A DNA stretch of 64,000 nt from an uncultured virus (IMG/VR IMGVR_UViG_3300032030_000052) (taxonomy: Duplodnaviria > Heunggongvirae > Uroviricota > Caudoviricetes). Within the stretch, counting starts at the first letter, position 1. Every line of letters begins with the position of its first letter. The position numbers and the translations under genes were made by a program. The stretch is taken from the IMG/VR virus record IMGVR_UViG_3300032030_000052. One strand, 5' to 3'. This document shows positions 1 through 64,000 of this stretch, in pieces. The notes beneath the pieces were generated by a model. That model did not search any database. It was not told the origin of the DNA and saw nothing but the letters and a program-made list of their open reading frames with translations.

Positions 1-3000
1 TTCCAAGTATAAGAAGAGCATTGCCAACATCATCTCCGCCAATATGTGTTATCAGACTTAGACCAGCGGCTATGATAGCCACAGCAGTTCCCATAGAAAT
101 CATGGCTGCGGACATGGCTAGCAATGTTATCGACACTTTTACGAAATCATCAACGCCATTTGCCATGTTAGCGAGAAACAGTGTAGCAAGGAACAATGAA
201 CCAATTCCGGACAGTACTAACAGGTACGTCTCTGGTTTCACTTTATTTGTTTCTAGCATTGATACCGCGGCGGATATGATAATGCTCGCACCAGCAATAG
301 ACATGATGATAGCTGACATTCCAGCACCAATCGCACTTATCGTCGCTGCGGCGGCAAGGGCTCTGCCTGCTTTTACGTCAGTAGCCAGATTTAGTATGAC
401 TGCCATGCCCCCGATCATCGCTGCAAAAAGCACTATCACCAAACCAAAAGCATCGGACGGAATGGTTGAAATGATACTAAGGGCTCCCGATATTGACAAT
501 ATCGCTAAACCGAACGCCACAAACAATGCAGACATTGCAAACATGACTGCCGGGAGTTTCATAAGGGTCTTCTGGTCGATTTTCTGAAGTTCGCCTATTA
601 TGGCGTTCATCATTATTGTTAACACACCCATCATTCCGGCGAGCGCGAGAAATGCCTCACCGTTAGCTGCGTTACTTTTCTCAATTATGCCAAGTGCAAT
701 ACTAAGCAACGCTATAGAACCCGAAAATGCAAGCAATGCTATGGCTACGGAATATATGGTTTTGGCTAATCCAAACGCGGAAGATAAGGCGCCCATAGCA
801 CCTTTTATCGTCTTCTCTGATTCGGAAATGGTTTTTGAAGTTTTGGCCATCGCTTTTATGACTATCGCAATGACAATCATTACACCGACGGCTTTATAAA
901 GTTGGTCGTCTGGAATTTGTGAAAGGATTACAAGTGACAAAGCGACAATGGCTAATGAACCCGCAATAGATGTGATTTCCAAAACATTACCGGCGGATTC
1001 GACGGCATCACCCATGTTTTCAAAGAATTCGGATATGGATTTTGGGATCTTACCAATCGAAGCTATCACGCCAGACAATGATTTGATCGAGTCCATGAAG
1101 TCCGCAATGCCGATGACTGCTCCTGTGGCGATACCCATTTTGGCAACTTCACCCCATTTGATTCCCATTATACCATCAATAACGTTGTTAATGAAATCAG
1201 TAAATGTTCTAGGTGTTTCTTCGTTTCCATCAGTTATGCCACGCATACTATCGATAACTTCTTTTATACTAGAAAGAAGCGGGCTATCTTTAAGTGTTTT
1301 TGTATCTTCTCCAGTCAAGGCATCGTAAATGGTCGTAAATAGATTCTTAATAGTAGTGAAAAGCTTACTATCTTGAACCGAGGATATAAACGTCTTTATC
1401 TTCTCGATTCCAGCCGAAATGTACGGTGAAATAAAATTAAAGACACCTTTAATCTTATCAAATACATTTTTGACAATAGTGAATATTTTAGTAAAAACAT
1501 TTTGAATTTTTGATGCAGTTTTATCACTGACGATCAGTTTGGAACTCGCATCGGCGATCAGTTTCGTTAGACTTTTTGTTTTCGAAGAAACCGACGATAT
1601 ATTTATGTTGAATACGGATGCAAAAGCGTTTATAATTGGTTTTGCGACTTTTGCTATCGCGCGTCCAATATTTTTGGCGGCTGTCCACAAATCAGAAAGT
1701 GCACCAGTTATATTGTCAAGAATCGCTTTGAATTTTGCTTTCCGGACATCTCTCGCCACTTTTCCCTGCGATTTTGCTGCGGATTTCGATGCTTTGTCTA
1801 CTTTTATAGATGCTTTCTCGAAATCCCATCCAGCTGATATAACGGAGTCGATATATGCCTGAACATTTTTAGCATGCTTAGCACCTTTATCTCCTCCGCC
1901 GAACATCTCAGTAAGAACGTCGACACGTTTCTGACCGCTTCCATACATTCCTTTTAGAATGATGTCTTTTGCTGCCTGAGCTTCCTCAGCGCTAACTAGA
2001 AGCGTTTGCGTGGCATCGTTTATTGTGTCAGCCGCTTCTTCAGCAGACTCGCCATAGATTTCTTTAATAAGGTCAAAGAACTCTTTGATCTTGACTGTTA
2101 CAGAATCTACCTTCTCGACGATCTTATCAAACCAGCCGATATCGACTGACTTAATCATTGCTGAGAAAGCATCGATTCCGGACTGCCACATTTCAGAAAA
2201 ATGGTCTCCAAAAGTGACAGTACGACCTTCCATACCCTTGAGCATCTGGTCATAAGCCGTAGCACTCATGGTTATTCCGTCGTATTGCTTGCGTATTTCA
2301 TCAAGAGTACGTGGAACTTTAATGGATTTCAGCTTATTTTTGAACTCATCAATGCGTTCTGTGAGCGAAATAAAAAGAGTATTTGTTTTGTTAATGATTG
2401 GAGATGCAAAGATCTCACCAACTCTGGAAAGAGCTGCTTTCATGTTTCCGAGAGCACCCGTAAAGGTCTTATTAGCCTCTTTTGCGTGTGCACCGAAAGC
2501 ATCATCCATAGCAAAGGCAAAAGTCTGGAAATCGATCTTGCCTCTTGAGACCATGTCGCGAACTTCTTCTTCCGTGGTGTTAAGAACTTCAGCGAGTTTT
2601 GCCGCAGCATTCATGCCTCTGGAAGAAAGCTGAAGCAACTGATCGCCCATGAGACGACCATTACCGGCAACCGTAGTGAAGATTCGAGCAATATCCTCAT
2701 ATGAGGAGTTTGTCATCGCCGCGACACCAGAAATGGCTCGCAGTGATTTATGCATTGCCGTCAGATCTTGACCATTAACGGTATCAAGTGTCTTCTTGAA
2801 GTCGACTCCAGAAGCAGCCAGCTGAGAAGCCGCGGATGCCGCTGCGTCAAGACCATAAGCGGTGTCCTTAACACCGTAACTGACCGCCTTCTCGACTTCT
2901 TCCCACGCGAATCCGAGACCCTCAATCTGGAACTTGGCGTTCGCGATATTCATGGCTCTGGACCAACCACCAGACTTGATCTGACCGATGGTTGCTGCTT

Positions 3001-3292
3001 CGAGTTGCTTCACAGAACCGACGATGCCGTTTGTTATCTGTCCAATGACATTCATTCCGACAACGCCGAGAGTCGAGAATCGCCGTTCGATATTCACGAT
3101 TGCTCGTTCCATAGCAGCGAAGTTGACGTTATCGATGGAGCGCTGGATGTTATTACCGCCTTCAGTCGCGCCCTTGAGCTTGAGCTTCTCGTTGAGCTTA
3201 TCGAGCGTCGTCATCGTCTTTGCAGCATTTGACTCAAATTTGCTGTTGTCAAATCCCATTCTTACGATGCGATCGTCATAGCTTTTACTCAT
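1..3292 (-). CDS. tape measure protein (runs off left edge)
   Basis: Read manually from ATG at 3292 (MSKSYDDRIVRMGFDNSKFESNAAKTMTTLDKL...). Ala/Ile-rich, directly after tail genes. Absent from the ORF track, consistent with no stop inside the window. Confidence 0.9.
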   Translation of the reverse strand, partial: MSKSYDDRIVRMGFDNSKFESNAAKTMTTLDKLNEKLKLKGATEGGNNIQRSIDNVNFAAMERAIVNIERRFSTLGVVGMNVIGQITNGIVGSVKQLEAATIGQIKSGGWSRAMNIANAKFQIEGLGFAWEEVEKAVSYGVKDTAYGLDAAASAASQLAASGVDFKKTLDTVNGQDLTAMHKSLRAISGVAAMTNSSYEDIARIFTTVAGNGRLMGDQLLQLSSRGMNAAAKLAEVLNTTEEEVRDMVSRGKIDFQTFAFAMDDAFGAHAKEANKTFTGALGNMKAALSRVGEIFASPIINKTNTLFISLTERIDEFKNKLKSIKVPRTLDEIRKQYDGITMSATAYDQMLKGMEGRTVTFGDHFSEMWQSGIDAFSAMIKSVDIGWFDKIVEKVDSVTVKIKEFFDLIKEIYGESAEEAADTINDATQTLLVSAEEAQAAKDIILKGMYGSGQKRVDVLTEMFGGGDKGAKHAKNVQAYIDSVISAGWDFEKASIKVDKASKSAAKSQGKVARDVRKAKFKAILDNITGALSDLWTAAKNIGRAIAKVAKPIINAFASVFNINISSVSSKTKSLTKLIADASSKLIVSDKTASKIQNVFTKIFTIVKNVFDKIKGVFNFISPYISAGIEKIKTFISSVQDSKLFTTIKNLFTTIYDALTGEDTKTLKDSPLLSSIKEVIDSMRGITDGNEETPRTFTDFINNVIDGIMGIKWGEVAKMGIATGAVIGIADFMDSIKSLSGVIASIGKIPKSISEFFENMGDAVESAGNVLEITSIAGSLAIVALSLVILSQIPDDQLYKAVGVMIVIAIVIKAMAKTSKTISESEKTIKGAMGALSSAFGLAKTIYSVAIALLAFSGSIALLSIALGIIEKSNAANGEAFLALAGMMGVLTIMMNAIIGELQKIDQKTLMKLPAVMFAMSALFVAFGLAILSISGALSIISTIPSDAFGLVIVLFAAMIGGMAVILNLATDVKAGRALAAAATISAIGAGMSAIIMSIAGASIIISAAVSMLETNKVKPETYLLVLSGIGSLFLATLFLANMANGVDDFVKVSITLLAMSAAMISMGTAVAIIAAGLSLITHIGGDDVGNALLILG

Positions 3293-3678
3293 TACTTAGT
3301 CACTTCCTTCCAGATTGTATCTGCCATTTCTTTGAATATCTTCTCGGTTATCGGGGTTATGAAATCATTTGGGACAACATATCCACCGTTTCGAGTCGCA
3401 TGTCCGTATCGTATTAACACGACAATCGGAGTAGCGCCAATCATCGAACTATTTCGCCAGTAGATTGAGATCGTCCCTTTTTCATCGACTATCTCGTAGC
3501 TCCACGAAGCAGCGGTAACACCTGTATCTTTCGGGGTAGCTGCGGCAAGAAGCTCGACACCTTTTTCTCCGAAATGCTCCAAATACTTAACGAGGTTTTT
3601 CTTCTTAGTTCGTTTGAAGAAACCCTCAATATTCTTGAAGCTTCCGGAATGCTGAACAGTAATCATGCTTCTTGCCAT
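3292..3678 (-). CDS. tail/neck component (HK97 gp10-like)
   Basis: 128 aa with a TPKDTG motif. Stop overlaps the tape-measure start (TAATG). Confidence 0.7.
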   Translation of the reverse strand: MARSMITVQHSGSFKNIEGFFKRTKKKNLVKYLEHFGEKGVELLAAATPKDTGVTAASWSYEIVDEKGTISIYWRNSSMIGATPIVVLIRYGHATRNGGYVVPNDFITPITEKIFKEMADTIWKEVTK

Positions 3679-3693
3679 CAGGAACCTCCGTAA

Positions 3694-4236
3694 TCAATGT
3701 CTGCGTTTAGCTCTTCTCGCCATATTTGTAGCGTGATGGCTTCTCGCAGATTCAGCTTTGGACATCTTGCGGTCTTTGCTCGGCTTGTTTTCAATATTTG
3801 CAATACGAATAAGCATCAGCAAGCGACTAAGATGCCATTTCTGACATGGATCAAAAGGAATTTGCAGGGCAGTCATCCAGTAATATATCAGATCTGATGT
3901 GACGAACTTTGTGCTTTTCGGTTGCATCTTGTTTTCGTGTATAACCGCAGCGGTCATCGAATCGTCAATGTAGTCACGAATCTCCTTACGAATTTCCGGA
4001 GTGATTGCGAGATATACTGACGGATCGACGTTCTGTGTGATTGTCATACATTTGATATAATCATCGAATTCTTGCTCTGTATGTTCCTTGTTCAGAAATG
4101 GGACTTTCCACTTGGATTCCCATTTTGAAAGTGAGACCAAAGAGTGCTCTAAAGTAAGAGTGGTCTCTTTTGTATAGGTGATAAGATTCGTCACCGGATC
4201 ATGTAACATGACCGATGGAATCGTTATTTTCTTCAT
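3694..4236 (-). CDS. tail assembly-associated protein
   Basis: 180 aa, between tail chaperone and tape measure. Confidence 0.6.
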   Translation of the reverse strand: MKKITIPSVMLHDPVTNLITYTKETTLTLEHSLVSLSKWESKWKVPFLNKEHTEQEFDDYIKCMTITQNVDPSVYLAITPEIRKEIRDYIDDSMTAAVIHENKMQPKSTKFVTSDLIYYWMTALQIPFDPCQKWHLSRLLMLIRIANIENKPSKDRKMSKAESARSHHATNMARRAKRRH

Positions 4237-4245
4237 TCAACATCA

Positions 4246-4689
4246 TCACGCTTTTGCGATAGCAGGCGGATATGCATGACCGGCATTTGCTGCTTCGGAT
4301 GCAGCCGCTTCCTCACGAATTTTAGCCGGAATCACATTGTTGAAGAACTCCGCACCGACCTCAGGATTGTTGATAAACTCCATATAAAGCTCAGAATATG
4401 CCTGAGTCTGCTGGAACTCAAGAGCGAGCTTTCCGCGGACCGGATCCTCTTTGATGAATCGCTTACCGTCCGGAGATACCTCGCCGTACGTGATGAGAAT
4501 GAGCTTCTGGAAGAGTGCCATAACTTCCGGAACATTCTTACTCTCGATGATGCGCTTACCGTATTCAGCGAGACCGCCGTCCATAGAAGTCTGCATCTCA
4601 ACAAGCTCGGCTTCGGTGAGATTGAAATAGAATGTTTCTTCTCTCTCGTTACCGAGAAAATCTGTATATTTGATCTTTTTAGCGTACAT
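4246..4689 (-). CDS. tail assembly chaperone
   Basis: 147 aa directly after major tail gene, with RBS AAGGAGG. Confidence 0.7.
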   Translation of the reverse strand: MYAKKIKYTDFLGNEREETFYFNLTEAELVEMQTSMDGGLAEYGKRIIESKNVPEVMALFQKLILITYGEVSPDGKRFIKEDPVRGKLALEFQQTQAYSELYMEFINNPEVGAEFFNNVIPAKIREEAAASEAANAGHAYPPAIAKA

Positions 4690-4785
4690 TGTAAATCCTC
4701 CTTATGATTGACCTTTTCTCCTTGATAATTGATGACGGCGCGCGCCATGCCGTCGTTAGGGGTTGTATCATTGCATTTGAATAAT

Positions 4786-4812
4786 AAACACTGCGGCGCG
4801 CATACAGTGTTT
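4786..4812 (-). terminator. hairpin after major tail gene
   Basis: Inverted repeat aaacactg...cagtgttt followed on minus by a T-rich stretch. Confidence 0.5.
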
Positions 4813-4820
4813 AAGCCGGA

Positions 4821-5642
4821 TTAAGACTCGTCGCGCTTGTAGTACTGACCGGAAACAAACTCCGGAGTCTCATCCTGACGCGGAATGAGAGTGTACTTAG
4901 TTCCGTACTTGGTATAGTACTTCTCATAGTACTTGGTGTCCCAGTCAGACGGCTCAGAGGTGAGCGCAGTATAGGTGTAGTTACCGCCGAACATGGAGAT
5001 AACCTGTGCCGGAGTCGGCAGAGTAGAATCGTTTGTTGCGCTGCCCCAAATAAGGTCAAGCAGGGATTCCCAATCCGCCGGATCCATGAGATGCTTATAG
5101 AACGTCAGGTGAGAAGACGGCTTGAATCCCGGAACATTGACAGATGTGGTGCTGCACTCCCAAGAAAGCGGAGAAACATCCGGAGACTCGTTAACGGTCT
5201 CGTTATTTTTATCACTCGGGGATGCTGTAGCATTGTAGACGAGATGGAGCTCCTCAGAGAAGTCCATGCCCATGGTATCATTACCGATTGTATTGCAGTA
5301 TGCGATACCGAACGGCTTACGGTTCTGCTGATGGACCTTTACGCCCGGACCGATTGTCGCTGCACCGTCGCACTGATCGAACTGCTCCGGAGAAGTATAA
5401 GCCTCGATGGTAAAGCCGAACTGCTCTGCGGAACGGAACGTTGCATACTTTGCATCATTCGCATAGATATCGTTCGCCTCTGCGCCAGACGGAGATTCAT
5501 TGACAGCAGAAACGCCATCCCATGCTACACCGGAAGCATAACCGGTTTCAGCAGCGGAATCAGCAACGAACAGGACGACATTATGGATACCAAGAGTATA
5601 TTTCTTGTTACCGGTATCATCCCAAATAAGTCTCTGACTCAT
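4821..5642 (-). CDS. major tail protein
   Basis: GVAWDGVSAVNESPSGAEANDIYA motif typical of siphophage tail tube proteins; synteny. Confidence 0.85.
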   Translation of the reverse strand: MSQRLIWDDTGNKKYTLGIHNVVLFVADSAAETGYASGVAWDGVSAVNESPSGAEANDIYANDAKYATFRSAEQFGFTIEAYTSPEQFDQCDGAATIGPGVKVHQQNRKPFGIAYCNTIGNDTMGMDFSEELHLVYNATASPSDKNNETVNESPDVSPLSWECSTTSVNVPGFKPSSHLTFYKHLMDPADWESLLDLIWGSATNDSTLPTPAQVISMFGGNYTYTALTSEPSDWDTKYYEKYYTKYGTKYTLIPRQDETPEFVSGQYYKRDES

Positions 5643-5657
5643 GTTGTATATCCTCCT

Positions 5658-5963
5658 TTAGTAAGTTATTGTGAAAACCCAGTGATTGAGATTATCTGCG
5701 ACATACGGTCTTACGAAATTCGCAGTCGGAATCTGATTTACCTTATCCACAATGGGACTGTCAGGATCATAGTCAATCACTATGATTTCATATTGTTTTT
5801 GCGATGCGTAAACCCCGTCATCAGCATGTGTGTTATCGATATCAGATAACCGATAGCGGATGGCGGGGTACTGCATTTTAGCTGACGTCGGGGGCTGAAA
5901 ATAAACGTTACCGCTCCCAAGAATATTCTCAAGAAGCGCTTGAAGCGTTAAGCGATTACGCAT
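5658..5963 (-). CDS. tail terminator
   Basis: NVYFQPP...YPAIRY motif; position before major tail. Confidence 0.75.
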   Translation of the reverse strand: MRNRLTLQALLENILGSGNVYFQPPTSAKMQYPAIRYRLSDIDNTHADDGVYASQKQYEIIVIDYDPDSPIVDKVNQIPTANFVRPYVADNLNHWVFTITY

Positions 5964-6273
5964 TATAAACGCCCCCAATCGACAGAATCAACCGAGGGTA
6001 CGCAACATCAACTTTGGTGATGCGCCATTTAACCCCCATGTAGACTACATACTTCATGAACTGAAAATTCTCAAAGGCGTATTTGTTAGCCACAATGCTT
6101 ATCTGATTACTCAAGGTAAGCTCGTCGTTGGTCGTTTCGGATGTATCACGAGAACTGAAATGGCTACTAGGAACATCTCCATAGTATTCTTTTTCGACAA
6201 TCCGTTCAGACCAGACTCCCGGTTTCGAATTGTATTGCTCGGTAAATCCGATATTACCGTGAAACTTTGCCAT
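5956..6273 (-). CDS. head-tail stopper/connector
   Basis: 105 aa with GVKWRITKVDVAYPRLIL; synteny. Confidence 0.7.
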   Translation of the reverse strand: MAKFHGNIGFTEQYNSKPGVWSERIVEKEYYGDVPSSHFSSRDTSETTNDELTLSNQISIVANKYAFENFQFMKYVVYMGVKWRITKVDVAYPRLILSIGGVYNA

Positions 6274-6295
6274 TTTGAATTTTCACCTCACTTGT

Positions 6296-6703
6296 TTAGC
6301 CGCCGGGTGTATTATCGTTGTCGGCGGTTTCAACTGTCAGACCGCTAAGGCTATATGTCTTAGTGACGTCGTTATAACCTTCTTTGCTCGCCACGACGGT
6401 GATAGTCTGCGAGCTCTTGTCCGCTATACGACAAATGCAGATGCCGTCAGCATCCAGAACTCTCGGATTGGTGACGGTAACTGTGATCGTAACATCGTCA
6501 ACATCAGGAACGCTCGCGTGGATAGCGAGATAGTTACCGGAATCTTCGCCCGGATTGAATGCTGTCGAGTAGTCATCGATATACTTCAACGTACCAGTGA
6601 TGTCGTTTGTGCCGATCACGATATCGTCCTGAAGCTCATCGACTGTATACCCAAACAAATTCTCAGACGGATCGATGTCGACGTCGACGGTCAAGCCGCT
6701 CAA
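6296..6703 (-). CDS. beta-rich (Ig-like) domain, probably a -1 frameshift C-terminal extension of the major capsid protein
   Basis: TTG start without RBS overlaps the capsid stop. Slippery heptamer A-AAC-CCT at 6709-6703. Confidence 0.65.
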   Translation of the reverse strand: MSGLTVDVDIDPSENLFGYTVDELQDDIVIGTNDITGTLKYIDDYSTAFNPGEDSGNYLAIHASVPDVDDVTITVTVTNPRVLDADGICICRIADKSSQTITVVASKEGYNDVTKTYSLSGLTVETADNDNTPGG

Positions 6704-8631
6704 GGGTTTTCCGTCACGTCTTCTTCAAGTGCAATCGCAGACTTTGCCTTTGCGTTAGCGCCGGAGAGTCTGGTCTCGATGAGCTGCTGATACTTGTTGA
6801 AGTTGATGTCGAAGTCCTTGAAGCTGGTGATCTCGCCACCCTTGGTGGAGCCGACCTCATAGTCATCAAGGTCGATGAAGATGCCGAGGAGCTTCTTGGT
6901 CTTCTCGTCGTTGCCGACAGTGACAGTACGAGTCTTGTTCTCGAACTGCTCTGCGGTATAGATGTTACGGACATTCAGAGTACGAGCCAGATCGGAAACG
7001 CCATCATAGATGCGGCGACCATTGAGGTCACGAGCCAGCAGCATGACGTTGAGCAGGTGCGGAGTGCAGAAGAAGTCAACCTTACCAGAACCCTTATAGC
7101 CCTCACGAGCATACAGAGCCGCGGTAACGATTGCCTCTGCATAGATGTAGTTCTCGCCGAAGTTAGCCTCGGTGTTGGTGCCCTGAATCTCAGCACGAGC
7201 AGCCTCGATGTCGACATCAGCATGGATGGTGTAGATCTCGTCATCCAACCAGATCGGACGGATGTGATCATCGTGGATCTTGTGTGCATCATTGTCATCA
7301 CGATCATCGCCGACCATGATTGCGCATGCGAGCTCTTCGTTCAGGAGGAGCTTCAGGATGTCATACTGATACTTGACGATATCGAAATCGGTGATGTCGA
7401 TAACGCTGTCACGCGGGATCTCATCCAGCACGTAAACAGTCTGCGGATCGGTGGTTCTGTTCAGAAGCTTGAAGTTGCCGATGTTAGACTTCTTGCCGTT
7501 GTTCTTGGAGCGGTTGTAACCCTTACCTCTCAGATCTGCGGTGCCCTCGAGATCGCGGATATCAGTCTGACGGGTACGGATACGGCTGAACGGGCTCTTA
7601 CGGACACCATTCAGAACTGCGGTAACCCAGCCCTGATCTCTGGTGATGACTTCCGGTGCACCCGGGCGAACATCCTTATAATCCGGGAACAGATAACCCA
7701 TTGTCTCATCGTCCCAGCCATGAGCAAGAACGTCTTCGTTGTTCTGTGCAAAGATATCCATTGCGGTCTTCAGGGAGCCGACGGAGCTATTCTTTGCGAG
7801 CTTGATGATTTCGGCACCATCCTCGTGGGACAGGACGTCTGTGCGCTGAGTTGCAGCGTCTTCAAATGCGTTGTGCTTCACAGTATCTTCCTCCTCTTTC
7901 TTCTTGGAATTCTTTTCGCGCTCTTCCTCAAGAGCCTGCTCGACCGCGACGCCAACAATTGCAGCCATAACGGTCTGCTGTTTTTCGGTCATGCTGTCGA
8001 CAACATCCTGAACGGTTTCATCGTCAAGATTCTTGTCATCTGTCTTCTTAGATTCGACCTCTTCGGTCTTCTTGTCTTCATGCTCGAGAATCACATTCTC
8101 CACTCCTTTCGGTGCGTCTTCAGTTTTCACTTCTGCATTATCTTCGACAACGTCTTCGTGTGCGAGTTCGAGGTATTCACCGGTTGTGATTACGCCACCG
8201 TCATCCTCATCATCTCCGTGAGCGAAGACATCTTCGATTTTGGCGCCAGGATTTGCACCAGCCAGAACGAGAGAAACCTCAACGATCTTACCATGCATGA
8301 CATCGGCGCCATTGTGCTTCAAGTGACCGGCGTAGATGGACAGCGAATTAAGGTCTCGATTGCGGACTGCTTCTTTTGCCGCGAGACCCTGCTCACTGTT
8401 GTTGAACTTGCAATAAGCTCGTACACCTTCCGGCTCGTTCTTCAAAAGAGCGTGACCGAGAATGTGGAATACATCATCGTGATTGTGACCGTAACAGAGC
8501 GGAACGGTTGTGCCGTCCTGTGCAGCAAACGCATCACGACGAATGATTCGACCGTCGGAGCATCTGAGATCATTCTTAGTAGCCCAGCCGGCACAATCAT
8601 ATCTCACGCCGTTGACAACGAGATTTGCCAT
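6700..8631 (-). CDS. fused prohead protease / scaffold / major capsid protein (HK97 fold)
   Basis: N-terminal protease-like region (VPLCYGHNH, LSI, EVSLV...GANP), acidic linker, then capsid region; follows portal. Confidence 0.9.
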   Translation of the reverse strand: MANLVVNGVRYDCAGWATKNDLRCSDGRIIRRDAFAAQDGTTVPLCYGHNHDDVFHILGHALLKNEPEGVRAYCKFNNSEQGLAAKEAVRNRDLNSLSIYAGHLKHNGADVMHGKIVEVSLVLAGANPGAKIEDVFAHGDDEDDGGVITTGEYLELAHEDVVEDNAEVKTEDAPKGVENVILEHEDKKTEEVESKKTDDKNLDDETVQDVVDSMTEKQQTVMAAIVGVAVEQALEEEREKNSKKKEEEDTVKHNAFEDAATQRTDVLSHEDGAEIIKLAKNSSVGSLKTAMDIFAQNNEDVLAHGWDDETMGYLFPDYKDVRPGAPEVITRDQGWVTAVLNGVRKSPFSRIRTRQTDIRDLEGTADLRGKGYNRSKNNGKKSNIGNFKLLNRTTDPQTVYVLDEIPRDSVIDITDFDIVKYQYDILKLLLNEELACAIMVGDDRDDNDAHKIHDDHIRPIWLDDEIYTIHADVDIEAARAEIQGTNTEANFGENYIYAEAIVTAALYAREGYKGSGKVDFFCTPHLLNVMLLARDLNGRRIYDGVSDLARTLNVRNIYTAEQFENKTRTVTVGNDEKTKKLLGIFIDLDDYEVGSTKGGEITSFKDFDINFNKYQQLIETRLSGANAKAKSAIALEEDVTENP

Positions 8632-8665
8632 TTTGAATTTATTCCTCCTTTTGTTATTTCAGCTA

Positions 8666-9931
8666 TCACGGACCAGAGGCTAAGCTCTCAAGAGCATTCG
8701 TCGCGGATCCAGAGTCAGCCGTGGACTCTTCTTTTGGAACTGCTTCATTCAGGTTCCGGTTACGGAGTTCATCCGATTTCGGATCCTTAGACGGTTTCAT
8801 ACCTGCCGCCTGACGCATCTCATTCGGAGTCGCAATTTCGCCGCGAATGAGCTTATCAGACAGATCGGCAAGCTGTTCAACCGTAATAAGCTTGAACGGA
8901 TCGTGGAAGAACTTGATTGCGTGACCGCGAGTTCTAGCATTTTTGCTAAGGAATTTACGGGTCAGTTCCACAGTGATCGCAGAGAGGATCGGTTCGATCG
9001 TTCGGTTGTAGTAGTTAACCATCGCCTTCTCATCCGCAGAGCCGTCCAGAATTGCCTGAGTGAGACCTAGCTGGCTGTATAGCATGCTTGTTAGATACTC
9101 AATCTGACTCATAAGGTTGTTCTCTATCGGACGATTAAGCTGAATGATCTTCTCCGAAGCATCGGAGTAAGCAACGCCGTAAGGATTACTTACGAGTTGA
9201 TCCTCAAGCTGTTTTCTTCGTTTTTCCGCTCGGTCTTTTGCCATATCGGAGCGGGTAGCATAGGGCAACTGGATGATGAGATCCAGCTTTCCAGATGCAT
9301 TCCGATCGTCGATTGTATCGAGAAGCGCAAGTTTACGAACGAGTCGTTTGAGCGTTGAACTTGGCTCGTTCATTACGGCATACATTGGATTCTCGATAAT
9401 CGCAACTGCTTTCTTCGGAAAGTCAAGCTGTTCGTAGATCGACTTGCGATCGTTATAAACCTCGACGCGAACGTAATCAGAAAACCACTCAATGATTTTT
9501 CCGGTACGCATCGACTCGATATCGATCGATAGGTCCGCATCTTTTGGCTCATCATCGGTATCAATCGGGACAATTGCGACATAGCCCTCATCGAACATCG
9601 AAAGGACTATGTCTTGAATGAACGCCCGAGCTGTCTGGTCTTTGTTTGCTTCCAACGTCAGACAGGTATTTAAGCAGCTGTTTTTCGTCTCGAGATATCG
9701 ACCGTCAGCGTCTGTCAACACATGCTTAATATCGTTCTGGGCAACATCAAGAGCGATTCTGTTATAGATCGCTGTGATGATAGATCGGTCATTTCCGCGA
9801 CTTAATCGGACGCGGTCAGGACGATACGCCCATCCTGTTCCGAGATCTACATATTTCTTTGTCGGACTTCGACTCGTGAACGCATTCCAGGCATGTTTCA
9901 GCCAGGAGCCGAGACTGAAATTAGATTCCAT
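8666..9931 (-). CDS. portal protein
   Basis: 421 aa with C-terminal TPNEMR motif, between terminase and capsid. Confidence 0.9.
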   Translation of the reverse strand: MESNFSLGSWLKHAWNAFTSRSPTKKYVDLGTGWAYRPDRVRLSRGNDRSIITAIYNRIALDVAQNDIKHVLTDADGRYLETKNSCLNTCLTLEANKDQTARAFIQDIVLSMFDEGYVAIVPIDTDDEPKDADLSIDIESMRTGKIIEWFSDYVRVEVYNDRKSIYEQLDFPKKAVAIIENPMYAVMNEPSSTLKRLVRKLALLDTIDDRNASGKLDLIIQLPYATRSDMAKDRAEKRRKQLEDQLVSNPYGVAYSDASEKIIQLNRPIENNLMSQIEYLTSMLYSQLGLTQAILDGSADEKAMVNYYNRTIEPILSAITVELTRKFLSKNARTRGHAIKFFHDPFKLITVEQLADLSDKLIRGEIATPNEMRQAAGMKPSKDPKSDELRNRNLNEAVPKEESTADSGSATNALESLASGP

Positions 9932-9949
9932 TTTGAATTCGTCACCTCT

Positions 9950-10765
9950 TTACAAGCCGAACTTCTTGAGAATCGCTTTTCCGGCTTCAACTGCTTTAAT
10001 TTCGGCATCTCCGACTTTAGCCATTGCGTCCAGTGCTGCTTTTCCAGCTCCTTTACCGACGGTTCCAACTTTTTTACCAGCTTTCTCTGCGGCATCAATA
10101 GCGTCGGCTGCCGCTTTGATTGGTTTGGTTTTGGCTCCTGCGTCGATGAATTTATCAGCTGCCGCTTTCACTTTATTGACTGCTTTAATCTCAGCATCGC
10201 CAACTTTAGCGAGTGTATCAACAGCTGCTTTACCGACAGTTTTGGTGGCTTCTTTTGCTCCATCTTTCATCGTCGGAAGTGACTTTTTAACTGCTTCGGC
10301 TACAGCGGATGCGGTTTCTTTGGCGACTGCACCGGTAAACTTAGTAGCTCCAGATACGGCTTTCTCCGCCACTTTCTCAAGAGTGATATCATACTTCTTA
10401 CGAAGATAATTCGCTCCGACAGCAGCAGCCGCGATAACAGCAGCAGAACCGATTGTCTTCACTGCAAATCGAGCCATCTCTGCTTCGGCTGCTTCTCTTG
10501 CAGGTGTTTTTCCGCGAGCTTTCTTCTCTAGATCCCGACGTTTAGTGACATATTCGAGTTCTTCATTGGTAAGACTTCTAGGATCCCGCTTCCTCAACTC
10601 TGCATATCTGCTGTAATCATCAGTTCGGATTTTATTTTGCTTATGACGCTCAATAGCGCGACCGAGACCCGATTTTGCAAATCTGCCGAGCTTATCATGA
10701 TTCGGGTTGAAATGCGCAAGTTCTGTTTGGGATGCTATCAGCTCCTCGTATGTTCGCATTGGCAT
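9950..10765 (-). CDS. HFNPNH-motif protein 1 (putative head-internal protein), Ala/Lys-rich
   Basis: ELAHFNPNHDKLGRF; two KVGDAEIKAV repeats; start chosen by GAGGTG RBS. Confidence 0.75.
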   Translation of the reverse strand: MPMRTYEELIASQTELAHFNPNHDKLGRFAKSGLGRAIERHKQNKIRTDDYSRYAELRKRDPRSLTNEELEYVTKRRDLEKKARGKTPAREAAEAEMARFAVKTIGSAAVIAAAAVGANYLRKKYDITLEKVAEKAVSGATKFTGAVAKETASAVAEAVKKSLPTMKDGAKEATKTVGKAAVDTLAKVGDAEIKAVNKVKAAADKFIDAGAKTKPIKAAADAIDAAEKAGKKVGTVGKGAGKAALDAMAKVGDAEIKAVEAGKAILKKFGL

Positions 10766-10775
10766 ACTTTTCACC

Positions 10776-12560
10776 TCAATCAAACGCATCTCGATTGAGC
10801 TTATAGGCTACGAATGCGTCCATCATAGCAGCTACAGCATCAATCTTAGCGTCTCGTCTTTGCTTGTAAAGTTTTCGGTTTCCATTCGTATCCTCGAGAG
10901 TGATGCAGTTACCCATTGAGTATTTCATGAGTTGCTCATCAAACAAAAGCATCCGCTCCTCCGAAAGCTTCTTTAGCTCACCAAGAGGAACGGATTCTGT
11001 TCTCGCACCCTGTATTACTTTCTCGATTCCAAACGGACCGTTGTCGCGAGCCCATCTTTCGATAAACTCTTTCGCGTTGTAGGGGTCGTATCCGACACAA
11101 CGAACATCGTAATTCATCTTCTCGATGTGATCTTCAAGATCCTCGTACACGTCATTCATGTCGAGGACTGTCCCGTCAAGCACGACCAGACTCCCCTCTT
11201 TCATAAACACCTCGTACTGTTGACGAGCCGAAGAGTGGAGTTTAGACATCGTAAGAGAACTGATGTAGTTTCGGGTCTTTATGCCAAATGCGCCTCTAGC
11301 AAGAGGGAACATGAATGTGAACGCGCAGAAGTCGTCTCCCTGCGACAAATCACATCCCATTGCACACGGCATCTCCCAATATTCACGCTTACGATGAGGG
11401 AGGGTTTCCTCGTAAGGAAAGTAGAAAGTATAACCTTCCATCGGAATTCCAAATCTCTTAGCGAGGATGTCATTTCTCGTGGATGGTGCCTTTTCAGCTC
11501 TTTCTACTTCTTTCTTATAATCGTCATATGTAACCGTCTGACCGATATTTGGCTGTGCCTTAACCCACATATCAGGGTTGCCAACCTCGTCGATGCTATC
11601 GAGTTTATACCACCAAATGGAAACATATGGATTCGGGTAATTACCTCTCAGGATATCCATTAACTCCATTTTGATTGTATCGCCGGGACCATTTCTAACT
11701 GTACCCTCAGACGACATCGCGATAATCCACCAGTCCGGATTCTTCTTCGCCGACTGCTCGATTGCCGCAATCGGGTCTTCTCGAATCGGACAAGAAAGCC
11801 ACTCGTCAAATGTGGCATACTTGTCTCTGCGTCCCTGAAGCTTCGGAATGCTCATCGGACGAACTTCGAGAAGCGAATTCGTGACTGTTACCTCGATCCC
11901 CTTCTTTGTGGGAGCGAGCATAGGACGATTAGCTCTGTTTCCAGTCGTGTTCTGGATAGAGCCTCGCGTCATCATCTTAAACAAAGGTCCTCTGGATCGT
12001 GCAATCGCCGTTCGGAACGGAGAAAGCATCTCGTCAGCCTGATTCATAGTCGGGGCGACAGCAACCTGTTGTGTGGTGGTTGGATCACAGCATAACTCGT
12101 AAGCATGATTACACTCGCCGTATAGCGATTTCGCTCCGCCTCTTCCGAGGATGAGAAACTGCTTGTTAACGAGTCGTTTCTTGATTCGCTTCCATTTGAA
12201 ATGACCGGCACGACCGTTTTTGGACGGTTCCCAGACCTGACGATCAACGAAGTAATACCAACCTCTGAGACATTCTCCCCAAAGCTTATAGGTATCAAGC
12301 ATCGTGAGTTTGTCACCATTAGTCAGGGTTAACTCGTTCTCACAGAAACGAATCCATCGTTCAACAGGATCTGGATCATAGAAGAACGGCGGTCTTTTGT
12401 TCCGTTTCTTCCATTTCGGATTTAGATTACTGTTCTCGATAAGATAATCGAGACGGTTCATCTCGAGAGAGACTGTCTCACATACCGGTATTTCACCACA
12501 TAATACCTTTTCTCGAAATGGACCGTAGTATTTCGGGTAAGATAAAGAGTTGGTGCTCAC
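10776..12560 (-). CDS. terL: terminase large subunit
   Basis: GRGGAKS Walker A, TFDE Walker B, GCDLS nuclease Asp, KIDAVAAMMDA C-terminus. Confidence 0.95.
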   Translation of the reverse strand: MSTNSLSYPKYYGPFREKVLCGEIPVCETVSLEMNRLDYLIENSNLNPKWKKRNKRPPFFYDPDPVERWIRFCENELTLTNGDKLTMLDTYKLWGECLRGWYYFVDRQVWEPSKNGRAGHFKWKRIKKRLVNKQFLILGRGGAKSLYGECNHAYELCCDPTTTQQVAVAPTMNQADEMLSPFRTAIARSRGPLFKMMTRGSIQNTTGNRANRPMLAPTKKGIEVTVTNSLLEVRPMSIPKLQGRRDKYATFDEWLSCPIREDPIAAIEQSAKKNPDWWIIAMSSEGTVRNGPGDTIKMELMDILRGNYPNPYVSIWWYKLDSIDEVGNPDMWVKAQPNIGQTVTYDDYKKEVERAEKAPSTRNDILAKRFGIPMEGYTFYFPYEETLPHRKREYWEMPCAMGCDLSQGDDFCAFTFMFPLARGAFGIKTRNYISSLTMSKLHSSARQQYEVFMKEGSLVVLDGTVLDMNDVYEDLEDHIEKMNYDVRCVGYDPYNAKEFIERWARDNGPFGIEKVIQGARTESVPLGELKKLSEERMLLFDEQLMKYSMGNCITLEDTNGNRKLYKQRRDAKIDAVAAMMDAFVAYKLNRDAFD

Positions 12561-12576
12561 TTAAGCATCACTCTCC

Positions 12577-13041
12577 TTATTTCTGCTCACGATACTCTCG
12601 TCGCTTTTTGTTCTTGTATGCATCAACTATGGTCAGAGTACCATATGCCAGCAAGCTGTCTTTAATAACCTTTTTACCAATAGTCAATGCGCTTGGGCTC
12701 AATTTTATTGGGATTCCGGCTTCGTTCAATGCCGTGGTTCCCATTTTGGTTAATGCAGCAGACACAAGTAAAGTTCCGGCTCCAGAAACAGCTCCGAAAG
12801 TAAGTGCTTTCTTTAGTCTCTTGTTAGTCTTATTTCGATCAGTAGATACAGCCGCAATATCTTCCATAAAGCTTTTACGCGTATTACCGTTGGTTTTATC
12901 TTTAGCTTTGGTCGGCGGATTGGAAACGCTGGATGAGCCACCATGTCCTTTTGCAAACTGACCATTCTTTGGGTTGTGAAATGGATTAAAATGGGCGAGC
13001 TCAGTTTGGGTGGCGAGAAGTTCTTCGTAGGTTCTAGCCAT
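12577..13041 (-). CDS. HFNPxH-motif protein 2 with hydrophobic segments
   Basis: ELAHFNPFHNPKNGQF. Confidence 0.75.
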   Translation of the reverse strand: MARTYEELLATQTELAHFNPFHNPKNGQFAKGHGGSSSVSNPPTKAKDKTNGNTRKSFMEDIAAVSTDRNKTNKRLKKALTFGAVSGAGTLLVSAALTKMGTTALNEAGIPIKLSPSALTIGKKVIKDSLLAYGTLTIVDAYKNKKRREYREQK

Positions 13042-13048
13042 TTTGATT

Positions 13049-13630
13049 TCACTCCTTCAATTTCTTAATCGATACAGCAATCGCTAATGCTGAAGATGTT
13101 AACGCCAAAGTGGGACCCGCATATTCGAGAATGTTCTGAACAGCTTTACGGCCTTTCGACACTTCCTCTGTTCGCTCACTCTTGAGTCTGGAATATGTGT
13201 CTTCCATCTGCCAACGATTGATCTGAGCACGAAGTTCAGCATCCGTCATGTTAGACAGATCAAACTTTTTCGCTTTTGGTCGAGTGAGTCTCTCGATATC
13301 AGAAGCGGAGCGGACAAGCTTTTCTCCAGTTTCTGATATCTTCTTCCACTCTTCCGTGTCTTCTCTTGCCCAGCGATTAGGATCTTTGAGTACTGTTTCA
13401 ACGTCTTCATCTTTTACTCGCTGGTCTTTCTTCTTGAGTTTGTTCTTACGAATCTCAGCAGCATATCGCTTTTCACCTCGTTCGTTTAGAGAACCATCGG
13501 GATTGCGATATTTATTGGCTCCGATACGACCGCCTATCTTCTTCGCAAACTGTCCAGTCTTTGGATCGTGATTCGGATTGAAATGGATAAGAACAGCGCG
13601 AGGATCACCAGTGTAATCAACGATTCCCAT
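13049..13630 (-). CDS. HFNPNH-motif protein 3
   Basis: VLIHFNPNHDPKTGQF, YRNPDGSL, MTDAELRAQINR, C-terminal hydrophobic helix. Confidence 0.8.
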   Translation of the reverse strand: MGIVDYTGDPRAVLIHFNPNHDPKTGQFAKKIGGRIGANKYRNPDGSLNERGEKRYAAEIRKNKLKKKDQRVKDEDVETVLKDPNRWAREDTEEWKKISETGEKLVRSASDIERLTRPKAKKFDLSNMTDAELRAQINRWQMEDTYSRLKSERTEEVSKGRKAVQNILEYAGPTLALTSSALAIAVSIKKLKE

Positions 13631-13931
13631 TTTGATTTTTCACCGCCTTTTTAGATTTTACGTCACGGTATAATTGATCGCCAATTACAGCAAGAGCTGC
13701 TGCAACAGAGGCTCGACCAAACGAATATGCTACGGACTTTGTTAACGCTTTCACTCTCGCTTCAGGGTATTTGAGTTTGACTGTCGCTAGTCTTTCTGCT
13801 GCAAAACCAGCCCCGACAGCAGCGCCTATTGCAGTAGCACGAACAGCGGTCGAACCGATTTTACTCTTCGAAAACTTACCGGTCTTCGGATCATGATTCG
13901 GGTTGAAATGGATAAGATATTCATCATACAT
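13617..13931 (-). CDS. HFNPNH-motif protein 4
   Basis: MYDEYLIHFNPNHDPKTGKF; start chosen by GAGGT RBS. Confidence 0.75.
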   Translation of the reverse strand: MYDEYLIHFNPNHDPKTGKFSKSKIGSTAVRATAIGAAVGAGFAAERLATVKLKYPEARVKALTKSVAYSFGRASVAAALAVIGDQLYRDVKSKKAVKNQNGNR

Positions 13932-13941
13932 GTGGTCTACC

Positions 13942-14301
13942 TCACTCAGTTTCTCGATCAGTTTCGAAGCCAGCTTGTTCTCTGATTCTCCAACCGAGTT
14001 TATCGATTTGTTGTTCAAACGACTTAGCTGCCGTTCCGGAAGAAGGCGGGTCGAATAACATCCGTACGTTCAAGACAGTGTAAGTCTTAACCATATTAAG
14101 AAGCTTATCATCGCCAATAAAGTCCTGCCACATAGCGGTCTTATCATTGATCTCAAAACCCTCTTTGGGACCTACGCCGAGTTGAACCAGTTCTGCCAGA
14201 GTCGTATTGATATGAAGGATGATATCATCGTCGAATGACTCATCCATTTCGACGATTCCACCGACTCCCATTTTTACAGAGGTTAGAATACTTTCGTTCA
14301 T
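13942..14301 (-). CDS. head-tail adaptor
   Basis: MNESILTSVK...FDDDIILHIN...FDPP motif. Confidence 0.75.
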   Translation of the reverse strand: MNESILTSVKMGVGGIVEMDESFDDDIILHINTTLAELVQLGVGPKEGFEINDKTAMWQDFIGDDKLLNMVKTYTVLNVRMLFDPPSSGTAAKSFEQQIDKLGWRIREQAGFETDRETE

Positions 14302-14319
14302 GATATTACTCCTTTCGGG

Positions 14320-14401
14320 TAAAAAGAAAGAGTCCGTGTGCTGACACGAACCCTCGCTAGGTTTTTCAAAAGCGAAAAGAGCACGTTCTAACCTCTCTCC
14401 T
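14320..14401 (-). ncRNA. candidate short RNA (promoter motif to terminator, no ORF)
   Basis: 25-bp motif at 14402-14426; hairpin plus T-run ending near 14320. Confidence 0.4.
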
Positions 14402-14439
14402 CATAAAAGCGGATGTTTTTTTCGCGTGCCCTAGAAATT

Positions 14440-14510
14440 GGCAGACCTGCGCCGTCCTGCCTCGGATTTAACCGATACTGATGCGTGGCAAGGACGACGG
14501 GGTTTCTGCC
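14440..14510 (-). ncRNA. unidentified structured RNA 4 nt downstream of the tRNA
   Basis: Nested stems GGCAGA/TCTGCC, CGTCGTCC/GGACGGCG, TGCC/GGCA and apical hairpin TCGG-TTAAAT-CCGA. Confidence 0.45.
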
Positions 14511-14514
14511 GGAG

Positions 14515-14587
14515 TGGGCGCAGCCGGACTCGAACCGACAACCTACTGCTTATGAGGCAGCAGCTCTAACCATTGCGCTATACGCCC
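14515..14587 (-). tRNA. tRNA with CAT anticodon (Met or Ile2), CCA not encoded
   Basis: Cloverleaf: GGGCGTA/TGCGCCC acceptor, GCTGC-CTCATAA-GCAGT anticodon arm, GTCGG-TTCGAGT-CCGGC T arm. Confidence 0.9.
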
Positions 14588-14593
14588 CGAATA

Positions 14594-14625
14594 GAAAAGA
14601 GGAAGTATCGATGTGATACTTCCTC
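14594..14625 (-). terminator. intrinsic terminator directly upstream of tRNA
   Basis: GAGGAAGTATC-ACATC-GATACTTCCTC-TTTTCT. Confidence 0.7.
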
Positions 14626-14633
14626 GATTTAGT

Positions 14634-14768
14634 TCATTCTTCGTCTGTTTGCTTCTCTTCTCGTTCATTAGGTCTGGGAAGAAAATGTCTGTCATAATCA
14701 ACGCCGTCTTCTTTTAGGCATACGCGATCATCGTCTGTGAAAATCAGAGGCTTCTTGTCATTACTCAT
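14634..14768 (-). CDS. small hypothetical protein (44 aa)
   Basis: MSNDKKPLIFTDDDRV..., read manually; overlaps upstream stop (ATGA). Confidence 0.5.
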   Translation of the reverse strand: MSNDKKPLIFTDDDRVCLKEDGVDYDRHFLPRPNEREEKQTDEE

Positions 14769-15523
14769 AGTTTCACCTTCATTCCTTCCTTTGCTAATTC
14801 GTTCTTGACTGCCTCGTAATTGTCGAGGATGTCCTGAACTTTCAGAAAGCTCGAAGCTGGTTTGTCGCTTATCTTCTTTAGAGCCTCATTCGCTCTAAAG
14901 ATGATGATTGGATCGTGAGCTTTGTTGTATGTGCCACGGTTGTTATCGTCAACCATACCGTCATACTTACTCTGCATGCGTTCACAATACTCTTTCGTAC
15001 TCTTGTAATAATACGACGCTTCCATAGCGTGGGAGAAAATGGAATAGGCTACTCGCCAATCATTGTCTGTCTTTATGTTGTCGGGATCGAAGCCGCGAAA
15101 CTCTTTTTGTTCTTGCTCGTTTCCAACGTTATAGTTCACGAGTTGCGTTTGAACAGACTTCAAATCCTTGATTAGATCTTTCTTGTTCAGATTCTTGAAC
15201 TCGTCGATGCGATCTTTTTCCGTCGCCATCTTGAGATCCTTTATGGTCTCGTACTTGTGCTCAGCGATAAATTGGGCACCGCGGTACATTACGAGATATT
15301 TCGCAAACGGACCCTTGTATACTTTGTTGTCCCATGAATCTTCATCACGATACGTGTACACCCATTTGCCGTTGTCTTTGTATTTATCAGCGTCGAAGTA
15401 TTTTCCGGTCACGCTGTTCAATCTTGTTCCGGCTTTCAGAAACGTACCATTAGCGGTTGTGAATCGACCAGTTTGCGAATCATGATTCGGATTGAAATGA
15501 CTCAACCATTCGCAGTAGTCCAT
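14765..15523 (-). CDS. HFNPNH-motif protein 5 with globular (possibly ART-like) domain
   Basis: WLSHFNPNHDSQTGRF; shares LKAGT...KDLK...YD..xD..PI motifs with 16045-17187. Confidence 0.75.
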   Translation of the reverse strand: MDYCEWLSHFNPNHDSQTGRFTTANGTFLKAGTRLNSVTGKYFDADKYKDNGKWVYTYRDEDSWDNKVYKGPFAKYLVMYRGAQFIAEHKYETIKDLKMATEKDRIDEFKNLNKKDLIKDLKSVQTQLVNYNVGNEQEQKEFRGFDPDNIKTDNDWRVAYSIFSHAMEASYYYKSTKEYCERMQSKYDGMVDDNNRGTYNKAHDPIIIFRANEALKKISDKPASSFLKVQDILDNYEAVKNELAKEGMKVKL

Positions 15524-15544
15524 GAGTATTCCTCCAATCTTAAC

Positions 15545-15740
15545 TTATGAATAGATTCGTGGTGCCTTGTTAATCGTATCGATAAGCTTCTCAGATTTAT
15601 CGTTTCCAATTTCGCAGCACATATCAATCAAACTGTTGAATGTCATGGATGCATCTTTGCCGTCAATGATATATATCGTTTCGACATAGTCTCCAGACTT
15701 GTATGCTTCTTTGCTGCTTACCGTTACGAAATAATACTTA
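15545..15740 (-). pseudogene. 5'-truncated ORF remnant fused to truncated tRNA
   Basis: Open frame KYYFVTVSSKEAY...KAPRIYS* with no N-terminal start or RBS. Confidence 0.5.
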
Positions 15741-15791
15741 CGACCACCCGGTTATGAGCCGGGAGCTCTAACCAACTGAGCTTAACGGCCC
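15741..15791 (-). pseudogene. truncated tRNA(CAT) lacking T arm and 3' acceptor strand
   Basis: GGGCCGTTAAGCTCAGTTGGTTAGAGCTCCCGG-CTCATAA-CCGGGTGGTCG, then unrelated sequence. Confidence 0.75.
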
Positions 15792-16044
15792 TAAATAGAA
15801 AAAGAGGAAGTCTCGATGTAAGGCTTCCTCGATTTGTTATTTGTTTTTTCGATTCTCTGCTTCTTTCTTTATCGATTCACGAATCATATCATGGTCGATA
15901 CATTTGGTTCCGACATATATGTAAACCACTGCTTTGTCTGTTTCTTTTTCATCGATAGTGCCAATTCACATATATGCCTCAACGGCATTTTCGAATGCAT
16001 AATCCATTCTTATCGCCAACCCTTTTTGTTCACATTAACCCAAA

Positions 16045-17187
16045 TTAAATTCGGGTTAGCAATTTTTTGATATCGACATTGCCCTTATCATTATTGATGG
16101 CTGCAAGTTCTTTCATATGAGTTGGTAATTCGGAAACGCCTGCTTTCAAAAGTGTTTTTAAGGTGCCGGTCTTCATAGCTCTAGTCACCTCGGTCTCTCC
16201 TTTTTTAATGACTCCGCTTTGAGGATCGAGGAGGATGAGCGGTGCCTCTGCGAGTTGATCTCCGATATCATGATAGTCGTGGAGTGCATCATAACCAGCA
16301 TCTTTAAGCGCCTTTGTTAATATATCTGAATCTTTTCCGCGCTTCACCATAGCATAAACGCCAACATAGAAATCGTCGTTACCACGTTCACCAAGTGCCT
16401 GTCTAAACGCTTTTTCGATAAAATCGGGCGAGCATAAACCAAGAAATGGTTTTTGTCTACGTGCCTCTGCGACAAGCGTATCACGAAGGGCTTGCTGATA
16501 TTGTGGATTTTCTTTCCATAAAGCATCGAAAATCTGTCGGGCTTTCTGTTCTGTTGGAATTTTCAAATCCTTTATGGCTTCATATGTGGCGTCATATCTT
16601 TTTCCAGTACCAGCCCAGTCGGCTAGCAACGTCATATATACAGCACGATCTTTCGGCTTATACGCACCGTAGGTTATGCCTGCTTCCTTTGAGATGTCTC
16701 TTCCTGCAATGCCTTCCATTCGATGTATAAGCGTTCCAGCCTTGAGTATTTCGGTCTCTTCATCGAGTGCTTGAGTCATGACGTCCTGAAACTGCTTTTT
16801 GTCAGTAACACCAGCATCGAGAAGTCCTTTGATTTTTTCAGTCGCGTGCAGACGATGAGCAATAATGATACCGGCAGTCACACCAACTGCCGCGACTGCG
16901 CCTATTGTTGCAATTTTGAGGGCCTTCTTTTGCTGTTCAGTTAGTCCTTTCTTTTTAGAGTCGGATTCATTATTAGAGATACCCATCTTTTCTCTAATCC
17001 GATCTTTCTTAATACCCTCTCGCATTTCGTTTATCATCTTATTATACGACTTACTATCGGTTTTGTCAAGTTTACCTCCAGAACGTCCGCCTTTCTTATC
17101 CGTAAACTGTCCGTTATCCGGATCATGATTCGGGTTGAAATGGATAAGAACTGCTCTAGGGTCATTCGTGTAATCTATACCATTCAT
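16045..17187 (-). CDS. HFNPNH-motif protein 6 with TM helix and possible ART-like domain
   Basis: VLIHFNPNHDPDNGQF; hydrophobic helix; LKAGTLIHR...GYDALHDYHD...PLILLD. Confidence 0.8.
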   Translation of the reverse strand: MNGIDYTNDPRAVLIHFNPNHDPDNGQFTDKKGGRSGGKLDKTDSKSYNKMINEMREGIKKDRIREKMGISNNESDSKKKGLTEQQKKALKIATIGAVAAVGVTAGIIIAHRLHATEKIKGLLDAGVTDKKQFQDVMTQALDEETEILKAGTLIHRMEGIAGRDISKEAGITYGAYKPKDRAVYMTLLADWAGTGKRYDATYEAIKDLKIPTEQKARQIFDALWKENPQYQQALRDTLVAEARRQKPFLGLCSPDFIEKAFRQALGERGNDDFYVGVYAMVKRGKDSDILTKALKDAGYDALHDYHDIGDQLAEAPLILLDPQSGVIKKGETEVTRAMKTGTLKTLLKAGVSELPTHMKELAAINNDKGNVDIKKLLTRI

Positions 17188-17250
17188 AATCGTGTCCTCC
17201 TTAAAGTCAACAATTCGTAAAAAGATAGAGAAGGTGTATCCTTCTCTTGT

Positions 17251-17317
17251 AGACTGACAGGGAATCGAACCCTGATACTTGCTGGTTACCCAGTCGTTCC
17301 TTCAACTCTAGTCTCTC
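17251..17317 (-). ncRNA. tRNA-like RNA A (degenerate)
   Basis: Perfect T arm CAGGG-TTCGATT-CCCTG, CTGG-GTAA-CCAG arm, AGACT/AGTCT closing stem; promoter motif 17318-17342 and terminator 17219-17247. Confidence 0.6.
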
Positions 17318-17342
17318 CATTATATTCCTTGTAGATTTCGCG

Positions 17343-17756
17343 TCATCGTTTCCACGGACATGTATCATTCGGTCGACGCTCGACAATTCCATTTTGATTT
17401 GCTAGACTAAAGTCGCCGTAGTGTATCGCATCATGCGTTCGCTTGCATGTGCTTATAAGATACTCGGGATTCAAGAGGATGTCAGACTTTCTGATAATAT
17501 CCTCTTTTCTTATAGGATTCATGTGATGTACGAGAATTCGACCATGCATCTCATATCCTTCGAGTCCGAGATCACAGCCGTTATCTCTGATAATGACTTC
17601 TCGCTTGGCGTCTTCCCAGAGACTTGAATGATAGAACGTTTGATTGAGCCACCGGTCGTATCCGAAAGTTTCCTCTCCGACTCTTCCGTCAAGTTTGAGA
17701 TATTCGAAACGCTCCTTGAACGTTCTAAGCTTGATGAGCTCTGAGTAGGTTCGCAT
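17343..17756 (-). CDS. HNH endonuclease (terminase-associated)
   Basis: RDNGCDL...VHHMNP...THDAIH; near small terminase. Confidence 0.85.
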   Translation of the reverse strand: MRTYSELIKLRTFKERFEYLKLDGRVGEETFGYDRWLNQTFYHSSLWEDAKREVIIRDNGCDLGLEGYEMHGRILVHHMNPIRKEDIIRKSDILLNPEYLISTCKRTHDAIHYGDFSLANQNGIVERRPNDTCPWKR

Positions 17757-17822
17757 GTTTTACTCCTTCTATAATGGAAAGCTGTCCAAAAACCAACTCA
17801 CAATACGAAAGGAGTATGTATC

Positions 17823-18578
17823 ATGAGTAATCAGGACACTATAAAGAAACTGGGGGCCGTTGTTAACGAGAACCTGCCCCACATTCTGACTGGAGTGGCA
17901 GCGGTCGGTGTAGTCACCACAGCTATTGAATCGGCGAAAGCTGCACTCAAGATCAATGACATGGACACTAACGAAGAGGATGATCGTAAGGCATCGGAAA
18001 AGGCGAAATCCGTATTCTTTGCACTTCTCCCTCCGGTAGTATCTGGAGCGCTTACGCTCGGGTGTCTGATTTCATCCGACGTAGTACACACCAAGCGTTA
18101 CACGTCCCTGCTCGGCGCGTTCGTACTTGCGAAAGGCGAACTGCCGAAGTATAAAGAGGAACTTGCTAAGATTGTGAGTCCGGAAAAGAAGAAAGAGATC
18201 GAAAGACAGATGGCAGAAAACAGAGTCAAGGAAAACACTACTGTCGAAGCGGCGGCTTCGCGGTACCTTGACGAAAGCAAGTATGTCAAACACAGAGTCG
18301 TCGATCTGGTTACCGGAGCCACACTCAAAGCATCCTATGCAGCACTGCTTAGAGGTGAGACAGAGGTTGCAAAGGAGATCGCGAGAACGGGACATTGCAC
18401 GCTTGAGACGTTCTACTCGTTTGTTACGGATGAAGCAGACTATCCGGAGATTGCTACAAGAATCTACTGGGATCAGGAAGAACGCAGAAACCAGATGGAT
18501 CTTCACATCGGTGCTGAGATCGAACCCGAAACGGGAGAGATGTACTATACCATTGACTATGAGTATGAGACCCGATAA
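17823..18578 (+). CDS. DUF6353-like protein, the only convincing plus-strand gene
   Basis: RBS GAAAGGAG; NLPHILTGVAAVGVVTTA N-terminus paralogous to genes at 55.5-60 kb. Confidence 0.8.
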   Translation: MSNQDTIKKLGAVVNENLPHILTGVAAVGVVTTAIESAKAALKINDMDTNEEDDRKASEKAKSVFFALLPPVVSGALTLGCLISSDVVHTKRYTSLLGAFVLAKGELPKYKEELAKIVSPEKKKEIERQMAENRVKENTTVEAAASRYLDESKYVKHRVVDLVTGATLKASYAALLRGETEVAKEIARTGHCTLETFYSFVTDEADYPEIATRIYWDQEERRNQMDLHIGAEIEPETGEMYYTIDYEYETR

Positions 18579-18655
18579 CGAGTGACAAACTGACAGCTTC
18601 CAAAAGTTATGAATTAGGGTTGGTTCTAAGAGGTCTACACGGCCTCTTAGTTTTT

Positions 18656-19003
18656 TTAGTCATCAACCTCTTCTTCGTCTTCAGGCGGCTTGTAACTACG
18701 CATTGCTTCAATAGCGTCAGCGAACAACTCGGCGACTTGCTTCTCCGAATGGATCTGTTCGGTCTTAGCCTCGAGTAATGTGTTCTCTTTTCTGAGTCTT
18801 TCGGTCTCGAGTTGGTATTTTGAAGTGGCAAGCTTCAGGAAGTGGATGATCTCTTGACCCGTTGCCGTTCCGTCAATGAGACGCTGCTCTGCTCGCTCAA
18901 CTGCAAGGGCTATCAGCTGCTTCTCTCTGTCTTCAGGGTTGTCTGCTGGAATTATCTTTCGAGTAATCGGCGGATCTGGATTGTTTGCCTTGGACTTTGC
19001 CAC
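18656..19003 (-). CDS. terS: terminase small subunit (putative)
   Basis: PEDREKQLIALA...GTA..Q.I.HFLKL..AIEAMRSY; first gene of the packaging cluster. Confidence 0.7.
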   Translation of the reverse strand: MAKSKANNPDPPITRKIIPADNPEDREKQLIALAVERAEQRLIDGTATGQEIIHFLKLATSKYQLETERLRKENTLLEAKTEQIHSEKQVAELFADAIEAMRSYKPPEDEEEVDD

Positions 19004-19059
19004 ACTTTACATCTCCTTTCTAAGAGATTGTCCACACTTTCTCTTTGTTTTGTCATTGT

Positions 19060-19198
19060 TTTTCACATACTTTTCGGCTGGTGCGTGAGACATATACACG
19101 AAAGGAGAAAAGGCCCGGTGCTTCTACTTCGAAAGGAGGTATGGCTATATGGCTTAGCCTAGGGAGCAGACACGCACCAGCTGAAAAATATGTGAAAA
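19060..19198 (-). ncRNA. candidate structured RNA with anti-Shine-Dalgarno segments
   Basis: 28-bp inverted repeat 19060-19087/19171-19198 enclosing CCTCCTTTCG and TCTCCTTTCG. Confidence 0.5.
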
Positions 19199-19333
19199 CT
19201 GCCATGGGAAAAAGCGAAATGTTTTTTGGAAAATTTCCCCCGCGGGATTTTTGAAGATAGCTGCGATGAGGGAGGGGGTGTATTTTTCAGACCCCTCCCC
19301 CGGGTCACGGCAATTGTGCACCCGTCCTATGTT

Positions 19334-19603
19334 TTAGGACAGGATTTGTTCGTCAGCTCGAACTTTTCGATAAACGTTCATGAAATCAAGAGAAATAATT
19401 TCATCAATCGCACGTTCAATCTCAGCGTTGTTCTCTTCGTCAGTCAGTTGAGACGAAGTTCTTGCGATTCTTGCAAGATAGCCGCAAGAATTGTAACCGT
19501 GAGTTGAATCCCAAACAAACCACTCATTGAACTGAGTAAACGGCGAAAAAGGATTATCGAAAGTCGTCAACGCCACAGGTGCGCTGGAAACTCTTTCACT
19601 CAT
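19334..19603 (-). CDS. conserved hypothetical protein
   Basis: LTTFDNPFSPFTQFNEW...SCGYLARI. Confidence 0.75.
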   Translation of the reverse strand: MSERVSSAPVALTTFDNPFSPFTQFNEWFVWDSTHGYNSCGYLARIARTSSQLTDEENNAEIERAIDEIISLDFMNVYRKVRADEQILS

Positions 19604-19614
19604 TACAATTCACC

Positions 19615-22488
19615 TCAACTCTTCTTGAAATATTTATTCACTGTTGAAGTTGAAACTCCGACAGCTTTTGCGATTTCATCAACTGTGTATCCAGAATTTT
19701 TCATAGCTTCGATCTTGTTTTGCTTTGCTGTAGAGATCGTCGTAGTCTCACGAGGAGTCGCTCTTTCACGAAGCTTATCAAGATCTGTAGCTTTAAGTAT
19801 CGAATAAAGCTGATTCTCAGATATAGCACCCGCCTGGATAGCCTCCCACTCACGGTCGGATATCTCGATAGCGTGTCTTTGGGCACCCACTTGTAGTCTA
19901 GCCGTTGTAAGAGCCTGCTGAGCTGCTTTCTTCTTCTCCTTAGAGGTCATATCTGGATTCTCCTGCCTCTTAGCTTCCATAGTAGCGTTAGCCATTATCT
20001 GTGCTGCGCGTTCTCTGGGAGCATTAGCCTGTGCTATCTCAAGCTGATTGAGAAGATTCTTCCGCTCTTCGGCATATTTCTCCTTAGCCTCCTTGGAGTA
20101 CTGGATGCGCCCCGTGTTAACCATTTCAAGACGGGCTTTATTAGCCAAATCTTTCATGTAATTAGCATAGGATGCATAGAGTTCCTCTTGAGGTGTTCCA
20201 GAAGAGAGCTTACGGGCGTCTGTTTCCTCCGCCATGCGAGTTGAATCTTGCATGCGGACTTTCTCTTTGCCCTTTTTATCCGTATAAGTCTCGACAACGG
20301 ACTTATAAACGAGTGCGCCTTCAGGTTTTGTGGGATCATACCACTCTTTACCCTTCTGATTGACTTTCGGCGAGCCTTGACGCTTAAGAACTTGAACATC
20401 AGACGATGCTTTGGAGATCAGAGTCGATGCACCTTCGTGATAATCGCCATTTTCATCAAGATGTCCCTGATATTTCTTCTTGAGTTCAGCAATGGCATTA
20501 TCTTTCTCAGACTGTTTGTAATCCAGACCGTGTTTTGCGGCATCGATAACAACCATACTGTGACGAACAGCACGAGCGAGCTCCGCTTCTGTAGCACCTT
20601 TAAGAGTCATATCGGTAATTAGATTCGATACGATTCCCATTTGCATCTGTGTACTATCACCGCCGGTCTTAGGATTCTTCATAGGTTTGAATTCTTGACC
20701 ATTGCGGTAATAATGTTCAATGCCTTTGGCGTCTGTCTTGATCTCATCGTACTTGTAGGACTTAGAATCGAATCCCTCAAGTCCTTTGAGCGGCGGTGTA
20801 GAGTTAATCTTGATCTTGCTCTGTTCTGAATTGCACGGGACAACAAGAACTGTATCACCATCGAAGTCTGCTCCAGACAGACGCTCTGCTACTTTACTGC
20901 TAATACCAACAGCATCAGCAGCAGTCGGCGTGATTACACGTTTACCCTCTTTATTCTTGTTATTGACTTTGAGAATCGGGATCTCAAATGTTCCACCATG
21001 AGGAAATCTGATAAGAGCAACAGTCTCGCCGTCGTGGAATTGAGGAGCGAAGACCTCATTATCTTTGATGTCGGTAAGAGGAAGAATGACCTGATACTTC
21101 TGACGAGGGAGTGATGCTGCTTTCAAATGAACAGCGGCGGAATCGCAGTCATTGGCAAACGTCTCAAGCATGACTTTCTTCAATGTCGGATTCGTAAGAG
21201 ACGAGATCTCATCGAATTCCGCTTTCTTATCCATCTGAGACAGGGTAAGCTGTTTCTTGATAAGCTGAAGACTCTGCTTAGACAGGAACTGGGACGGAAG
21301 CTCTTTGCTCCATTCACCCCAGTCACCTTCGGTTCTGGTCTTATTGATAAGGCTAAGAGATTGAGCCTGACCGTCAGAACCGGTGAAACGACCATTGGGA
21401 TCGTCGTAATAGCTCTGACCGCCTCGTTCTTTAAGAAGCGCTCCGAACGGATTATCAGGATCAGATTTGATCTTCTTCAGAACTTCCATTTTAGGAGTGC
21501 TCTTATGCTTATTAGTGTTGAAGATAACATCGACACCATCAGGGAAGTCTTTAGGATCTCCGTAAACAGCCATTCCTTTGATGTAATGTGTTCCGTCGAC
21601 GAGAATTCGAACCTGAGCATATGCTGAATTACCAAGAGAAAGATCTTTTACACCTGGACGAAGCTCGACAACTCCGTCTTTCTTGATTCCACCATCTTCA
21701 GCATAGCGAATCTGCATTCTCTTACTATCCATAGATTCAGGATATTCGAATGCTTTCTTGAAAGTGTCTCCGCCATCATAGCTGATATAGTCTTTGACGG
21801 TGTGGATTTTGCTGGAGTCGTAAACTTCTTTGTACTCGGTATCTTTCGGGCACAACACCATGGTGATCGTCTGTCTACCCGGATTCGTGACCTGCGCAAC
21901 GCCACGAGTATAAATCGGATAGCCATCAGCTTCGAGAATGGCAAGAGCCTGACCGAACTTCTCTCTAGAAACGCCGAGTTCTCTCTCAACACCTTCGCCT
22001 ACGTCAAGCATTCCCTTTTCAGCGATGGTCTTCTTGAGAATATCAGCTGTTGCTTGAGCCGCGTTCATTCGCTTCTCAGAATTCTCATTGAGAAGAGATC
22101 GAACAGACGAGTCATTCTTGTAACCCATGATCCGAGCTATTTCATTGAGGCTCTTACCATCATCTCTCAGAGACTTAGCACGAGCGACTTCAAGAGAGCG
22201 GCGTTCACTCTTAGCAATTGCCTTATATGCTCTCAGCTGAGTTGTCGTGATCTCCTGACCATCAGGAAGCTCTTTGTTGATAGCATCGACAATCTGCTTC
22301 TCCGACAGACCTTTCTTATGAAGCTGCTCCACTCGAGACAAGAAGTCACCAGAGTGCTGATACGGGTTTTCACCGCTTCCCCATGGATAACGACCAGAAC
22401 GTCGCTTAATACCATAGTGTCTCAAATCAGTCGGCTCTTCAAGTTCATCGAATCGCCGTTTCTTAATAGCATCAGCTACGTGGTTCAT
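19615..22488 (-). CDS. putative single-chain two-barrel (YonO/RdRP-like) RNA polymerase with HTH domains
   Basis: QVRI...KGM, LIRFPH and LSGADFDGD motifs; N- and C-terminal HTH-like segments. Confidence 0.8.
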   Translation of the reverse strand: MNHVADAIKKRRFDELEEPTDLRHYGIKRRSGRYPWGSGENPYQHSGDFLSRVEQLHKKGLSEKQIVDAINKELPDGQEITTTQLRAYKAIAKSERRSLEVARAKSLRDDGKSLNEIARIMGYKNDSSVRSLLNENSEKRMNAAQATADILKKTIAEKGMLDVGEGVERELGVSREKFGQALAILEADGYPIYTRGVAQVTNPGRQTITMVLCPKDTEYKEVYDSSKIHTVKDYISYDGGDTFKKAFEYPESMDSKRMQIRYAEDGGIKKDGVVELRPGVKDLSLGNSAYAQVRILVDGTHYIKGMAVYGDPKDFPDGVDVIFNTNKHKSTPKMEVLKKIKSDPDNPFGALLKERGGQSYYDDPNGRFTGSDGQAQSLSLINKTRTEGDWGEWSKELPSQFLSKQSLQLIKKQLTLSQMDKKAEFDEISSLTNPTLKKVMLETFANDCDSAAVHLKAASLPRQKYQVILPLTDIKDNEVFAPQFHDGETVALIRFPHGGTFEIPILKVNNKNKEGKRVITPTAADAVGISSKVAERLSGADFDGDTVLVVPCNSEQSKIKINSTPPLKGLEGFDSKSYKYDEIKTDAKGIEHYYRNGQEFKPMKNPKTGGDSTQMQMGIVSNLITDMTLKGATEAELARAVRHSMVVIDAAKHGLDYKQSEKDNAIAELKKKYQGHLDENGDYHEGASTLISKASSDVQVLKRQGSPKVNQKGKEWYDPTKPEGALVYKSVVETYTDKKGKEKVRMQDSTRMAEETDARKLSSGTPQEELYASYANYMKDLANKARLEMVNTGRIQYSKEAKEKYAEERKNLLNQLEIAQANAPRERAAQIMANATMEAKRQENPDMTSKEKKKAAQQALTTARLQVGAQRHAIEISDREWEAIQAGAISENQLYSILKATDLDKLRERATPRETTTISTAKQNKIEAMKNSGYTVDEIAKAVGVSTSTVNKYFKKS

Positions 22489-22491
22489 GAC

Positions 22492-23172
22492 TTATTCCTC
22501 CTTCGCTCTTTGTCTCTCGGCTATCCGAGAAGTATTGATGATAATATCCATGATGTCTTTAATTTCGTCCGTATCAGGCTCGCAACCATTGATTTCACCA
22601 GACTGATAGATTCTCAGTTCCGTATGAATATCACGAGGTTTGATTTTATACTCGAGACAGAACAAGCCAGCGTACCCCATGAGCTGATCCATACTTGCAG
22701 GATGTGCTCCAGACTTGTAGTCGTGGATACGAAGATTGTTATCTCTGAATGAGATCGTATCAGCCGTTCCGAAACAGAATTCAGAATAATACAGAGGCTG
22801 CTCGACCTGCATCCGATTCTCGATACCATCGTTGATATACATCTTCGCGGTCTCGAATACTTCTTTCGGAAGATTACCGATACGCTTGAGAAGAGTCATA
22901 CCATACGGAGCAGTCTTTCCCTCTTCTCCGATACGATACTTCGTGTAGATGTAATTCTCAACACCCATGACCAGATTGCGAACGCTCGTAACTTTGTGAT
23001 TCATTACGATCTGACTCGCTACATACTCATGGAGTTCTGTTCCGAGAGCCGTTCGATACTGATTTCGAACTCGTTCAGCGATCTTTACATCGTCATACCG
23101 CATCCATGCATTCTGAGACGGACTGAACAATGCGTGCTGACCTCTAAGCTCGAAATGCTTTTGCCAAATCAT
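22492..23172 (-). CDS. PD-(D/E)xK exonuclease (Cas4/RecB-like)
   Basis: GTELH, EQPL..GTAD, IHDYKSG, QL..YA. Confidence 0.8.
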   Translation of the reverse strand: MIWQKHFELRGQHALFSPSQNAWMRYDDVKIAERVRNQYRTALGTELHEYVASQIVMNHKVTSVRNLVMGVENYIYTKYRIGEEGKTAPYGMTLLKRIGNLPKEVFETAKMYINDGIENRMQVEQPLYYSEFCFGTADTISFRDNNLRIHDYKSGAHPASMDQLMGYAGLFCLEYKIKPRDIHTELRIYQSGEINGCEPDTDEIKDIMDIIINTSRIAERQRAKEE

Positions 23173-23437
23173 GCAATACCTCCTCTACGTTTTCCGGACT
23201 GACGAAACGACTGAACGACATCTTGTCATAGAACTCAACCCAGTATTCTTGATTAGGCTGCTTATGAGCCGAACGCCATCGCTTGCATTCAAGCAGAGCC
23301 CACTTGTCACGCCATAAGACAAGCAGGTCCGGAACGCCCTGATGAACGTCCACCTTGAACACACGACAACCGGGAAGAACTTCAGCTAGTCGTTTCTTCA
23401 ATCCGTCCTGAAATTTCCCTTCAGGATTTCGTGCCAT
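23144..23437 (-). CDS. VRR-NUC-like nuclease / resolvase
   Basis: GVPDL...LECK...QPNQ. Confidence 0.8.
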   Translation of the reverse strand: MARNPEGKFQDGLKKRLAEVLPGCRVFKVDVHQGVPDLLVLWRDKWALLECKRWRSAHKQPNQEYWVEFYDKMSFSRFVSPENVEEVLHDLAKAFRA

Positions 23438-24021
23438 ACCTATTCTCCTTTCACGTTTTTCATTGAGATCATTCGCTATGATTTACCATCAACTGAAAAA
23501 CGAAAAGAGAAAGAGAGGTAAATTATACTCATTTCTGAGGACATTCTAACCTCTCTCCTCATAAAAGCGGATGTTTTTTTCGCGTACTGTCAGATTCTCA
23601 CCAGATTTCTTAAAGACCTCTCAATTAACATCAATGTTACCATGGTTGCCGTCTCTTTGACAAATCTGATTTCACGAATAATCTTTAACCCAGTAAAACA
23701 ATCCGAAAGTTTTAATATCTTAAAGATTATTGATATGAATCTTGCAGTACGCCATAAAACACCTCACTTACCATCAGCAATCACTTGGACTGCTTCTTCT
23801 GGTCTTCGCGTGTCTTCTTCGCACGCCGTCTTCTCTCAACACGGTTCTCACCATGCTTGAACTGACAGTCGCGCCAAGAATCGGGATCACGCTTGATCGC
23901 CCGAGTAATTGTTCTCGTCATACTTGCCATAGCTCTCACCTCCTTTCGCCATCGCATAATATTTGTTGTATTGAAACTGCAAACGAAAATATCTCCGTCA
24001 TGCAGACACAACCTTGTTGGA

Positions 24022-24234
24022 TTACTTCCATCGTCTTTTGGTTAGCCATACCTTTTGCTGAACATAGCTATAGACGAAGATCTCTCCGCTACGTGACCAT
24101 AGCTCGATGCAATCCGGAATTGCCTTATGGGGATACCAACGTAATATCGACTTCTCAAAATTTGGATATTTCTTCTTGAAGTCCTTATAATATTTTATTG
24201 GATTGTATTTTGGCGGACGTCCTCCAGCACCCAT
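24022..24234 (-). CDS. hypothetical protein
   Basis: MGAGGRPPKY start with GAGGTG RBS. Confidence 0.55.
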   Translation of the reverse strand: MGAGGRPPKYNPIKYYKDFKKKYPNFEKSILRWYPHKAIPDCIELWSRSGEIFVYSYVQQKVWLTKRRWK

Positions 24235-24249
24235 GTAAATCACCTCTTT

Positions 24250-24760
24250 TCGTGCTATTTTTGGGTATATTTTCAACCATGATTTTGACCCATTTTTTAG
24301 GCATTTTTTAGACCTCATTTTTACCCCTATTTTTAGCCCATTTTTGACCTATTTTTTAACCTCGAAAAATGGTCTGTGGACAAAAATTGAAAAAAACTCA
24401 TAAACTTTTTTTATTTAGAAATTTCTAAAATATCTTTTATATGAGTTTTTGCAAAAAAATGGTCAGAGGGCCAAAAAACCTAGGCGCCAGGCCAAAAACC
24501 CGTGACCACTTTTTTTTTCTGTGGACAAAAAAAATGGGCAGAAATGGTCATTTTTGTGATAATTGTGTGAAAATTGTGATAGTTTTGTGAAAATTAGTGT
24601 TCTGTGGCCAAAAATTTTTGTCCACAAAAACAAAAAGTGTCCACAGAATTTGCCATTTTTGGGGGTAAATTTTTCAATTTTTCGGGGACGATTTTTTAGC
24701 CCGATTTTGACCCCTTTTTACCCTTATTTTTGACCTCTTTTTTTGCCCCTATTTTTACTC
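24250..24760. other. putative replication origin
   Basis: Largely non-coding and AT-rich with A/T tracts; TTGTCCACA-like 9-mers at 24375, 24520, 24603, 24618 and 24637. Confidence 0.6.
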
Positions 24761-25014
24761 GATTTTCGGACTTCAAAGAGACCTCCAAAATCGACCCGTT
24801 CAAGCCTCATTTTCTCCCAAATTTCACCATTGAAATCGCGCTGAAGCCACTCATCATAAGCCATTGATTTTTCTTCTAAAGTGGCATCTGAACCGACTTT
24901 TTTCTCGATATAATGGCGAGCTACACGAACTATCAGGGGTAGTTCTGCGGGGTAAATACTCCTCGCATAATCCTGATTTGTCATGGTCTTAATTGCTGTA
25001 ACCTTGATTTCCAT
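24724..25014 (-). CDS. hypothetical protein
   Basis: ORF with GGAGG RBS. Confidence 0.6.
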   Translation of the reverse strand: MEIKVTAIKTMTNQDYARSIYPAELPLIVRVARHYIEKKVGSDATLEEKSMAYDEWLQRDFNGEIWEKMRLERVDFGGLFEVRKSSKNRGKKRGQK

Positions 25015-25160
25015 CGATTATTTCCTCCGTCTCTCACGTCCGTACCGCTCCTTACAAGAACCTTATAAGTGCCCTCAACGAGTCTAAACAGACCTTCAAC
25101 AGAGCCTCTATTCGACCCTAAATCAACCCTCAAAAGAAGCGTTACGGACGTGAAATAACC

Positions 25161-25526
25161 TCAAATATGGACGAAAGCAGCAGCGCTTTCCTTAGCTTTT
25201 TGAATGATTTCGATGGGCGCGTGACCCTCAAATTCAATCCAAATGTCGAGTAAATTGAGATTCGTTTTGAGCTCAACGTAAGCGTCATACCAGTAACCAT
25301 ACTTCTCAATCAGCTTATCTCGAACAATCAAAAGTGACGTATTTACGTTGTTTTTGAGGTCTTCGCCATTGATTATTCCGCGCTCATACAAGCCGATAAG
25401 AGTATGTGAGACGCCACAAAGTTCCCCAAGTTCTTCCTGTGAAATACCCAGAGCACGTCTCAAAGCCCTCATTTTATAGTGAAATTTATGGTCGTCAAAA
25501 CCGAATTTTTCAACGATTTTAGCCAT
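25161..25526 (-). CDS. XRE-family HTH regulator
   Basis: LRRALGISQEELGELCGVSHTLIGLYERG. Confidence 0.85.
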   Translation of the reverse strand: MAKIVEKFGFDDHKFHYKMRALRRALGISQEELGELCGVSHTLIGLYERGIINGEDLKNNVNTSLLIVRDKLIEKYGYWYDAYVELKTNLNLLDIWIEFEGHAPIEIIQKAKESAAAFVHI

Positions 25527-25530
25527 GGTC

Positions 25531-25872
25531 TCACTCCTTTTCGAAGTTGATTGGAGTGCCGAAAGTGCCTACTGAACCACTGCTATCGGTCGGTTTGAAC
25601 TCCTCTCCGGGCATCGGAAAGCGCCATCTGAACATCAAATAGTTGGCCGCATCGATCAAATGTTCAGTATTTTTGTCTTTTTTAAATGCATCGAGGCACA
25701 TTTCCGCCGTTTTTATGGCGTCAACCCGTCCTTCAGCGAAGTTTTTTCGTGCCGGACCGTATTTATGATACGAAATTTCCACGCGATGCTTCATTTCATT
25801 CACAAAAGCATCAGAAAATTCGCTCGAAAGCACGGAATTGAAGTTGTTGAGGTTGTCATAACGCTTATCCAT
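25531..25872 (-). CDS. hypothetical protein, possible all-alpha NTP pyrophosphatase fold
   Basis: HKYG...EHLIDAANYLMF. Confidence 0.55.
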   Translation of the reverse strand: MDKRYDNLNNFNSVLSSEFSDAFVNEMKHRVEISYHKYGPARKNFAEGRVDAIKTAEMCLDAFKKDKNTEHLIDAANYLMFRWRFPMPGEEFKPTDSSGSVGTFGTPINFEKE

Positions 25873-26221
25873 TGCCGTTTTCTCCTTCTTTTTCGATTTT
25901 TACAGGTGTAAAACTCCAGTAACCATGGCGATATTCACTCTCTGAGATGTTGAAATGCCGAATTCCACCAGTTTCTTGACAAATTTGCATCATATTGAGC
26001 ACTGTTCCGCCACATTCAAGCCCTTCTACCATGGCAAAATAGCTTCTTATGATATGAATTTGCTCATATTTGCCATCTTTTTCAATCGGCATCTTCACTT
26101 TCCACTCGTCGACCATGAAAAATCGACCAGTTTTGAAGTATTCAGAGTCAAATCTGAGCTGAATCGTCAGTCCCGGAACGGAATTTACCTCTGAAAGCAC
26201 CATGGACTCCTGTTTAGTCAT
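25865..26221 (-). CDS. hypothetical protein
   Basis: Coupled ORF with RBS. Confidence 0.6.
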   Translation of the reverse strand: MTKQESMVLSEVNSVPGLTIQLRFDSEYFKTGRFFMVDEWKVKMPIEKDGKYEQIHIIRSYFAMVEGLECGGTVLNMMQICQETGGIRHFNISESEYRHGYWSFTPVKIEKEGENGNG

Positions 26222-26397
26222 GCAAAATCACCTCTTTCAGCCTCTTCGTCTGCTTTTTCCCTCAACCAATCAAGTAAAGCTTCTTCTGAATCAGCTTTTC
26301 CGTCGATAATAGCACCTGCTTGTATCATATGTAGATAAATAGCGAGTTCGTCGTCAGATCTACTTCTTATCTATTCGCCATTTGTCACGTCTTCCAT
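26218..26397 (-). pseudogene. small ORF with in-frame TAG at codon 9
   Basis: MEDVTNGE*IRSRSDDELAIY...LLDWLREK; resembles 32105-32305. Confidence 0.6.
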
Positions 26398-26403
26398 CCC
26401 CTT

Positions 26404-26685
26404 TTAACCCTTAAAATGCTTTACTACATCAGTTGTGTTGATGATATCGTGCATACAATAGGTCTTTTCAGCTGCTGTGAGTATCGACTTAACCATTTCA
26501 CCCCGGTTAAAATCGATTTTTAAGCCATCCATGAGCTTCTCAGGCGTCGGAATCAGCCTTTTCATGTCGTGAGCATTGAGAATTCCCTTCTTTTTCAGCC
26601 TGTAACTCGGGTCATGACGTGCTGTAGCAGCCTGAATTCGAGCCATAATGCCCATTGCACGCTTTCTTGCATCAGTTCTGTCCAT
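26404..26685 (-). CDS. hypothetical protein
   Basis: Coupled ORF. Confidence 0.55.
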   Translation of the reverse strand: MDRTDARKRAMGIMARIQAATARHDPSYRLKKKGILNAHDMKRLIPTPEKLMDGLKIDFNRGEMVKSILTAAEKTYCMHDIINTTDVVKHFKG

Positions 26686-26927
26686 CAGTTTCCACCTCTT
26701 TCAGCTTCAAAATCCTTCAAAACCTTGCGATAACAGCCGTTACAGTGATGTTTTCTCACGCTCGGACAGTCATAACAAGGGTTTTTCTTGCGTTCTTTAG
26801 CGATTTTCCTCGTCTGGAACCGCCTTTTTATCCGTTTTTCAAGCCAATTCCGCAAAATCAGCGAGAAAATGAACAGTAAAATCGGTAATCCAATGAAAAT
26901 CAGCTCAATCCATGGGCTTTTGAACAC
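26685..26927 (-). CDS. small membrane protein with Cys cluster
   Basis: N-terminal TM helix; CxxC...CxxC. Confidence 0.55.
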   Translation of the reverse strand: MFKSPWIELIFIGLPILLFIFSLILRNWLEKRIKRRFQTRKIAKERKKNPCYDCPSVRKHHCNGCYRKVLKDFEAERGGN

Positions 26928-27109
26928 GTCACGTCCCTCCTTTTATCGCAACTGGAGGCTGCTGCACCGTAAATCGAGTTAATTCCCTTCTTTACAGTGC
27001 TGAGATTATACTGTCCGCTCTCCAGCGCTTCTGCTGTGTCAGTATCGCCTTTGTTGCGAAGCATAGCGATGATGTAATTGAGATGGTTTGCCTCTGACAT
27101 ATCTTTCAC
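26900..27109 (-). CDS. hypothetical protein
   Basis: Coupled ORF; KKGINSIYG resembles a PolB motif fragment. Confidence 0.5.
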   Translation of the reverse strand: MKDMSEANHLNYIIAMLRNKGDTDTAEALESGQYNLSTVKKGINSIYGAAASSCDKRRDVTCSKAHGLS

Positions 27110-27672
27110 CCTTTCACTTTGATCCCGTCATGCTGCAACCAGTCGAGAAAACTATTCGCTTTCCGTTTATACATGCCTACAACCATGGGTCCAGCTGGTC
27201 CGGGCTCGATTATATCCTGTCTTACATAATCAGTACCGCTCAGAACCTTTGTATAATACCGCAGAATCAACTGAGCACATACAATGGATTCTTCAGGACG
27301 ACTGTATGCAACATTTCTTCGATAGAGAGTACAATGGTTCTCGATTTTCTCGTTAAGTGTTGCCGGGATGTTGTTACGATTTCCAAGTGACATGTAACGG
27401 ACATAATCGTTCAACACAAGCTGTGCATCAGCGATGTCAATTACTTTGTCCATATTCCAGTCGTAATAATTACAAGTGTCACCATCAGGATAGAATCGAT
27501 AATGATAATAGCCGTCATAAACGCCATACGTGTCCTCATAAGCTTCCAAATACGCAATGTATTCTTTATCGTACTGTGTGATACTGCGTCTCTCTGCGCT
27601 TGCTGTAACGCTACAGAGCGATATAACCATGGTGATAATGATCGTAATGACCGATTTGATATAAGTCTTCAT
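27106..27672 (-). CDS. putative secreted protein
   Basis: Signal-peptide-like N-terminus ending ASA; RBS AGGAGG. Confidence 0.65.
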   Translation of the reverse strand: MKTYIKSVITIIITMVISLCSVTASAERRSITQYDKEYIAYLEAYEDTYGVYDGYYHYRFYPDGDTCNYYDWNMDKVIDIADAQLVLNDYVRYMSLGNRNNIPATLNEKIENHCTLYRRNVAYSRPEESIVCAQLILRYYTKVLSGTDYVRQDIIEPGPAGPMVVGMYKRKANSFLDWLQHDGIKVKG

Positions 27673-27687
27673 AAGTACACCTCCTAA

Positions 27688-28776
27688 TCAGGTTTTATGT
27701 TCAGATACGTCCTTGATATCCTTTAGAACCTCTTCAAGCTTCTTTTCGATGGTGTTGAGTTTAGTCTGGGTCTTACTGCGTCTGTTGAGGAATTCTCGAA
27801 TGACTGCTTCCTTACCCAACTCATCTTCAAGGAAATCACATTTTTGCCTCAGCTCAGCAGAGGAGCCAACCCAAGACCAAATGCAGTCAAGCATGAAGCT
27901 AATCGTTGGATCTCCATTGATTGCATTATCATCAACGGTGAACTTTGTTTTGTACTTATCAAAGATACACTTAATTCTCCCCTCCAAAATCTCAACCCTG
28001 GTTCTACTTCTAGCATAATCTCTGATGATCTTAGTGATGGTGTTACAAATGTTCGACGGATTATATGTGATGGTTTCGTCACTAAGACGTGTTCGATCTG
28101 TATACTCCTTGTAAACGAACTTCAAGAGATCCTTTTCGTAATCGTCAACCATCTGCTTTCCAACGGCTGCTCGGTGTTTTCGTTCGAGGTCGACAACCGA
28201 GAATAAGTATTCAACACAAGCCTTGTCGCCAAAATACGGAGAAGGAGGTGTAATGTCAAACTTAGTGCAGTAATCACGAATGAGTTCGTTGATATCTGAT
28301 TTGTGATCAACGTCTTCATATAACCATCCATATCTTCCCATATTCAGACTATCTTTAAGCTTCTGATTCTCTTCTTTCAACTTCTCAATTTCTGACTCTT
28401 TCTCATAAACAGCATGCTTGATGCTATCAGCAATGAGCGTATGTGAATCCACCTCAGGTTCTTCACCAGTCACTCGTTTATGCAGCTTCTTAAGACTGTT
28501 GAGTGCACCCTCATCCATCAATCGCTCTGTTAGTGGCGGAATCTTTTCTGTCTTAGCGTACTTTGCTTCCATGCCGGGATAGTAGAAGATGCCGTGTTCC
28601 GTCCGTAACCATGCGATAAGATCGTCAGCGCTAAATAGATAAACAGCACCAGTCTTCCTAACCTCAATGAATGAAGTATCATGTTTGTCATTAACGAAAT
28701 ACTTGTTCAGTGCGCCGATTACAGTTTCAAAAGACAAATCGTTCAGATTAAACCCATCTTTGTAAGTAATAGCCAT
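27688..28776 (-). CDS. hypothetical coiled-coil protein
   Basis: 362 aa ORF with RBS. Confidence 0.7.
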   Translation of the reverse strand: MAITYKDGFNLNDLSFETVIGALNKYFVNDKHDTSFIEVRKTGAVYLFSADDLIAWLRTEHGIFYYPGMEAKYAKTEKIPPLTERLMDEGALNSLKKLHKRVTGEEPEVDSHTLIADSIKHAVYEKESEIEKLKEENQKLKDSLNMGRYGWLYEDVDHKSDINELIRDYCTKFDITPPSPYFGDKACVEYLFSVVDLERKHRAAVGKQMVDDYEKDLLKFVYKEYTDRTRLSDETITYNPSNICNTITKIIRDYARSRTRVEILEGRIKCIFDKYKTKFTVDDNAINGDPTISFMLDCIWSWVGSSAELRQKCDFLEDELGKEAVIREFLNRRSKTQTKLNTIEKKLEEVLKDIKDVSEHKT

Positions 28777-28797
28777 GGTTATTCGCTCCTTTCATAG

Positions 28798-28910
28798 AAA
28801 AAAAAACATAAAGACCCTGATCCGCTTGTCCGCAGACCAGAGTCTATTCGAAATAAAGTCAAATCAAATCAGTGTCGTCCGTATTTGGGAGAACACGGGT
28901 TGATTTAACC
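28798..28910 (-). ncRNA. candidate small RNA with C-rich loop
   Basis: Promoter motif 28911-28935, hairpin CCGTGTT-CTCCCA-AATACGG, terminator 28813-28844 plus T-run, no ORF. Confidence 0.5.
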
Positions 28911-28969
28911 CATTATATAAGATGTAAATGTTGCGAAGCTCAGGTTTCATCGCTTTTGATTGATTAGTC

Positions 28970-29278
28970 CTACTCAACCGTCACAAACAGACAAGGCGCG
29001 CTATGGTTCTTCATATAATAAGCCCAAGCCTCAATATCGCGGTTAGTAACTTTGGCACCAACCTTCGCAATATTTCCTTCCATTGCCGCACAACATATAA
29101 GAATGTTCGCGACATAGGCTTTCTGCTGAGGAAGTTTTGATAGGAGTTCCTCGTATTCCTCGAACGTTCGGACCTTATCTTTTATGAGTCTCCCCATAAT
29201 ATCATATAGAAGCGTCATCTCAGACTTAGTAAACGTCGCTATCGCCTCACCGAGTGTAGTCTCATGGTAGTTAGACAT
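28970..29278 (-). CDS. hypothetical protein
   Basis: ORF with RBS. Confidence 0.6.
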   Translation of the reverse strand: MSNYHETTLGEAIATFTKSEMTLLYDIMGRLIKDKVRTFEEYEELLSKLPQQKAYVANILICCAAMEGNIAKVGAKVTNRDIEAWAYYMKNHSAPCLFVTVE

Positions 29279-29471
29279 TCAGCTTCCCTCCTTTCGTTTC
29301 CACATTCACCACAAGATCCATACCCATTGGTGTCTTAATAACTTCCTTAAGCCGCATGTTAGCCGGAAGCAGTACAACACCATCGCGGATCTGGTCAATC
29401 AGCTGTTGTCTTAACTGTTCGAGTTTTTCTTCCTGATTCATACTAATTGTTGATTCGAAAATATAAACCAT
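29271..29471 (-). CDS. hypothetical protein
   Basis: Start MVYIFE chosen by GAGGAG RBS. Confidence 0.55.
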   Translation of the reverse strand: MVYIFESTISMNQEEKLEQLRQQLIDQIRDGVVLLPANMRLKEVIKTPMGMDLVVNVETKGGKLNV

Positions 29472-29624
29472 CAAATCACTCCTCTCACTTCGCCACAACA
29501 GGATCTTTAGGTCCTCCAACCTTCGCCTGTTTATAGTTGATTTCATCTGTATCCTTAATCGTCATCTTTTATAAGTCGGTTCATCTGTTCCATTGCACTT
29601 TCTTCTCTCATCTTTTAACCATCC

Positions 29625-29933
29625 TTACCCATACAGAATATTTTTACGTCGTCTGTCAGCGGCCCAGAAATCCTCTTCTGTGACATATTGAACAGCGACT
29701 TTGTACCATTCTGTATCGTCTTTAACACCGCAGTCCACGATCTCATATGCAAGATATGCAAGATCCGTTTGACAGAGATGATACATACCCATGAATTTTG
29801 TCAGCACAGTATCATCGATATCATCATTTCCGTGTGCGACATTAACGATGAGTGACGTCTCTTGGTATAGATTGCCATACTGAGAGTTCTCGTTAAACGC
29901 CCATGCGACATAGTTCTCGATTATTGTTGTCAT
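29625..29933 (-). CDS. hypothetical protein
   Basis: Start MTTIIEN chosen by GAGGAG RBS. Confidence 0.6.
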   Translation of the reverse strand: MTTIIENYVAWAFNENSQYGNLYQETSLIVNVAHGNDDIDDTVLTKFMGMYHLCQTDLAYLAYEIVDCGVKDDTEWYKVAVQYVTEEDFWAADRRRKNILYG

Positions 29934-29937
29934 ACCA

Positions 29938-30333
29938 TCACTCCTCTTTGAGTTCAATCAAAGGCATATTGTCCCAGAAGTTATAAGTGTAAGCTCTCAG
30001 CCAGATCGATTTATTATCAGCCTGTCTTTTTAAGACCATGGAGTTATAATCAGTTATCTGCTGAATTATATCGCTACCTGGAATCTTATCGCTATCCAGA
30101 ATGAATTTGATGGTCTTGTACTGCTCCTCACGCTTAATTCTATCAGCTCGCTCTAGTGCTGGGATCTTAGCACCAACAAGGAAGCATAGACAGATAAAGG
30201 CAACAACAAAGTTAAGCGGCGCTATAACTGCAAGAATAACACCCGGAAGATCACTATCCCAACTCCAAGGTCCGTAATGCAGTATCAAAGCGCATATTAC
30301 AGCGACTGCTACAAATATAACAAGTAAAAGCAT
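29938..30333 (-). CDS. membrane protein (2 TM)
   Basis: Two hydrophobic segments. Confidence 0.65.
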   Translation of the reverse strand: MLLLVIFVAVAVICALILHYGPWSWDSDLPGVILAVIAPLNFVVAFICLCFLVGAKIPALERADRIKREEQYKTIKFILDSDKIPGSDIIQQITDYNSMVLKRQADNKSIWLRAYTYNFWDNMPLIELKEE

Positions 30334-30334
30334 A

Positions 30335-31180
30335 TCAACTCTCCTTCACATGACCCCAGTTTTCCGAGATAGCAAGCTCAATGTCGCGGATCTGGTTGCT
30401 TGCGAGACCGCCATTATTCTTCTTGATCCATTGGAGAACCTCTTCATATCCGAGCTCTCTCTTAACCGTAATAATTTCCGAATACGGCAAATCCTCTACC
30501 CACTTGCAGAGATCTCTCCACTCGTCCTGCTTATGGTTGTGCCGCCACTCATACATGGCTGCGAGGGTTTCGTAGTTGAGCTTCAGCGTACGTTTCTGGT
30601 TGTAGCTCGATGGTAAGAGCTGGATAAGTTGCCACCAGCAATATTTCTTTCTCGCCTCATCTGTTGCTTTGAGATATTCGTCTCTCCAGTAGTTAAGGAC
30701 ATGTATGGTGTTCTCAAGAATCTCGATTGACGAGTAGCCGAAATCATAATAATCATCAGCGACCTCAACTTCGAAGCATGATTCTTTATCATCAAGATGC
30801 TCATGGCTGAAGTCGTCGATAGTGAACTCCTTAGCCGTGATCCTATGCATTGTTGAGCAGGAATTCATCTCGATGTCATAAGGATTAGGACTGACAACCG
30901 TACGATAAGTGTCAAGTTCCTTCCACCAATACAACGGAGCCGTAATGTCCACGTATACATCGATATACCGACGATACTTAGCATGGACAGGACCACCCTT
31001 AGCAAGCGCCATCATAAGCTTATGGTCGTTCGGTCCGATAACGAATCCGGTTTCCGGCTGATACTTGCTTCCGGACAGCGCGTAATGCGAGTCTGACTTA
31101 TCCCAGCTGTCCTTGGGGTTTCTCATCCCTCTGATGGCGGCTTCCCATCCAGTCACTTTTGTATTTTCGATTTTAATCAT
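30335..31180 (-). CDS. ThyX-like phage protein
   Basis: AIRGMRNP..SW.KSDS, H.KYRR, APLYWWKE.DTY, SCSTMH, R.NHK..EW. Confidence 0.65.
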   Translation of the reverse strand: MIKIENTKVTGWEAAIRGMRNPKDSWDKSDSHYALSGSKYQPETGFVIGPNDHKLMMALAKGGPVHAKYRRYIDVYVDITAPLYWWKELDTYRTVVSPNPYDIEMNSCSTMHRITAKEFTIDDFSHEHLDDKESCFEVEVADDYYDFGYSSIEILENTIHVLNYWRDEYLKATDEARKKYCWWQLIQLLPSSYNQKRTLKLNYETLAAMYEWRHNHKQDEWRDLCKWVEDLPYSEIITVKRELGYEEVLQWIKKNNGGLASNQIRDIELAISENWGHVKES

Positions 31181-31182
31181 GG

Positions 31183-31569
31183 TTATTCCTCCTTAATCTT
31201 ATGAATATCACTGAGGGTAATCTCTTTATTAAACCCATCGAGTTTTTCTTTTGCTGAAGAAAGTGCTATCCGTGCTTCTTCATACTCTCTTCTCGCAGCT
31301 TGAAATCTCATGGATGCTTTAACATGCGCTTTATATGCCTCACAAAACTCCTGAAGTTCCTTGATTTTCGAAGTCTCATATCCAGGCATACTTTTGTAGG
31401 TTTTTACATATTCTGTCTGTTCGGGACACCCGCAACACGCAGACTTTTCCCAGCTCGCAAAGTGTGGACAGGCATTGCAAATATTCGGATTTCTAGTAAT
31501 CCATCCAAGGAACGCACAAAGATCGAGGTATTCTTTCTCAGTCATGACGATCGTTTTCTTTACTTCCAT
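31183..31569 (-). CDS. hypothetical Cys-rich protein
   Basis: ORF with RBS. Confidence 0.6.
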   Translation of the reverse strand: MEVKKTIVMTEKEYLDLCAFLGWITRNPNICNACPHFASWEKSACCGCPEQTEYVKTYKSMPGYETSKIKELQEFCEAYKAHVKASMRFQAARREYEEARIALSSAKEKLDGFNKEITLSDIHKIKEE

Positions 31570-31574
31570 TTAGA

Positions 31575-31811
31575 TCACTCCCTTTCAGGCATTTCCCTCA
31601 ACGTAACCTCTTTCACTGTCGGGAAGCCACAACATTGACAGAGAATATCCGGATCTTCATTAAAGCCACAGTTTCCGAATTTGTTCTCACCGTATTCGCA
31701 CTTCCACTCTGCGCCACATCTCTCGCAGCGGTAGAGTTTTCGTTTGTCGTGAATTCGATCCCAAGCTTCGACTTTCTTAGGATCAAGTTCTTTTAAAATT
31801 TCAATTGCCAT
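31575..31811 (-). CDS. zinc-ribbon protein
   Basis: CERC...CQCC. Confidence 0.6.
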   Translation of the reverse strand: MAIEILKELDPKKVEAWDRIHDKRKLYRCERCGAEWKCEYGENKFGNCGFNEDPDILCQCCGFPTVKEVTLREMPERE

Positions 31812-32115
31812 GGTCAGCCTCCTTCAAAATCTTCAACACTTTCTCAATCTGAGAAAGGTAGTCTTTCTTTTCCGCAAGTCTTTCAGAATAGGCTTCAACA
31901 CTACGCTTGTTTGCATCGACATTCAGCTCAATATAATCCTGAATTGTCCACTCTTCAGACCAGCACTCACGGTCTTTGTTCCGTTCGATAAACTCAGGGC
32001 TTTGTAGGTCTTTGATGGCTGCTTTTCCTTTTTCTATCTCATCAATGTGGTGACTAATTTTGATTGTTAAGTGTTGCTTCTCGGAATTCAGTAAATTGAT
32101 AACTTTATCCATCAC
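31801..32115 (-). CDS. hypothetical coiled-coil protein
   Basis: Coupled ORF. Confidence 0.6.
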   Translation of the reverse strand: MMDKVINLLNSEKQHLTIKISHHIDEIEKGKAAIKDLQSPEFIERNKDRECWSEEWTIQDYIELNVDANKRSVEAYSERLAEKKDYLSQIEKVLKILKEADHGN

Positions 32116-32305
32116 AGTTCCTCTTTTTAAGCCATTCTATGATACTATCTGAATGGCAACTCACGCATCCTTCTCTCGCTAACGGACACCCAACTCCACT
32201 ACAACTTTTATGCTCGGCGAAGCGTAAGGAGCAATAAAAAGTGACCTGATCGATGAACTGCGCAAGGTTTTCGTCACTTTGTCTTAAACCTTCACCATTA
32301 GTCAT
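32105..32305 (-). CDS. small Cys-rich hypothetical protein
   Basis: MTNGEGLRQSDENLAQF...IEWLK. Confidence 0.6.
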   Translation of the reverse strand: MTNGEGLRQSDENLAQFIDQVTFYCSLRFAEHKSCSGVGCPLAREGCVSCHSDSIIEWLKKRNCDG

Positions 32306-32783
32306 CGCTTTTCTCCTTTGTTATAATCTTATGAGTTGGTTTAGCACCGGAATAGTAACGCAATATGCCAATCCTGTTTCTGGCGACCATCAAATCGTTC
32401 GCAACCCCATTAACAGGGAGGCCCAGTTCCGCCATAATCTCGTCATGGAATTCCTCCAGTTTCTTGTACTTCGCTTTAGAATGTTCATATGATCTCTCGA
32501 TGGCGTCTATATTCTCTCTTGCTGCCGGAGGAACCTCGAGTAACGATTCAACAGCGAGACGATACTTATCAAATTTCTCCTTTAGCTCGCGAAGTTTCCT
32601 TTCTGCCTCGCACATCTTTACATTATAAGTATTAAGCGCAAGGTTTTTATCCATAACAGAATCCTTAATCAAAGCACAAAGAGCAGGCATCGGTAAAGTA
32701 TCAGGATCACAGTAATACGGATCGTGCGACATTACGATCTTCTTATAAAGCTCATTTACACATTTTCTATCATTATCAGTCAC
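32298..32783 (-). CDS. hypothetical coiled-coil protein
   Basis: GTG start with AAGGAGG RBS. Confidence 0.6.
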   Translation of the reverse strand: MTDNDRKCVNELYKKIVMSHDPYYCDPDTLPMPALCALIKDSVMDKNLALNTYNVKMCEAERKLRELKEKFDKYRLAVESLLEVPPAARENIDAIERSYEHSKAKYKKLEEFHDEIMAELGLPVNGVANDLMVARNRIGILRYYSGAKPTHKIITKEKSDD

Positions 32784-32785
32784 AG

Positions 32786-33289
32786 TTATTCCTCCTTATA
32801 CTTAGCATTAGCGAACATGCACACCGTATGCAAGAGATGATCGAATATACTGCAATAACAAGTGTTTACATGATTGTAGAAGCTCTCGTTATTCGATCCG
32901 TCAGACCGCTTTGCATAGCTAATATCAAATGCGTGCCGCTCGTGGAACGTCGTAGGCTTACCCGCACCATTGCAGAATAGAGACACGCAAACATGCACAT
33001 TGAGGATGTTCTGATAGACAAATTCCGATGGTGTTAACTCTAAGACGTAACGAACCAGATATCCGTTGACGCTTCTTGGTAAGAGCTCATCAGCGATCTT
33101 GAGTCCGTTACGCTTCAGGTCAGCAACAACATCGAAGTTATCCATCAGATATTTAGACTCGCGAAGCTGGGTATACTCGGTCTTAGTAAACGGAACATCA
33201 TAGATGAGCACACATTCCGGATTCACGACACCAGTTTCTGCCCTTTGCTTATCGATCACTTTCTGTAACACCTCATCAAAGTTCATCAC
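32786..33289 (-). CDS. hypothetical protein
   Basis: Coupled ORF. Confidence 0.6.
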   Translation of the reverse strand: MMNFDEVLQKVIDKQRAETGVVNPECVLIYDVPFTKTEYTQLRESKYLMDNFDVVADLKRNGLKIADELLPRSVNGYLVRYVLELTPSEFVYQNILNVHVCVSLFCNGAGKPTTFHERHAFDISYAKRSDGSNNESFYNHVNTCYCSIFDHLLHTVCMFANAKYKEE

Positions 33290-33573
33290 TTATATTTCTC
33301 CTCCGCAAGTCTCATGTATTCTTTGAGCTCTTCAGTAGTCGCTTCACCGCTGCTCATACGTTCGTGAAGCTCATTGAAACGCTTATCTGCCTCCGTAACG
33401 GTCTTGTTCTCACCATCGAGATACTCCTTGCAAGCCTCTGTATTAAGCAAGCCCAAAGAACTGAGAACCGACACTACACCGAATGTATCCATGTTGATAC
33501 CATTTTCAGTGATGTAGGCGTTTATCTTTTCAGCCAGTTTGAGTCGTTTTGAGAATATCAGAAAGTCTTTCAT
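33286..33573 (-). CDS. hypothetical protein
   Basis: ORF; start uncertain. Confidence 0.55.
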   Translation of the reverse strand: MKDFLIFSKRLKLAEKINAYITENGINMDTFGVVSVLSSLGLLNTEACKEYLDGENKTVTEADKRFNELHERMSSGEATTEELKEYMRLAEEKYK

Positions 33574-33814
33574 CTTCATTACCATCCTTCTTATCAATCT
33601 TGTCCGACCAGACAAGTAATCCACAGCATCGGCAATTCATGCCAGCTTGAAACGTCTTTTCTCCGAGTTTCTTAGTCCTCAGTACATCAACCTCATGGAC
33701 ATGCAAATCCGAACCCTCAAGCCAGTATTCAGACCATTCTTCACCGCAGAGAGGGCATTTGAATTCCCAGATCGGATTGTTTCCTTTCTGCTTCATCTCG
33801 TAAACTGCCATCAC
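33530..33814 (-). CDS. zinc-ribbon protein
   Basis: CPLC...CRCC. Confidence 0.6.
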   Translation of the reverse strand: MMAVYEMKQKGNNPIWEFKCPLCGEEWSEYWLEGSDLHVHEVDVLRTKKLGEKTFQAGMNCRCCGLLVWSDKIDKKDGNEDERLSDILKTTQTG

Positions 33815-34305
33815 TCATCCTCCTTATCAATCCATTCCTGAACATCGACGGTTCTCAAGATCTCGAGTCCGCATTTGGGACTGAGGAACACGACCTTCTT
33901 GATTCCGGCGTTGATGATGACACGCTTGCACATCATACAGCAATCCGGATCCTCTACGAATTTCTCTTCACCAAATGCGCCATCCACCTCAGATACGTCA
34001 ATACCAGCCAGATACAAAGTGGCACCATTGGTCTTCTCGTATCCGGCAGCGATGATAGCGTTCTGCTCGGCATGTACAGAGCGGCATAACTCGTACCGCT
34101 CGCCATGCGGAATATTTTCTGAAGCTCTCCTGCAAGTCCTGATATCGCAGCAATTAGCTCTGCCACGAGGAGCACCATTGTATCCGGTCGAGACAATAAC
34201 GTCATCCTTTACGATAACGGCACCATACTTTCTCCTCAAGCATGTTGAGCGTTCTGCCACTGCGACTGCAATATTGCAATAATAACTGTCTTTACTTGTT
34301 CTCAT
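33811..34305 (-). CDS. dCMP deaminase
   Basis: RSTC.RR..GA.IV, TGYNG, HAEQNA, PDCCMMC; RBS GAAAGGAG. Confidence 0.92.
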   Translation of the reverse strand: MRTSKDSYYCNIAVAVAERSTCLRRKYGAVIVKDDVIVSTGYNGAPRGRANCCDIRTCRRASENIPHGERYELCRSVHAEQNAIIAAGYEKTNGATLYLAGIDVSEVDGAFGEEKFVEDPDCCMMCKRVIINAGIKKVVFLSPKCGLEILRTVDVQEWIDKEDE

Positions 34306-34345
34306 TAGCCTTTTCTCCTTTCGTGTATAGGTCTCATTTAGAACT

Positions 34346-34660
34346 TCACATTTGCCGCCACTTTGTTCTTGGATTTGGCTTATCACGATAGTCCAACAAC
34401 AAAAGGGCATCTCTAATTACCCAGTCTTTAAAATAATCAAGATCTGCTCCGGTACTATGGTCGAAGTTTTTGAACTCCTCAAAATACTTAGCTTCACGGC
34501 TCTCCTCAGGATAATCTCTTTGTAATGTCTCAAGCTCTAACGCCCGTTCTGACCATGTTGTGTCATCAATCATACTGTCATTGAGTTCATAATACATATA
34601 GCTATGAACCAGTATCTGCCGCCTACGCCGTTGGATCTTTTTGACTATAGCTTCATTCAT
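34346..34660 (-). CDS. stand-alone LigA N-terminal (Ia)-like domain protein
   Basis: QILVHSYMYYELNDSMIDD.TW...EL..L..YP. Confidence 0.6.
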   Translation of the reverse strand: MNEAIVKKIQRRRRQILVHSYMYYELNDSMIDDTTWSERALELETLQRDYPEESREAKYFEEFKNFDHSTGADLDYFKDWVIRDALLLLDYRDKPNPRTKWRQM

Positions 34661-35265
34661 TCTACCCCTCCGATCCACATCCGACAACCTGTAACGCCGT
34701 CATTCTGCCATGGACAAGTCGAGTAATCAGCGAAATAGAAGTCGACGATTCCTGGATCAGCATTGCAGTCGTCAACTGAATACCATCCGTTAAGCCTCGG
34801 ATAGTTGTTGAATTCGATATATACGGTGGTTTTACCATTAAGATCATATCCGTACTGCCCATATATCCATCGGGATGCCACGCTCCCCTTATACCACTCG
34901 TCTTTCTCATAGCATGACACCAGCATTCGTCCTGAACCACCATAACAGGGCACTCCATCGCCTTTGTAGTAAGTAGCGGTATATGAGCCGAGATAAGTCA
35001 TGTCGTCTTTGAAATCGGTTACTGCCTCAGTTGTGGTGGACTCGGTAACGCTTGTAACGATCGTACTGCAAGTGGTCGTAACGGTCGTAGTCGTGATCTC
35101 CATGGTCGTCCTGCCCTCTTCTTCAGAAGTCGTTTCAATGATTGTCTCCGCAACTTCCTCAATCAGGGCTTTTTCCGTTTTTACTGATTTGGATCCGAAT
35201 CCATAACCGATTAACGCTGCCATGGCGATAATGAAATAGAGGCAGCCTGCTTCAAGCTTGTTCAT
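34657..35265 (-). CDS. membrane-anchored 3D-domain-like protein
   Basis: TM helix, Thr-rich linker, YLGSYTATYY...VDD...VDFY. Confidence 0.6.
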   Translation of the reverse strand: MNKLEAGCLYFIIAMAALIGYGFGSKSVKTEKALIEEVAETIIETTSEEEGRTTMEITTTTVTTTCSTIVTSVTESTTTEAVTDFKDDMTYLGSYTATYYKGDGVPCYGGSGRMLVSCYEKDEWYKGSVASRWIYGQYGYDLNGKTTVYIEFNNYPRLNGWYSVDDCNADPGIVDFYFADYSTCPWQNDGVTGCRMWIGGVE

Positions 35266-35707
35266 CGTTATCCTCCCATCCGTATTTATAGATAGTACCG
35301 CCGAGGCAAGTCTCAGCAAGTGCTATTGCTTGGATCTTACCATCGTAAATGACTCGTTCTTTCGAACCATGTGACTTGAACGAGTCGATCATGAATCCCA
35401 ATCGAAGTCTCTTGCGCTCTTTAGACTGTAATACACCTTCATACGTCGTCCTGCTCGCCTCATTGAAAGTGATATGTGCCACAATATGAGGATTACCTTT
35501 ATCGCTTACATATTCCAGTTCTGCATAACCGATGATGTTAGTAGGGTCATACCATAAACTTTTGTTCGTAGTATTAGCAACTATAATCTTATTCGGACTT
35601 ACCTTCACCAATTCCTCGAGATAGTCTCCAGCAATTCTATACTTAGTCAACCCGATATGCTCACCATCAGCATAGAGAATACCGGATGCTTTGAATCGTT
35701 TTGCCAT
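35252..35707 (-). CDS. hypothetical protein resembling a degenerate prohead protease
   Basis: By-eye similarity to the N-terminal domain of 6700-8631. Confidence 0.55.
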   Translation of the reverse strand: MAKRFKASGILYADGEHIGLTKYRIAGDYLEELVKVSPNKIIVANTTNKSLWYDPTNIIGYAELEYVSDKGNPHIVAHITFNEASRTTYEGVLQSKERKRLRLGFMIDSFKSHGSKERVIYDGKIQAIALAETCLGGTIYKYGWEDNDEQA

Positions 35708-35708
35708 G

Positions 35709-35957
35709 TCATTCCTCCCTTTCTAACCGGGCTATTGCCTGACGCAGGGCGGAAACCTCTCCACGAAGTTCCCGCCGCGCCTTCTCGTACACTTCCATCT
35801 CCTTGCGAAGCCAATACACGTCCGAAAAGCTACCGAACGCATGGACATTGGCTATCTTATCGCGCATTCTGGAGATTTCTTCAGTCACTTTCGAGAGCCG
35901 TTCCTCACGATTCTCGAGTTCATTTCTAAGCAAGTTTGGAACAAAGCTCTCGTCCAT
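35709..35957 (-). CDS. small coiled-coil protein
   Basis: ORF with RBS. Confidence 0.6.
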   Translation of the reverse strand: MDESFVPNLLRNELENREERLSKVTEEISRMRDKIANVHAFGSFSDVYWLRKEMEVYEKARRELRGEVSALRQAIARLEREE

Positions 35958-35959
35958 GG

Positions 35960-36202
35960 TTATTCCTCCTGTTTTGGTTCAAACGATCTACCGGAATCGT
36001 TTAGATGTTCCTGATTGTTCATACTTCCAGCGCAAGCCATCAGAAACAGAAATAAAGCGAGGTTCTGTGGTGGTAAGAATTCGCTTTTCTTGCAGCCATC
36101 ACATACCGACCCGTCTTTTCTACAGATCGGTATGGTGGCTCCCATGTCATGCTCTTCTTCGTAATGGGGACACTCTTTGCGTTGCCACTCATCCATCAAC
36201 AT
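35960..36202 (-). CDS. small Cys-rich protein
   Basis: Coupled ORF. Confidence 0.55.
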   Translation of the reverse strand: MLMDEWQRKECPHYEEEHDMGATIPICRKDGSVCDGCKKSEFLPPQNLALFLFLMACAGSMNNQEHLNDSGRSFEPKQEE

Positions 36203-36810
36203 TGCCCTCCAAACTTACGATAGGCACGGAGATAGATCTCTTCTGCAAGTTCTTCAGGGCAGAACTCATTTACGTACTGCTGAAGCTCGATAAAACGTCC
36301 CTGCTCATATTCGATCCACCATTTATCTTCGCCCCACTCACGGAGCTTCCAGATATCTTCCACATACTGGTTGATAATGTCTTCGTCCGTACGCGGGTCT
36401 TCAGCAGCCTTATCCTCGGCAAAGCTCATGGTCCGATAGTCTTCGTAGCCCTGCTGTCCCTGCTCTCGCTCGATTACGCCAAGCATCCACTCGACGAATT
36501 TCTGAGCTTCAAGCTTTCTGGAACCGAGAAATGCATGGTAGATACCGCGGTTATTGACGACGAGCATGGTCTGAGAATGCCGAGCGCGGGATGTGACGTC
36601 AGTTGAACTTACGTCTGATGTGACCTTTGTTGAATATAGGTCAGATATAGATACCTTTTCAATGTAACGAAGCGGAATGCGATACCGTACAAGTGACGGA
36701 TTGCTGATACCGAGTGCATCGCATACATCCTTGAGTACGGCATACCATTCTCCATTCACATCTACGAAACGGATATCGTTGCCTCTCCATGAGTCATGTC
36801 TGATTTCCAT
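36196..36810 (-). CDS. BRO-N domain antirepressor-like protein
   Basis: IRFVDVNGEWYAVLKDVCDALGI...SRKLEAQKF..W. Confidence 0.85.
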   Translation of the reverse strand: MEIRHDSWRGNDIRFVDVNGEWYAVLKDVCDALGISNPSLVRYRIPLRYIEKVSISDLYSTKVTSDVSSTDVTSRARHSQTMLVVNNRGIYHAFLGSRKLEAQKFVEWMLGVIEREQGQQGYEDYRTMSFAEDKAAEDPRTDEDIINQYVEDIWKLREWGEDKWWIEYEQGRFIELQQYVNEFCPEELAEEIYLRAYRKFGGQC

Positions 36811-36819
36811 TAGTATTTA

Positions 36820-37185
36820 TCACACCTTTCTAGCGAATACGATTCTGTCCTCATAGACATCCTTCAGTTCATTGAAACCGAATGCGCCATCGAGTTCTTC
36901 CATGATTTTCTCACGGAACTCGTTAGGTACGTCCTTTACTCCGAGAACAACCATTGCAAGCTCTGGATCCTTCTTCATGAGTTTCTTGATTAAGCGGAAC
37001 ATGTGCGGATACAGCATTTCATCCATATCCTCTTCCTGAATGACCGCTCCGAAGATATAGTAATCAGTCATCTGTTCGGGGTTAACATTATATTTCGCAT
37101 TGTAATCAGCGCATGCGAAACCGAACAAAGGATAAAGAGCATCGTCTTCCGAGATCACGAATTTCTTATAAATGACTCCGTCCAT
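36820..37185 (-). CDS. hypothetical protein
   Basis: ORF with RBS. Confidence 0.6.
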   Translation of the reverse strand: MDGVIYKKFVISEDDALYPLFGFACADYNAKYNVNPEQMTDYYIFGAVIQEEDMDEMLYPHMFRLIKKLMKKDPELAMVVLGVKDVPNEFREKIMEELDGAFGFNELKDVYEDRIVFARKV

Positions 37186-37197
37186 GGTTATTCCTCC

Positions 37198-37488
37198 TCA
37201 CTCGTCCTTCTCGAATACCTGCATCTTTTTGATGTTGATATTATCCGCGCTCGGGCAGATTTCGGTCAGGTTGATGCTATCCGGTGTCTGACCCGCCTTT
37301 AAGATGAAAGTAGCCTCGATGGTCATGACGACTGTAGTTTCCTTCTTAGTCTTCTTGACCGGTGCTTTCTTGGTTGCAGGCTTCTTGGTTGTGGAGGACT
37401 TAGCAGTTGTTGCCTTCTTCTTTGCAGTTGCCTTGGTTTCGGTCTTGACTGCTGTTGTCTTTGTGGTTTCCTTTTTCGTAGTTGCCAT
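37198..37488 (-). CDS. Lys/Thr/Ala-rich, histone H1-like small protein
   Basis: KKATTAKSSTTKKPATKKAPVKK low-complexity N-terminus. Confidence 0.65.
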   Translation of the reverse strand: MATTKKETTKTTAVKTETKATAKKKATTAKSSTTKKPATKKAPVKKTKKETTVVMTIEATFILKAGQTPDSINLTEICPSADNINIKKMQVFEKDE

Positions 37489-37588
37489 GGTAATTTACTC
37501 CTTTCGGTTGGAACCGATCACATGCCGGTTCAATTGCATTAGTTTTACATGTCCCATACTTGAGACAATCGTAACATTTTAACATGGG

Positions 37589-37876
37589 TCATTCCCCGTT
37601 CTTGATTCGTTCAAGCTGTCTGTCAAGCTTCTCAGTAATCTTCTTGTCGAACGCTTCGTCTGAGATATCATACAGAAGCCTGAGCTGCTGAATCATGATG
37701 GTATTGTCCGCCATCTCGTCCAGCAAGTCTTCTTTCCAGTCACTTTTTCGTTGTGACGGTCTTCTCGTGAGAACATATCCCAGTTCCATCAACTCGGAAA
37801 CGGCTTGCTTTTCCTGTGTAGCCGGTCCGTAATGCTCCGCGATCTTCTCACACTTGTTTACTTGAGATTTCCTCAT
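37589..37876 (-). CDS. MazG-like NTP pyrophosphohydrolase
   Basis: HYG..Q...SELMEL...DEMAD..IMIQQL. Confidence 0.75.
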   Translation of the reverse strand: MRKSQVNKCEKIAEHYGPATQEKQAVSELMELGYVLTRRPSQRKSDWKEDLLDEMADNTIMIQQLRLLYDISDEAFDKKITEKLDRQLERIKNGE

Positions 37877-37959
37877 GGTGATTTACACTCCTCGAATAAA
37901 AAATAGAAGAGGACCTGTCACATCCTCTTCATAAAATCACCTGTAAACTTCGCGAGGTA

Positions 37960-38535
37960 TTAGCTCTTCGGCTGCATGGTCTCCGCGATGCTCTGGTAAA
38001 TCTTGCCGACGTTCTCCAGATTCCGGCTGAAGTCAGCAGCGATACCATCGAGTCTACCCTCGAACTTCTCGAGAATCATCGCCTTAGCGGATTTCTCGAT
38101 GGCTTCAGTCAGTTCGCTCTTGTCGATCATAGCGATCTCCCGAGCCATCTTCTCGGTCACAGCCTGCTTAAGCGGTTCTTTAGCGTTGACCACAGCAGAG
38201 GTTACAGCCCGTTCAACCATAGATGTCATGAGTCCCTCAGTGGCTTTGACCGCCTTTCCAGCAGCGTTCTGAGCGGCTTTCTCAACTGCCTTATCGACCA
38301 CTGCCTGCTGTACGTCGATGTAGGTGAGGGAGCTGACATCGGTCACAGCCGAGTTCACGACCCCCATGACATCCTTCAGCTTCTTGCCGCAATAAACCGC
38401 AGCAACGACGGAAGCACCGGCAAGGACATACCCGAGGATACGTCCCGCCTTGAGCTTACGGTTTTCTTTCTCGATTTCCTTCATGCGGTACTCCATAGCC
38501 GCCTGTTCAGGGTTGATTGCTTGATAGTCAGTCAT
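37960..38535 (-). CDS. membrane-anchored helical protein
   Basis: TM segment; start MTDYQA chosen by GAGGAGG RBS. Confidence 0.65.
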   Translation of the reverse strand: MTDYQAINPEQAAMEYRMKEIEKENRKLKAGRILGYVLAGASVVAAVYCGKKLKDVMGVVNSAVTDVSSLTYIDVQQAVVDKAVEKAAQNAAGKAVKATEGLMTSMVERAVTSAVVNAKEPLKQAVTEKMAREIAMIDKSELTEAIEKSAKAMILEKFEGRLDGIAADFSRNLENVGKIYQSIAETMQPKS

Positions 38536-38779
38536 TGTTTTTATCCTCCTCTTCAAATTCACTATTCTTGATCCAGTGTTTCTCGCTCTCGTAACGATGA
38601 ACAGATTCACTGTCAGTCACGTTAATGGTGCGGATGGCAAACAGGTTATGCGGGTCATCATATCTTGATACAAGTTCACCAAGCAACATCAGTGCACAAT
38701 CGAGATCACTTACCTGCGCGATAACTCGAGTCATGCCATTCGGGTAAACTTCAACCACGATATAATTGTGTTCACACAT
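38528..38779 (-). CDS. hypothetical protein
   Basis: Start MCEHNY chosen by AAGGAGG RBS. Confidence 0.6.
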   Translation of the reverse strand: MCEHNYIVVEVYPNGMTRVIAQVSDLDCALMLLGELVSRYDDPHNLFAIRTINVTDSESVHRYESEKHWIKNSEFEEEDKNND

Positions 38780-39650
38780 CTTCTTTTTCCTCCTTACCAT
38801 TGATAATCGTTTCTTCTCCAGTCGCCGGATTGATACACGTCAGCTCGATATCCGGATTCTCGTCCGCCCACATCTGCGCAAGAAGCAGAGTAACATGGGT
38901 GATATATGCTTCCGCTTCCTTGAGATCAGTGCTATTTGTGTTACTTTCGGTTTCGCCCGCGATATGACCCTCGATGCACACCATGGCGTTGTCAAGATCA
39001 TTAAGCATACCGAGCAGAGAGTTTCTCTGAGCAGTAGAGATAAGCTCATCGTACTTATCGAAGAACGCATCAACCACGTCGAGTTCCTCTTCGTAAGTCT
39101 TTGGTTTGTACTCGATGGGTGAATCTTCTTTCTCGGGTACAATCTCAACCGTAGTAGGCAGGGGATACCGTGACATATACTTCTTCTCGAGCTCATCGAT
39201 GCCGAGTTCCTTGCGAGCTCTCTCATCGTCGATAACCGCAGCGCTGTATTTGATAGCTCGATCAAGCTCTTCCTTCGTAGCGCCGTTGATAGCCATGGTG
39301 GCGATAAGATCAGCCATGTAATGTTTCGAAGTCTTTTTAGTACTTTCGTTGATCGCCTTACGAATAATGTCTACCGCTCGCGAATCGACGAACTTATCAA
39401 GCCAGTCATCAGTATAACCAAAATTAGGAATACCGATAGCGTCAATGATATTGTTCCGGAACTTCACGAGCTTGTCATAGTCCTCATAAGGTTTCTTCTG
39501 ATACTTAGCACGGTCGAAACCATCGTCTTTGAAATTATCGCATCCATCTTCGACACTCTTATCCTCGATGTATCCGCTTACGTCGCACAAGAAACCGTCG
39601 TATTTGATTTCTTCACAATTCTTACAGTGTGCACATAATGATTCTTCCAT
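38772..39650 (-). CDS. mosaic hypothetical protein containing a segment similar to the phage RNAP
   Basis: MADLIATMAINGATKEELDRAIKYSAAVID. Confidence 0.7.
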   Translation of the reverse strand: MEESLCAHCKNCEEIKYDGFLCDVSGYIEDKSVEDGCDNFKDDGFDRAKYQKKPYEDYDKLVKFRNNIIDAIGIPNFGYTDDWLDKFVDSRAVDIIRKAINESTKKTSKHYMADLIATMAINGATKEELDRAIKYSAAVIDDERARKELGIDELEKKYMSRYPLPTTVEIVPEKEDSPIEYKPKTYEEELDVVDAFFDKYDELISTAQRNSLLGMLNDLDNAMVCIEGHIAGETESNTNSTDLKEAEAYITHVTLLLAQMWADENPDIELTCINPATGEETIINGKEEKEDV

Positions 39651-40307
39651 TTATTTTTCCTCCTTAAATAACATTTCTGGATTCATAACCATAGGTTCTG
39701 GTTCATAAAGATTCCCAGTAACAAGTACCCGCATGGCTTCTCGCATCTGATTTGGAGTAGCCGCACAGGACGAGGCTAATTGATGGAATAGAAAGTCGTT
39801 CTTGTCAACAGTATCATCGAGCCCATCGATTGGTTTTGCATATAATTCGATTATTGAGGGTCCTGGGTCTTTTCTGTATGTCGCACGATCTATCCAATCT
39901 ATAACTCCAATGAGTAGCATAGCATATACGATTCCAAATAACCAGAACTCCGGATCGCCACTCAAAGCTAGGGCTGCTACGAAGCACATGATGGACGTGA
40001 TACCGATAAGGAAGATATACCATGCTATTACTCCGCCGTTTATCTCATGTTTAGTAGTCCACGGCATGAATTTACAGCCACATGCAGTACACTTGTGGGG
40101 AATCCATCGGTATTGCTTAGAACCGAATCCTCCGAGCCATCTTACATAGACACTCTCTTCGTAATCCGGAAACCATTTGATCTCCTTACCATCAATATGA
40201 GTATTTCCGCAGTTTGGACACACGAAAGATCTAAGCTCGTTATGACATTCATCGATGGTCGAATCGTTGTCTTTCGGTATGTACAAACCAGATTTGTCAT
40301 GTTTCAT
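39651..40307 (-). CDS. zinc-ribbon membrane protein
   Basis: CPNC...CTAC plus two TM helices. Confidence 0.65.
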   Translation of the reverse strand: MKHDKSGLYIPKDNDSTIDECHNELRSFVCPNCGNTHIDGKEIKWFPDYEESVYVRWLGGFGSKQYRWIPHKCTACGCKFMPWTTKHEINGGVIAWYIFLIGITSIMCFVAALALSGDPEFWLFGIVYAMLLIGVIDWIDRATYRKDPGPSIIELYAKPIDGLDDTVDKNDFLFHQLASSCAATPNQMREAMRVLVTGNLYEPEPMVMNPEMLFKEEK

Positions 40308-40314
40308 CTGACTT

Positions 40315-40566
40315 TCAAGCCTCCTCAAAATCTTTAATGGCTATCAAACGCTCCTGCGCAACGTACTCTTTGATAATCTTCATAAGTTCCGGATAGTCAT
40401 TGAGATCAAGCAACACATCCGCCTGATCGAGTTTCTCGCCATCGATCCGACCGATAATTTGAATCCGGTGATAGTTATCGAAATCATCAACCCTATAAAG
40501 ATCTTCCGTAATCTTCTGAATGGCGTCTTTCATGGCATTCAGCTCGTTTAGCTTATCAAATGTCAT
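40315..40566 (-). CDS. hypothetical protein
   Basis: ORF with RBS. Confidence 0.6.
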   Translation of the reverse strand: MTFDKLNELNAMKDAIQKITEDLYRVDDFDNYHRIQIIGRIDGEKLDQADVLLDLNDYPELMKIIKEYVAQERLIAIKDFEEA

Positions 40567-40582
40567 GGTTTATTTCCTCCTA

Positions 40583-40972
40583 TCATCTTTTACGAAGCTC
40601 GAATTTATCGCAACAGTGCTCACTCGTGGATATAACCCCGAATCTATTACTATGACAACATGTTCCTCTTATAAATTCAGGTGCGAGATAATCAAAGTGC
40701 TTACAAAGACCGCAAATTTTAATGCCATCCATATCGTCTCCGATAATCTCATCGTCACTATAGCAAGGATGGTTACAACCTAATTCCGGACACTTAGCTG
40801 TCCATTTCTCAGTTAAGTCCGGCATGGATAGAGAAGTCAGGACACACTCTCCTGCAAATGAAGACGCTACGAATTCACATCCGCAGCGCCCGCATTCGAA
40901 TCTCACCTTAATGTCATTCTTCTCATCATATCCCGCAGCCTTTTCCATCGAACCCCTTTTAAGAATCTCCAT
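40583..40972 (-). CDS. Cys-rich zinc-binding protein
   Basis: CGRC, CPELGC, CGLC. Confidence 0.6.
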   Translation of the reverse strand: MEILKRGSMEKAAGYDEKNDIKVRFECGRCGCEFVASSFAGECVLTSLSMPDLTEKWTAKCPELGCNHPCYSDDEIIGDDMDGIKICGLCKHFDYLAPEFIRGTCCHSNRFGVISTSEHCCDKFELRKR

Positions 40973-40981
40973 GGTATCACC

Positions 40982-41236
40982 TCACTCGCATGCAACGACG
41001 TAGTAATTCTTACCATCTTCAGTAGCAATGCCGAGAACGCCATCATATCGAAGAAGCTCATCGAACCATTTCATAGCATCCACAGCATCATCCCATTTGA
41101 TGGTACCGACATATCTCGGATTCGGTTCCCACTTCGGAATAACTACCGGACGATCGATCCAATCACACTCTTCAGGGTCTATATATGTGAATTCATTGTT
41201 GGTGAAAGTTTCATCGTCGAGACTAAACTCCTCAAT
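40982..41236 (-). CDS. 84-aa hypothetical protein with apparent ATT start
   Basis: AAGGAG-AATAT-ATT-GAG...; open frame fills the gap exactly. Confidence 0.5.
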   Translation of the reverse strand: MEEFSLDDETFTNNEFTYIDPEECDWIDRPVVIPKWEPNPRYVGTIKWDDAVDAMKWFDELLRYDGVLGIATEDGKNYYVVACE

Positions 41237-41245
41237 ATATTCTCC

Positions 41246-41749
41246 TTATTTTCTTACAATCGAGATGTTTGTGATCTCAAGATTTCGGTCAGTGATAAGT
41301 GCATCGACGATCTTGCCGACGGTAAGCTTCTCGCATCCAGAGATGATGACTTTACCATCAGCCGCGATGTCGTATGCAGGGTATTTCTTTTCCGTCTTTG
41401 CTTTGGTCTGTTTCTGTTTATTACTCCATGCGCCTTCGAGTTCGGACACGTCCGTAACGGTATAGGCTCCAGGGGCGAAGTCTGATTTGTTGTCTTTCTT
41501 CTCAATCTTACCATCGTCCGTACCGATTCCGAAGCGCTTCAGCAGCTCGCTGTCAAAGCGACCCGGATGCTCGGTCATGTATTCAACGAGGTGCTCCCTG
41601 CGAATGCGGATGGTGTTCTGCTTGTTATTCATCGACACGTCCGCTTTGAGATGACCATCATAGATATATCTACGAATTGTAACAGGTGTGCATCCGAAGA
41701 TCTGAGCCACTTCGGGAACGGAATATCCGATTTTGTTATAGTTCTTCAT
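41246..41749 (-). CDS. excisionase-like HTH DNA-binding protein
   Basis: YSVPEVAQIFGCTPVTIRRYIYDGHLKA. Confidence 0.8.
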   Translation of the reverse strand: MKNYNKIGYSVPEVAQIFGCTPVTIRRYIYDGHLKADVSMNNKQNTIRIRREHLVEYMTEHPGRFDSELLKRFGIGTDDGKIEKKDNKSDFAPGAYTVTDVSELEGAWSNKQKQTKAKTEKKYPAYDIAADGKVIISGCEKLTVGKIVDALITDRNLEITNISIVRK

Positions 41750-41779
41750 AATTTTCCTCCAGTTTAAGTTTAATAAAGT

Positions 41780-42007
41780 TCAGTCGAATGCCCCATGCAG
41801 ATACTTGTTCCAGATCTGCGCTGGGGTTCTTGCCTTGTGAATTTTCTTAGCCGTGATACCATCTTCTGTAACCTCGTACAGAAAGTAGGTATCGCGCTTT
41901 TTATCGGAAGTGATAAGGAAGCGGCAACGTTCTTCACCATTACTCACGACGTAAATCCGTTCCCAGATCACTTCTCCTCTGTCGATTTTGAAATCAGGGT
42001 TCTCCAT
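41780..42007 (-). CDS. hypothetical protein
   Basis: Start MENPDF chosen by GGAGG RBS. Confidence 0.6.
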   Translation of the reverse strand: MENPDFKIDRGEVIWERIYVVSNGEERCRFLITSDKKRDTYFLYEVTEDGITAKKIHKARTPAQIWNKYLHGAFD

Positions 42008-42188
42008 TCTTCTTTTCCTCCCGATTACCGACGATGCCCATCTGACCCTCACCATAATCGACGAGGTCACAGACATCACCATAGGTGTAATCTGCGGTTT
42101 CAGAGTCTTTCTGAGCAGTGACAACCTCCATGTCACCATTCGTGAGCAGGAATGTCATAAGGTCATTGACAAGCTTACTCAGTTTCAT
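41994..42188 (-). CDS. hypothetical protein
   Basis: Coupled ORF. Confidence 0.55.
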   Translation of the reverse strand: MKLSKLVNDLMTFLLTNGDMEVVTAQKDSETADYTYGDVCDLVDYGEGQMGIVGNREEKKNGEP

Positions 42189-42445
42189 TTGATTTCACCT
42201 CCTTCATCCTCGAATACTTCCCAGTCGTCGGCAAAGATGTCATGTGTGGTGATGTGATGAACGATAAAGGTCCTCCAACGAACCTTTTCGCCCGCTTTAG
42301 ATGCTCTGATATGCTTGAGAAGACAGGGAAACTCATGGTCATAATCCTCGTCGATACCGATACTGAAGCAGATAGTTCCACGGTATTTCGGTCTCGTGAT
42401 TTTCATACCGGCTCTCAGCTGAGCCATGACTTCTTCAAAGGTCAT
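42185..42445 (-). CDS. DUF2829-like small protein
   Basis: MTFEE...G.K..R...DIFADDWEV. Confidence 0.6.
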   Translation of the reverse strand: MTFEEVMAQLRAGMKITRPKYRGTICFSIGIDEDYDHEFPCLLKHIRASKAGEKVRWRTFIVHHITTHDIFADDWEVFEDEGGEIK

Positions 42446-43101
42446 ACCGATTCCTCCTTCGTGGATTCAGAACAGTATCCATCAATAAACTCGTGGATTT
42501 CTTCAAGACACTTTTTGCCGAGGTTTCTGAATGACATGAGTGTCTTATCGTCAGTAGAAAGAAGATCATCTATGGTCTCGATCCCGTTTCGCTTCAAAGC
42601 AGCATATGTTCGAATCGAGAAATCACAGTTTTCAATACCGGAATCTCGAGAAAGAGGCTCCTTCTCGATAATTACTGAGTGATGACCAGCTGCGTAACCA
42701 TGGTCGTATCCAAGAGTATATGCTTCGTCACGTACTCTCTTGAAGTTTTGAAAGAAATTATATGATATACCAAGACGGATCATATTGCGGTAGGTTTCGC
42801 ATCCGCCAATATATTCGATTGCTTTACAGATATAGGCAGATACGCATGAGCGGGTGATGCCAAAGTCGACGGCGATATTATGCATACTGCTTCCGAAGCG
42901 GTAATACTCCTGAACGAAAGTACTGCCCAAGATTCTGGATTTTGTTGTACTATGACGCATCCGTGCGAATAGATACTCCAGAACTTCTTCAATGTCTTCA
43001 GGAGCGTCATCCTCGCATTCCGGCAGTTTGTCATGGGCATCGATTCGCTTATTGATCTCAGCCAAGAAGTTATACGGCCATTTAAGATCAGAATTTTTCA
43101 T
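42442..43101 (-). CDS. HTH plus RNA polymerase alpha-CTD-like domain protein
   Basis: IENCDFSIRTYAALKRNGIETIDDLL...FRNLGKKCLEEI. Confidence 0.8.
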   Translation of the reverse strand: MKNSDLKWPYNFLAEINKRIDAHDKLPECEDDAPEDIEEVLEYLFARMRHSTTKSRILGSTFVQEYYRFGSSMHNIAVDFGITRSCVSAYICKAIEYIGGCETYRNMIRLGISYNFFQNFKRVRDEAYTLGYDHGYAAGHHSVIIEKEPLSRDSGIENCDFSIRTYAALKRNGIETIDDLLSTDDKTLMSFRNLGKKCLEEIHEFIDGYCSESTKEESV

Positions 43102-43242
43102 TTTAAGTTCCTCCTTAAGTTTAATTAAGTTTAGATTTCTTGATCAAATAGTCGAAGGACTTGTGGTCCTTAGCAACCGAGCGTACCTTTGATTTGCGGA
43201 ACCGCTTGTTACGGTTTACGTGTTTCGCGATGGGTTTCATAG

Positions 43243-43551
43243 TTAAACCTCCGTTCTGTTCAGTTCAAGTTCAGTAACCCAGTATTTAACGGTGATATCA
43301 TCAAAACCACCGTATCCGACTGAAAAGACGACACGCTTTTCTTAATCAACCATCAGTTCACTGATCTCAGCATCGCCATTACCACCAAGATAGTCGTCGA
43401 TATCCTGCTTGATACAGCTATAGATGGTATTGAATGCGGTTTCGAAATTGTCGAAGGCGCCTACCTCTTTACAAATTTCGTTTTCGTAAACGTCATGGTC
43501 AAAGCATCCTGCACACGTAATGGTTTGCTTCTCGATAACATAGATCTTCAT
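43243..43551 (-). pseudogene. paralog of 48661-49041 interrupted by TAA at 43342-43344
   Basis: Similarity continues past the stop (VKYWVTELELNR vs VTYKVTEFELHR). Confidence 0.7.
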
Positions 43552-43581
43552 TTTAAGTTCCTCCTTAAGTTTAGTAAAGAT

Positions 43582-43651
43582 AAAAAAGAGGAGCCAACGT
43601 AATGTCAGCTCCAAATTGCCGTGAAGATCAACCTGAGTTAGGTTCTCTCTC
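43582..43651 (-). ncRNA. candidate ~70-nt RNA
   Basis: Promoter motif 43652-43676; terminator GGAGCTGAC-ATTAC-GTTGGCTCC then a T-run; no ORF. Confidence 0.45.
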
Positions 43652-43695
43652 CACTACATACCTTGTTATTTTCGCGTAAAAAGGAAAAGCACTCG

Positions 43696-43917
43696 TTATG
43701 AGTGCCCTTCCTCATTCGGATATAATTCTACTGCTGCTAACGCGAATCCAGCTGCTGTTGTTGCATGGTTCCAAGCACGGATTCCAAGGCATGTTGCTAA
43801 TTTTTTCATACCGATTTTTCTAGTAAATTCGGCTGCGTGACCATAGCCTATACCTAAATATCTGTGCAACTTTCCGATTTTGCAAATTTCAAGCTGTGCT
43901 TTTCTGCGTCCTGTCAT
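43696..43917 (-). CDS. cassette-borne hypothetical protein
   Basis: Promoter motif 43932-43956, AGGAGG RBS, terminator. Confidence 0.6.
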   Translation of the reverse strand: MTGRRKAQLEICKIGKLHRYLGIGYGHAAEFTRKIGMKKLATCLGIRAWNHATTAAGFALAAVELYPNEEGHS

Positions 43918-43958
43918 TAGGACCACCTCCTCATCAAAGAGGTTGCAGTTTTCGCGAA

Positions 43959-44336
43959 TTACAGAGTTTCTACCATCCATGCTGCGAGCTCTTCTTTTAA
44001 CTGTTTGGCACCTTTCTTCTTACCAACCGTCTTTTTCATCTCCTCAACCTTCTTGATGAGTGCCTTTCTTGAAATCGAGAAAGCGCCGACATTATCCCGA
44101 TTGAGTATATCGATACACACTGAAAGTGCTCTGTTCGTCACCATCTCGTGCATAATAAGATAGTTGATAGCATAGACATGGATCGTTTTCATCGTACCAG
44201 GCTTACTCTCGAGATAAGTAGCCGTGGTTCTCGACACATCGAGCATCTCTGCGAGGTCTTCAAGCGACCACCCAGCAAAGGCTCTGATGATCGGTAAGTC
44301 CTGTCTGAACTGTTCGATAGCGGTTTCATCAAACAT
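43959..44336 (-). CDS. XRE-family HTH regulator
   Basis: IRAFAGWSLEDLAEMLDVSRTTATYLE. Confidence 0.8.
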   Translation of the reverse strand: MFDETAIEQFRQDLPIIRAFAGWSLEDLAEMLDVSRTTATYLESKPGTMKTIHVYAINYLIMHEMVTNRALSVCIDILNRDNVGAFSISRKALIKKVEEMKKTVGKKKGAKQLKEELAAWMVETL

Positions 44337-44383
44337 TTACCATACCTCCTAAGTTTTAGAAAATGGAAGAGCCCCCGTGTGAA

Positions 44384-44650
44384 TCACGAGGGTTCCTCTC
44401 TGTTGCTGTCAGATAAGTCCTTTTTCATAGCGAGTGGATTTGTCGCGAATAAGAACAGCGTAACGATTTGCGAATATGCCTCAAGTACAAACTCAATCGC
44501 GAGAGCTGGAATACCAACCACGATGTAGATGAACAACATGAATATTAACCATAATGTCCTTCCAATCATGCCGATTTCCAATCTTTCGTTATTGAACATT
44601 TCCTCAGCATCTTTTCTGTTGTTGAAACGCACGTCCATGAATTTCTTCAT
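44384..44650 (-). CDS. cassette-borne membrane protein
   Basis: Promoter motif 44688-44712; hydrophobic segment. Confidence 0.6.
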   Translation of the reverse strand: MKKFMDVRFNNRKDAEEMFNNERLEIGMIGRTLWLIFMLFIYIVVGIPALAIEFVLEAYSQIVTLFLFATNPLAMKKDLSDSNREEPS

Positions 44651-44714
44651 ACAAATTCCTCCTTAATATCATTTGGGACTTATTTCCCATTATATAAGGA
44701 GTAATTTTTGCGAA

Positions 44715-45050
44715 TTAGCTAGCCATCGTAGGGTCAAACGAATCGAATTCTCCTGAAAGAAGCATCTTCTCAAGATTGTGACCCATGCGAATCTCTCGGT
44801 TCGTCCGTTCGCATTTGCCAAGAGTTATTTCAAATTTGGAATCGGGTTTGTCATGGACGAAGATGCGATATCCCTTAGTGAACAGCAATGTGCTCAGGGT
44901 ACAGACTTGAATAGTTCTTACATCATGACATCTCGAAACTGCGCTATCGACCATATCAACTGTTAGTTGCATCCCGTAAAGATCTTTATAATTATGGTTA
45001 ATCGGCAGATACAAATACAGATGATACTCCGGTTTTCTAATCTCATTCAC
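44715..45050 (-). CDS. hypothetical protein
   Basis: Coupled to helicase stop. Confidence 0.6.
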   Translation of the reverse strand: MNEIRKPEYHLYLYLPINHNYKDLYGMQLTVDMVDSAVSRCHDVRTIQVCTLSTLLFTKGYRIFVHDKPDSKFEITLGKCERTNREIRMGHNLEKMLLSGEFDSFDPTMAS

Positions 45051-46321
45051 GCTGCATCCCTCCTCTCGAATTTCCTGAATGTAATATTATAATGCTTGCC
45101 GACGAACCGTGTTTCGTTGAACTGCTTCTTAGTTCTAAGAGCGTTACGAACAGCGTTCTCGATGGAGCTGTGGGACGTCAGATGGTAGTAATACAGGTCT
45201 ACGAACGTCGTGTTCAGTCTGTCGATGCGTCCTGCCGATTGTTCCATCATCTTATACGAATAGTTTTCGGAATAGAAGACGATGGTATCGGTCGTAACGC
45301 AATTCCACCCTTCTGCTCCGGCATTGTATTGGACGAGATACACCCATCGCTTAGATGTCGGAACCGGCTGATGCTTATGTCCCGACCACTCTGCGATTTC
45401 TACGTCTCCACCATAACCGAGATTAAGCAGGATTTCCCGCTCGTAATCGAAGTTATAGAAGATAATCATTTTCGGATGCTTCTCAAACAACTCAAGAATC
45501 GCGAGTTGCCTGGAATCGGTCTCTGACACCATCCGACGCAAGCACTGACAGAACTCTCCTGGAGTCTCGATAGGCTTATCCGCAAATGGATTCCATCGCA
45601 TCTTGAGTATCTTCCGGTACGCTTCTTTATCGAATGTCGTGTAGATATACTCATGGTGCTGAGTTGTAGCCCTGACGACATCCATATCGACCAGAATCCT
45701 GTCACGAAGCCGTATCAGACGCCCCTCGTTTATGTATCGATCAATCTGAGGGAACTTAGTGAATGGCTTCATAACAATGTGCTCTTCTTTGAATTCCGTC
45801 CTGTTCCGATAGAATCCATTGGCTATGAACACTGGAATGTAGTCCGACCATGTATCGCCGGGAGTAGCCGACAGCAGAATCCAATGGTTATATCGAGCAA
45901 TCTTGAGGAATGCTTTCACCCATGCTCCACTACCGACAACTCTCTGCTCGTCAAAGATAAAGAAAGCATTGCGCACTTCCTTATACTTCTTTATGTTGTT
46001 CCACGAGTCAACCACTACTTTGTTCTTGTAATAGTTATGCTCTGGATTTGTACTTAGTAGGAATGGTGTCATCTCACCTTCCCATTCGAGTTTATCACGC
46101 TTCTGAGCAGTCGTTATGATATACAAGTCCATGGGAGCGCGCATGTCGCAGGCAAGTTCCGCGAGATTCTCGTCGACAACCCGTATCTTTCCCCCGTTTT
46201 GTTGATAATAGTACGCGAGAGCCGTTCGAGACTTGCCACTACCGGTACCCCCATGGACAATGCATCCATCTCTTATCTTATCCAGTGCCTCAACTTGATG
46301 TGTCCCCAATTCCAGCATCAT
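45047..46321 (-). CDS. SNF2/SF2 helicase
   Basis: GTGSGKS, FDEQ, LSATP, EGWN, QSAGRIDR. Confidence 0.9.
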   Translation of the reverse strand: MMLELGTHQVEALDKIRDGCIVHGGTGSGKSRTALAYYYQQNGGKIRVVDENLAELACDMRAPMDLYIITTAQKRDKLEWEGEMTPFLLSTNPEHNYYKNKVVVDSWNNIKKYKEVRNAFFIFDEQRVVGSGAWVKAFLKIARYNHWILLSATPGDTWSDYIPVFIANGFYRNRTEFKEEHIVMKPFTKFPQIDRYINEGRLIRLRDRILVDMDVVRATTQHHEYIYTTFDKEAYRKILKMRWNPFADKPIETPGEFCQCLRRMVSETDSRQLAILELFEKHPKMIIFYNFDYEREILLNLGYGGDVEIAEWSGHKHQPVPTSKRWVYLVQYNAGAEGWNCVTTDTIVFYSENYSYKMMEQSAGRIDRLNTTFVDLYYYHLTSHSSIENAVRNALRTKKQFNETRFVGKHYNITFRKFERRDAA

Positions 46322-46715
46322 GGTTTGGTTCCTCCATGTTTTGGATTTTGCTCATCTGTTCTCCGACATTTCTACCAGAGATCATGGCTATAGTAATGAC
46401 GTTGCGGAGGAGGGTTACGTTTTCGTGAGTGTTCTTGAACGAGAAGTCATTCTCGTCGAAGTTTCTCAGCATAGCTTTGATATTACCGAGAGCCTGTACG
46501 ACCATGACATTGAGATCATAACGCTCGCACAGGGCATCAAACGACTCTAGCATTTTGGTGTTGGATGCGTTCTCTTCGCGGAATTTCCGTCTCGCGACCT
46601 GTGTACGGCAAAGATCATCAGCTCTAGCCGCAGCTATCTTGAATAACATATCAACGACGTCCTTAGGAGCATCGTCGAGCATTTCTTTCAGGAAATCTTC
46701 GAACATCCTTGTCAC
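46290..46715 (-). CDS. hypothetical protein
   Basis: Coupled ORF. Confidence 0.6.
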   Translation of the reverse strand: MTRMFEDFLKEMLDDAPKDVVDMLFKIAAARADDLCRTQVARRKFREENASNTKMLESFDALCERYDLNVMVVQALGNIKAMLRNFDENDFSFKNTHENVTLLRNVITIAMISGRNVGEQMSKIQNMEEPNHDAGIGDTSS

Positions 46716-46719
46716 CTCC

Positions 46720-47010
46720 TCAATATTCTTCAGGAAACAGAATCGTTGTAGCCGAACGATCCTGTTCTGTAATGATCCAGATCTTCATTGGTGTCTTAAC
46801 ACCTGCTTGCTCGTATACAGCAAGGATGCGTTCACCATTTTCGAGTGCCTGATAATTGGTTTCCTTGCTCTCCTCACAAGTATCACCCCAGTCACACTCC
46901 TCATACCGCCGAATCGATTTAGATACGAATGCTGCAAACACATGGTCTTTTTGCATACGTTCCACTATGGCAGCGGTAGCCACAATTTTTCCAAGCTTAA
47001 AATTAGACAT
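46720..47010 (-). CDS. conserved plasmid/phage hypothetical protein
   Basis: GKIVATA...DWGD...ITE.DRSATTILFPEEY. Confidence 0.7.
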   Translation of the reverse strand: MSNFKLGKIVATAAIVERMQKDHVFAAFVSKSIRRYEECDWGDTCEESKETNYQALENGERILAVYEQAGVKTPMKIWIITEQDRSATTILFPEEY

Positions 47011-47087
47011 GGTCTTTTCTCCTCTCGTGTAAGTTTAGAATAGAGGGCTGCCAACGCAAATCCATGGTCAGCAGCCCTATCAGTTAG

Positions 47088-48119
47088 TTATTCAGAATCC
47101 TTCTTGAGACTCGAGAGAGCGCTATTAACGCCTTCAGCGAGTCTTTTAGCCGCTTCATGAAGAGGACTACCGATATCGGGAATGATAACTGTAGGACCTT
47201 CATCTTCTTCCTCTTTCTCGGGCAGCCACTTCTTGAACTGATTGTAGTAGTTGCCCTGATTGCCGAGTGCCTTCTTTGCGATAGCCATGGCAAGACCCTT
47301 TTCGGGATCATACTCCTCGTTCTCGCACTTCACGACGGTCTTAGTTCCATCATCCCAGAATACGATGGTAGCGGGAGCGTTGAAGACAACTTTCTTGATG
47401 GCGAGTCTAGGATATACTCGATCATAGCGTACGGGCATTTCAGTTTCCTCCTTTCTGTAATTGTTGATTGCAACCCATCCTTCTTCGGGTCCTGTGTAGA
47501 CATATTCGACGTCGTTGTATGAGACGACGAATCCGATTTGAGGGGATATTGTGCGTCTGCCGATGGTGGTTCCGGTATGATGAATGATCTGCACAAGCCA
47601 TCCCTTTGGATTATCGCGAATGTTGGTGTCCGTTTCACCGATGTATCTGAGATTGTACTTAGCGAGAACCCGGTTGCCGTCCTGCACGATTGCGTCCGGA
47701 ACACCCCAATTAAGGACGGGCGGTTTCTCATACCCACGCATAGCTTCCTCAGCCATTTTAGCGAATGGATTAGCTGCATCATGGATCCCTCTGGTCGACG
47801 GATAGATTCTCTTCCCCATATACCGTTTCTCATACGAGATACCTGGTTTCGGGCCATCATAATCAGTACACGGACCGGGGTGGAAATCAATCCACTCTTT
47901 TCCGGTCCATACGTACAGATTATCGTTGTATCGAAACACTTCATTCTCGGTAGCCGCGCAATGACACCAGTCGCCATCCTCAGATACTTTGATGCATGCA
48001 TCACTATCGAATTTGTTCGTAATCGGATATCGTAGTTCCCCATGGTACCGGAATCTCTTCGGTTTCTCAACCGGAATCGGTTCGAGATCCATGCACATGA
48101 TGTCGCGAACGAGACTCAT
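47088..48119 (-). CDS. multidomain hypothetical protein
   Basis: C-terminal IKKVVFN.PATIVFW.DGTKTVVKC...DPEKGLAMA domain. Confidence 0.75.
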   Translation of the reverse strand: MSLVRDIMCMDLEPIPVEKPKRFRYHGELRYPITNKFDSDACIKVSEDGDWCHCAATENEVFRYNDNLYVWTGKEWIDFHPGPCTDYDGPKPGISYEKRYMGKRIYPSTRGIHDAANPFAKMAEEAMRGYEKPPVLNWGVPDAIVQDGNRVLAKYNLRYIGETDTNIRDNPKGWLVQIIHHTGTTIGRRTISPQIGFVVSYNDVEYVYTGPEEGWVAINNYRKEETEMPVRYDRVYPRLAIKKVVFNAPATIVFWDDGTKTVVKCENEEYDPEKGLAMAIAKKALGNQGNYYNQFKKWLPEKEEEDEGPTVIIPDIGSPLHEAAKRLAEGVNSALSSLKKDSE

Positions 48120-48634
48120 CAGTCATCATCCCTTCTACCGCGGTAACGCTTGAAGCGGTTGATGTACGGGTCAGACTCGAAGTCCTGCTCGACATACATG
48201 GTCTTGATGTAGAGGGTGTAGCCGTCCTTATCCTTCTTCGGCGCAGCGTTCAGGACAACGTGAATCGCTGTTACGCGGATGTTATCGATAGTGCCGACAG
48301 TCTCTTCGTCCATCGGAACAGCCTCTTCATCTGCGTTAACGAGATAAACGTCCGGCAGATACTTGAGAAGCTCGCCATACTTATTGCGATAACTGAGGGT
48401 AGCGCGGACGAAGTAGGTCGGAACGAAATCGTCCGGATCATCGTCCTCACGAGGAGACGTCTCGAACACTTCGACACCTTTGTCACGCAGGTCCTGAACC
48501 TGATGCGGGTCAGGAACGATGATTGTGCAGGTACGGGTCTTAGCACCGAACTTGCTCTTGGTCGGGTCGCCCGAGAGATTCGGAGCGAACATGAATTTAG
48601 TATCGTCGATTGCGATAAGATTGAGATTAGCCAT
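48119..48634 (-). CDS. single-stranded DNA-binding protein (putative)
   Basis: F.PNLSG...Y.K.MYV; located in the replication module. Confidence 0.7.
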   Translation of the reverse strand: MANLNLIAIDDTKFMFAPNLSGDPTKSKFGAKTRTCTIIVPDPHQVQDLRDKGVEVFETSPREDDDPDDFVPTYFVRATLSYRNKYGELLKYLPDVYLVNADEEAVPMDEETVGTIDNIRVTAIHVVLNAAPKKDKDGYTLYIKTMYVEQDFESDPYINRFKRYRGRRDDD

Positions 48635-48660
48635 GGTTATTCTCCTTTTCAATAAATAAG

Positions 48661-49041
48661 TTATAAACCAAGTTCCGCTTTTCGCTGCGCAAACTTTGAT
48701 TTTGTGGTTTCATGGACTCGCTTTTGAGTTTCGCGAATCGCTTCGGAATGACGGTGGAGTTCAAATTCCGTCACTTTGTATGTAACGGTTCTCCATACGC
48801 CGTCATAGACATTGAATGATACGGTCATATTGCTATAATTAGCCTCGAAGTCAGAGATCTTCGCATCCGGATACTCTTCGATGGTTTCATCGGAATCGTC
48901 TCTAGCGACATCGATACAAGCATACCATGCATCGTGGACATCATCGAAAGCACCGAGACCATCGAGAACCTCGTGACAGTTCTGATCTTCATAGTCTGAT
49001 TCGTAATCGACCCACCATTCAATAACATAGATCTTAGACAT
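48661..49041 (-). CDS. acidic hypothetical protein
   Basis: ORF with GGAGG RBS. Confidence 0.65.
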   Translation of the reverse strand: MSKIYVIEWWVDYESDYEDQNCHEVLDGLGAFDDVHDAWYACIDVARDDSDETIEEYPDAKISDFEANYSNMTVSFNVYDGVWRTVTYKVTEFELHRHSEAIRETQKRVHETTKSKFAQRKAELGL

Positions 49042-49135
49042 AATTAACCTCCCAAGTTTCGCATAAGTTTAGATTTAGTTTAGAAAACCGAAGAGCACCT
49101 GTTTCCAAGTGCTCCTCTCATGGTTGTGGCGTTGG

Positions 49136-49414
49136 TCATTCAGGATCCTTGTCCTTGATAACCTTCTTGACTGCTTTGATACCTGTGCTGACCAGAGCGA
49201 TTGTACCGACCGCAACCGCTGCTCCCGCAAAGAAACTCAGATTTGTCACCTTATTGAAATAGTCGTCACTAATGACACCCCATTTCTCAGGACTGGACAT
49301 CTTGTTAATTTCTTTCATTGCAGCGTCGATAAGATCTGAATCCGCAATCGACACTGGTATCTTATTATGCTTTGTCTTACGTAAAGCGTTATCAATAATA
49401 GTACCCATCTTCAT
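49136..49414 (-). CDS. cassette-borne small membrane protein
   Basis: Promoter motif 49435-49459; TM segment; terminator about 49084-49118. Confidence 0.65.
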   Translation of the reverse strand: MKMGTIIDNALRKTKHNKIPVSIADSDLIDAAMKEINKMSSPEKWGVISDDYFNKVTNLSFFAGAAVAVGTIALVSTGIKAVKKVIKDKDPE

Positions 49415-49464
49415 GACTTAACACCTCCTTTCTCCATTACAGACGCTGTGTTTTGTGCGGAGCG

Positions 49465-52400
49465 TCAGAACGGAATAAGGTCTCCGATATCGTAACCCTT
49501 CTCGCAAATATCCGGTTGCGTCCATGGCTCATCCAAATTCACATGAGAATACGGGCAATCCCAGCAATAATCAGTTTTACTAGGATCTGGTGTATTCTCG
49601 CGATACAATGGACAATCGTGGAAATTGGGATCGCAATTGGTCGGTTCTGGGATATAGTGAACATATTGAGGAACGGTGTCTACATCAGTGAACATCTCGA
49701 CATCACCGAACTTACCGATGGTTTCACGAGCTTTCTCAACCATCTTTTCATAGTAACTCCGGTCAATATCGTCCTCTCTTCCAGAACCACGTACTTCTTC
49801 AGACTCAAGCCATAAGAAGCCTTTGGATCCAGTTGCTGCGGAATACTTGACGTTGCCTTCCTTGTCTTTACCCTCACGAAGCAGTTCTTTACCGCCACAT
49901 CCGGGTTTGATGGGGCAGAACTGTCCGACTCGTCCGACAAATTCTGGTTCGCCACCTTCCGCTCTCAGATACAAAGCTGAAGTAACCGACATGGTCTCAC
50001 ACATATCGTCAAACTCGATATCTTCATGGGTGAACAGAGTCTTGAAGACATAAGGAACGGCGAACTGAGCGCCTGTAGCAGTCCATTGTCCGCCATGCTT
50101 ACGGTTATCGTCGGGAACATACCCATAGAGTCTCTCGCAGTCTTCCGACTTGGCATATCGAGCAATGTAGACGGCGTCATTAACCAGACACATCCGCTCA
50201 TAAGTCGCTTCATGCTCGAATGTGTAGCCATAACGCTTACCGTACTCCATGACAAAGTCGATGATCTTCTTGTCCGCGTTAGGAACTTTGATCGAATCGG
50301 TCTTAATGTGAGCTACTGTGTATCCGAGCTTCTTGACTTCCTGTTCAAGATTCATCATGAACAGGGCACCACGCTTAGCGACGATGTTGTCGATGTTGCG
50401 AGGATCTTTGAACGGATTATCGAACTTAGCAGCGGTCAGACCATAAACTGAGTTGATAGCTGTCTTGAGTGCATTAGCGAGCTGTTTTGAGGTGATCTTA
50501 CCATCCTCGACCCACTTGATGTACTTCGTCAGCTTTCCGCCCAGAATATTATTGATCTCAGACCATGCCTCATGCTTGATAGACACACGTCCGTCAACGA
50601 TCTCTTTGAATCGTTTCGTGAACTCCGGACCGAAGAGACACTCGGCTATGGTGCTGTGCGGATGCATGGAAGCGATATCAAGCAATGCGTCCCAGAAATG
50701 GATTCCCGGTTCTGCATATACTCGTCCACCCTCTCCGACTTCTTCTCCGAGATAAGTTGACTTACCATACTCGTACTTGTAGCCCGGGAAGTATGGCAGA
50801 AGCGAATCTGAGTTCGTACTCCACCATTGCATCATATCAGGACAAGCGTCATTGAGGAAGTTACTCACCGCTGCCGGAAGCTCTTTCACAGGTTCCGCGA
50901 GATTTCGATAACAGAATTGGCTCTGAGGCTTCTTCTCATTACCGAAGATGAACTTAGTTGTCAGTGCGTTTGTCGTGTCATTAACTGTCAAATCAGCAAG
51001 GTCAGCAAGAATCTGTCTTGCAACCCAGTCAGATTCAAGATACCAGAACGCAGCCTCAGTCGAGATAACGTCGTTGTCACAATACTCGGCAACCTTATCC
51101 CATTGAGACTTCGGAACCGGTTTATCCCATGGCAGACCGAGCTCTTGGTGATGCACGCCCATCTCGATTTCTAGTTTCTTAAGGCTCTTCTTGTTTCCTG
51201 CTGAAGCGAAATCGTAGATGTCAGTATAACTGAGGTTGTATGCCTCACCGAAAAATCCTCGGCTGTTAGTGATGATGTTCTGACTGAGGTTATAGATTTG
51301 TTCGTTATCCAATCCGATAAGACACGCATACAGCATATGGTTATCATATCTGCGAACATTGAAACCGATCAGTCTGTTCTGAAGCAGGCGTTCGATTTCT
51401 TTTGGCGATGGGTTAATCATTCTCGTGACAGGTTTTGTCCGAGATTCATGGATTGCTTTGATGATGTCGTCAAATGAATTGGTTTCCGGTTCGATGTACT
51501 TCCAGTTTACCAGAAACAGGTTTGGAAACACCTCAACGTCATAAAATACGATTGGTGCTTCATCGTCGTCATGGTTTTCAGATGGTTCCTCAGATTTGAA
51601 ATGCATTTTTGATACCATCTTTATGCACTTATCAGCTTGATTAGTAGAGTTGGCTGCGAACGCAATAACGGCACCATAGAGGTCGCTCACATCGTAGCTC
51701 ATCCCGCTATTGTACGCATCATCGAGCACCTTGAGAATCATACTCACATTTGAGGTTGTATCGCCATGGATACGCTTCTCAAGAGCTTTCTTGATAGTGG
51801 TTCGCATCCCCTTTTCAGTCTGAACGATATCCATATTCACCATTGGTTTGGCCTTTTCTCCTTTCAGAGGCAAACCGGAACTAATGGTCGCTATTTGGTC
51901 GTTTGTACACATTGTTAGTTTTCGCCGAAGACTTGAATTGCCCGTGAATACCTTGATCTCAACATGGTCCTTATAGAGCCTCTCGAGTTTCGTAACGTCA
52001 CCCGTATAGAGATAATGCAAGTGAATCCCAGCACCTGACTTACTGAGTTCAGCATAAGTGGGCGGCCATTTCGAAGCCTCTTCAAGGTTCCTTTCGAACG
52101 ACTTGTTGCCATCGTCATCCGGAATGTCGAAGTCGATAACAATATGGTTTTCGGGACTCACCTTCACATAATGTAAAAGTGAGGTGTCCAGATCCCCAAG
52201 TGTCTTCTTGACGTTGTCCCACTTAAATCGAGGTATACCTTCGTCGTTGGCATACTGAGCAGGACAATTCGCAAGCTCGTCATCCAGAAGCGATGGTTGG
52301 TCTTGGAACTTGATCCACGTTTCGATTTTAACGGGAGAAGTCGTCCTGACCGCTTCTTCCTCGTCATCGTCAAAACCTTGGAATCTGTTCTTCTTGAACG

Positions 52401-53691
52401 TCATGAATATGCTTCTTTGACGCTCACCAGTCTCCTCGTCAAACCATCGATCATAATACTCAGCAAAGTAATTCGACAGCTCTTCCTTGAAGTTACGAAG
52501 ACTCATGGGATACGGAACTTTAGCAGCATCAGACCATGTCTTATACATCTCCCACGCCGCTTTGAGTGTCGTACTGTCATTCTTTCTGAATGTATCATAC
52601 GCATCGATCATGAAGTTGTAGAAGTCATTCGATGCAGACATCATTCGTGTCGGAACATAGTCGTCGTAGAACTCGGGATCAGACTCATATACTTCCTTAC
52701 AATGCCATGCGATATGACCAAGCTCAAAAGGAATCAGCTTCATCAACCGTGTATATTCCTTATATGAGAGTTTATTTCCGGTTGGTGTAACGTCTATAAG
52801 TCGTCTTAGGAGACCTGAACGAGAGTCAGAGATACGAACAGGCTTGTTGGTACCCATGAAGAGGAAAGTTCTGAATGCCGTCGAGTACAACTTACCGTAC
52901 TTAGTGTTGACCGACATAACCTCATGGGCAACAAGAGAATTGATTCGAGTGTTATCCTCAATCTTACTCAAGTCACCATCGTGCTGGATACCAACAAGCG
53001 GATTATCTTTGAACGGTTCAAGAGCGAACTGTGCGTTTGCGCTACCAAGAGTCTTTGATTCAAACGGCGCCGTATACCCATGGAACAGATCGTCAACAAT
53101 GTTCAATACCGTTGATTTACCCGTACCCGGAGCACCGTAGAACACCATAAACTTCTGGATTCGCTTCGAATCACCATTCACGACGCTTCCGATAGCCCAT
53201 TCTATCTTTCGCCTCTCCTCAGGAGAATACAAGGTAGACATTATGGTGTCCCAAGCCTCGCATTTACCCTCTTCCAAAGGATAATCGAGTTGATGGGACG
53301 CATATATCTCCCGCTTAAGTTCCGTGTTGGAGAAGCATAACTCGTCATCGAGCATCTTGAAGTTATCTCGAGATTGCTTCTGGACGTATTTATGCCATCG
53401 GTCGATAGAACCCGAGTCTGCATAACGCATTAACGCAGGCACAACTCGATCGTGTGGATTCTCCTCTTGAACTTGTTTGTAAACTGCCATTACTTCGGCG
53501 TCGACTAACTTGATAAGGACGTCCTCGTCAGTCGACCATAGTCCGGTTGCTTCATTGAAGACGGCGTAGAAGTCGCCACCTTTAATCATCAGGTCTTTTG
53601 ACTTGAGAATAAGGAATTCTGGGCGAACCTCTATCACAGTTCTTCCGTCTTTTTTCGTGCTGCGTGTCGCAACCGACATGAAATCAAGCAT
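49465..53691 (-). CDS. fused SF3 helicase / AEP-like primase / 3'-5' exonuclease / family B DNA polymerase
   Basis: GAPGTGKST; HIVIDFD...SKSGAGIHLHY; FYDVEVFP; LDIASMHP, KTAINSVYG, KTDS. Confidence 0.9.
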   Translation of the reverse strand: MLDFMSVATRSTKKDGRTVIEVRPEFLILKSKDLMIKGGDFYAVFNEATGLWSTDEDVLIKLVDAEVMAVYKQVQEENPHDRVVPALMRYADSGSIDRWHKYVQKQSRDNFKMLDDELCFSNTELKREIYASHQLDYPLEEGKCEAWDTIMSTLYSPEERRKIEWAIGSVVNGDSKRIQKFMVFYGAPGTGKSTVLNIVDDLFHGYTAPFESKTLGSANAQFALEPFKDNPLVGIQHDGDLSKIEDNTRINSLVAHEVMSVNTKYGKLYSTAFRTFLFMGTNKPVRISDSRSGLLRRLIDVTPTGNKLSYKEYTRLMKLIPFELGHIAWHCKEVYESDPEFYDDYVPTRMMSASNDFYNFMIDAYDTFRKNDSTTLKAAWEMYKTWSDAAKVPYPMSLRNFKEELSNYFAEYYDRWFDEETGERQRSIFMTFKKNRFQGFDDDEEEAVRTTSPVKIETWIKFQDQPSLLDDELANCPAQYANDEGIPRFKWDNVKKTLGDLDTSLLHYVKVSPENHIVIDFDIPDDDGNKSFERNLEEASKWPPTYAELSKSGAGIHLHYLYTGDVTKLERLYKDHVEIKVFTGNSSLRRKLTMCTNDQIATISSGLPLKGEKAKPMVNMDIVQTEKGMRTTIKKALEKRIHGDTTSNVSMILKVLDDAYNSGMSYDVSDLYGAVIAFAANSTNQADKCIKMVSKMHFKSEEPSENHDDDEAPIVFYDVEVFPNLFLVNWKYIEPETNSFDDIIKAIHESRTKPVTRMINPSPKEIERLLQNRLIGFNVRRYDNHMLYACLIGLDNEQIYNLSQNIITNSRGFFGEAYNLSYTDIYDFASAGNKKSLKKLEIEMGVHHQELGLPWDKPVPKSQWDKVAEYCDNDVISTEAAFWYLESDWVARQILADLADLTVNDTTNALTTKFIFGNEKKPQSQFCYRNLAEPVKELPAAVSNFLNDACPDMMQWWSTNSDSLLPYFPGYKYEYGKSTYLGEEVGEGGRVYAEPGIHFWDALLDIASMHPHSTIAECLFGPEFTKRFKEIVDGRVSIKHEAWSEINNILGGKLTKYIKWVEDGKITSKQLANALKTAINSVYGLTAAKFDNPFKDPRNIDNIVAKRGALFMMNLEQEVKKLGYTVAHIKTDSIKVPNADKKIIDFVMEYGKRYGYTFEHEATYERMCLVNDAVYIARYAKSEDCERLYGYVPDDNRKHGGQWTATGAQFAVPYVFKTLFTHEDIEFDDMCETMSVTSALYLRAEGGEPEFVGRVGQFCPIKPGCGGKELLREGKDKEGNVKYSAATGSKGFLWLESEEVRGSGREDDIDRSYYEKMVEKARETIGKFGDVEMFTDVDTVPQYVHYIPEPTNCDPNFHDCPLYRENTPDPSKTDYCWDCPYSHVNLDEPWTQPDICEKGYDIGDLIPF

Positions 53692-53707
53692 ACGCAGCCT
53701 CCTTTAT

Positions 53708-54103
53708 TTAGATTCCGAGCGGTCCCTCCGCATCGAGTGCTTCTCCTTCGTCTTCCTTGATTGAACAATAGCAGCCGCGTTCCTGCTTATCGAGCTCAAG
53801 GAGTTTGGTTTTCATGGCGTCCTTGTCGGATTCGTTCTTGATGATATACACGATACCACCGATGACAGCAATTGCGAGACCGAGTTTTGACGCCTTGCCT
53901 CTCAATTTCTTGGTAAGTCCCTTCGTAATGTTGAATAGCTCAGAGATGTCTGTCTGATGGTCACAAACAGCATCACCAAGCTCGTTAACAGATCGGAGAA
54001 ACTCGCGATTATTCATATTGAACGCTGAGATGAGCGCTCCCATCTTCTCTTCGACGGTCATACCGATAGTTTCGACAAAGCCATCTTCTCTCAAAATAGA
54101 CAT
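53708..54103 (-). CDS. membrane protein
   Basis: TM segment; GGAGG RBS. Confidence 0.6.
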   Translation of the reverse strand: MSILREDGFVETIGMTVEEKMGALISAFNMNNREFLRSVNELGDAVCDHQTDISELFNITKGLTKKLRGKASKLGLAIAVIGGIVYIIKNESDKDAMKTKLLELDKQERGCYCSIKEDEGEALDAEGPLGI

Positions 54104-54116
54104 AAGTTTACCTCCG

Positions 54117-54659
54117 TTAAGAAATTTCAAGAGTCTCGTCGAGATACCACATTGCTTGATACCATATCTCTGCTCGACGAAGATCCCTTCTTGTGTGTTT
54201 TAGACGGAATAAGCCGCCATCCCCGTTTCGAGCATACCGACGACTGAGGATGTTCTTCACGATTTCTTTCGCTTCTCCCTCGTCGTATTGCTCGTCCTTT
54301 AGCGCGTACAGACCGCTGCTCTTAAGCATTGCTTTGAACCATCTTGAAGTCTGGTCTCCAATCTCCGGATCAGCCGTGATGTGTTCTTCAATGCGCAGGG
54401 CAAGCGCTACCATCATCTCAAGCATAGAGCACGGGACGTCATCAATCCATGGGGTTACGAATCGATAATGGTAACCCTTGTCATCTGCAAATCTGTACCG
54501 CAGATTCACTCCGTCTTCGTATCGATTCCCATCTGTAGGAATGCTATATGTGAAATCGACCGAAAACAAGAAATAAAGGAGCTCTCGATGGTCCTTACAC
54601 CCGATAAAGTGAATGAGCCATTCGAAATACTCCCTTTTCATATCCTCTCTGTTCATCAA
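54117..54659 (-). CDS. conserved phage hypothetical protein
   Basis: YFEWL...D.NR..DG..LR...CS.LEMMVALA...GGLF...EIWYQ. Confidence 0.75.
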   Translation of the reverse strand: MMNREDMKREYFEWLIHFIGCKDHRELLYFLFSVDFTYSIPTDGNRYEDGVNLRYRFADDKGYHYRFVTPWIDDVPCSMLEMMVALALRIEEHITADPEIGDQTSRWFKAMLKSSGLYALKDEQYDEGEAKEIVKNILSRRYARNGDGGLFRLKHTRRDLRRAEIWYQAMWYLDETLEIS

Positions 54660-55192
54660 TCCTCCGCATCAGGCGGATCGGTGTAGTACACTCCTTCTCT
54701 GAGAATCTCGTAATCACACTTACGATCCTCGTTTCTGACATATGCGATATCCTCGTCGCCGAATGCGTCAACAAGGAGATCAAGATCACCGATCGCCTGC
54801 TCAACATCTTCCACGATGTTGTCATACTCATCAGTAACAACGCCGTCCTCGAAGTAAGACCATGTTACTGCTGTAATCATGGTGCCGTCCTTGAACTCAT
54901 CCGGAGAGATGAAGTAAGGCTTCTGTGCCGCTTTGTCACTGTATCCGTTGTCTTTGATGGCTTTGTTGTATCTTACTAGACCATCACCGCCTTTTTCAGC
55001 TTCAGCAGGAGTCTCGGATTCCTCTTTTTCTTCCTGCTTGCTGATCTTCGGCTGCTCTTCAGCTTCGACCGCGTTGCATTTCGCGATCACCTCATCGATC
55101 TGTTGACCGAAGTATTTCTTCGCGTACAGCCATGCAGCACCTGCTCCGGCTGCTGCGCCTACGATAAACGCCATAAACGATTTGTTATTCAT
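54656..55192 (-). CDS. conserved phage protein with N-terminal TM
   Basis: PY.ISP.EF...YVRN...DYEI. Confidence 0.75.
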   Translation of the reverse strand: MNNKSFMAFIVGAAAGAGAAWLYAKKYFGQQIDEVIAKCNAVEAEEQPKISKQEEKEESETPAEAEKGGDGLVRYNKAIKDNGYSDKAAQKPYFISPDEFKDGTMITAVTWSYFEDGVVTDEYDNIVEDVEQAIGDLDLLVDAFGDEDIAYVRNEDRKCDYEILREGVYYTDPPDAED

Positions 55193-55206
55193 GGTTACCT
55201 CCCTTG

Positions 55207-55440
55207 TTACCATTTGATATCGCGGGTCTCATTGGAGTATACGACCCGCTGCGTGACACGATACTCCGTGTTTGCGAGCATCTCATGATAGCGTCTTTCA
55301 GCCATCCGGATGCTTTCCCTATGCGCGTTGATTCTTTCTTCTTCTCGAGCATCTTTTTTCACCATCTCAACTGACAATATCTGGATGCAGACGAGAACAG
55401 CAAATGCCATCAGCACAAAAACAATACCGAGAATCTTCAT
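55207..55440 (-). CDS. small membrane protein
   Basis: N-terminal TM. Confidence 0.6.
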   Translation of the reverse strand: MKILGIVFVLMAFAVLVCIQILSVEMVKKDAREEERINAHRESIRMAERRYHEMLANTEYRVTQRVVYSNETRDIKW

Positions 55441-55471
55441 TTTAGTTGTCTCCTTTCAAGTTCAAAACAAG

Positions 55472-56461
55472 TTACGCGGATTTCTTATCTTTATATTTGT
55501 CGAAGGAATAGAGAATATCGCCGTCGACATTGAATTCCAGAACGAGAGAAGCTTCGCCGGGAACTTCCTCGCCATTGTCGTACGCTCTGTAGATCTTGTC
55601 GATTCCGAAATCAATGTAGTTGTCACCCTTATGATTCGGATTATTGGGCTCGTACGTCCAACCCACTGCCTGACCTTTTGCGGTGAGCGGCAGTCCGAGA
55701 CGGTGACGAACCTCATTCAGAGTTACAGGTTTGCCGTTACGGAGCTGAAGCACGGAATTGAGATAAGACTGCTCGGATCTGAGCCAGAACAGATTGCGGT
55801 CGATATCCGGATTCCATGCCGTATTTACAGTACCATCAGAATTATATTTGGTGAACAGCGCTGTATAGTCATCGTCGTCGGCAATCATAACAGTTTGCTT
55901 CTGCTCGACAACATTACCATCCTCATCCGTGGTCGTCATGGTGATGTCTTTTGCCCGCATGTTGTGGTAGATGGCTTTCTCTTCTTCTTCGCCAAACTTA
56001 TCGCGGACTCGCTTACGGTAATCTTTGAACTTCGCCGCAAGAGCCGCATAAGCCGCTGAAGCCATGGCAAGACGCTCGGACAGTGTCTTATAACCCTTGA
56101 TCTGACAGAAGATAGACAGACCGATAAGAATTAGAGACATCAGATACAGTCTCAAGCACTTGACTCCGGTCTTGATAAGAGTCGTGAAACTGTCTTTCTT
56201 GGCGTCCTCATGGGTATACTCAACGATTTCACCCTTCTCGTTTGTGGTCTTGCCGGTTTCTTCGCATTTATGGATTGTTTCCATCTGCTTCTTATGGTCT
56301 TCCAGAACCTCCTGAGCCTTGATAGTGGCTCTGCAAGCAGTCACGACACCGGCGATGGTTGTTACGATGCCAACTGCGAGGCAAATTTCAGGCGAGTGCT
56401 TCTGGATTTTCCAGCTTGTAGAGTTGATAAACCCTTTGATATTATCCATGAATTTACTCAT
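55472..56461 (-). CDS. DUF6353-like protein
   Basis: KHSPEI...G.VTAC.AT.K; LNEV...G..VGW; FNVDG. Confidence 0.75.
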   Translation of the reverse strand: MSKFMDNIKGFINSTSWKIQKHSPEICLAVGIVTTIAGVVTACRATIKAQEVLEDHKKQMETIHKCEETGKTTNEKGEIVEYTHEDAKKDSFTTLIKTGVKCLRLYLMSLILIGLSIFCQIKGYKTLSERLAMASAAYAALAAKFKDYRKRVRDKFGEEEEKAIYHNMRAKDITMTTTDEDGNVVEQKQTVMIADDDDYTALFTKYNSDGTVNTAWNPDIDRNLFWLRSEQSYLNSVLQLRNGKPVTLNEVRHRLGLPLTAKGQAVGWTYEPNNPNHKGDNYIDFGIDKIYRAYDNGEEVPGEASLVLEFNVDGDILYSFDKYKDKKSA

Positions 56462-56532
56462 GATACATACTCCTTATCTTTATTTTTGATAGTTTGCATC
56501 GAAGTTTCGCATAAGTTTAGATAAGGTGAGTA

Positions 56533-57201
56533 TTATTTGAGATCGCGAATATCCTTCGGTTTAGGAAGGATAAGAAGATACGGACGTTTGCGATTGCGAG
56601 TTCTTGTCCAGCTCATAGAGTTCAAACTGGTCCAACCTCTCTCGCTATCTGTCCATGTGTGATAGTTGCCCGTGAGCTGATAGAGGTTGGCTACTGTTGC
56701 ATAACCGGTTTCCTCGATTCGCTCCTGAAGTCTTCTCTTCACCTCTTCGGCTTCCCGTTCGGTCTTCACATGGACATTGTCATAGCTGTGCTCGCTATCA
56801 TCTTCGTTGTCGTCATCTTCATCATCGTCATCACGGCGGTAACGACTAGATTTGCGGGATTTATTAGAGCTGATGGACGAATAATTCGTATGTCCTTTGC
56901 TCTTCCGTTTGCTGCTACCGGAATACCCCTTATTCTCGAACAGCAACTCAATGGTATCAGTAACAGAGTCGAGGACGATTCCTCCGATACCGCTGATTGC
57001 ATCAAGAATTCCGGGAATAACGATGGTTTCGAAAAAGTACTCACGGATATTATCGCTATCCTCTTTCAGAAGACTTGCGAGAAATCCGCCTTTCTTCTCG
57101 ATTCGACCATCAGCTACCGGCTTCATCTCGTCGGACTGCTTCGACGGCGGTCTCGTGTCTTTTGCGTCTTTTTCACGATGGCTATTTCCATCAAAAGCCA
57201 T
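56533..57201 (-). CDS. conserved phage hypothetical protein
   Basis: GYATVANLY...TD...GW..L...YLLILPKP. Confidence 0.7.
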   Translation of the reverse strand: MAFDGNSHREKDAKDTRPPSKQSDEMKPVADGRIEKKGGFLASLLKEDSDNIREYFFETIVIPGILDAISGIGGIVLDSVTDTIELLFENKGYSGSSKRKSKGHTNYSSISSNKSRKSSRYRRDDDDEDDDNEDDSEHSYDNVHVKTEREAEEVKRRLQERIEETGYATVANLYQLTGNYHTWTDSERGWTSLNSMSWTRTRNRKRPYLLILPKPKDIRDLK

Positions 57202-57263
57202 GCGGTTCACCCCTTTCAAAAAGTGAAGAGCATCCGTAAAGAATGCTCTTCAACGTGTAGACA

Positions 57264-57695
57264 TCACTTCTTTTCCTTGGTTTCCTCTTTGGAATCCTCT
57301 TTGTTCTCCTGAACATTTGCCTCGGTCTGGGGCTTCTCCTCGCTGCCATCTGCCGTGGTGCCGTCCGCTGCCGCGAAGTATGCCTTCATACGCTCATCGA
57401 CCGCCTTATCGATCATTGCCTGCATCTCGAGCTGCTTCTTTTCCTTGCGCTTATTGACTGCCTTCGTAACCGGCTTGAATGCGACTGCCGCCGCAATACC
57501 GCCGATAAAGAGAACTGTCTTCAGCACGGAATGCTTGCCATTCGGTGCCGGTGCTGCTTCGATAGCCGCCGGTACAACGTCCTGAACAATTTCCTTCGCT
57601 ACTTCGGGAACCGTCTCCTCGACAATAGCCTGCGTTGCCGGAGCAATAGCCTCAACAACCTCTTCTGTCATTGTGTTCATGATTTCGTTTTCCAT
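57264..57695 (-). CDS. cassette-borne membrane protein
   Basis: Promoter motif 57738-57762; TM segment; terminator 57218-57252. Confidence 0.7.
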   Translation of the reverse strand: MENEIMNTMTEEVVEAIAPATQAIVEETVPEVAKEIVQDVVPAAIEAAPAPNGKHSVLKTVLFIGGIAAAVAFKPVTKAVNKRKEKKQLEMQAMIDKAVDERMKAYFAAADGTTADGSEEKPQTEANVQENKEDSKEETKEKK

Positions 57696-57766
57696 AATGA
57701 TTCTCCTTTTCGAAAATATTTTTGTGGGATGTCTTCCCATAATACACTTTGTGATTTTCGCGTACC

Positions 57767-58606
57767 TTACCGAATATAATCAGGCTCGCGATGGCGTTTG
57801 AATGACATTACATAACAAGGCGTCCCGTCTTCCCAGTGATCTTGTTCGAACGGAACGCCATCGACATCTACGTCAAACTCAATACCTCCAGCATCTGCTG
57901 TCCATCCCATCATTGGGGATACAGCCGTGTGTCTGAGTTTCGGATAGACACCTTGCTCATTAAGCTCATCATACAGATCTGATATTGTGATGTAAGGTTC
58001 CAGACCGGTGAATAACCTCTTATTGAGCTTCACTTCAGCTTTTTCGAGCATCTGTACGCTCGCGTAGAATGGTGTGTTAGATAGCGGATCCCAAAACGGA
58101 TGAACGCCTGCAATATTCGACGGCGGTAACTTGGAAACAGCTTCCTGTACCATAGGACTCCTCGCCACATCTCTGTTGACTTCAGATTTGATCTCATCTG
58201 CTTTCTCCTTGCCGAGGACTTCCTCGTTCTTTTCTTCCATTCTCTTGATGATGCCTCTGGAAATAGCAAGAGCAGCGGCAGTCTCAGCATATTGGTCGGA
58301 TCTTGCTTTCATGCCCTTGGCTACACACAGTACACCGGTACCAAAAGCAATCGCAGGTGCAACAAACGGTTTCCATCCTGCTTTTACAGTTTCGACTACT
58401 GTGAGCGAATCCTCTTTTTCATCTTCAGCTTCGATAATGAGTTCTTCTGCTTTCGGTGTCGCTCTAACTGCCAGAACGATGGCTGTTGCGAAGCTTAGAA
58501 CTCCGAAACCGACAAGGAGCTCTGGACCCCGTTTTGTCAACGTCGTAGAAGCTACATCAGCAACCGATTTTGTGATTCTCTTAAAGAATCCTTGAAAATT
58601 CACCAT
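57767..58606 (-). CDS. DUF6353-like protein
   Basis: GPELLVG.G....A..LAV.ATPKA. Confidence 0.75.
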   Translation of the reverse strand: MVNFQGFFKRITKSVADVASTTLTKRGPELLVGFGVLSFATAIVLAVRATPKAEELIIEAEDEKEDSLTVVETVKAGWKPFVAPAIAFGTGVLCVAKGMKARSDQYAETAAALAISRGIIKRMEEKNEEVLGKEKADEIKSEVNRDVARSPMVQEAVSKLPPSNIAGVHPFWDPLSNTPFYASVQMLEKAEVKLNKRLFTGLEPYITISDLYDELNEQGVYPKLRHTAVSPMMGWTADAGGIEFDVDVDGVPFEQDHWEDGTPCYVMSFKRHREPDYIR

Positions 58607-58617
58607 TATCACTCCTT

Positions 58618-58929
58618 TCAACTGGTGAGAATTAAATCAATAATGTCCTCTACTGCCGCTAAAGATATACTAAAAACATAATCGTTAGTACATCCAGTGT
58701 GCGCCCATTCGTCAAATCTAGTGAGCATGTGCTCAAGGACATTCAATGGCGTATCATGAGACCGGTATACCTCCCTATACGCAGCCTTGATAGCAAAACT
58801 ATAAAGGTAGTTCTTTTCGTCCGAAAAGTATGGATTAGAATGGTGCTTATAGTATTCTGATATTATATCAAGAACATGCCTTTTAGCCGCAATGTATGCC
58901 TTATTATTCCTGCTAGTTCGTTCGGACAT
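58618..58929 (-). CDS. hypothetical protein
   Basis: ORF with GAAAGGAG RBS. Confidence 0.6.
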   Translation of the reverse strand: MSERTSRNNKAYIAAKRHVLDIISEYYKHHSNPYFSDEKNYLYSFAIKAAYREVYRSHDTPLNVLEHMLTRFDEWAHTGCTNDYVFSISLAAVEDIIDLILTS

Positions 58930-58967
58930 TGGGCCTCTTCTCCTTTCGAAAAATGAAAAGCGGTCCC

Positions 58968-59147
58968 TTAGGAACCGCCCTTCGTAGCTTTTATGGTTTG
59001 CTTCGCGATCTCTTCTCTGACCGCATCCTGAATCTCGATCGTGTTTCTCTTATTGTCAACGATCGAACCGATCAGTTGTGCTACCAATCCGGCAATCATC
59101 GCTCCTTTTGAAACATAATCGAGAATCCGCTTGGTCTTGGTATCCAT
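58968..59147 (-). CDS. cassette-borne 59-aa protein
   Basis: Read manually (MDTKTKRILDYVSKGAMIAGLVAQLIG...); promoter motif 59165-59189; AGGAGG RBS. Confidence 0.6.
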   Translation of the reverse strand: MDTKTKRILDYVSKGAMIAGLVAQLIGSIVDNKRNTIEIQDAVREEIAKQTIKATKGGS

Positions 59148-59195
59148 AAGCTAAACCTCCTTTCCATTATAGTCCTTGCGATTCGTGCGGAGTTG

Positions 59196-60047
59196 TCAAA
59201 AAGGAATGGTCTTGTCTGACAAGACATCTTCGATGGTGTATGGATTGCCATCATCGTCATAATATCGGTCATCAAGAGGGTCGTAATTCAGGTAATCCGG
59301 TATTGGAGAAGTGGTCGTCGAGATGACGAGTGCTTCCATACCATCTCCGAGATCGACCGGATCGCTAATATTGAAGTCAATCCATGTGAAATCGTCGCAT
59401 AACACCCATCCTCTGGTATCATGCTTCTTGTTCTTGATACCGAGAAAATTACACCACATGTCGACATCGACTTCTGGATGTCCCATGGTGAAGTTTCTGT
59501 TCAGAGCATTGATAGCATCATAGACCTGAGCGAGCGTCGATGTGAAATACGTCTCGGTAATATCATCGTAAAACAGAAACTCCTCTTTGCTAAGCTTGCT
59601 ATTAAGTGACGTCATCTCGCACATCGATTCAGCGCAGATGTTCGACTGTTCTGCTTTCTCAACAGCGAGTTTCTGCATCACCTTATCGTCAGCTTCTTTG
59701 CCGTTTACTTCGATATTGGCTTTACGGTAATCGTCATATTTCTTGGCAATACCAGCAGCACCGGCGCCAAGAACAGCGATGTGCTTCTTGTCGATTTTGC
59801 GAGAACCCACGATACAGGCAACGGTTCCGACCGCAGCCACAGCAGCACCTGCGAGTGGTTTAGCCGAAGCCTGAATCTTTTCGAATGTCGTAAGCTCATC
59901 GCGCTTTTCTTCGGTCCATTCTTTGATAGTCTCCTGAGCTTTGATGGTTCCTTTATAAGTAAGAATAGCGGTTAAAGCTACACCGACGCAAGCAGCCATC
60001 GATAAAATGCCGGATGCGTTTTTAGATAGCCATTTTGAAATGTTCAT
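59196..60047 (-). CDS. DUF6353-like protein
   Basis: KNASGILS..A..GV..TA.L...T.KA. Confidence 0.75.
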   Translation of the reverse strand: MNISKWLSKNASGILSMAACVGVALTAILTYKGTIKAQETIKEWTEEKRDELTTFEKIQASAKPLAGAAVAAVGTVACIVGSRKIDKKHIAVLGAGAAGIAKKYDDYRKANIEVNGKEADDKVMQKLAVEKAEQSNICAESMCEMTSLNSKLSKEEFLFYDDITETYFTSTLAQVYDAINALNRNFTMGHPEVDVDMWCNFLGIKNKKHDTRGWVLCDDFTWIDFNISDPVDLGDGMEALVISTTTSPIPDYLNYDPLDDRYYDDDGNPYTIEDVLSDKTIPF

Positions 60048-60107
60048 ACCTTTCTCCTTTCGCGAATACAAGAGTCAAGAGGAGTTGCAACAACCCCTCT
60101 CGAGTCT

Positions 60108-60326
60108 TTAGGTCAATTTCTCGTCAATGAACTTCTCAAGGTCATCCTTTTGAACGTCCGCATTGACTTCCAGATGCAGATGAGCCATATCACCATCATC
60201 TACGGACACATACACGCTCCCGATATCGACATTTACGTCGTAACCGAGCTGCTTCTTGATGTACCGCATGATGTACTTGCTCACCAATCTAGTCAGCCAT
60301 TTGCTTCGGATTTTCATTTCGTCCAT
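60108..60326 (-). CDS. conserved small phage protein
   Basis: MDEMKI.S...K.LGYDV...HLHL; promoter motif 60361-60385. Confidence 0.7.
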   Translation of the reverse strand: MDEMKIRSKWLTRLVSKYIMRYIKKQLGYDVNVDIGSVYVSVDDGDMAHLHLEVNADVQKDDLEKFIDEKLT

Positions 60327-60395
60327 ACCTTTCTCCTTTCAGAATTGACGGATTTTCTTCCATTATATAGGGTGCAAAATGCGCGGAAAGAAAAA

Positions 60396-60470
60396 GAAAC
60401 AGTGTTGGAATCGAACCAACGTCCTCTATCGTTTCTGATAGTGCTCCAACCTTGCTGAGCTAACTGTCTC
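60396..60470 (-). ncRNA. tRNA-like RNA B (cloverleaf, 6-nt anticodon loop AGAAAC, no CCA)
   Basis: AGACAGT-TA-GCTC/GAGC-A-CTATC/GATAG-AGGAC-GTTGG-TTCGATT-CCAAC-ACTGTTT then T-run; promoter motif 60472-60496. Confidence 0.8.
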
Positions 60471-60518
60471 TCATAATATGATTTGTAAATTTCGCGTAAG
60501 AAAAAGAAAAGGAGCCCC

Positions 60519-60737
60519 TCAGGACTCCTCCTCACCGTTGGCAATCACGATCTTGATAGTTTTGGTTTTCTTCTTGTCTTTCTTAAACACGCCTTTAACG
60601 CCGTCGATCTTGTTGTCGATCCATTCCTTTGCTTCGGGGTGCCGATGTAATACAGCATTGGTCGCCGCCACCCCGGTAGCAATGGTAAGAATCCACATCC
60701 TCAGTTCGTGTGCTGCCTGAACATGCTTATACTTCAT
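60519..60737 (-). CDS. cassette-borne small membrane protein
   Basis: MKYKHVQAAHELRMWIL...; promoter motif 60779-60803. Confidence 0.65.
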   Translation of the reverse strand: MKYKHVQAAHELRMWILTIATGVAATNAVLHRHPEAKEWIDNKIDGVKGVFKKDKKKTKTIKIVIANGEEES

Positions 60738-60870
60738 AACAATTACCTCCAAATATAATTTTTGATCGGGATCGTTCCCATTATACAGGGTGTAAATAAT
60801 GCGCAAAAGAAAAATAATAAGCAGTGATTCATTCGATTCCATTATGTGCTTTCTGCACCCGCTTAAACCC

Positions 60871-60946
60871 AAGAAGATATGTGGGAATCGAACCCACGAC
60901 CTCAAGCGTTTCAGCTTGTGTGCTCCCATTGCACCTCTATCTTCTC
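60871..60946 (-). ncRNA. tRNA-like RNA C (cloverleaf, 6-nt anticodon loop TGAAAC, no CCA)
   Basis: AGAAGATA/TATCTTCT, GTGC/GCAC, CAAGC/GCTTG, AGGTC, GTGGG-TTCGATT-CCCAC; promoter motif 60946-60970. Confidence 0.8.
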
Positions 60947-61021
60947 ATAATAAGCGTTGCAAATTTCGCGCAAAAGAAAAAAGCCAATGCGATCGTCACC
61001 GCACAGGCTCAATTCTGTTAA

Positions 61022-61264
61022 TCAGTCTTCGTCATCATAAACGTCTTCGTAATCCTCGGTATCGGGTACGCCCGCGATTTCTGTGATACGACGCATCTCC
61101 ACTTCTGATGAATCTTCTCCATACTCAAGTGTAGGGCAGCCATAACCACATTCCTCGCAGATGAGTGAATCTTTCCACTTCTCATCCTCGAATACCATGG
61201 GGTTACCACACTCAGGACAAGGATACTTACCTGTCCTTAGCGCTTCTTTCAGTTTATCATTCAT
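61022..61264 (-). CDS. zinc-ribbon protein with acidic tail
   Basis: CPEC...CEEC. Confidence 0.7.
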   Translation of the reverse strand: MNDKLKEALRTGKYPCPECGNPMVFEDEKWKDSLICEECGYGCPTLEYGEDSSEVEMRRITEIAGVPDTEDYEDVYDDED

Positions 61265-61296
61265 ACTGATTACTCCTTTCGTGCTAGGTTATAGAT

Positions 61297-61325
61297 AGTA
61301 TATCATAACCATTTTGAATTGTCAA
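61297..61325 (-). promoter_or_regulatory. sigma70/sigmaA-type promoter
   Basis: TTGACA-N17-TATACT upstream of 61264. Confidence 0.75.
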
Positions 61326-61394
61326 GGATAATCAGAGCTCTTTTCTCCTCATAATATTCGATGCGAAAATGGCGCAAAAAAGGAAGAGCTCTTG

Positions 61395-61727
61395 TCAGAG
61401 CTCCCCAATTGTAAGTTGATCCATCCTTTCAATTCCGATTTTAACCATGTATTCAGATATTTCTGCTATCATTTCTTGTGGAATTTTACTGAGTGCGTCA
61501 TATCCGTACTTCTTCTTTACATTACGGCGAACGTAATCTCTAAAATATGCCATTCTGCTTTCATCTAATACACCCTTATTGTGTATTGAAGTTTTCTTGA
61601 ATACTTTAGATGCTGCGTACCGCCATAACTCTGCCCATACGTCTTGAGCCCACTTGGCTTGTCCTCCGATCTTGATAACTCTGTATCCGTTATTTTCAAG
61701 TTCAGTTTTCATCTCTTCTAGTGTCAT
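61395..61727 (-). CDS. cassette-borne hypothetical protein
   Basis: Promoter motif 61742-61766; AGGAGG RBS. Confidence 0.65.
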   Translation of the reverse strand: MTLEEMKTELENNGYRVIKIGGQAKWAQDVWAELWRYAASKVFKKTSIHNKGVLDESRMAYFRDYVRRNVKKKYGYDALSKIPQEMIAEISEYMVKIGIERMDQLTIGEL

Positions 61728-61817
61728 ATAGACCACCTCCTCATTACATACTATGTATTTTTAGCGCAAAAAGGAAAAGCCCACGTATAACACGCGAGCG
61801 ATTCCTTTTGACGAACC

Positions 61818-62432
61818 TCACTTCTTCGTAGGTTTCAGTTTCCCGATGAATGTTCTCAGTGTTCCGGATGTGAATGCTCCGGTCTGCTCGAATTTCAGTC
61901 CTTCCTTGATCCATTCGCCATAGAATAACACCGGTACCACGATGCCTGCGGTCTCTACTGCGGTTTTGAGTACCGCTCCGCAAACGTCAAGTCCGACTCT
62001 GACCCAGCCTTCAGATTTCTCATGCTTAAGACGCTTAACCTCAACTTCGTTCTTCTGTCTCTCGATATCCAACCGCTCTCGTTCGATAGCGAGCCGCTCT
62101 TTCTCGATTTCGTCCCGTGCCTTTTCGGCATCGACCTTGTTTTGATCGATATCGGCACGGCGCTTATCAAGCTCCAAGCGATCGCTGTCGAGTTTCAAAC
62201 GATCCTCTTCGAGACGAATCTTTGCTTCATTGAGCTCTTTTTCGTCTTTAGCAGCATCTGCTTTTGCGTCAGCATCGACGTCCGTTACGTAATGTGTAAC
62301 TCTCTCCTTGTAGAGTTTCGCAAGTCCTTCGATGGCCCGGGCATATTCCGGTTTCTCCGGATCGAGGTTTTTGATCTTCAATACCTCCCGTTTGATTTCC
62401 TCATCCATTACGTCAGTAAGATCAACCATCAT
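61818..62432 (-). CDS. coiled-coil protein with C-terminal hydrophobic segment
   Basis: Heptad-like ERL repeats; GLKFEQTG; promoter motif 62474-62498. Confidence 0.7.
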   Translation of the reverse strand: MMVDLTDVMDEEIKREVLKIKNLDPEKPEYARAIEGLAKLYKERVTHYVTDVDADAKADAAKDEKELNEAKIRLEEDRLKLDSDRLELDKRRADIDQNKVDAEKARDEIEKERLAIERERLDIERQKNEVEVKRLKHEKSEGWVRVGLDVCGAVLKTAVETAGIVVPVLFYGEWIKEGLKFEQTGAFTSGTLRTFIGKLKPTKK

Positions 62433-62487
62433 TGCCTTTTTTCTCCTTTCGAAAATTTAGTGAGCTTTCGCTCCATTATAGCGTACG

Positions 62488-62718
62488 TTATTCTCGCGTG
62501 ATGGGTGTGAGATCTACCTTCAGCAAGATCTCGTCCTGTCCAAGGATGTATTGGACTGGGATTCCGTCCGACAGCTCCATGAACAAATAGGGCTCGCCTG
62601 TGGAGTTGTCCATACGAAGCTTACCGACTCGCCTATGCTTGTGGCTGCCGGTTAAGAACGCTCCGACACACGATCCGCCAAGGACAAAACCGATCACGAA
62701 AAACAGAATCTTAACCAT
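62488..62718 (-). CDS. small membrane protein
   Basis: TM then VGKLRMD...EPYLFMEL. Confidence 0.65.
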   Translation of the reverse strand: MVKILFFVIGFVLGGSCVGAFLTGSHKHRRVGKLRMDNSTGEPYLFMELSDGIPVQYILGQDEILLKVDLTPITRE

Positions 62719-62799
62719 AGGATATATCACCTCCTTTACAATTCTACCATGATTTTTGGGTTGCGTCGTGATGACTTTAGAAAAAGGAAAGAGACCCCG

Positions 62800-63042
62800 T
62801 TACAGGGTCTCGATACCTTTCTTGTAGTCTCTTAATGATTGCTTTGCTCGAAGATACATGAGTTTTGTGTCGATGATTTGCTCTGTATGATGGAGAGAAC
62901 GCAGTAACAACGACACAGCGTATGCCGAAACACCATAGTTTACTGATCTAAGCGCTTCGTTTCGCTCTTCGTCGATTTGTCTCTTCTCCATGTTTAATCT
63001 GATCTCTTCGCAAATATCTTTGATCTCCTTCGTGGTTTTCAT
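62800..63042 (-). CDS. cassette-borne hypothetical protein
   Basis: Promoter variant 63057-63081; terminator 62781-62811. Confidence 0.65.
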   Translation of the reverse strand: MKTTKEIKDICEEIRLNMEKRQIDEERNEALRSVNYGVSAYAVSLLLRSLHHTEQIIDTKLMYLRAKQSLRDYKKGIETL

Positions 63043-63121
63043 ATAAGACCACCTCCCATTACAGAGGTTGTAGATTATGTGAAAAGGAAAGAGACTCCGC
63101 AGAGCCTCAGTCCATTTTTTG

Positions 63122-63325
63122 TTATGCTATTTTGTATTCGTATTTAACTTCGAATGGGATGTCTTCTGATGTCACAACAACATCGCTCTTTAATTCATCA
63201 AGCAGGAAAATGAAATCCAAGATATATTCGGCGGCGTCTTCGTCCGTATCGAACGATTTCACCCAGTCATATATCGGAACATCTTTTCCTTCGGTTTTTG
63301 CGAAAGCGACAAAATTGTACAACAT
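63122..63325 (-). CDS. cassette-borne hypothetical protein
   Basis: MLYNF start; promoter motif 63341-63365. Confidence 0.65.
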   Translation of the reverse strand: MLYNFVAFAKTEGKDVPIYDWVKSFDTDEDAAEYILDFIFLLDELKSDVVVTSEDIPFEVKYEYKIA

Positions 63326-63402
63326 ATTTATCCCTCCTTTCATAATGGAAGGAGCAAATATCGCGTAAAAAGGAAAGAGACTCCGTAGAGCCTCTCGCCT
63401 AT

Positions 63403-63675
63403 TCAGAAATAAAATCCACATGTATCATACAATAATTTTTCGATACGTAACTTGAGCATCGGATCTCTTTCTGCCAATCCATCGAGAACTGCGCAAATCG
63501 CAATGCAAGTACACTTCGTAATTGGCGTGCGCCCACTTTCCATGTTGTTTATGGACTGTCTGGTAACACCAATCAGATTGCCAAATTGCTCTGCGCTAAG
63601 ATTTGCGTATCCTCTGATTTCTTGCAGTCGATCCTTAAGTAAGTCATGTACGCTTTCGTTATATGGTAGTAACAT
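63403..63675 (-). CDS. XRE-family HTH regulator (cassette-borne)
   Basis: LQEIRGYANLSAEQFGNLIGVTRQSINNMESG; promoter motif 63689-63713. Confidence 0.8.
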   Translation of the reverse strand: MLLPYNESVHDLLKDRLQEIRGYANLSAEQFGNLIGVTRQSINNMESGRTPITKCTCIAICAVLDGLAERDPMLKLRIEKLLYDTCGFYF

Positions 63676-63729
63676 ATAGACCACCTCCCATTACATAGGT
63701 TGCAGATTATGCGAAAAGAAGAGGCGCTG

Positions 63730-63954
63730 TTAAGCAACCTCTTCTATAGACAGCGAATACTCAACCTCATTGATAACAAAGACGATCGCCACCATGATAT
63801 TGTCGTCGTTATACTGCGGATGATATCCGTCGGGATCATAATGATAAAAATATAATTCATCAAATCGATCTCGCATGAAATCTTCCGCAGCATCTATGGT
63901 CTGAAACCCACCATATGATGTCTCCGTCTTTGTATCGAATACCGTGTAAGTCAT
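63730..63954 (-). CDS. cassette-borne hypothetical protein
   Basis: Promoter motif 63970-63994; AGGAGG RBS. Confidence 0.65.
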   Translation of the reverse strand: MTYTVFDTKTETSYGGFQTIDAAEDFMRDRFDELYFYHYDPDGYHPQYNDDNIMVAIVFVINEVEYSLSIEEVA

Positions 63955-64000
63955 AGTATCCCTCCTTTCTATAATGGAAGGAGTTATTCTCGCGCACGAT

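What the first reader, a model, noticed from the sequence alone, without database searches (positions are those of the whole stretch)
14402..63994. About 23 copies of a fixed-spacing 25-bp motif define a phage-specific promoter class
Seen: consensus CGC-N7(A/T-rich)-(A/G)C(A/T)-N5-TATAATG/TATTATG with invariant spacing, always immediately 5' of an RBS, leader or structured RNA, and correctly oriented even for the single plus-strand gene. There is no TTGACA at -35. Inference: promoter of the phage-encoded DFDGD RNA polymerase, or of host RNAP plus a phage activator.
Basis: partly seen in the sequence, partly recalled or inferred. Interest (0 to 1): 0.75.

Follow-up and report, generated by a model that had tools for sequence, protein, structure and literature searches.

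The report
Promoters of a phage-carried RNA polymerase
This temperate phage carries 23 same-direction copies of a fixed-spacing 25-base signal that accompanies one untested single-chain RNA polymerase gene in phages of two bacterial phyla, so the signal is likely that enzyme's own promoter and makes the enzyme directly testable.

Summary
Confirmed: 23 copies in the window (24 in the 83-kb genome), fixed spacing, all pointing into genes. The literal consensus fits only 11; the core is CGC-N8-C-N6-YNTNRTR.

The motif occurs in all 19 related genomes examined whole (Lactococcus as variants). It lies 600-2200 nt upstream of the polymerase gene in 152 of 154 loci and clusters in prophages within host chromosomes. 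Of 22 near-complete viral records found by the motif alone, 21 encode the 957-aa protein.

Sigma-A fits poorly. The key -11 A is often T, and ribosome-binding sites, hairpins and tRNA-like RNAs begin at or just after the final purine, so +1 likely lies there.

The protein models as a QDE-1-like two-barrel polymerase with invariant catalytic residues and fused HTHs. Its phage 1706 homolog is annotated 'structural protein', so it is likely virion-packaged.

The polymerase family is predicted in print. The repeat was seen in two single clusters and read as a sigma-70 site or a recombination boundary. My ten searches found no paper joining the two, and no start site or activity has been measured. 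This scan reached the same reading earlier on other genomes.

The parts
14402..14426 (-). motif copy heading the connector/terminase/capsid/tail/lysis operon; identical over 39 nt to the 23584 copy
17318..17342 (-). motif copy before a short tRNA-like RNA (T-loop-like arm, judged by eye) and the 380-aa tagged gene
17752..17776 (+). only plus-strand copy, before plus-strand DUF6353 gene 17823-18578
23560..23584 (-). copy heading the VRR-nuclease / exonuclease / RNA polymerase operon; position conserved in 152 of 154 relatives
28911..28935 (-). motif copy with long 5' hairpin leader
37930..37954 (-). motif copy; 9-bp hairpin starts at position 25
43652..43676 (-). motif copy directly after a terminator-like hairpin and T run
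43932..43956 (-). motif copy; Shine-Dalgarno starts at position 26
44688..44712 (-). motif copy; short hairpin from position 25
49435..49459 (-). motif copy after the primase-polymerase gene; SD at 31
57738..57762 (-). motif copy heading the replication block; short hairpin from position 25
59165..59189 (-). motif copy; SD at 29
60361..60385 (-). motif copy after tRNA-like RNA and T run
60472..60496 (-). motif copy; tRNA-like RNA starts 2 nt after position 25
60779..60803 (-). motif copy; short hairpin from position 25
60946..60970 (-). motif copy; tRNA-like RNA starts 2 nt after position 25
61350..61374 (-). motif copy after terminator, in tandem with a sigma-A-type promoter at 61325
61742..61766 (-). 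motif copy; SD starts at position 26
62474..62498 (-). motif copy; GAAA hairpin from position 26
63057..63081 (-). motif copy (CAC variant); SD at 26
63341..63365 (-). motif copy; SD at 28
63689..63713 (-). motif copy; SD at 26
63970..63994 (-). motif copy (final A); SD at 29
19615..22488 (-). 957-aa single-chain two-barrel RNA polymerase (phrog_4291, phage 1706 ORF75 family): disordered LxH-tagged N-terminus, HTHs at about 63-135 and 920-956, ADFDGD at 540-545
60395..60470 (-). tRNA-like RNA with 6-nt anticodon loop; acceptor stem overlaps where sigma-A would start
60873..60944 (-). tRNA-like RNA with 6-nt anticodon loop
61297..61325 (-). canonical sigma-A-type promoter TTGACA-17-TATACT (internal control class)
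17041..17069 (-). perfect TTGACA-17-TATAAT inside the 380-aa gene
6700..8631 (-). protease-capsid polyprotein whose linker (residues about 136-305) has repeated hydrophobic-x-His sites like the tag on the polymerase
9950..17187 (-). six left-arm genes (9950, 12577, 13049, 13617, 14765, 16045) whose products carry (L/I)xHFNPxH near the N-terminus

Best explanation
The 25-bp element is likely the private promoter of the phage's 957-aa single-chain two-barrel RNA polymerase, with transcription predicted to start at the element's final purine (position 25 = +1). SHOWN: three conserved blocks about one helical turn apart, CGC (-24 to -22), (A/G)CA (-14 to -12) and an A/T-rich TNTNRT (-6 to -1), then a purine; fixed spacing; co-occurrence with the polymerase gene. 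INFERRED: the fused HTH domains bind the upstream blocks on one face of the duplex, doing sigma's job, and the TATAAT-like hexamer is the melted region just before +1 rather than a sigma -10 box. INFERRED: one promoter class drives small-gene cassettes, replication genes, tRNA-like RNAs, the polymerase's own operon and the virion operon, while host sigma-A promoters serve the integrase (genome 64851) and a few other genes. INFERRED: the loop in which the enzyme needs itself is started by polymerase packaged in the head through an N-terminal LxH tag and injected with the DNA.
For: (1) Motif to enzyme: 21 of 22 viral records >=90% complete, found by the motif alone, encode the protein (36 of 49 overall). 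The exception G057 is a decayed relative lacking the whole exonuclease-polymerase-terS-connector block and half its DNA polymerase. (2) Enzyme to motif: 152 of 154 loci have a >=15-bit site 600-2200 nt upstream; 346 sense vs 2 antisense hits; 6 in reversed sequence. All 19 whole genomes carry it, Lactococcus as variants, as do 1706, Pepy6, Giantsbane and Vardy. (3) In five host genomes, 43 of 52 exact matches cluster; 38 lie near the polymerase locus by coordinates and 5 on a second contig of one genome. (4) Against sigma-A: position 20 (sigma's -11 A) is A in only 14 of 23 here, T in 124 of 153 polymerase-upstream sites and never A in the 13 oengus sites, while position 21 is T in 211 of 212; no spacer variation. 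(5) Start at 25: 7 of 23 sites have the SD starting at 26-29, four of them at 26, where sigma-A would start at about 31 (established geometry, recalled); tRNA-like RNAs start 1-4 nt after position 25 in this phage (2), oengus and Kenosha; pairing excess over shuffles peaks at 25-28 (z 3.6, 4.8, 3.2, 2.8) and stays under 2 at 11-24; the genome's real sigma-A promoters place their SD 12-19 nt after the hexamer. (6) Enzyme: D271, R294, K304, R494, P496, D541, D543, D545 conserved in 173 of 173, which I map by motif to the eight invariant two-barrel residues of PMC2919709; model pLDDT 90; best folds QDE-1/RDR2 (E 2.7e-9; Z 15.2) and Thermus phage gp62/gp64 (Z 11.2, 10.7). (7) Packaging: 1706 ORF75 (37% identical) and the tagged ORF7 are both annotated 'structural protein'; residues 12-46 are disordered in the model yet highly conserved.
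Against: No start site, activity or binding was measured. Co-occurrence is within one phage lineage, so kinship alone could link any two core features; six other genes of this phage are also present in 18 of 18 relatives. Most actinophage copies keep a perfect TATAAT and put the SD at positions 37-45, compatible with host use too. The best fold matches are RNA-dependent polymerases, so DNA dependence rests on analogy with YonO. The HTH-to-CGC assignment partly failed a prospective test: of four lineages lacking R130, three have a changed first triplet (P078 TTT; L009 TGC, one site; L451 CGA, one 7.7-bit partial site), but G061/L414 keeps CGC at all 9 pooled-matrix sites, and 1706/CHPC971 use mostly CAC with R130 intact. 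A profile of the tag scores the polymerase N-terminus only weakly (E 0.3-21; 9 of 19). How a prophage first makes the enzyme is unexplained: no conserved sigma-A site before it (9 of 153).
Confidence: 0.8

Rival explanations
1. Host sigma-A RNAP uses the TATAAT-like hexamer as -10, helped by a phage activator bound at CGC-N8-C (T4 MotA-like); the 957-aa protein could itself be that activator.
For: TATAAT or TATTAT at 13 of 24 sites and at nearly all actinophage sites; fixed activator-to--10 spacing is expected in such systems; the Vardy paper read it as a sigma-70 -10.
Against: -11 A missing in 124 of 153 polymerase-upstream sites; SDs, tRNA stems and hairpins lie upstream of the sigma-A start; no other shared HTH protein; complete invariant catalytic site in 173 of 173.
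Confidence: 0.08
2. Dual use: the phage enzyme starts at position 25, and host sigma-A also starts about 6 nt further on at copies with a perfect TATAAT, which would start the circuit without (or besides) packaged enzyme. This can hold alongside the best explanation.
For: Copies away from the polymerase gene keep A at position 20 more often (86 of 196) than polymerase-upstream ones (11 of 153); many actinophage leaders leave room for a start at 31; prophages need some host-driven entry.
Against: No -35 match; several cassettes would lose their SD; oengus copies lack the -11 A.
Confidence: 0.2
3. The repeats are repressor operators or recombination boundary sequences rather than promoters.
For: The Giantsbane preprint proposed boundary sequences because genes between repeats are swapped; many copies flank small variable genes.
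Against: Asymmetric, strand-oriented (346 vs 2), often just after terminators and just before SD or tRNA; only 7-8 positions are conserved, too little homology to select for recombination; present in phages described as lytic. Recombination between copies may be a side effect.
Confidence: 0.05

Closest known systems
Phage 1706 ORF75 family of YonO-like proteins (PMC2919709; Koert et al. 10.1101/842583; phrog_4291)
   Same: The 957-aa protein is a member: 37% to 1706 ORF75, 48% to FP_oengus gp, same gene neighbourhood, DxDGD, N- and C-terminal HTHs.
   Different: In the text I read, those papers give no promoter and no experiment; the link to the motif, the start position and the packaging tag are additions.
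50-bp motif of Gordonia phage Vardy (PMC9671010) and 32-bp repeat of Arthrobacter cluster AU (10.1101/2020.01.10.891226)
   Same: Very likely the same element: six copies flank Giantsbane genes 37-41 and eight lie in Vardy's middle region. The published logos are figures I could not see.
   Different: Read there as a sigma-70 -10 site or a recombination boundary within one cluster; not tied to the phage polymerase or across host phyla.
SPbeta YonO (PMC5467207)
   Same: Single-chain two-barrel DNA-dependent RNAP of a temperate Firmicutes phage.
   Different: YonO drives one late operon and its promoter sequence was left undetermined; here one motif in 24 copies precedes all gene classes, including the enzyme's own gene.
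Thermus phage P23-45 gp96 (virion) and gp64 (non-virion) RNAPs (10.1101/2022.12.01.518664)
   Same: Two-barrel single-chain phage RNAPs with private promoter motifs mapped by cappable-seq; gp62/gp64 structures match the model (Z 11.2, 10.7).
   Different: Two enzymes with two motifs, the virion one fused to the tape measure; here one enzyme with fused HTHs and a candidate head-packaging tag.
Sigma-70/sigma-A promoters and T4 middle promoters (recalled)
   Same: TATAAT-like hexamer; fixed upstream box as in T4 middle promoters.
   Different: No -35, -11 A dispensable, predicted start directly after the hexamer.

Membership tests
Sigma-A (sigma-70) promoter | TTGACA-like -35 at 16-18 nt | tested here: not met
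   best match at most 4 of 6, in 4 of 24 sites
Sigma-A (sigma-70) promoter | A at -11 nearly invariant | tested here: not met
   A in 14 of 23 here, 11 of 153 polymerase-upstream sites
Sigma-A (sigma-70) promoter | start 6-8 nt after the hexamer | tested here: inconclusive
   indirect evidence points to position 25; RNA data were contigs only
Phage-RNAP-specific promoter | multi-copy, oriented, fixed-spacing, confined to the phage | tested here: met
Phage-RNAP-specific promoter | co-occurs with the polymerase gene | tested here: met
   152 of 154; 21 of 22
Phage-RNAP-specific promoter | initiation by the purified phage enzyme, independent of host RNAP | not testable with these tools
   needs in vitro transcription
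Two-barrel RNA polymerase (YonO-like, 1706 ORF75 family) | eight invariant catalytic residues including DxDGD | tested here: met
   173 of 173; list from PMC2919709, mapped by motif
Two-barrel RNA polymerase (YonO-like, 1706 ORF75 family) | two-barrel core fold in one chain | tested here: met
   pLDDT 90; QDE-1 E 2.7e-9; Z 15.2, rmsd 4.4, 376 aligned to RDR2
Two-barrel RNA polymerase (YonO-like, 1706 ORF75 family) | DNA-dependent RNA synthesis | not testable with these tools
   untested in the papers read
Virion-packaged RNAP | present in purified particles | tested here: inconclusive
   1706 ORF75 annotated 'structural protein' in EU081845; the source paper was not read; tag similarity weak

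The most novel reading that the evidence does not exclude
A large phage lineage spanning gut Firmicutes and Actinobacteria runs its whole lytic programme with one head-packaged, sigma-free, 950-residue relative of cellular RNA polymerase whose own HTHs read a three-block promoter and start right after a TATAAT-like melt site. Because the enzyme's gene sits behind its own promoter, presence or absence of the enzyme itself would act as the lysis/lysogeny switch in temperate members.
Probability: 0.3. Interest if true: 0.82.

Novelty: new variant of a known kind. Interest (0 to 1): 0.62.

Why it matters
How single-chain relatives of cellular RNA polymerase find promoters without sigma is open; for YonO the promoter sequence was left undetermined. 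Here a consensus from 212 sites, a predicted +1 and natural variants (CGC, CAC, TTT) are available for a family with 250 phage records, many of them cultured on harmless hosts, and thousands of gut relatives. It would re-annotate the 'HTH DNA-binding protein' and the intergenic repeats of clusters AM, AU, AW, BI, CC, DJ, EL and FK, could help explain how these phages work in hosts of two phyla, and could give an orthogonal 25-bp promoter and polymerase pair.

Tried and rejected
RNA evidence: two sheep-gut metatranscriptome runs of one sample hold the stretch, as contigs only; they give patchy cover and no 5' ends, so were not used.

R130-to-CGC coupling: looked 2 of 2 at first but held in only 3 of 4 lineages after a prospective test, so it is kept as a weak lead. 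Searches with two other R130-less proteins found no close locus.

A conserved host promoter for the polymerase operon: none found. Whole-leader folding z-scores did not separate start positions.

Sequence search of solved structures found nothing for the catalytic core. The wide structural search was not obtained. The HTH regions were barely tested by fold search.

The low-threshold ARAGORN run gave many doubtful tRNAs; only those next to a motif with clear arms were used. P078's tRNA-like RNA was called 7 nt after position 25, which alone does not exclude a sigma-A start.

Literature: ten searches found no paper tying the motif to the polymerase. Summer et al. 2011 (Pepy6/Poco6) is not held, Garneau et al. 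2008 was not read, and figures and supplements were not seen; any of these may describe the repeat or the virion proteomics.
Full report
OBSERVATION. The literal pattern gives 11 hits. A matrix trained from these converges on 23 window sites plus one at genome 64524, with scores 21-31 bits, the next best at 12, and 0.2 expected at >=14 bits in simulated sequence. Leave-one-out scores stay >=16.5 bits, and shifting the spacer by 1-2 nt gives no hits. All copies point into the downstream gene, including the lone plus-strand copy. About nine sit directly after a hairpin plus T run (by eye), forming terminator-promoter-gene cassettes at 59-64 kb. The count, spacing and orientation are right; the consensus was too narrow.

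CONTEXT. The 83,155-bp record is a siphovirus with portal, protease-capsid fusion, primase-polymerase fusion and an integrase outside the window, which lies behind a perfect sigma-A promoter. The 957-aa protein (phrog_4291) hits 250 phage records of Arthrobacter, Gordonia, Streptomyces, Lactococcus, Microbacterium, Rhodococcus and Faecalibacterium: the supercluster of Koert et al. (parts 1-3 of 4 read), who flagged this protein as a possible polymerase.

THE MOTIF TRAVELS WITH THE POLYMERASE. An exact pattern hit 16 of 19 related records with 0 control hits. A pooled matrix found 212 sites in 19 whole genomes, and self-training recovered variants in Lactococcus P078 (TTT for CGC, 10 sites) and CHPC971 (mostly CAC). 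In 174 polymerase loci there were 346 sense and 2 antisense hits, against 6 in reversed sequence. Of the 154 loci with enough upstream DNA, 152 have a site 600-2200 nt before the gene. In the reverse test I took 50 of the 57 contigs behind the first 80 of 161 motif loci, dropping seven short ones; 49 were searchable. Of these, 36 encode the protein, including 21 of the 22 that are >=90% complete. The exception is a decayed prophage missing that whole module (59.9 of 61.6 kb inspected). In five host genomes, 43 of 52 exact matches cluster and nine are scattered over about 19 Mb. These genomes are kin, so the counts are not independent.

NOT A SIGMA-A PROMOTER. There is no -35 and no spacer tolerance. 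The base at sigma's critical -11 A is A in 14 of 23 here and T in 124 of 153 polymerase-upstream copies, whereas the next T is fixed. Sigma-A would start near position 31 (established knowledge, recalled). Seven of 23 sites have their SD starting at 26-29. tRNA-like RNAs start 1-4 nt after position 25 in three phages. Several leaders open with a stem at 25-26, and pairing excess over shuffled downstream sequence peaks at 25-28. Position 25 is always a purine, nearly always after T (212 and 206 of 212). The genome's genuine sigma-A promoters at 61325 and 64851 place their SD well downstream. I infer +1 = position 25. None of six other candidate regulators (four HTH, one alphaCTD-like, one Bro-N) occurs in more than 1 of 18 relatives.

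THE ENZYME. All eight invariant two-barrel residues are present in 173 of 173 sequences (residue list from PMC2919709 passages, which names the 1706 protein as one of five YonO-like families). The model (pLDDT 90.2, pTM 0.84) matches QDE-1, RDR2 and Thermus phage gp62/gp64 over residues 245-790. HTHs flank the core. R130 in the second N-terminal HTH is conserved in 171 of 173. The two exceptions had changed promoter triplets, but a prospective check found one further lineage changed (single weak site) and one unchanged, so which HTH reads CGC is unresolved.

BOOTSTRAP. The polymerase operon has its own motif copy and no conserved sigma-A site. The N-terminal 12-46 segment is disordered but conserved and begins LxHYG. 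Six left-arm proteins here carry (L/I)xHFNP, and relatives carry LxHYGVKGMKWG; the statistical similarity is weak. Following scan note e1-5954365, I checked the capsid polyprotein: its linker has repeated hydrophobic-x-His sites. GenBank labels 1706 ORF75 and the tagged ORF7 'structural protein'; that this rests on virion mass spectrometry is my recollection, since the paper was not read. Packaging is therefore plausible but unproven, and how a prophage first makes the enzyme is unexplained.

PRIOR ART. Vardy (whole text) reported a 50-bp motif read as a sigma-70 TATAAT. Giantsbane (passages) reported a 32-bp repeat read as a recombination boundary. Both genomes carry this motif in the regions described. 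Forrest 2017 (passages) left the YonO promoter undetermined; Chaban 2022 (passages) shows the analogous P23-45 system. Term look-ups in PMC5513430, PMC12859696, PMC7302621, 10.1101/2022.11.23.517428 and PMC13432834 showed nothing on this motif. Ten searches found no paper linking motif and polymerase, but Summer 2011, Garneau 2008, figures and supplements were not seen. Earlier notes of this scan reached the same reading on other genomes; they are not independent support.

VERDICT. A real, highly non-random element and most likely (0.8) the promoter of the 1706-family polymerase. Private promoters of phage RNAPs are a known kind; this one is a new variant, with a sigma-like hexamer directly before +1, read by an HTH-fused and probably packaged two-barrel enzyme. 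Interest 0.62.

Noticed in passing
window 60395-60470, 60873-60944, about 17248-17318 (all minus): tRNA-like RNAs with intact acceptor and T arms but abnormal anticodon arms (6-nt loops or a tetraloop), each behind its own motif copy; similar ones in oengus, Kenosha and P078. Possible decoys; function untested.
   Followed up: partly
window 14514-14587 and 15719-15789 (minus): An intact tRNA-Met(CAT) and a second copy with the same anticodon whose 3' half is degraded; both follow a near-identical hairpin.
   Followed up: no
window 38772-39650 (minus): 292-aa ORF whose residues 99-161 match the polymerase family profile (phrog_4291 positions 563-632, E 3e-6); G015 also has a small ORF matching polymerase residues 612-674. 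Possibly a free polymerase-derived domain.
   Followed up: no
window 42442-43101 (minus): 219-aa protein with a host RNA polymerase alpha C-terminal domain (PF03118, E 6e-16), not found in 18 relatives; could interfere with host transcription.
   Followed up: partly
window 17823-18578, 55472-56461, 57767-58621, 59196-60071: Four DUF6353 paralogs, one inverted on the plus strand with its own motif copy; in G002 two motif copies overlap back to back at the same place.
   Followed up: no
window about 19200-19330: GC-rich non-coding stretch after the 89-aa gene that follows the polymerase; many related contigs end here and Pepy6 has its cos end here, so this is the likely genome terminus.
   Followed up: partly
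G057 (L463-L465): Prophage of this family with 16-22 motif copies but no polymerase module, a truncated DNA polymerase and no tape-measure match in the part inspected; decayed, misassembled or dependent on a helper.
   Followed up: partly
window 23560-23584 and 14402-14426: The copies heading the polymerase operon and the virion operon are identical and belong to a subclass (A-tract, CCC, TTTTATG, then a purine-rich stem) conserved in gut relatives; may encode timing or strength.
   Followed up: partly

Follow-up and report, generated by a model that had tools for sequence, protein, structure and literature searches.

The window analysed here, a stretch of 64,000 nt of DNA from an uncultured virus (IMG/VR IMGVR_UViG_3300032030_000052), contains a long hairpin close to a genome end, which is conserved in related phages as a structure while its stem sequence differs. 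The hairpin element is real and conserved, and a role in masking ribosome-binding sites is predicted for it. The explanation preferred here, tentatively, is that of a structured RNA of gene-sense polarity in the leader of a late operon, the loop of which would mask ribosome-binding sites. The features concerned are the following, with positions counted from the first letter of the window.

19060..19198, minus strand: long hairpin with a 28-bp stem and an 83-nt loop, read as gene-sense RNA (from inverted repeat and fold)
19171..19198, minus strand: 5' hairpin arm (sense direction)
19060..19087, minus strand: 3' hairpin arm (sense direction)
19131..19138, minus strand: loop motif CUCCUUUC, copy 1 (mean unpaired probability 0.82)
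19100..19107, minus strand: loop motif CUCCUUUC, copy 2 (mean unpaired probability 0.62)
19163..19166, minus strand: third, shorter loop word, CUCC
19085..19114, minus strand: stretch antisense to the ribosome-binding region of dCMP deaminase (28/30)
34308..34337, minus strand: Shine-Dalgarno sequence and upstream leader of dCMP deaminase (start 34305), the best predicted target
19004..19059, minus strand: spacer separating hairpin and gene 1; includes the gene 1 Shine-Dalgarno sequence GAAAGGAG at 19013-19020
18656..19003, minus strand: gene 1 (PHROG 4259), the first gene past the left end
19615..22488, minus strand: homologue of the YonO-like single-chain RNA polymerase, 957 aa with a C-terminal HTH (PHROG 4291, E 0)
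19257..19265, no strand: probable cohesive-end overhang (cos) of 9 nt, from contig breaks
19234..19247, no strand: left-end palindrome, cos-linked, single copy, with its sequence conserved across the phage group
19270..19301, no strand: right-end G+C-rich hairpin, with its sequence conserved, directly before the end

The phage in the window is a siphophage of approximately 60 kb and of the cos type, with nearly all of its long ORFs on the minus strand. Its assignment as a siphophage is indicated by the gene order, which includes a large terminase (12560-10776), a portal and an HNH endonuclease (17756-17343). A dCMP deaminase (start 34305), a 1408-codon helicase/polymerase ORF and the 957-aa protein at 22488-19615, which is the YonO-like polymerase and the final large gene ahead of the right end, were also recognized. 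Homologues of this polymerase, all with less than 60 % identity, were found by tblastn in 250 GenBank phage records, including phages of Arthrobacter, Gordonia, Streptomyces, Lactococcus, Microbacterium and Faecalibacterium, and the polymerase is present in 13 of the 16 genome sequences compared. In a preprint (10.1101/842583) this protein is presented as a putative YonO/RdRP-like RNA polymerase and as a marker of the inter-phylum phage group. At the DNA level, megablast against GenBank phages gave no close relative of the window, and the sole blastn match in the same records was 40 nt long and located at the right-end G+C hairpin. The DNA of the window was also found in ruminant gut runs.

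Some further elements were observed in the window. The sole clear plus-strand gene (17823-18578, DUF6353, PHROG 2152) faces gene 1, and a terminator-like hairpin with T runs lies between the two at 18626-18650. Minus-strand tRNA genes were predicted at 14514-14587, 15719-15789, 60873-60943 and 60395-60470; of these calls a tRNA-Met was made by both tools, two were made by Rfam only and one was an odd ARAGORN call with a two-letter anticodon. Other long inverted repeats occur at 24495-24651, 25032-25155 and 23575-23759 (scores 47, 33 and 32), in a region with few genes which lies upstream of those for the nuclease and the polymerase. The first consists of repeated GTGGACA/GTGACCAC-like words, which are also found in three relatives (L007, L009, L015), and the three repeats may represent an origin or operator array. 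The only other long inverted repeats of the window differ in sequence from the hairpin described here. Within the helicase/polymerase ORF (53691-49465), a strong Shine-Dalgarno sequence with an in-frame ATG is found at 51843-51865 on the minus strand, from which the 792-aa DNA polymerase part (PHROG 4210) would start. The context of this internal start is kept in four of the genomes compared (G001, G004, G006, G008), and its conservation suggests a nested product.

The contig breaks at 19256 and 19266 indicate that both genome ends are joined in the window. IMG/VR contigs of three relatives, with polymerase identities of 96, 95 and 75 %, end at letters corresponding to position 19266, directly after the conserved G+C hairpin, and the opposite contig end of a 58.4-kb relative begins at approximately position 19256. 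Logan contigs from two DNA runs of different studies (the probable source run of the window and a goat-gut run) break at 19256, and in the probable source run a contig picks up again at 19266. The nine nucleotides in between fit the 3' 9-base extensions of the related cluster EL phages, as given in Table 1 of PMC7302621. In the direction of the genes, the order is thus polymerase gene, an 89-codon gene, G+C hairpin, cos, palindrome, long hairpin and gene 1, which places the hairpin downstream of the YonO-like polymerase gene and upstream of the first gene of the structural block. The first-pass annotation had put the hairpin near the genome end, and the contig breaks locate it 59-200 nt inside the left cohesive end.

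The two end elements (19234-19301) have sequences common to phages from Lactococcus to Arthrobacter, and were also found at positions 1-30 of the 75 %-identity relative (L024) and at the starts of five other contigs (L044, L045, L046, L140, L141). The palindrome has a C/G core, lies about 8-30 nt inside the left end and occurs once in the window. The 9-nt gap between it and the right-end G+C hairpin is probably the cohesive overhang.

The 28-bp inverted repeat reported from the first reading of the sequence was recovered, with arms at 19060-19087 and 19171-19198 which are complementary at 26 of 28 positions (93 %) and separated by 83 nt; the enclosed minus-strand words UCUCCUUUCG (plus-strand coordinates 19099-19108) and CCUCCUUUCG (19130-19139) are likewise present. 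The inverted repeat has a score of 50, compared with a maximum of 29 in 273 shuffles of the upstream regions of relatives. The sense strand of the hairpin folds with -52.4 kcal/mol, and the fold of the 271-nt leader has a z value of -3.8. No Rfam model reached its gathering score in the window, and the best match by E-value over the hairpin region was a chance match to a microRNA model, with 19 bits against a cut-off of 48 bits.

For comparison, 80 loci were identified by means of a gene-1 protein profile, and 12 others as well as the window were added; two were too short (L117 and L119), leaving 91 upstream regions. A long inverted repeat was defined by a score of at least 33, G-T and A-C being scored alike in the search. 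It was present at the same place in 66 of the 91 loci and in none of 273 dinucleotide shuffles (maximum 29), while 25 loci had no long inverted repeat by this score. The 66 hairpins have stems of 23-46 bp and loops of 23-156 nt; in distant relatives, perfect stems of 24-26 bp with unrelated sequence are found at the same place. In a subfamily of 11 members with arms that could be aligned, 93.8 % of the cells pair, compared with 74 % in shuffles (0 of 500 reached the observed value), and pairing falls to 30-49 % when the partner is slid. Covariation across relatives, proposed as a check in the first-pass annotation, was found in this alignment, where 25 of 30 stem pairs have changes in both partners; taking the helix from the sequence of one member favours this helix somewhat. 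The relative with 75 % identity (L024) keeps the hairpin with three compensatory pair changes, and a goat-gut variant (97 %-like) has compensatory swaps at the pairs 19078/19180 and 19079/19179. A scan of IMG/VR with an 18-letter word of the arm gave 16 loci, one of which, on the contig of L024, was related.

Hairpins carrying the loop motif are also present in the cultured phages Lactococcus 1706, Faecalibacterium FP_oengus, Arthrobacter KeaneyLin and Microbacterium Count, and Gordonia Secretariat (cluster DJ) has a hairpin without the motif. In KeaneyLin (L045) the hairpin is located at about 483-680 and a gene lies between it and the end. In Count (L141) the motif-bearing hairpin is at 2502-2648, at a distance of 2.5 kb from the end and separated from gene 6 by 7 nt, with a stem of 33 bp and CUCCUUUC in its loop. 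It falls inside the annotated start of gene 7, which as annotated runs through the hairpin; homology to gene 1 starts only near 2733, so the start of gene 7 is probably annotated too far upstream. A separate hairpin without the motif is found in Count at 29-101, just before a tRNA-Tyr gene.

The mismatches in the stems indicate which strand folds. On the gene-sense strand, the 66 stems contain 1804 Watson-Crick pairs, 189 G·U pairs, 60 A·C pairs and 69 other mismatches, and an A·C on this strand corresponds to a G·U on the opposite one. The excess of G·U over A·C agrees with the minus-strand orientation assumed in the first reading and favours a folded single strand of gene-sense polarity (minus in the window), for which RNA, as the simplest reading of the strand bias, is the most likely. 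The loops are also asymmetric, with CTCC on the sense strand in 61 of 66 and GGAG in only 4 of 66. Ribosome-binding 5' stabilisers have a Shine-Dalgarno-like word within the message itself; here the mRNA-sense strand carries the complement of the Shine-Dalgarno sequence instead, and GGAG is restricted to those four loops.

The motif CUCCUUUC is exact in 53 of the 66 loops, in one to three copies per loop, and matches at seven of eight letters in a further seven. It is fully unpaired in the minimum free energy structure in 27 loops, and at least five of its eight letters are unpaired in 55 of the 66. The preceding base is usually U (43 of 66) and the following one A or G. The word is the complement of the commonest ribosome-binding site of these phages. 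On the sense strand of the window there are 3 copies of CUCCUUUC, compared with 22 of its complement GAAAGGAG; two of the three are in the hairpin and the third is the binding site of the lone plus-strand gene. Ten near-complete relatives have 0-3 sense-strand copies of CUCCUUUC per genome against mostly 11-30 of the complement (just 0-2 in three of the ten), and in eight of the ten an exact copy is in the hairpin loop. CUCCUUUC is also identical to eight letters of the 3' tail of 16S rRNA, as annotated at the end of E. coli rrsH. When genomes were scanned with the last 14 letters of the E. coli rrsH 3' end, 120 loci were obtained, which from their pattern are probably rRNA ends; 91 of them carry TC after the 14 letters, giving ...CCTCCTTTC..., and these include loci of Bacillus, Staphylococcus, Clostridium, Parvimonas, Streptomyces and Microbacterium. 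The flanks of the motif in the loop mirror the ribosome-binding cassette of the phage's own genes.

The best predicted target in the window is the dCMP deaminase message. A complementarity of 28 of 29 nt had been claimed for it and was confirmed for those 29 nt; the full match, between plus-strand positions 19085-19114 and minus-strand positions 34308-34337, has two mismatches in 30, and none of 100 shuffles gave two matches. It falls on the ribosome-binding site of the deaminase gene (PHROG 174, E 1e-39), and the duplex of the antisense stretch and the deaminase leader has a predicted energy of -49.3 kcal/mol when internal structure is ignored. The other sites named in the first reading were found as well: CGAAAGGAG, with 13 occurrences where 0.8 would be expected, is located in front of the starts at 17823, 58929, about 60047 and 62432, and AGGAGGTATGG precedes the start at 44336.

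In order to extend the comparison beyond the window, the antisense of each hairpin was matched to the sense strand of 16 genomes, consisting of the window, three contigs, 1706 and FP_oengus (the first 50 kb of each), and ten contigs with a length of at least 55 kb, which were chosen from the hairpin-positive loci and are not a random sample. The own genome gave strictly the best match for 9 of the 16 hairpins and a tied best for two. In nine genomes the own scores were 17-26, compared with cross-genome maxima of 13-17 and values of 10-15 in same-sense and reversed controls; 5 of the 16 had no own-genome match above noise. The top match of G009 (score 20) was rejected, being the hairpin's own arm duplicated in the terminal repeat of the contig, and the true best score there is 17. 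The matched sites belong to real genes and cover the Shine-Dalgarno sequence and spacer, in some cases extending to the start codon. Examples are orf52 (25/26) and orf27 (23/24) of 1706 and a 21/21 match in G012, and three genomes (G001, G009, G014) have families of 16-18-letter cassettes common to three or four genes. The internal start of the DNA polymerase gave a top match in the window, G001 and G008, and not in G004 or G006. No orthologous target was common to all genomes, and the PHROG names of 16 target genes had no theme. The window and the relative with 75 % identity share the deaminase-like word, and other phages have equivalents of their own.

Of the first-pass reading of the hairpin as a multi-target antisense RNA silencing early and middle genes, the minus strand and the many targets thus stood: the loop is antisense to many ribosome-binding sites, the relatives by computation match their own ribosome-binding cassettes, and the element is not a one-off. 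The preference for early and middle genes was weakened. Complementarity of at least 12 was found at 51 of 1065 early or middle starts and at 14 of 421 late starts (Fisher p 0.26 per gene), with a slightly higher mean for the early and middle genes and with crude gene calls. The late genes, including gene 1, share the same Shine-Dalgarno word, so a blocker acting in trans would hit late genes too.

Gene 1, which has no Pfam or PDB relative, is central to the main alternative, according to which the hairpin is purely a cis leader or intercistronic element of the structural operon and has no role in trans. The stem would then be an RNase III site, a stabiliser or an insulator, and the loop would pair only with the Shine-Dalgarno sequence of the next gene, the PHROG 4259 homologue. 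This is possible, if rather doubtful. It would account for the position of the hairpin, which is directly upstream of the gene-1 homologue in most relatives (11-90 nt in most of the 66 loci) and stays with this gene in KeaneyLin and in Count, and it agrees with the strong Shine-Dalgarno sequence of gene 1, which has 8/8 letters in 14 and 7/8 in 32 of the 66 loci. However, the loop does not match its own gene-1 site better than the gene-1 sites of other phages (7.11 compared with 7.07; normalised rank 0.506), and gene 1 was never the best loop match in the 16 genomes. In addition, three genes lie between the hairpin and the gene-1 homologue in Lactococcus phage 1706, and the own-genome matches of 17-26 letters to distant genes would be left unexplained. 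Two loci in which the best inverted repeat was the right-end hairpin (L097, L099) were left out of the Gibbs, start-codon and gene-1-site tests, three with a spacer that was too long or too short (L046, L019, L115) were left out of the gene-1-site test, and identical loops were counted once from the Gibbs search onward. In the Gibbs search, an A-rich word recurred close to where the 3' arm has its base.

The cis alternative would also fit the finding that the hairpin has no evident promoter or terminator of its own. A promoter scan gave one weak sigma-70-like match, compared with 1.2 expected, and its start would be inside the gene-1 Shine-Dalgarno sequence; no intrinsic terminator was found downstream of the hairpin. 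Words resembling a -10 box follow the 3' arm in 36 of 66 tails and also occur in 24 of 66 loops, so that no consistent promoter emerges. In KeaneyLin (L045, about 680-700) a perfect extended -10-like word, TGCTATAAT, is found 2 nt past the 3' arm, and there may be a host-type promoter right behind the hairpin in this phage. A contig from an RNA library, a kind of library which can contain DNA, covers 18858-19058 and ends 2 nt from the base of the stem, although contig ends do not mark RNA ends; if it derives from a gene-1 message, this would weakly suggest that the message extends at least to the base of the hairpin. No contig over 19059-19351 was present in the RNA-library runs X2 and X9, which counts neither way.

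A second alternative is that the hairpin acts at the DNA level, as a hairpin or cruciform serving as a start signal for the polymerase, as a priming site resembling a single-strand origin, or as a cos accessory. The strand bias is compatible with this, as G·T wobbles are tolerated in DNA hairpins too, and the element adjoins the polymerase gene and lies 43-58 nt from the left end in many contigs. The single-strand origins of rolling-circle plasmids are long, imperfect, strand-specific hairpins with a conserved loop word, and the strand bias, the long stem and the conserved loop word of the phage element recall them. The loop, however, mirrors the phage's own ribosome-binding cassette including the spacer, which neither that family nor a DNA signal in general would explain, and overall a function as DNA appears improbable. 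As to the start signal, the Streptomyces BI phages Madamato and CherryBlossom have the polymerase and no long inverted repeat, which makes a signal required by the polymerase unlikely. The virion polymerase promoters of phage N4 are hairpins with a short stem and a tiny loop, present in several copies ahead of the transcribed genes, and stems of 23-46 bp with loops of 23-156 nt are unlike them; an N4-type promoter was rejected for the window, where the stem is 28 bp, the loop 83 nt, the copy single and the polymerase of another family. A cos accessory, such as a terminase binding region, was also rejected, since the hairpin has no fixed position and tracks the gene-1 homologue rather than the end in Count and KeaneyLin, with genes between hairpin and end.

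It is very improbable that the opposite strand is the meaningful one, with genuine or decoy ribosome-binding sites on the plus strand (for mini-ORFs or as a ribosome-binding stabiliser) or with captured duplicates of gene starts. The plus-strand words are indeed perfect Shine-Dalgarno sites with the usual spacers of the phage, and in the window a GTG is located 10 nt past one site, opening 14 codons, and ATG-GCT-stop past the other. Across the relatives, however, a start codon follows the antisense GGAG at 4-12 nt in only 26 of 60 loops, which is near chance, and the ORFs, of 2-65 codons, are unrelated and without conservation. The ratio of 189 to 60 in the stem mismatches favours the gene-sense strand, and nearly all genes, and hence the expected transcription, run the other way.

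That the loop is a protein decoy is scarcely credible. In place of pairing with mRNA, it would imitate the 16S 3' tail and thereby capture a protein of host or phage which recognizes that tail, such as a nuclease or a factor for maturation or assembly. All eight 16S letters are kept more strictly than a core of 4-5 letters would require, and the long closing stem is reminiscent of the stalk that is cleaved to release 16S rRNA. However, the identity ends at the eight letters, U precedes them in 43 of 66 loops in contrast to the C of the 16S loci, the flanks follow the ribosome-binding spacers of the phage instead, and no candidate protein was identified.

Masking of Shine-Dalgarno sequences by pyrimidine-rich loops is already known, while the hairpin family is absent from Rfam. 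RsaE/RoxS and RNAIII of S. aureus are RNAs of Firmicutes in which pyrimidine-rich loops pair with Shine-Dalgarno sites. The phage hairpin resembles them in its C/U-rich loop words, its many (predicted) targets and the predicted masking of ribosome-binding sites; the loop word is unpaired, and the computed complementarity to ribosome-binding sites extends beyond the core. In contrast, these RNAs are encoded by independent chromosomal genes, each with a promoter and terminator of its own, and the hairpin, for which no such promoter, terminator or curated RNA family model was found, is in an operon leader and has a closing stem of 23-46 bp. It also differs from them in its loop word, which copies eight letters of the 16S tail exactly, and in being known from sequence alone.

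RNase III processing hairpins in polycistronic phage messages, and the stalk formed around 16S rRNA in the precursor, share with the phage hairpin a long, near-perfect stem between or ahead of cistrons, and the stems of 23-46 bp in the 66 loci include the approximately 20 bp of near-perfect double-stranded RNA typical of RNase III sites. Unlike the phage hairpin, for which cleavage is putative, they have no conserved anti-Shine-Dalgarno loop word.

A parallel in genome position is found in the Bacillus prophage SPbeta, in which an unannotated non-coding RNA is located at the start of the late operon transcribed by YonO (PMC5467207). As in SPbeta, a gene for a YonO-type polymerase is just upstream and a (here putative) non-coding RNA heads the late structural operon. 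In the SPbeta sequence (L127), a 1.7-kb stretch without annotated genes (19154-20834) follows yonO/yonN and precedes yonK; it contains, about 30 nt before yonK, a 16-bp inverted repeat with an 87-nt loop that includes CUCCUUU. This repeat is weaker than the phage hairpin, its score of 27 being within the noise of the shuffles. No description of the hairpin family was found in the open-access literature and bioRxiv, and the available parts of two papers on the phage group (10.1101/842583 and PMC7302621) do not mention the hairpin.

According to the preferred explanation, a structured RNA masking ribosome-binding sites, the hairpin would belong to the leader of the structural genes, a presumably late block which starts shortly after the left cohesive end, and would be co-transcribed with these genes. 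Its long double-stranded stem would present a loop with one to three copies of CUCCUUUC, which would pair with the Shine-Dalgarno sequence and spacer of messages and thereby keep 30S subunits off. Several genes of the phage itself are predicted as targets, with the dCMP deaminase as the best one in the window, and host messages may be targets as well. The dose of the RNA would track late transcription by the phage polymerase encoded just upstream, as an analogy with YonO suggests, and RNase III could release the loop by cleaving the long stem. A more far-reaching version, which must be considered unlikely at present, is that the hairpin is a stand-in for the docking tail of the ribosome, built like a miniature rRNA precursor: an abundant late RNA released by RNase III, which would compete with 30S subunits for Shine-Dalgarno sites in general and have its flanks tuned to the phage's own gene-start cassettes.

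Even if the role in trans fails, the family would still be an RNA structure supported by covariation and absent from Rfam, and would help to correct annotations such as that of Count gene 7. If the loop masks ribosome-binding sites, the phage would have a compact, RNA-only route to reprogramme translation, and a post-transcriptional layer would be added to the little-known gene programme of YonO-like polymerases. The phage group with this hairpin is large, has hosts among both Firmicutes and Actinobacteria, and includes the cultured dairy phage 1706, the gut phage FP_oengus and dozens of SEA-PHAGES isolates, so the prediction is testable in culture. If the stand-in version were true, the hairpin would act as a general switch of translation linked to a YonO-type RNA polymerase, and this switch would have been kept across two bacterial phyla, from Lactococcus 1706 and FP_oengus to the phages of Arthrobacter and Microbacterium.

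Follow-up and report, generated by a model that had tools for sequence, protein, structure and literature searches.

A predicted single-chain two-barrel RNA polymerase with fused helix-turn-helix modules and its possible packaging in the head of an uncultured tailed phage

YonO from the temperate phage SPbeta is a single-chain two-barrel RNA polymerase of about 100 kDa which is DNA-dependent in vitro and transcribes late genes, and it is the closest tested relative of the protein described here; its promoter sequence and the question of whether a minimal two-barrel enzyme finds promoters alone were both left open, and the word 'virion' is absent from the text of that paper (PMC5467207). Single-chain two-barrel enzymes are likewise encoded by the Thermus phages P23-45 (gp64 and the virion enzyme gp96) and P74-26 (gp62), and the pre-early genes of P23-45 are preceded by a conserved AT-rich motif that its virion enzyme uses (10.1101/2022.12.01.518664). 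This virion enzyme is a fusion with the tape measure protein and is accompanied by a second, non-virion enzyme, whereas the present locus encodes one free-standing enzyme with helix-turn-helix (HTH) modules and a head-type site; 'Helix-turn-helix' does not occur in the P23-45 text. The crAss-like phage phi14:2 also packages a single-chain two-barrel RNA polymerase in its virion according to the accessible part of the record (6vr4), but it belongs to an unrelated phage group and its enzyme, with 2166 residues in the structure, is over twice as large.

The phage 1706-type family, which PMC2919709 lists separately from the YonO family, has already been proposed as a polymerase, so that the two-barrel reading is known both in print (PMC2919709; 10.1101/842583) and from PHROG and RefSeq labels. 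The additions made here are a histidine site, a promoter-like motif, extra N-terminal modules and a proposed virion location, none of which is mentioned in the accessible parts of these two papers. A literature search found no bench test of a polymerase of this family, and the accessible parts of PMC13432834, PMC5883640, PMC5759034, PMC5513430, PMC7302621 and 10.1101/2022.11.23.517428 hold no data on its activity or location.

The window, that is, the whole stretch of 64,000 nucleotides that was analysed (IMG/VR record IMGVR_UViG_3300032030_000052), contains a minus-strand reading frame of 957 aa, the plus-strand reading of which is full of stops. The features of this gene are as follows.

19615-22488 (-): predicted single-chain two-barrel RNA polymerase with fused HTH modules, 957 aa (PHROG 4291, AlphaFold model, fold search)
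22417-22488 (-): N-terminal leader ending L-R-H (aa 22-24, 22417-22425), a predicted prohead-protease site
22357-22416 (-): basic and aromatic segment, conserved, that follows the His (aa 25-44) and is modelled at low pLDDT; a candidate tag for targeting to the head
21781-22353 (-): predicted N-terminal array HTH + HTH + winged HTH, aa 46-236 (AF2 pLDDT 92.9)
20092-21753 (-): predicted two-barrel core, aa 246-799 (fold search, conserved residues)
21673-21678, 21607-21615, 21571-21579, 20998-21009 and 20854-20868 (-): core residues D271, QVR, K304, RFPH and DFDGD, respectively
19621-19737 (-): C-terminal HTH, aa 918-956 (Pfam HTH_38, E 4.5e-9; HTH_7, E 8.4e-8)

The initial annotation took this protein for a two-barrel polymerase on the basis of short motifs, all of which were recovered: ADFDGD at aa 540-545 (20871-20854, exactly where it had been placed), LIRFPH upstream of it at aa 492 (21015-20998), QVRI at aa 292 (21615-21604), KGM at aa 304 (21579-21571) and, at the N-terminus, DLRH at aa 21-24 followed by YG. 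Among 20,000 shuffles of the 957-aa protein, D.DGD alone occurred in 368, and D[FY]DGD with R.P 38-55 aa upstream in none. All 120 relatives (68-94% identical) that were chosen without motif criteria have D[FY]DGD, R[FYH]P and Q[VI]R, and 117 of them also have Y[LIV]KGM. For the alignment, 19 of 174 loci were excluded (11 cut at the contig start, two apparently frameshifted, one without a stop, four with a variant His tag missed by the pattern and one full-length without the tag), and the 155 kept were reduced at 85% identity to 82 plus the query. D271, R294, K304, R494 and P496, none of which was a selection criterion, are invariant in the 83 aligned sequences; D541, D543 and D545 are also present in 83 of 83, although the three Asp residues served as a filter. 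Since alignment A2 was filtered on DFDGD and the His-Gly tag, the invariance of both in it is circular. All eight superfamily residues (D, R/K, K; R-x-P; DxDxD) given in the accessible part of PMC2919709 were matched by motif and spacing, and the PHROG 4291 profile spans the protein from end to end (E = 0, aa 18-956).

The AlphaFold model (pLDDT 84.5) was compared with 48,161 chains, among which the best match was maize RDR2 (Z 15.2, 375 residues aligned, r.m.s.d. 4.6), followed by QDE-1 (Z 13.6, 373 aligned), P74-26 gp62 (Z 11.0, 340 aligned) and then Pol I and the ASFV RNAP. The model aligns with RDR2, QDE-1 and gp62 over aa 246-799, and isolated double-psi β-barrel domains match aa 461-553. 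Structure prediction followed by Foldseek, the check that the initial annotation had suggested, gave QDE-1 (E 5e-9) and P23-45 gp64 (E 1e-6); among the matches listed, all of those at E ≤ 0.001 are two-barrel polymerases, and the phi14:2 enzyme matched weakly (E 0.03). When PDB sequences were searched, neither the protein nor the profile of 83 sequences recovered a polymerase, all matches being weak HTH or chance ones, and the polymerase link requires fold comparison; NCBIfam gave sub-threshold HTH matches only. In the ESM Atlas, unnamed clusters and one RdRP cluster at 0.88 were seen, which is taken as a lead only. The profile, the model and the fold search together support the annotated reading, and two double-psi β-barrels are predicted on the catalytic core.

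By sequence, the protein is a member of the phage-1706 family of YonO-like two-barrel polymerases, with full-length homology, HTHs at the termini and a position after a Cas4-like nuclease. Phage 1706 orf75, FP_oengus AUV56548 and the actinophage 'HTH DNA-binding domain protein' (clusters AM, AU, AW, BI, CC, DJ and EL) are full-length orthologs in PHROG 4291, and the identity to the orthologs of five cultured phages is 38-48%. These 1706-type orthologs share the neighbourhood, the catalytic motifs and the HTHs at both ends, without any difference of kind. Judged from the model and the conserved residues, the 957-aa protein is very probably catalytic. The PHROG and RefSeq product names make it an RNA-dependent RNA polymerase, and the top structural matches are indeed eukaryotic RdRPs, while Pfam RdRP matches 19 of 27 family members. 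This assignment is nevertheless very improbable, given the DNA-binding-type modules at both ends, the DNA dependence of those phage enzymes of the superfamily that have been tested, in the accessible parts of their reports (YonO, P23-45 gp64/gp96 and phi14:2) and a DNA motif that travels with the family.

The initial annotation had also noted the HTH character of the protein, which is now placed in a C-terminal HTH recognized by Pfam and three N-terminal modules seen in the AF2 model. Pfam scores aa 96-130 weakly as an HTH, and the matches of the aa 46-236 model to HTH, HTH and winged-HTH folds are generic (Z 6-7.3, all below 8).

The annotation had further alluded to L-x-H sites and motif-driven cassettes, and both were found in the window. 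The motif is promoter-like, 28 bp long and of fixed spacing; it is present in all six genomes scanned, and its 24 copies in the window all lie on the coding strand, ahead of genes. It includes CGC, CA and T-x-A-T-G blocks, and the predicted start lies about 7 nt downstream of the last T.

23558-23588 (-): motif copy ahead of the nuclease-Cas4-polymerase operon
57736-63998 (-): 13 clustered copies preceding short genes of early type; a hairpin plus T-run stands immediately before many of these copies
28909-49463 (-): six further copies, with 5' ends at 28939, 37958, 43680, 43960, 44716 and 49463
14400-17778: three head-region copies, at 14430 (-), 17346 (-) and 17748 (+); the third precedes a gene on the plus strand, 17823-18578

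A T-run lies just upstream of 11 of the 24 copies genome-wide. As the matrix was built on these 24 copies, a null for them is circular, and the meaningful test was to apply the matrix to five further genomes: seven copies were found in 1706, ten in Gordon, five in Bilo, 15 in Oengus and ten in Kenosha, against 0-1 in the null, with none on the other strand of these five. Of 75 polymerase loci, 74 have a copy of the motif within the 2 kb upstream, compared with one on the reverse strand and none inside the gene (seven of 82 loci, with less than 2.2 kb upstream, were left out). Conversely, all 27 records examined after being picked by the DNA motif pattern encode the polymerase (27 of 28 loci taken from contigs longer than 40 kb, out of 80 listed of 142 found). 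After two low-scoring ORF-internal matches had been dropped from 79 pooled copies, only three of the remaining 77 lie in structural modules. Recognition through the HTHs would fit this strict co-occurrence and position, although co-occurrence does not distinguish the polymerase from the other core genes.

Contigs from two RNA runs (X1 and X2, one sample) cover parts of 10000-29900, and both runs have a contig that ends at 23550, 4 nt inside the predicted +1 of the motif copy at 23588; X1 has an adapter-like loose end there, and because this is one study with contigs only the end is not counted as a start.

The motif has also been read as sigma-70-like in the Vardy paper (PMC9671010). A different account of the locus would be a YonO-like enzyme outside the virion, made from an early or middle operon and transcribing the late, structural genes, with the motif as a host sigma-A promoter, perhaps aided by a phage activator. 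The late-gene role of YonO in the accessible part of PMC5467207 is in keeping with this, as is the position of the polymerase gene, which closes the replication region immediately ahead of the structural genes; in 1706, Gordon and Kenosha, TATAAT-like boxes prevail, and the -11 A of this box is kept in 52 of 77 copies. A sigma-A promoter would have a -11 A/-7 T box and a TTGACA-like -35 element 16-18 nt away. The -11 A, which sigma-A needs, is absent, however, from all 15 Oengus copies, from nine of the 24 window copies and from most copies ahead of the polymerase operon. In five genomes the agreement with TTGACA is close to that of random sequence (2.2-2.9 versus 2.3-2.6), and in Oengus it exceeds random, with matches at 3-4 of six positions (mean 3.4 versus 2.45). 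The spacing is fixed and the non-sigma bases are near-invariant across Firmicutes and Actinobacteria hosts. The gene set in common with the five cultured phages showed neither a further HTH protein nor a sigma protein, and no conserved activator. Recognition of the motif by the polymerase without host sigma is somewhat favoured, and the account with a host promoter and no packaging appears unlikely, also in view of the head-type features that follow.

6700-8631 (-): protease-scaffold-capsid polyprotein (Peptidase_S78), hydrophobic-x-His at aa 138, 158, 184, 253, 269 and 304
9950-17187 (-): six head-region genes, mostly basic, with L-x-H-F-N-P near the N-terminus (9950-10789, 12577-13041, 13049-13630, 13617-14018, 14765-15523 and 16045-17187); candidate co-packaged internal proteins

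In phage T4, the internal proteins and Alt are processed by the prohead protease gp21, the site of which ends in Glu. As in the T4 internal proteins, a short N-terminal leader here ends in a hydrophobic-x-residue site common to the scaffold/capsid precursor, but the candidate site ends in His and the predicted protease is of the HK97/S78 type and fused to the capsid. The last polyprotein site (aa 304, 7720-7728) lies directly before the capsid domain, and cleavage there would leave a mature capsid protein of a predicted 339 aa (38 kDa); a search for a solved relative of the polyprotein found none. In 43 polyproteins the residue at -2 of His is hydrophobic in 233 of 248 cases in the scaffold, 41 of 211 in the capsid domain and 475 of 1535 in the background. 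The site is present at the N-terminus of the polymerase in 115 of 121 homologs and six of six genomes, in a region (aa 11-46) modelled with pLDDT below 50; one full-length homolog (L051) is without the tag. The tripeptide [LIVM]xH alone is not specific, because it also occurs near the N-terminus in 69 of the 433 genes that do not belong to the head module, and the portal has it in only four of six genomes. The six L-x-H-F-N-P proteins matched no Pfam family at E ≤ 0.01, and a literature search on an L-x-H head tag found no paper.

Garneau reportedly identified 15 virion proteins of phage 1706 by LC-MS/MS in 2008. In GenBank EU081845, the polymerase ortholog orf75 is labelled 'structural protein', and the entries so labelled together with portal, capsid and tail number 15; orf7, also so labelled, has the same His site. 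Since orf62 and orf71 are in the list too, yet lie among replication genes and are without the site, the list may include co-purifying proteins. The label of orf75 and the statistics of the hydrophobic-x-His site lend indirect support to the virion packaging that had been suggested, and both count against a polymerase confined to the infected cell. Delivery in the virion, for which the 1706 evidence is the database label and the reported number of virion proteins, is quite likely, and cleavage of the leader after the His is likely.

We thus prefer, at slightly better than an even chance, a DNA-dependent RNA polymerase that is loaded into the head, trimmed there and able to start early genes from the 28-bp motif through its own HTHs. 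The prohead protease would trim the polymerase in the head after the L-x-His site, the injected enzyme would start early phage genes from the repeated motif, and its four HTH-type modules would recognise that motif; through the copy that precedes its own operon, the polymerase would reinforce its own synthesis by positive feedback, and hence supply new enzyme for packaging. The full version, in which a sigma-free polymerase of about 104 kDa is addressed to the head by its His tag, is injected and opens double-stranded 28-bp promoters with its four HTHs, is more tentative and falls somewhat short of an even chance. Many relatives are prophage-like, and a start from the virion leaves prophage restart unaccounted for because a prophage has no packaged enzyme; host RNAP could serve a prophage at the start, a point in favour of the non-virion account.

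The neighbouring genes bear on whether the polymerase would act alone.

19334-19603 (-): 89-aa acidic protein (pI 4.4, PHROG 4303), candidate polymerase partner
22492-23437 (-): Cas4-like exonuclease (22492-23172, PHROG 3953) and small endonuclease (23144-23437, PHROG 93)

The order nuclease-Cas4-polymerase is the same in Oengus, Gordon, Bilo and Kenosha, and the 89-aa gene, for which an ESM Atlas search gave nothing, comes after the polymerase gene in all 75 loci and in all five cultured phages. A delivered enzyme might accordingly need this neighbour, or host sigma or RNAP, for initiation, or might make only short RNAs or help to pull in the DNA; the -10-like half of the motif and the solo initiation left open for YonO in the accessible part of PMC5467207 point the same way. 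This appears improbable, given that four HTH-type modules are built into the polymerase, that the 1706 ortholog of the neighbour (orf76) is labelled 'unknown', not structural, and is without the His site, and that the motif copies are placed like promoters, ahead of genes on the coding strand. With a candidate promoter, candidate modules for its recognition and cultured phages that infect laboratory hosts all to hand, the question of solo promoter finding is directly testable. If the preferred reading of a head-loaded, self-sufficient polymerase is true, it would provide a compact orthogonal polymerase-promoter pair and a readable cargo tag for these phage heads, and host-independent early transcription could explain a lineage spanning Firmicutes and Actinobacteria hosts.

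Bacillus phages are absent from the named organism groups of the 250 phage records of the family, which were found by tblastn with the 957-aa protein. A further 316 confirmed stretches lie in bacterial genomes and 523 in one-seventh of IMG/VR, and the usual database label of the family is 'HTH protein' only.

The 957-residue ORF that the initial annotation had read as a probable single-chain two-barrel RNA polymerase carries all of the motifs named for it at their positions and is encoded on the minus strand, as listed here together with two ORFs linked to it.

19615–22488, minus strand: polymerase, 957 residues
19334–19603, minus strand: 89-residue acidic protein, whose gene comes directly after that of the polymerase at 75 of 75 loci and in all five cultured phages (1706 of Lactococcus, Gordon, Bilo, Oengus and Kenosha)
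38772–39650, minus strand: 292-residue ORF, residues 113–162 of which resemble polymerase residues 621–677

None of 20,000 shuffles produced D[FY]DGD together with an R-x-P upstream of it. PHROG 4291, with the product name 'RNA-dependent RNA polymerase', matches residues 18–956 (E = 0), and a tblastn search matched 250 of 50,697 phage records, 249 of them across at least 80% of the length; these phages are mostly those of Arthrobacter, Gordonia, Streptomyces and Lactococcus, and the usual label is 'HTH DNA-binding domain protein'. The AlphaFold2 model, built from an 83-sequence alignment (pLDDT 84.5, pTM 0.75), was compared with 48,161 chains; the best match was RDR2 (Z = 15.2, 375 aligned residues, r.m.s.d. 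4.6), followed by QDE-1 (Z = 13.6, 373 residues, r.m.s.d. 4.4) and P74-26 gp62 (Z = 11.0, 340 residues, r.m.s.d. 4.8), all three matching residues 246–799 of the predicted model, with unrelated helical bundles entering from Z = 9.8 downwards. The proposed Foldseek comparison likewise gave 24 matches with E ≤ 0.001, the matches listed being QDE-1, P23-45 gp64, gp62 and RDR2. The eight catalytic positions are kept in 83 of 83 aligned sequences, a set for which DFDGD was itself the selection filter, and the motifs are present in 120 of 120 homologs chosen without a motif filter. Residues 46–236 are predicted to fold as two HTHs and a winged HTH (generic matches, Z below 8), and residues 918–956 form a fourth predicted HTH. 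PHROG 4291, the predicted fold and the eight catalytic positions bear out the two-barrel RNA polymerase reading, with catalysis as a prediction.

This identity was already known from computation, and the protein of the window is a further member. In PMC2919709, the 1706 protein is one of five YonO-like families with eight invariant residues and its role is termed an enigma; bioRxiv 10.1101/842583 reports an HHpred match to RdRP, DxDGD and an HTH at either end, and treats the family protein as a supercluster signature gene. A true RdRP, as in the PHROG product name, is very improbable. In the literature covered, which included few subscription papers, we found no biochemical test of the family and no report linking it to virions or to the 28 bp motif described below.

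The motif has a fixed spacing, with a C-G-C block, an A/T run, C-A, five free bases and T-a-T-w-A-T-G. The genome contains 24 copies, each on the coding strand; this holds even for the gene at 17823, which is read from the plus strand and is preceded by a plus-strand copy. A T-run precedes 11 of the 24, most with a hairpin before it. When applied to the five cultured phages, whose hosts are Lactococcus, Arthrobacter, Streptomyces, Faecalibacterium and Gordonia, the motif matrix of the window found 5–15 copies each, on the coding strand only, against 0–1 in Markov nulls. Of 75 polymerase loci, 74 have a copy in the 2 kb upstream of the gene, mostly at 900–1000 bp and ahead of the two nuclease genes of its operon, and all 27 records longer than 40 kb that were selected with the exact motif pattern encode the polymerase. 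Of the genes that this genome shares with the five cultured phages, only the polymerase evidently encodes an HTH- or sigma-type protein, but another core gene could also account for the co-occurrence with the motif. Structural modules make up 42–53% of the genomes, yet contain only three of 77 copies, which suggests that the copies are early or middle signals. A late enzyme of the YonO type is unlikely.

The motif might instead be a sigma-A promoter, as was the interpretation of a 50 bp intergenic motif with TATAAT, present in five copies in phage Vardy, as sigma-70-like (PMC9671010). The −11 A is kept in 52 of the 77 copies overall and the likeness of the Oengus copies to TTGACA is above chance, but the −11 A is absent from all 15 Oengus copies and from most of those ahead of the polymerase operon, which weakens this reading. 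A 49 nt repeat (family D10, 96% identical) at 14379–14427 and 23537–23585 carries motif copies, one before the connector gene and the other before the polymerase operon.

With regard to packaging, the polymerase ortholog of 1706, orf75 (38% identity), bears the label 'structural protein' in the original GenBank record. Together with orf6, 7, 11, 12, 13, 17, 20, 21, 62 and 71 and the entries for the portal, the capsid and two tail proteins, the labels number 15, and 15 is reportedly also the number of virion proteins from LC-MS/MS in the 1706 paper (Garneau 2008); we infer that the labels stem from mass spectrometry. The list may hold contaminants, since orf62 and orf71 lack the hydrophobic-x-His site. 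In 43 protease–capsid polyproteins, a hydrophobic residue occupies position −2 of His in 233 of 248 cases in the scaffold part; the corresponding figures are 41 of 211 for the capsid domain and 475 of 1535 across other long ORFs, and the column directly before the capsid domain is His in 33 of the 43; judged from sequence, this enrichment is what would be expected of a maturation-protease site. The suggested match of the polymerase N-terminal DLRH to these sites holds, with L22-R-H24 here and the site in all six genomes examined. It occurs in 115 of 121 homologs (five of the others start downstream and one has A-A-H), and the full-length homolog L051 lacks it. The leader up to the His is acidic (26% D/E) and short, mostly 8–28 residues; the residues after it form a basic stretch. 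The site is also common to six head-region genes in the window and 1706 orf7. Counting against this reading, the bare tripeptide also occurs close to the N-terminus in 69 of 433 genes outside the head modules, compared with 32 of 86 within them.

The most likely overall course is that of a candidate packaged enzyme. The motif-led operon would supply the polymerase, which would enter the prohead alongside other tagged proteins, lose its leader, be ejected together with the phage DNA and then start the motif-led cassettes, its own operon among them. A precedent is P23-45 gp96, which has an AT-rich motif. This linked case for virion delivery and candidate self-contained promoter recognition is directly testable. 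Its weak point is prophage induction: without a packaged enzyme, the first copies must come from read-through or from a promoter that the host reads, and the sigma-70-type candidates found, near 23663 and 23983, are weak. A perfect TTGACA-17-TATAAT at 17041–17069 (minus strand), inside ORF 16045–17187, may have arisen by chance or may be an internal promoter that the host reads. It is rather doubtful that the enzyme is delivered but depends on a partner, for example the invariant 89-residue neighbour, which has no match in Pfam or Atlas. The 292-residue ORF bears what by sequence is a free-standing copy of part of the polymerase (hhalign probability 87.9, E = 3e-6, 42% identity); the polymerase segment is helical and highly conserved, and stretches resembling it are common to 28 proteins of 160–511 residues.

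The virus record is 83,155 bp with terminal repeats, and the window is its bases 1–64000. The gene content is that of a siphophage, nearly all on the minus strand, with a protease–capsid fusion, portal, terminase, primase-polymerase and helicase; many records of relatives are from Lachnospiraceae, Oscillospiraceae and Clostridia. Further features are as follows.

49465–53691, minus strand: primase-polymerase fusion, 1408 residues, PHROG 4210, a core gene of the family
17823–18578, plus strand: DUF6353/PHROG 2152 gene among the minus-strand genes of the head region, preceded by a motif copy on its own strand at 17748
55472–56461, 57767–58621 and 59196–60071: DUF6353/PHROG 2152 paralogs
14514–14587, minus strand: tRNA-Met
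60395–60470, minus strand: tRNA-like element with an unclear anticodon

The gene at 17823–18578 with its motif copy looks like a moved promoter–gene cassette. A GC-rich intergenic stretch at 19004–19333, downstream of the polymerase and 89-residue genes, is probably the packaging end: seven of 13 related contigs end 345–388 nt past the polymerase stop codon, and the genome ends of cultured relatives lie 337–458 nt past it. A 219-residue early-region protein (42442–43101, minus strand) matches the C-terminal domain of the alpha subunit of bacterial RNA polymerase (Pfam PF03118, E = 6e-16) and could affect host transcription. The tRNA-like element is closely preceded by a motif copy, at 60500. 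Just past the window, a plus-strand ORF at 64773–66068 is, by eye, what we take to be a tyrosine integrase-like gene; it is followed by a block of small Gly/Gln/Pro-rich genes, the two spanning 64773–69347 of the full record.

Follow-up and report, generated by a model that had tools for sequence, protein, structure and literature searches.

The stretch of DNA analysed here (the window; 64,000 nt, IMG/VR record IMGVR_UViG_3300032030_000052) is a siphovirus-type phage genome, in which a large terminase, a tail chaperone, a dCMP deaminase, a Tad2-like protein, an RNA-polymerase alpha-CTD-like protein and four DUF6353 paralogues are recognisable, together with a 1408-aa primase-polymerase sharing 54.6% identity with its homologue in Faecalibacterium phage FP_oengus. 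It also encodes, on the minus strand at 19615..22488, a 957-aa YonO-like (RdRP-like) phage RNA polymerase with a C-terminal HTH domain; its match to phrog_4291 ('RNA-dependent RNA polymerase') reaches 1239.8 bits, and a sequence search against the PDB found nothing for it. A putative RNA polymerase of the YonO-like type is the signature gene of a phage supercluster that unites phages of Streptomyces, Arthrobacter and Gordonia with Lactococcus phage 1706 and FP_oengus (10.1101/842583); the accessible parts of that study do not mention promoters or tRNA-like RNAs.

On the minus strand of this genome, from 60469 (base 1 of the acceptor stem) to 60396 (base 73), lies a unit with the shape of a tRNA, referred to here as RNA B. 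Its sequence reads AGACAGU-UA-GCUC-AGCAAGGUUG-GAGC-A-CUAUC-AGAAAC-GAUAG-AGGAC-GUUGG-UUCGAUU-CCAAC-ACUGUUU-C, then UUUUUCUUU, and all arms of a cloverleaf are present: the acceptor strands AGACAGU (60469-60463) and ACUGUUU (60403-60397), the D stem GCUC/GAGC (60460-60457 / 60446-60443), the anticodon stem CUAUC/GAUAG (60441-60437 / 60430-60426), the variable region AGGAC between the anticodon stem and the T arm, and the T arm GUUGG-UUCGAUU-CCAAC (60420-60404), as well as the elbow nucleotides, with UUCGAUU as the T loop and GG in the D loop. The anticodon-loop position is occupied by six bases, AGAAAC (60431..60436), against the seven of the Rfam model in the alignment, with an A in the place of U33; the seven-base loop with U33 and a purine at position 37 is thus not found in RNA B, and ARAGORN reports the unit as 'tRNA-???' with an anticodon of 2 bases. 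Against the Rfam tRNA model (RF00005) it scores 43.5 bits (gathering score 29; E 1.2e-7 in a search of 1.3 kb), while the Rfam fast-filter run over the whole window does not list it. Folded alone, with three leader bases and its trailer, RNA B adopts the cloverleaf at -25.4 kcal/mol (z -2.92), and 2 of 200 shuffled sequences fold equally well. Base 73, at 60396, is a C that is followed directly by UUUUUCUUU, and CCA is not encoded.

The ends of the unit are closed upon each other. Three bases ahead of the acceptor stem, GAG (60472-60470), pair with the CUU beginning at C73, and the first two bases of the U-rich trailer UUUUUCUUUCC... (60380..60395, minus strand), which begins immediately 3' of base 73, lengthen the closing helix to 10 pairs (GAGAGACAGU / ACUGUUUCUU); the sequence UUUCUUU then follows, giving the geometry of an intrinsic terminator. 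The same GAG forms the last three bases of a promoter-type motif (a T-run, ACGCGAAATTTACA, N5 and TATTATGAG; 60470..60508, minus strand). This belongs to a 40-nt repeat (family D1; here 60508..60469) that occurs 10 times within 56-64 kb, each copy with a terminator-like hairpin before it and a gene or RNA unit after it. A sequence-only reading of this locus had described a full cloverleaf with a six-base loop AGAAAC that lacks U33, an acceptor stem running straight into a T-run without CCA, and a promoter motif belonging to the unit, and each of these features was borne out.

About 19 promoter-motif sites were located in the window by a regex scan, and a stricter pattern gave 3 matches against 0.63 expected. 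A purine-rich start follows every copy, for example TATAATGGGAAC before mRNAs and TATTATGAGAGACAG before RNA B, where the acceptor 5' strand continues it. Recognition as a sigma-54 or sigma-70 promoter was considered and set aside, since the spacing of the hexamers is unsuitable and a consensus sigma-70 scan did not list the sites. The same motif precedes relatives of RNA B in other phages, and in Arthrobacter phage Darby it (CTCGCGAGAATTACA..TATAATGAGAAGG) stands ahead of three small structured units that lie upstream of DUF6353, two of which contain a T-arm-like hairpin. A motif common to phages of Firmicutes and Actinobacteria would be more easily understood as the promoter of the phages' own polymerase than as that of a host sigma factor, and the YonO-like RNA polymerase is its likely reader.

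Behind RNA B, a second copy of the motif (60358..60397, minus strand; repeat family D1, also located in the regex scan) serves a 72-aa ORF (60108..60326, minus strand; phrog_18243), which is followed by a terminator and then by a gene for a DUF6353 membrane protein (59196..60047, minus strand; Pfam PF19880, E 1.2e-40). In other phages the DUF6353 gene is the usual direct downstream neighbour, so that its link with the RNA is looser in the window than among relatives. Two further units of this kind are carried by the same genome. RNA C (60943..60873, minus strand) is a paralogue with the same promoter motif and a six-base loop UGAAAC (60913-60908); it scores 45.2 bits against the Rfam tRNA model and 81.1 bits against our own covariance model, R1 (see below), and downstream of it come a promoter, a 73-aa ORF and a terminator. 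RNA A (17320..17244, minus strand) is a weaker third copy (R1 22 bits, E 0.013-0.033), with the promoter motif, a T arm, a CUGG-GUAA-CCAG hairpin and a hairpin terminator of its own. Compensatory changes distinguish RNA B from RNA C in all four stems (acceptor, D, anticodon and T). Their starts lie 477 nt apart (repeat family D7), and they are single units, each with its own promoter, rather than tandem repeats. Matches to the Rfam models YrlA (14.9 bits, gathering score 69) and tmRNA_permuted (12.5 bits, gathering score 47) fell below threshold, and both lie near RNA C, not RNA B.

Relatives were sought by several routes. BLASTN of the 1.3-kb region and of RNA B against 50,697 phage records revealed no close relative, yielding only T-arm matches and a weak likeness to a phage tRNA-Phe (at best 77% over 59 nt, E 0.3). 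The pattern TATGAGAGACAGNNAG matched at least 118 loci, nearly all by chance, with four distinct sequences having a properly spaced T loop among the matches listed. A pattern combining loop and T arm, applied to IMG/VR, returned 40 loci, of which four are near-identical members with CUAAAG-GAAA-CUUUAG, the others being ordinary tRNA-Phe-type genes or the ends of tmRNAs. A covariance model (R1) was built from eight sequences; RNA B is its top match at 89.9 bits, as expected of a member of the seed alignment, and the model also picks up true tRNAs at lower scores, including the tRNA-Met of this phage (14514-14587) at 47 bits. Among 35 loci taken around relatives of the polymerase (10 kb to either side), 12 contain R1 members; as in the window, these lie for the most part 5.6-6 kb upstream of that gene, and relatives share this position even where polymerase identity is only 50-61%. 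The entire record of the closest polymerase relative (69% identity) yields a true tRNA-Met but no unit of the RNA B type, showing that the unit is not universal in the lineage.

A search confined to the T loop and 3' strand, and hence blind to the central arm, gave 46 loci (43 distinct sequences), and all but about three of these are members, in each of which the promoter motif and a complementary 5' strand are present although neither was part of the pattern. Cultured or deposited phages were reached through DUF6353: members occur in FP_oengus (record positions 2930-3011, 58.5 bits, in an unannotated gap, with the loop UUGAUU), in MT835485 (49.6 bits) and in Lactococcus phage 1706 (31099-31159, 36.5 bits), and Arthrobacter phage Darby gives a weak match (18.9 bits). 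In species-representative genomes, 8 of 33 pattern matches pass R1 at E <= 0.01, the better ones lying in Ruminococcus, Clostridium and Clostridiales assemblies and in one labelled Muribaculum. Of five records to which the RNA pattern alone had led, four encode the YonO-like polymerase; the fifth is 78% complete. Overall, the covariance model finds relatives in more than 50 phage contigs as well as in the cultured phages FP_oengus and 1706. These findings establish RNA B as one of three copies of a non-decoding, tRNA-shaped RNA gene that belongs to a large family, distributed among siphophages which infect Clostridia of the gut and rumen and possess a YonO-like RNA polymerase.

The family alignment separates what is kept from what is free to change. 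Our larger alignment, A4, was fitted to the model and comprises 62 rows (56 distinct), including one true tRNA and two junk rows; the family counts given below omit these three (a tRNA-Met and two matches with E of 0.54 and 0.63). In A4, 94.9% of cells are paired, compared with 72.6% in shuffles, changes on both sides are seen in 19 of 21 pairs, and covariation scores 0.573, whereas sliding the partners never gives more than 0.138. A smaller alignment, A2, drawn mainly from finds made by gene order, likewise model-fitted and including three true tRNAs, gave 94.4% paired cells and a score of 0.762. The both-side changes uphold the earlier proposal that selection acts on the shape of the RNA, as opposed to decay. 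Kept across the family are the promoter motif, the purine-rich 5' strand, the D arm with its elbow GG (missing in three 'mini' forms), the T arm and the pyrimidine-rich 3' strand that leads into the U-run, although conservation in columns 123-131, 137-138 and 144-151 is inflated, since the search pattern for T loop and 3' strand dictated them in most rows. As in real tRNAs, the T loop, G53:C61 and the D-loop GG are retained.

The anticodon arm is free to vary and is the least conserved part of the family. Loop sizes, taken as the terminal loop of the hairpin folded from the stretch between D stem and T stem in 53 distinct rows, are most often 4 nt (18 rows) or 6 nt (16 rows), followed by 3 nt (8), 7 nt (4), 5 nt (3) and 10 nt (1), with no hairpin in 3 rows. 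Tetraloops of the GAAA, GUAA and cUUCGg types are among them, the stems range from 3 to 11 pairs (8-pair stems included), and some members have insertions of 15-20 nt. A loop with both U33 and a purine at 37 occurs in a single row of the 53 (L141, CUUAAAA, one of the four 7-nt loops). Two of the 16 members that were reached by gene order or through DUF6353, independently of any RNA pattern, have 7-nt loops, with the sequence AUAAACA and hence C at 37. The scarcity of seven-base loops among homologues disposes of the concern that the odd loop of RNA B is an indel error. The observation that would have told against the sequence-only reading, normal loops among the homologues, was thus not made. 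The six-base loop itself is not a conserved feature.

Closure of the acceptor end is common to most of the family. Pairs between leader and trailer are present in 48 of the 53 rows for -1:73, in 52 for -2:74 and in 48 for -3:75, falling to only 19 for -4:76; of 15 members identified independently of any RNA pattern, 10 have G-1:C73, and family columns 152-154, the next three and outside the search pattern, are T in 44-48 of 53 rows. Purines at the start will in part pair automatically with a U-run, so that this feature alone says little about selection, and it is given moderate weight here. In phage 1706 the tRNA-like core sits atop a closing helix of about 24 pairs that is followed by U8 (-30.4 kcal/mol, z -3.44). 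Pairing of leader with trailer implies an acceptor end that is closed rather than offered for charging, and charging by an aminoacyl-tRNA synthetase is accordingly doubtful. A tRNA-His identity, which G-1:C73 might bring to mind, was rejected because the pair stems from the promoter GAG and the closing helix and the loops lend no support; a likeness of GAAAC to CRISPR repeats was also dismissed, the sequence not being conserved. We consider that the sealed geometry of terminator and leader is probably functional. The notion that RNA B doubles as a terminator holds as far as the stem-plus-U-run geometry is concerned, but the next gene in most relatives has no promoter of its own, and any termination must therefore be leaky.

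The RNA-library data derive from three runs in two studies, as contigs only, at depths of 3-20. A sheep-gut metatranscriptome run contains contigs 100% identical to the window, fewer of which appear in a second run of the same sample, and a bovine RNA run contains a relative of the window at 90-97% identity. One contig, from run X1 (60112-60394, depth 6.7), covers the 72-aa gene and the promoter motif behind RNA B; it points to read-through from RNA B and not to clean termination, a weak indication given that carry-over of DNA is possible. Contigs skip 60395-60535 (RNA B) and 60765-61026 (RNA C), gaps that are uninformative in view of the low depth, the poor capture of small structured RNAs and the possible filtering of tRNA-like reads.

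Taken together, RNA B is very probably a selected, non-decoding member of a tRNA-shaped family. How it acts is less certain, and the reading that we favour, of a promoter-proximal, terminator-shaped RNA working through its tRNA body, has a likelihood that we would place a little short of even. Under that reading, transcription by the phage polymerase would start at or near the GAG three bases ahead of the acceptor stem, and the RNA would fold during its synthesis, 5' and 3' ends forming the 10-pair closing helix ahead of the Us. Many transcripts would end there as a sealed RNA of about 85 nt, presenting a tRNA elbow, a T arm and an acceptor helix with neither an anticodon nor a free CCA end, while the remaining polymerases would continue into the gene that follows, in relatives mostly DUF6353. 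The RNA might then stand in for tRNA towards a host factor that senses shape and not anticodon; RNase P, RNase Z, the CCA-adding enzyme, enzymes that modify the T arm, or a tRNA-directed defence protein are candidates. Recognition by such a reader is suggested by the retention of the T loop, G53:C61 and the D-loop GG, which a plain terminator would not need. Action in trans as a decoy or sponge is conceivable, though we regard it as rather unlikely.

A purely cis-acting role is also conceivable without being probable. In that case a tRNA-shaped attenuator or processing signal would set the flow of polymerase into the next gene, typically DUF6353, or a cut by RNase P or RNase Z would define the 5' end of the mRNA, and the freed RNA would have no role. 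The proximity of the two genes accords well with this: with an HMM built from 25 DUF6353 proteins, an ORF of this family was found downstream in at least 43 of 59 rows and its start within about 110 nt in at least 39, counts that are lower bounds as most rows include only 200 nt of downstream DNA. A CGCGA-type match lies within 170 nt downstream in only 5 of 43 distinct pattern-found sequences (regex), no second promoter being evident in the short spacers, and in L004, L051, L058, L075 and L141 the RNA, U-run, ribosome-binding site and ATG succeed one another directly. The contig that runs from just behind RNA B into the 72-aa gene agrees weakly with the same view, and the direct link with DUF6353 in most relatives suits it equally well. 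On the other hand, the unit stands free, with another promoter motif behind it, in the window, FP_oengus and MT835485, and RNA A has its own hairpin terminator. A mere attenuator would have no need of a tRNA-specific T loop and D-loop GG, and cleavage by RNase Z would leave an mRNA with a 5'-monophosphate, an end that is destabilising in Firmicutes.

The frequent company of DUF6353 raises the further possibility, which we consider improbable, that the RNA is a partner of the protein itself, binding and restraining a membrane protein or forming a ribonucleoprotein with it. Type III toxin-antitoxin systems (ToxI-ToxN) have the order promoter, structured RNA, leaky terminator and protein gene, with an RNA of tandem direct repeats that is processed by the adjacent toxin, an endoribonuclease, and the same gene order is seen here. 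The RNA adjoins a DUF6353 gene across many diverged phages, with a degenerate counterpart in Arthrobacter phage Darby, and genomes carry several DUF6353 paralogues. However, the RNA is a single unit rather than a set of tandem repeats, and its neighbour is a membrane protein in which no RNase is evident: DUF6353 has two predicted N-terminal helices, apparently membrane-spanning, and its AlphaFold2 model (pLDDT 70.7) has no detectable nuclease fold and no Foldseek match in the PDB at E <= 0.001. Moreover, such an RNA is missing immediately upstream of three of the window's four DUF6353 genes, and in phage 1706 the RNA precedes a gene other than DUF6353. One promoter-driven unit upstream of DUF6353 in Darby lacks any likeness to tRNA, which suggests that the tRNA body may be dispensable in places.

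The sequence-only reading had itself proposed a decoy for anticodon nucleases (PrrC, RloC or AriB) or for anything else that reads the anticodon loop, such as the T-box specifier or RelA on the ribosome. Its setting is congenial to this idea, the unit lying in the early region among small ORFs in a genome that elsewhere encodes a Tad2-like anti-defence protein, and phage tRNAs are known to counter defences that cut tRNA: in T5-like phages, tRNA-Tyr acts against Retron-Eco7/Ec78 and tRNA-Lys against PARIS, according to the accessible parts of the relevant reports (10.1101/2023.03.15.532788, PMC10802264). Yet the loop that would have to be recognised is the least conserved part of the family, replaced by GAAA or UUCG tetraloops, varying from 3 to 10 nt, interrupted by insertions or lost altogether, and the near absence of U33 combined with a purine at 37 (L141 excepted) is equally unfavourable. 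We therefore regard recognition through the anticodon arm as highly improbable. It is also very hard to credit that RNA B is a decaying tRNA pseudogene, for instance a former tRNA-Phe with a one-base deletion, to which the weak BLAST likeness and the GAA within its loop might point, when three copies each retain a promoter motif, every stem is maintained by compensatory changes, the genomic place is shared with phages of much diverged polymerase, and the same design recurs in cultured Faecalibacterium and Lactococcus phages. A working tRNA with unusual decoding, such as doublet or frameshift reading by the six-base loop in keeping with the two-base anticodon from ARAGORN, has a negligible likelihood, as neither the length nor the sequence of the loop is conserved among relatives, the leader base-pairs with the acceptor end and CCA is not encoded.

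The imitation of tRNA is in itself already known, and the preferred reading, of an RNA acting through its tRNA body, can be set beside several precedents. The mascRNA of MALAT1 and the vtRNAs of MHV68 are excised by RNase P and RNase Z, and CCA is added to them. They resemble RNA B in having a tRNA body without a decoding role that is joined to a longer transcript, but RNA B has a sealed end and belongs to a bacterial virus. With phage tRNA genes (RF00005) RNA B shares the cloverleaf, the T loop UUCGAUU, the D-loop GG and a score above the Rfam gathering threshold; it differs in its six-base loop without U33, the hypervariable anticodon arm of its family, the pairing of leader with trailer, and its own promoter motif and U-run. 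The counter-defence tRNAs of T5-like phages, as described in the portions of those reports available, are likewise phage-made RNAs of tRNA type, and a role in host conflict may be common to both, but they are functional replacements for cleaved host tRNAs, whereas RNA B is non-decoding and its loop unconserved. RNA anti-CRISPRs (Racr; PMC10651486) offer a parallel in strategy, being small phage RNAs that mimic a host RNA to occupy host proteins; as far as the available part of that account extends, they mimic CRISPR repeats, while the RNA B family mimics tRNA. Rfam 15 contains no family for units of this type other than tRNA, and our literature searches found neither a description of such a family nor any mention of DUF6353. 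In the searchable tables of a csRNA catalogue (PMC10690425), a source only partly accessible, the contig names and DUF6353 are absent and no link to the family was seen.

We tentatively suggest, as an idea with perhaps a modest chance of being correct in full, that these units constitute a new class of phage non-coding RNA: sealed, tRNA-bodied RNAs made by a YonO-like polymerase ahead of DUF6353 genes, with RNA and protein forming one conserved functional module, present in Firmicutes phages and, in a degenerate version, in those of Actinobacteria. Such RNAs might serve as a sponge for a host factor of defence or processing that reads the shape of tRNA, or as a regulator of a membrane-acting protein. 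The occurrence of the family in viromes of the human gut and rumen, and in phages that can be grown (FP_oengus and Lactococcus phage 1706), makes it amenable to tests at the bench. Tools that find tRNAs skip such units or call them undetermined tRNAs. The family further provides a promoter candidate for phage RNA polymerases of the YonO-like type, which are little studied, and a first handle on DUF6353, a phage membrane protein present in multiple copies. Phage tRNA genes are usually seen as a supply of codons or as replacements for tRNAs cut by defence systems; a phage lineage that keeps the body of a tRNA while dropping the decoding loop and the free acceptor end points to uses of the tRNA shape outside translation.

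A 390-nt gap upstream of the DUF6353 gene in Arthrobacter phage Darby (this membrane-protein family being the usual downstream neighbor of the non-decoding, tRNA-shaped RNAs in other phages) is taken up by three tandem small structured units, each driven by its own copy of the promoter-type motif (positions 2584-2973 of locus L246, corresponding to NC_073334 30189-30578). A helix between the 5' and 3' ends closes each of the three, and a T-arm-like hairpin is present in two of them and absent from the remaining one. Units 2 and 3 run into a U-run; the end of unit 1 is CCUUUCGC.

The search of IMG/VR with the loop-plus-T-arm pattern also yielded further unusual tRNA-like sequences in loci from other genomes (L017/L023, approximately 1480-1530, and L005, approximately 1480-1530, in their own coordinates). 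One has an apparent 8-base loop, GGUGAAAC, and is neighbored by normal tRNAs, the other derives from a giant-virus bin and carries GGAAAC, and neither was called by ARAGORN. Within the window, a partial tRNA-Met-like piece (15719-15789, minus strand; Rfam tRNA 34.4 bits, anticodon CAT) with neither T arm nor 3' acceptor strand is located 1.1 kb upstream of the intact tRNA-Met (14514-14587), of which it is not a simple duplicate, since the sequences differ.

The YonO-like (RdRP-like) single-chain RNA polymerase, for which the motif is a candidate promoter, comprises 957 aa with a C-terminal HTH (19615-22488, minus strand; phrog_4291, 1239.8 bits), and a PDB sequence search with it returned no match. 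Elsewhere (42185-43101, minus strand), two directly adjacent genes encode a protein with a Tad2-like (Thoeris anti-defence 2) domain and a 219-aa protein containing a bacterial RNA polymerase alpha C-terminal domain.

The sole plus-strand DUF6353 paralogue of the window (17761-18578) has its own copy of the motif and is oriented divergently from RNA unit A (17244-17333, minus strand). An extra copy of the promoter-type motif (60857..60838, minus strand) occurs 3' of RNA C, another tRNA-shaped unit, within 60816-60872, and is followed by only about 20 bases before a T-run; this short segment may be the stub of a lost unit. At 60048-60075 (minus strand), 5' of a DUF6353 gene, just the upstream half of the motif, TTCGCGAAA, is found, passing directly into the ribosome-binding site GGAGAAAGG of that gene. 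This looks like the remnant of a promoter-RNA unit whose other part was lost by deletion ahead of the DUF6353 gene.
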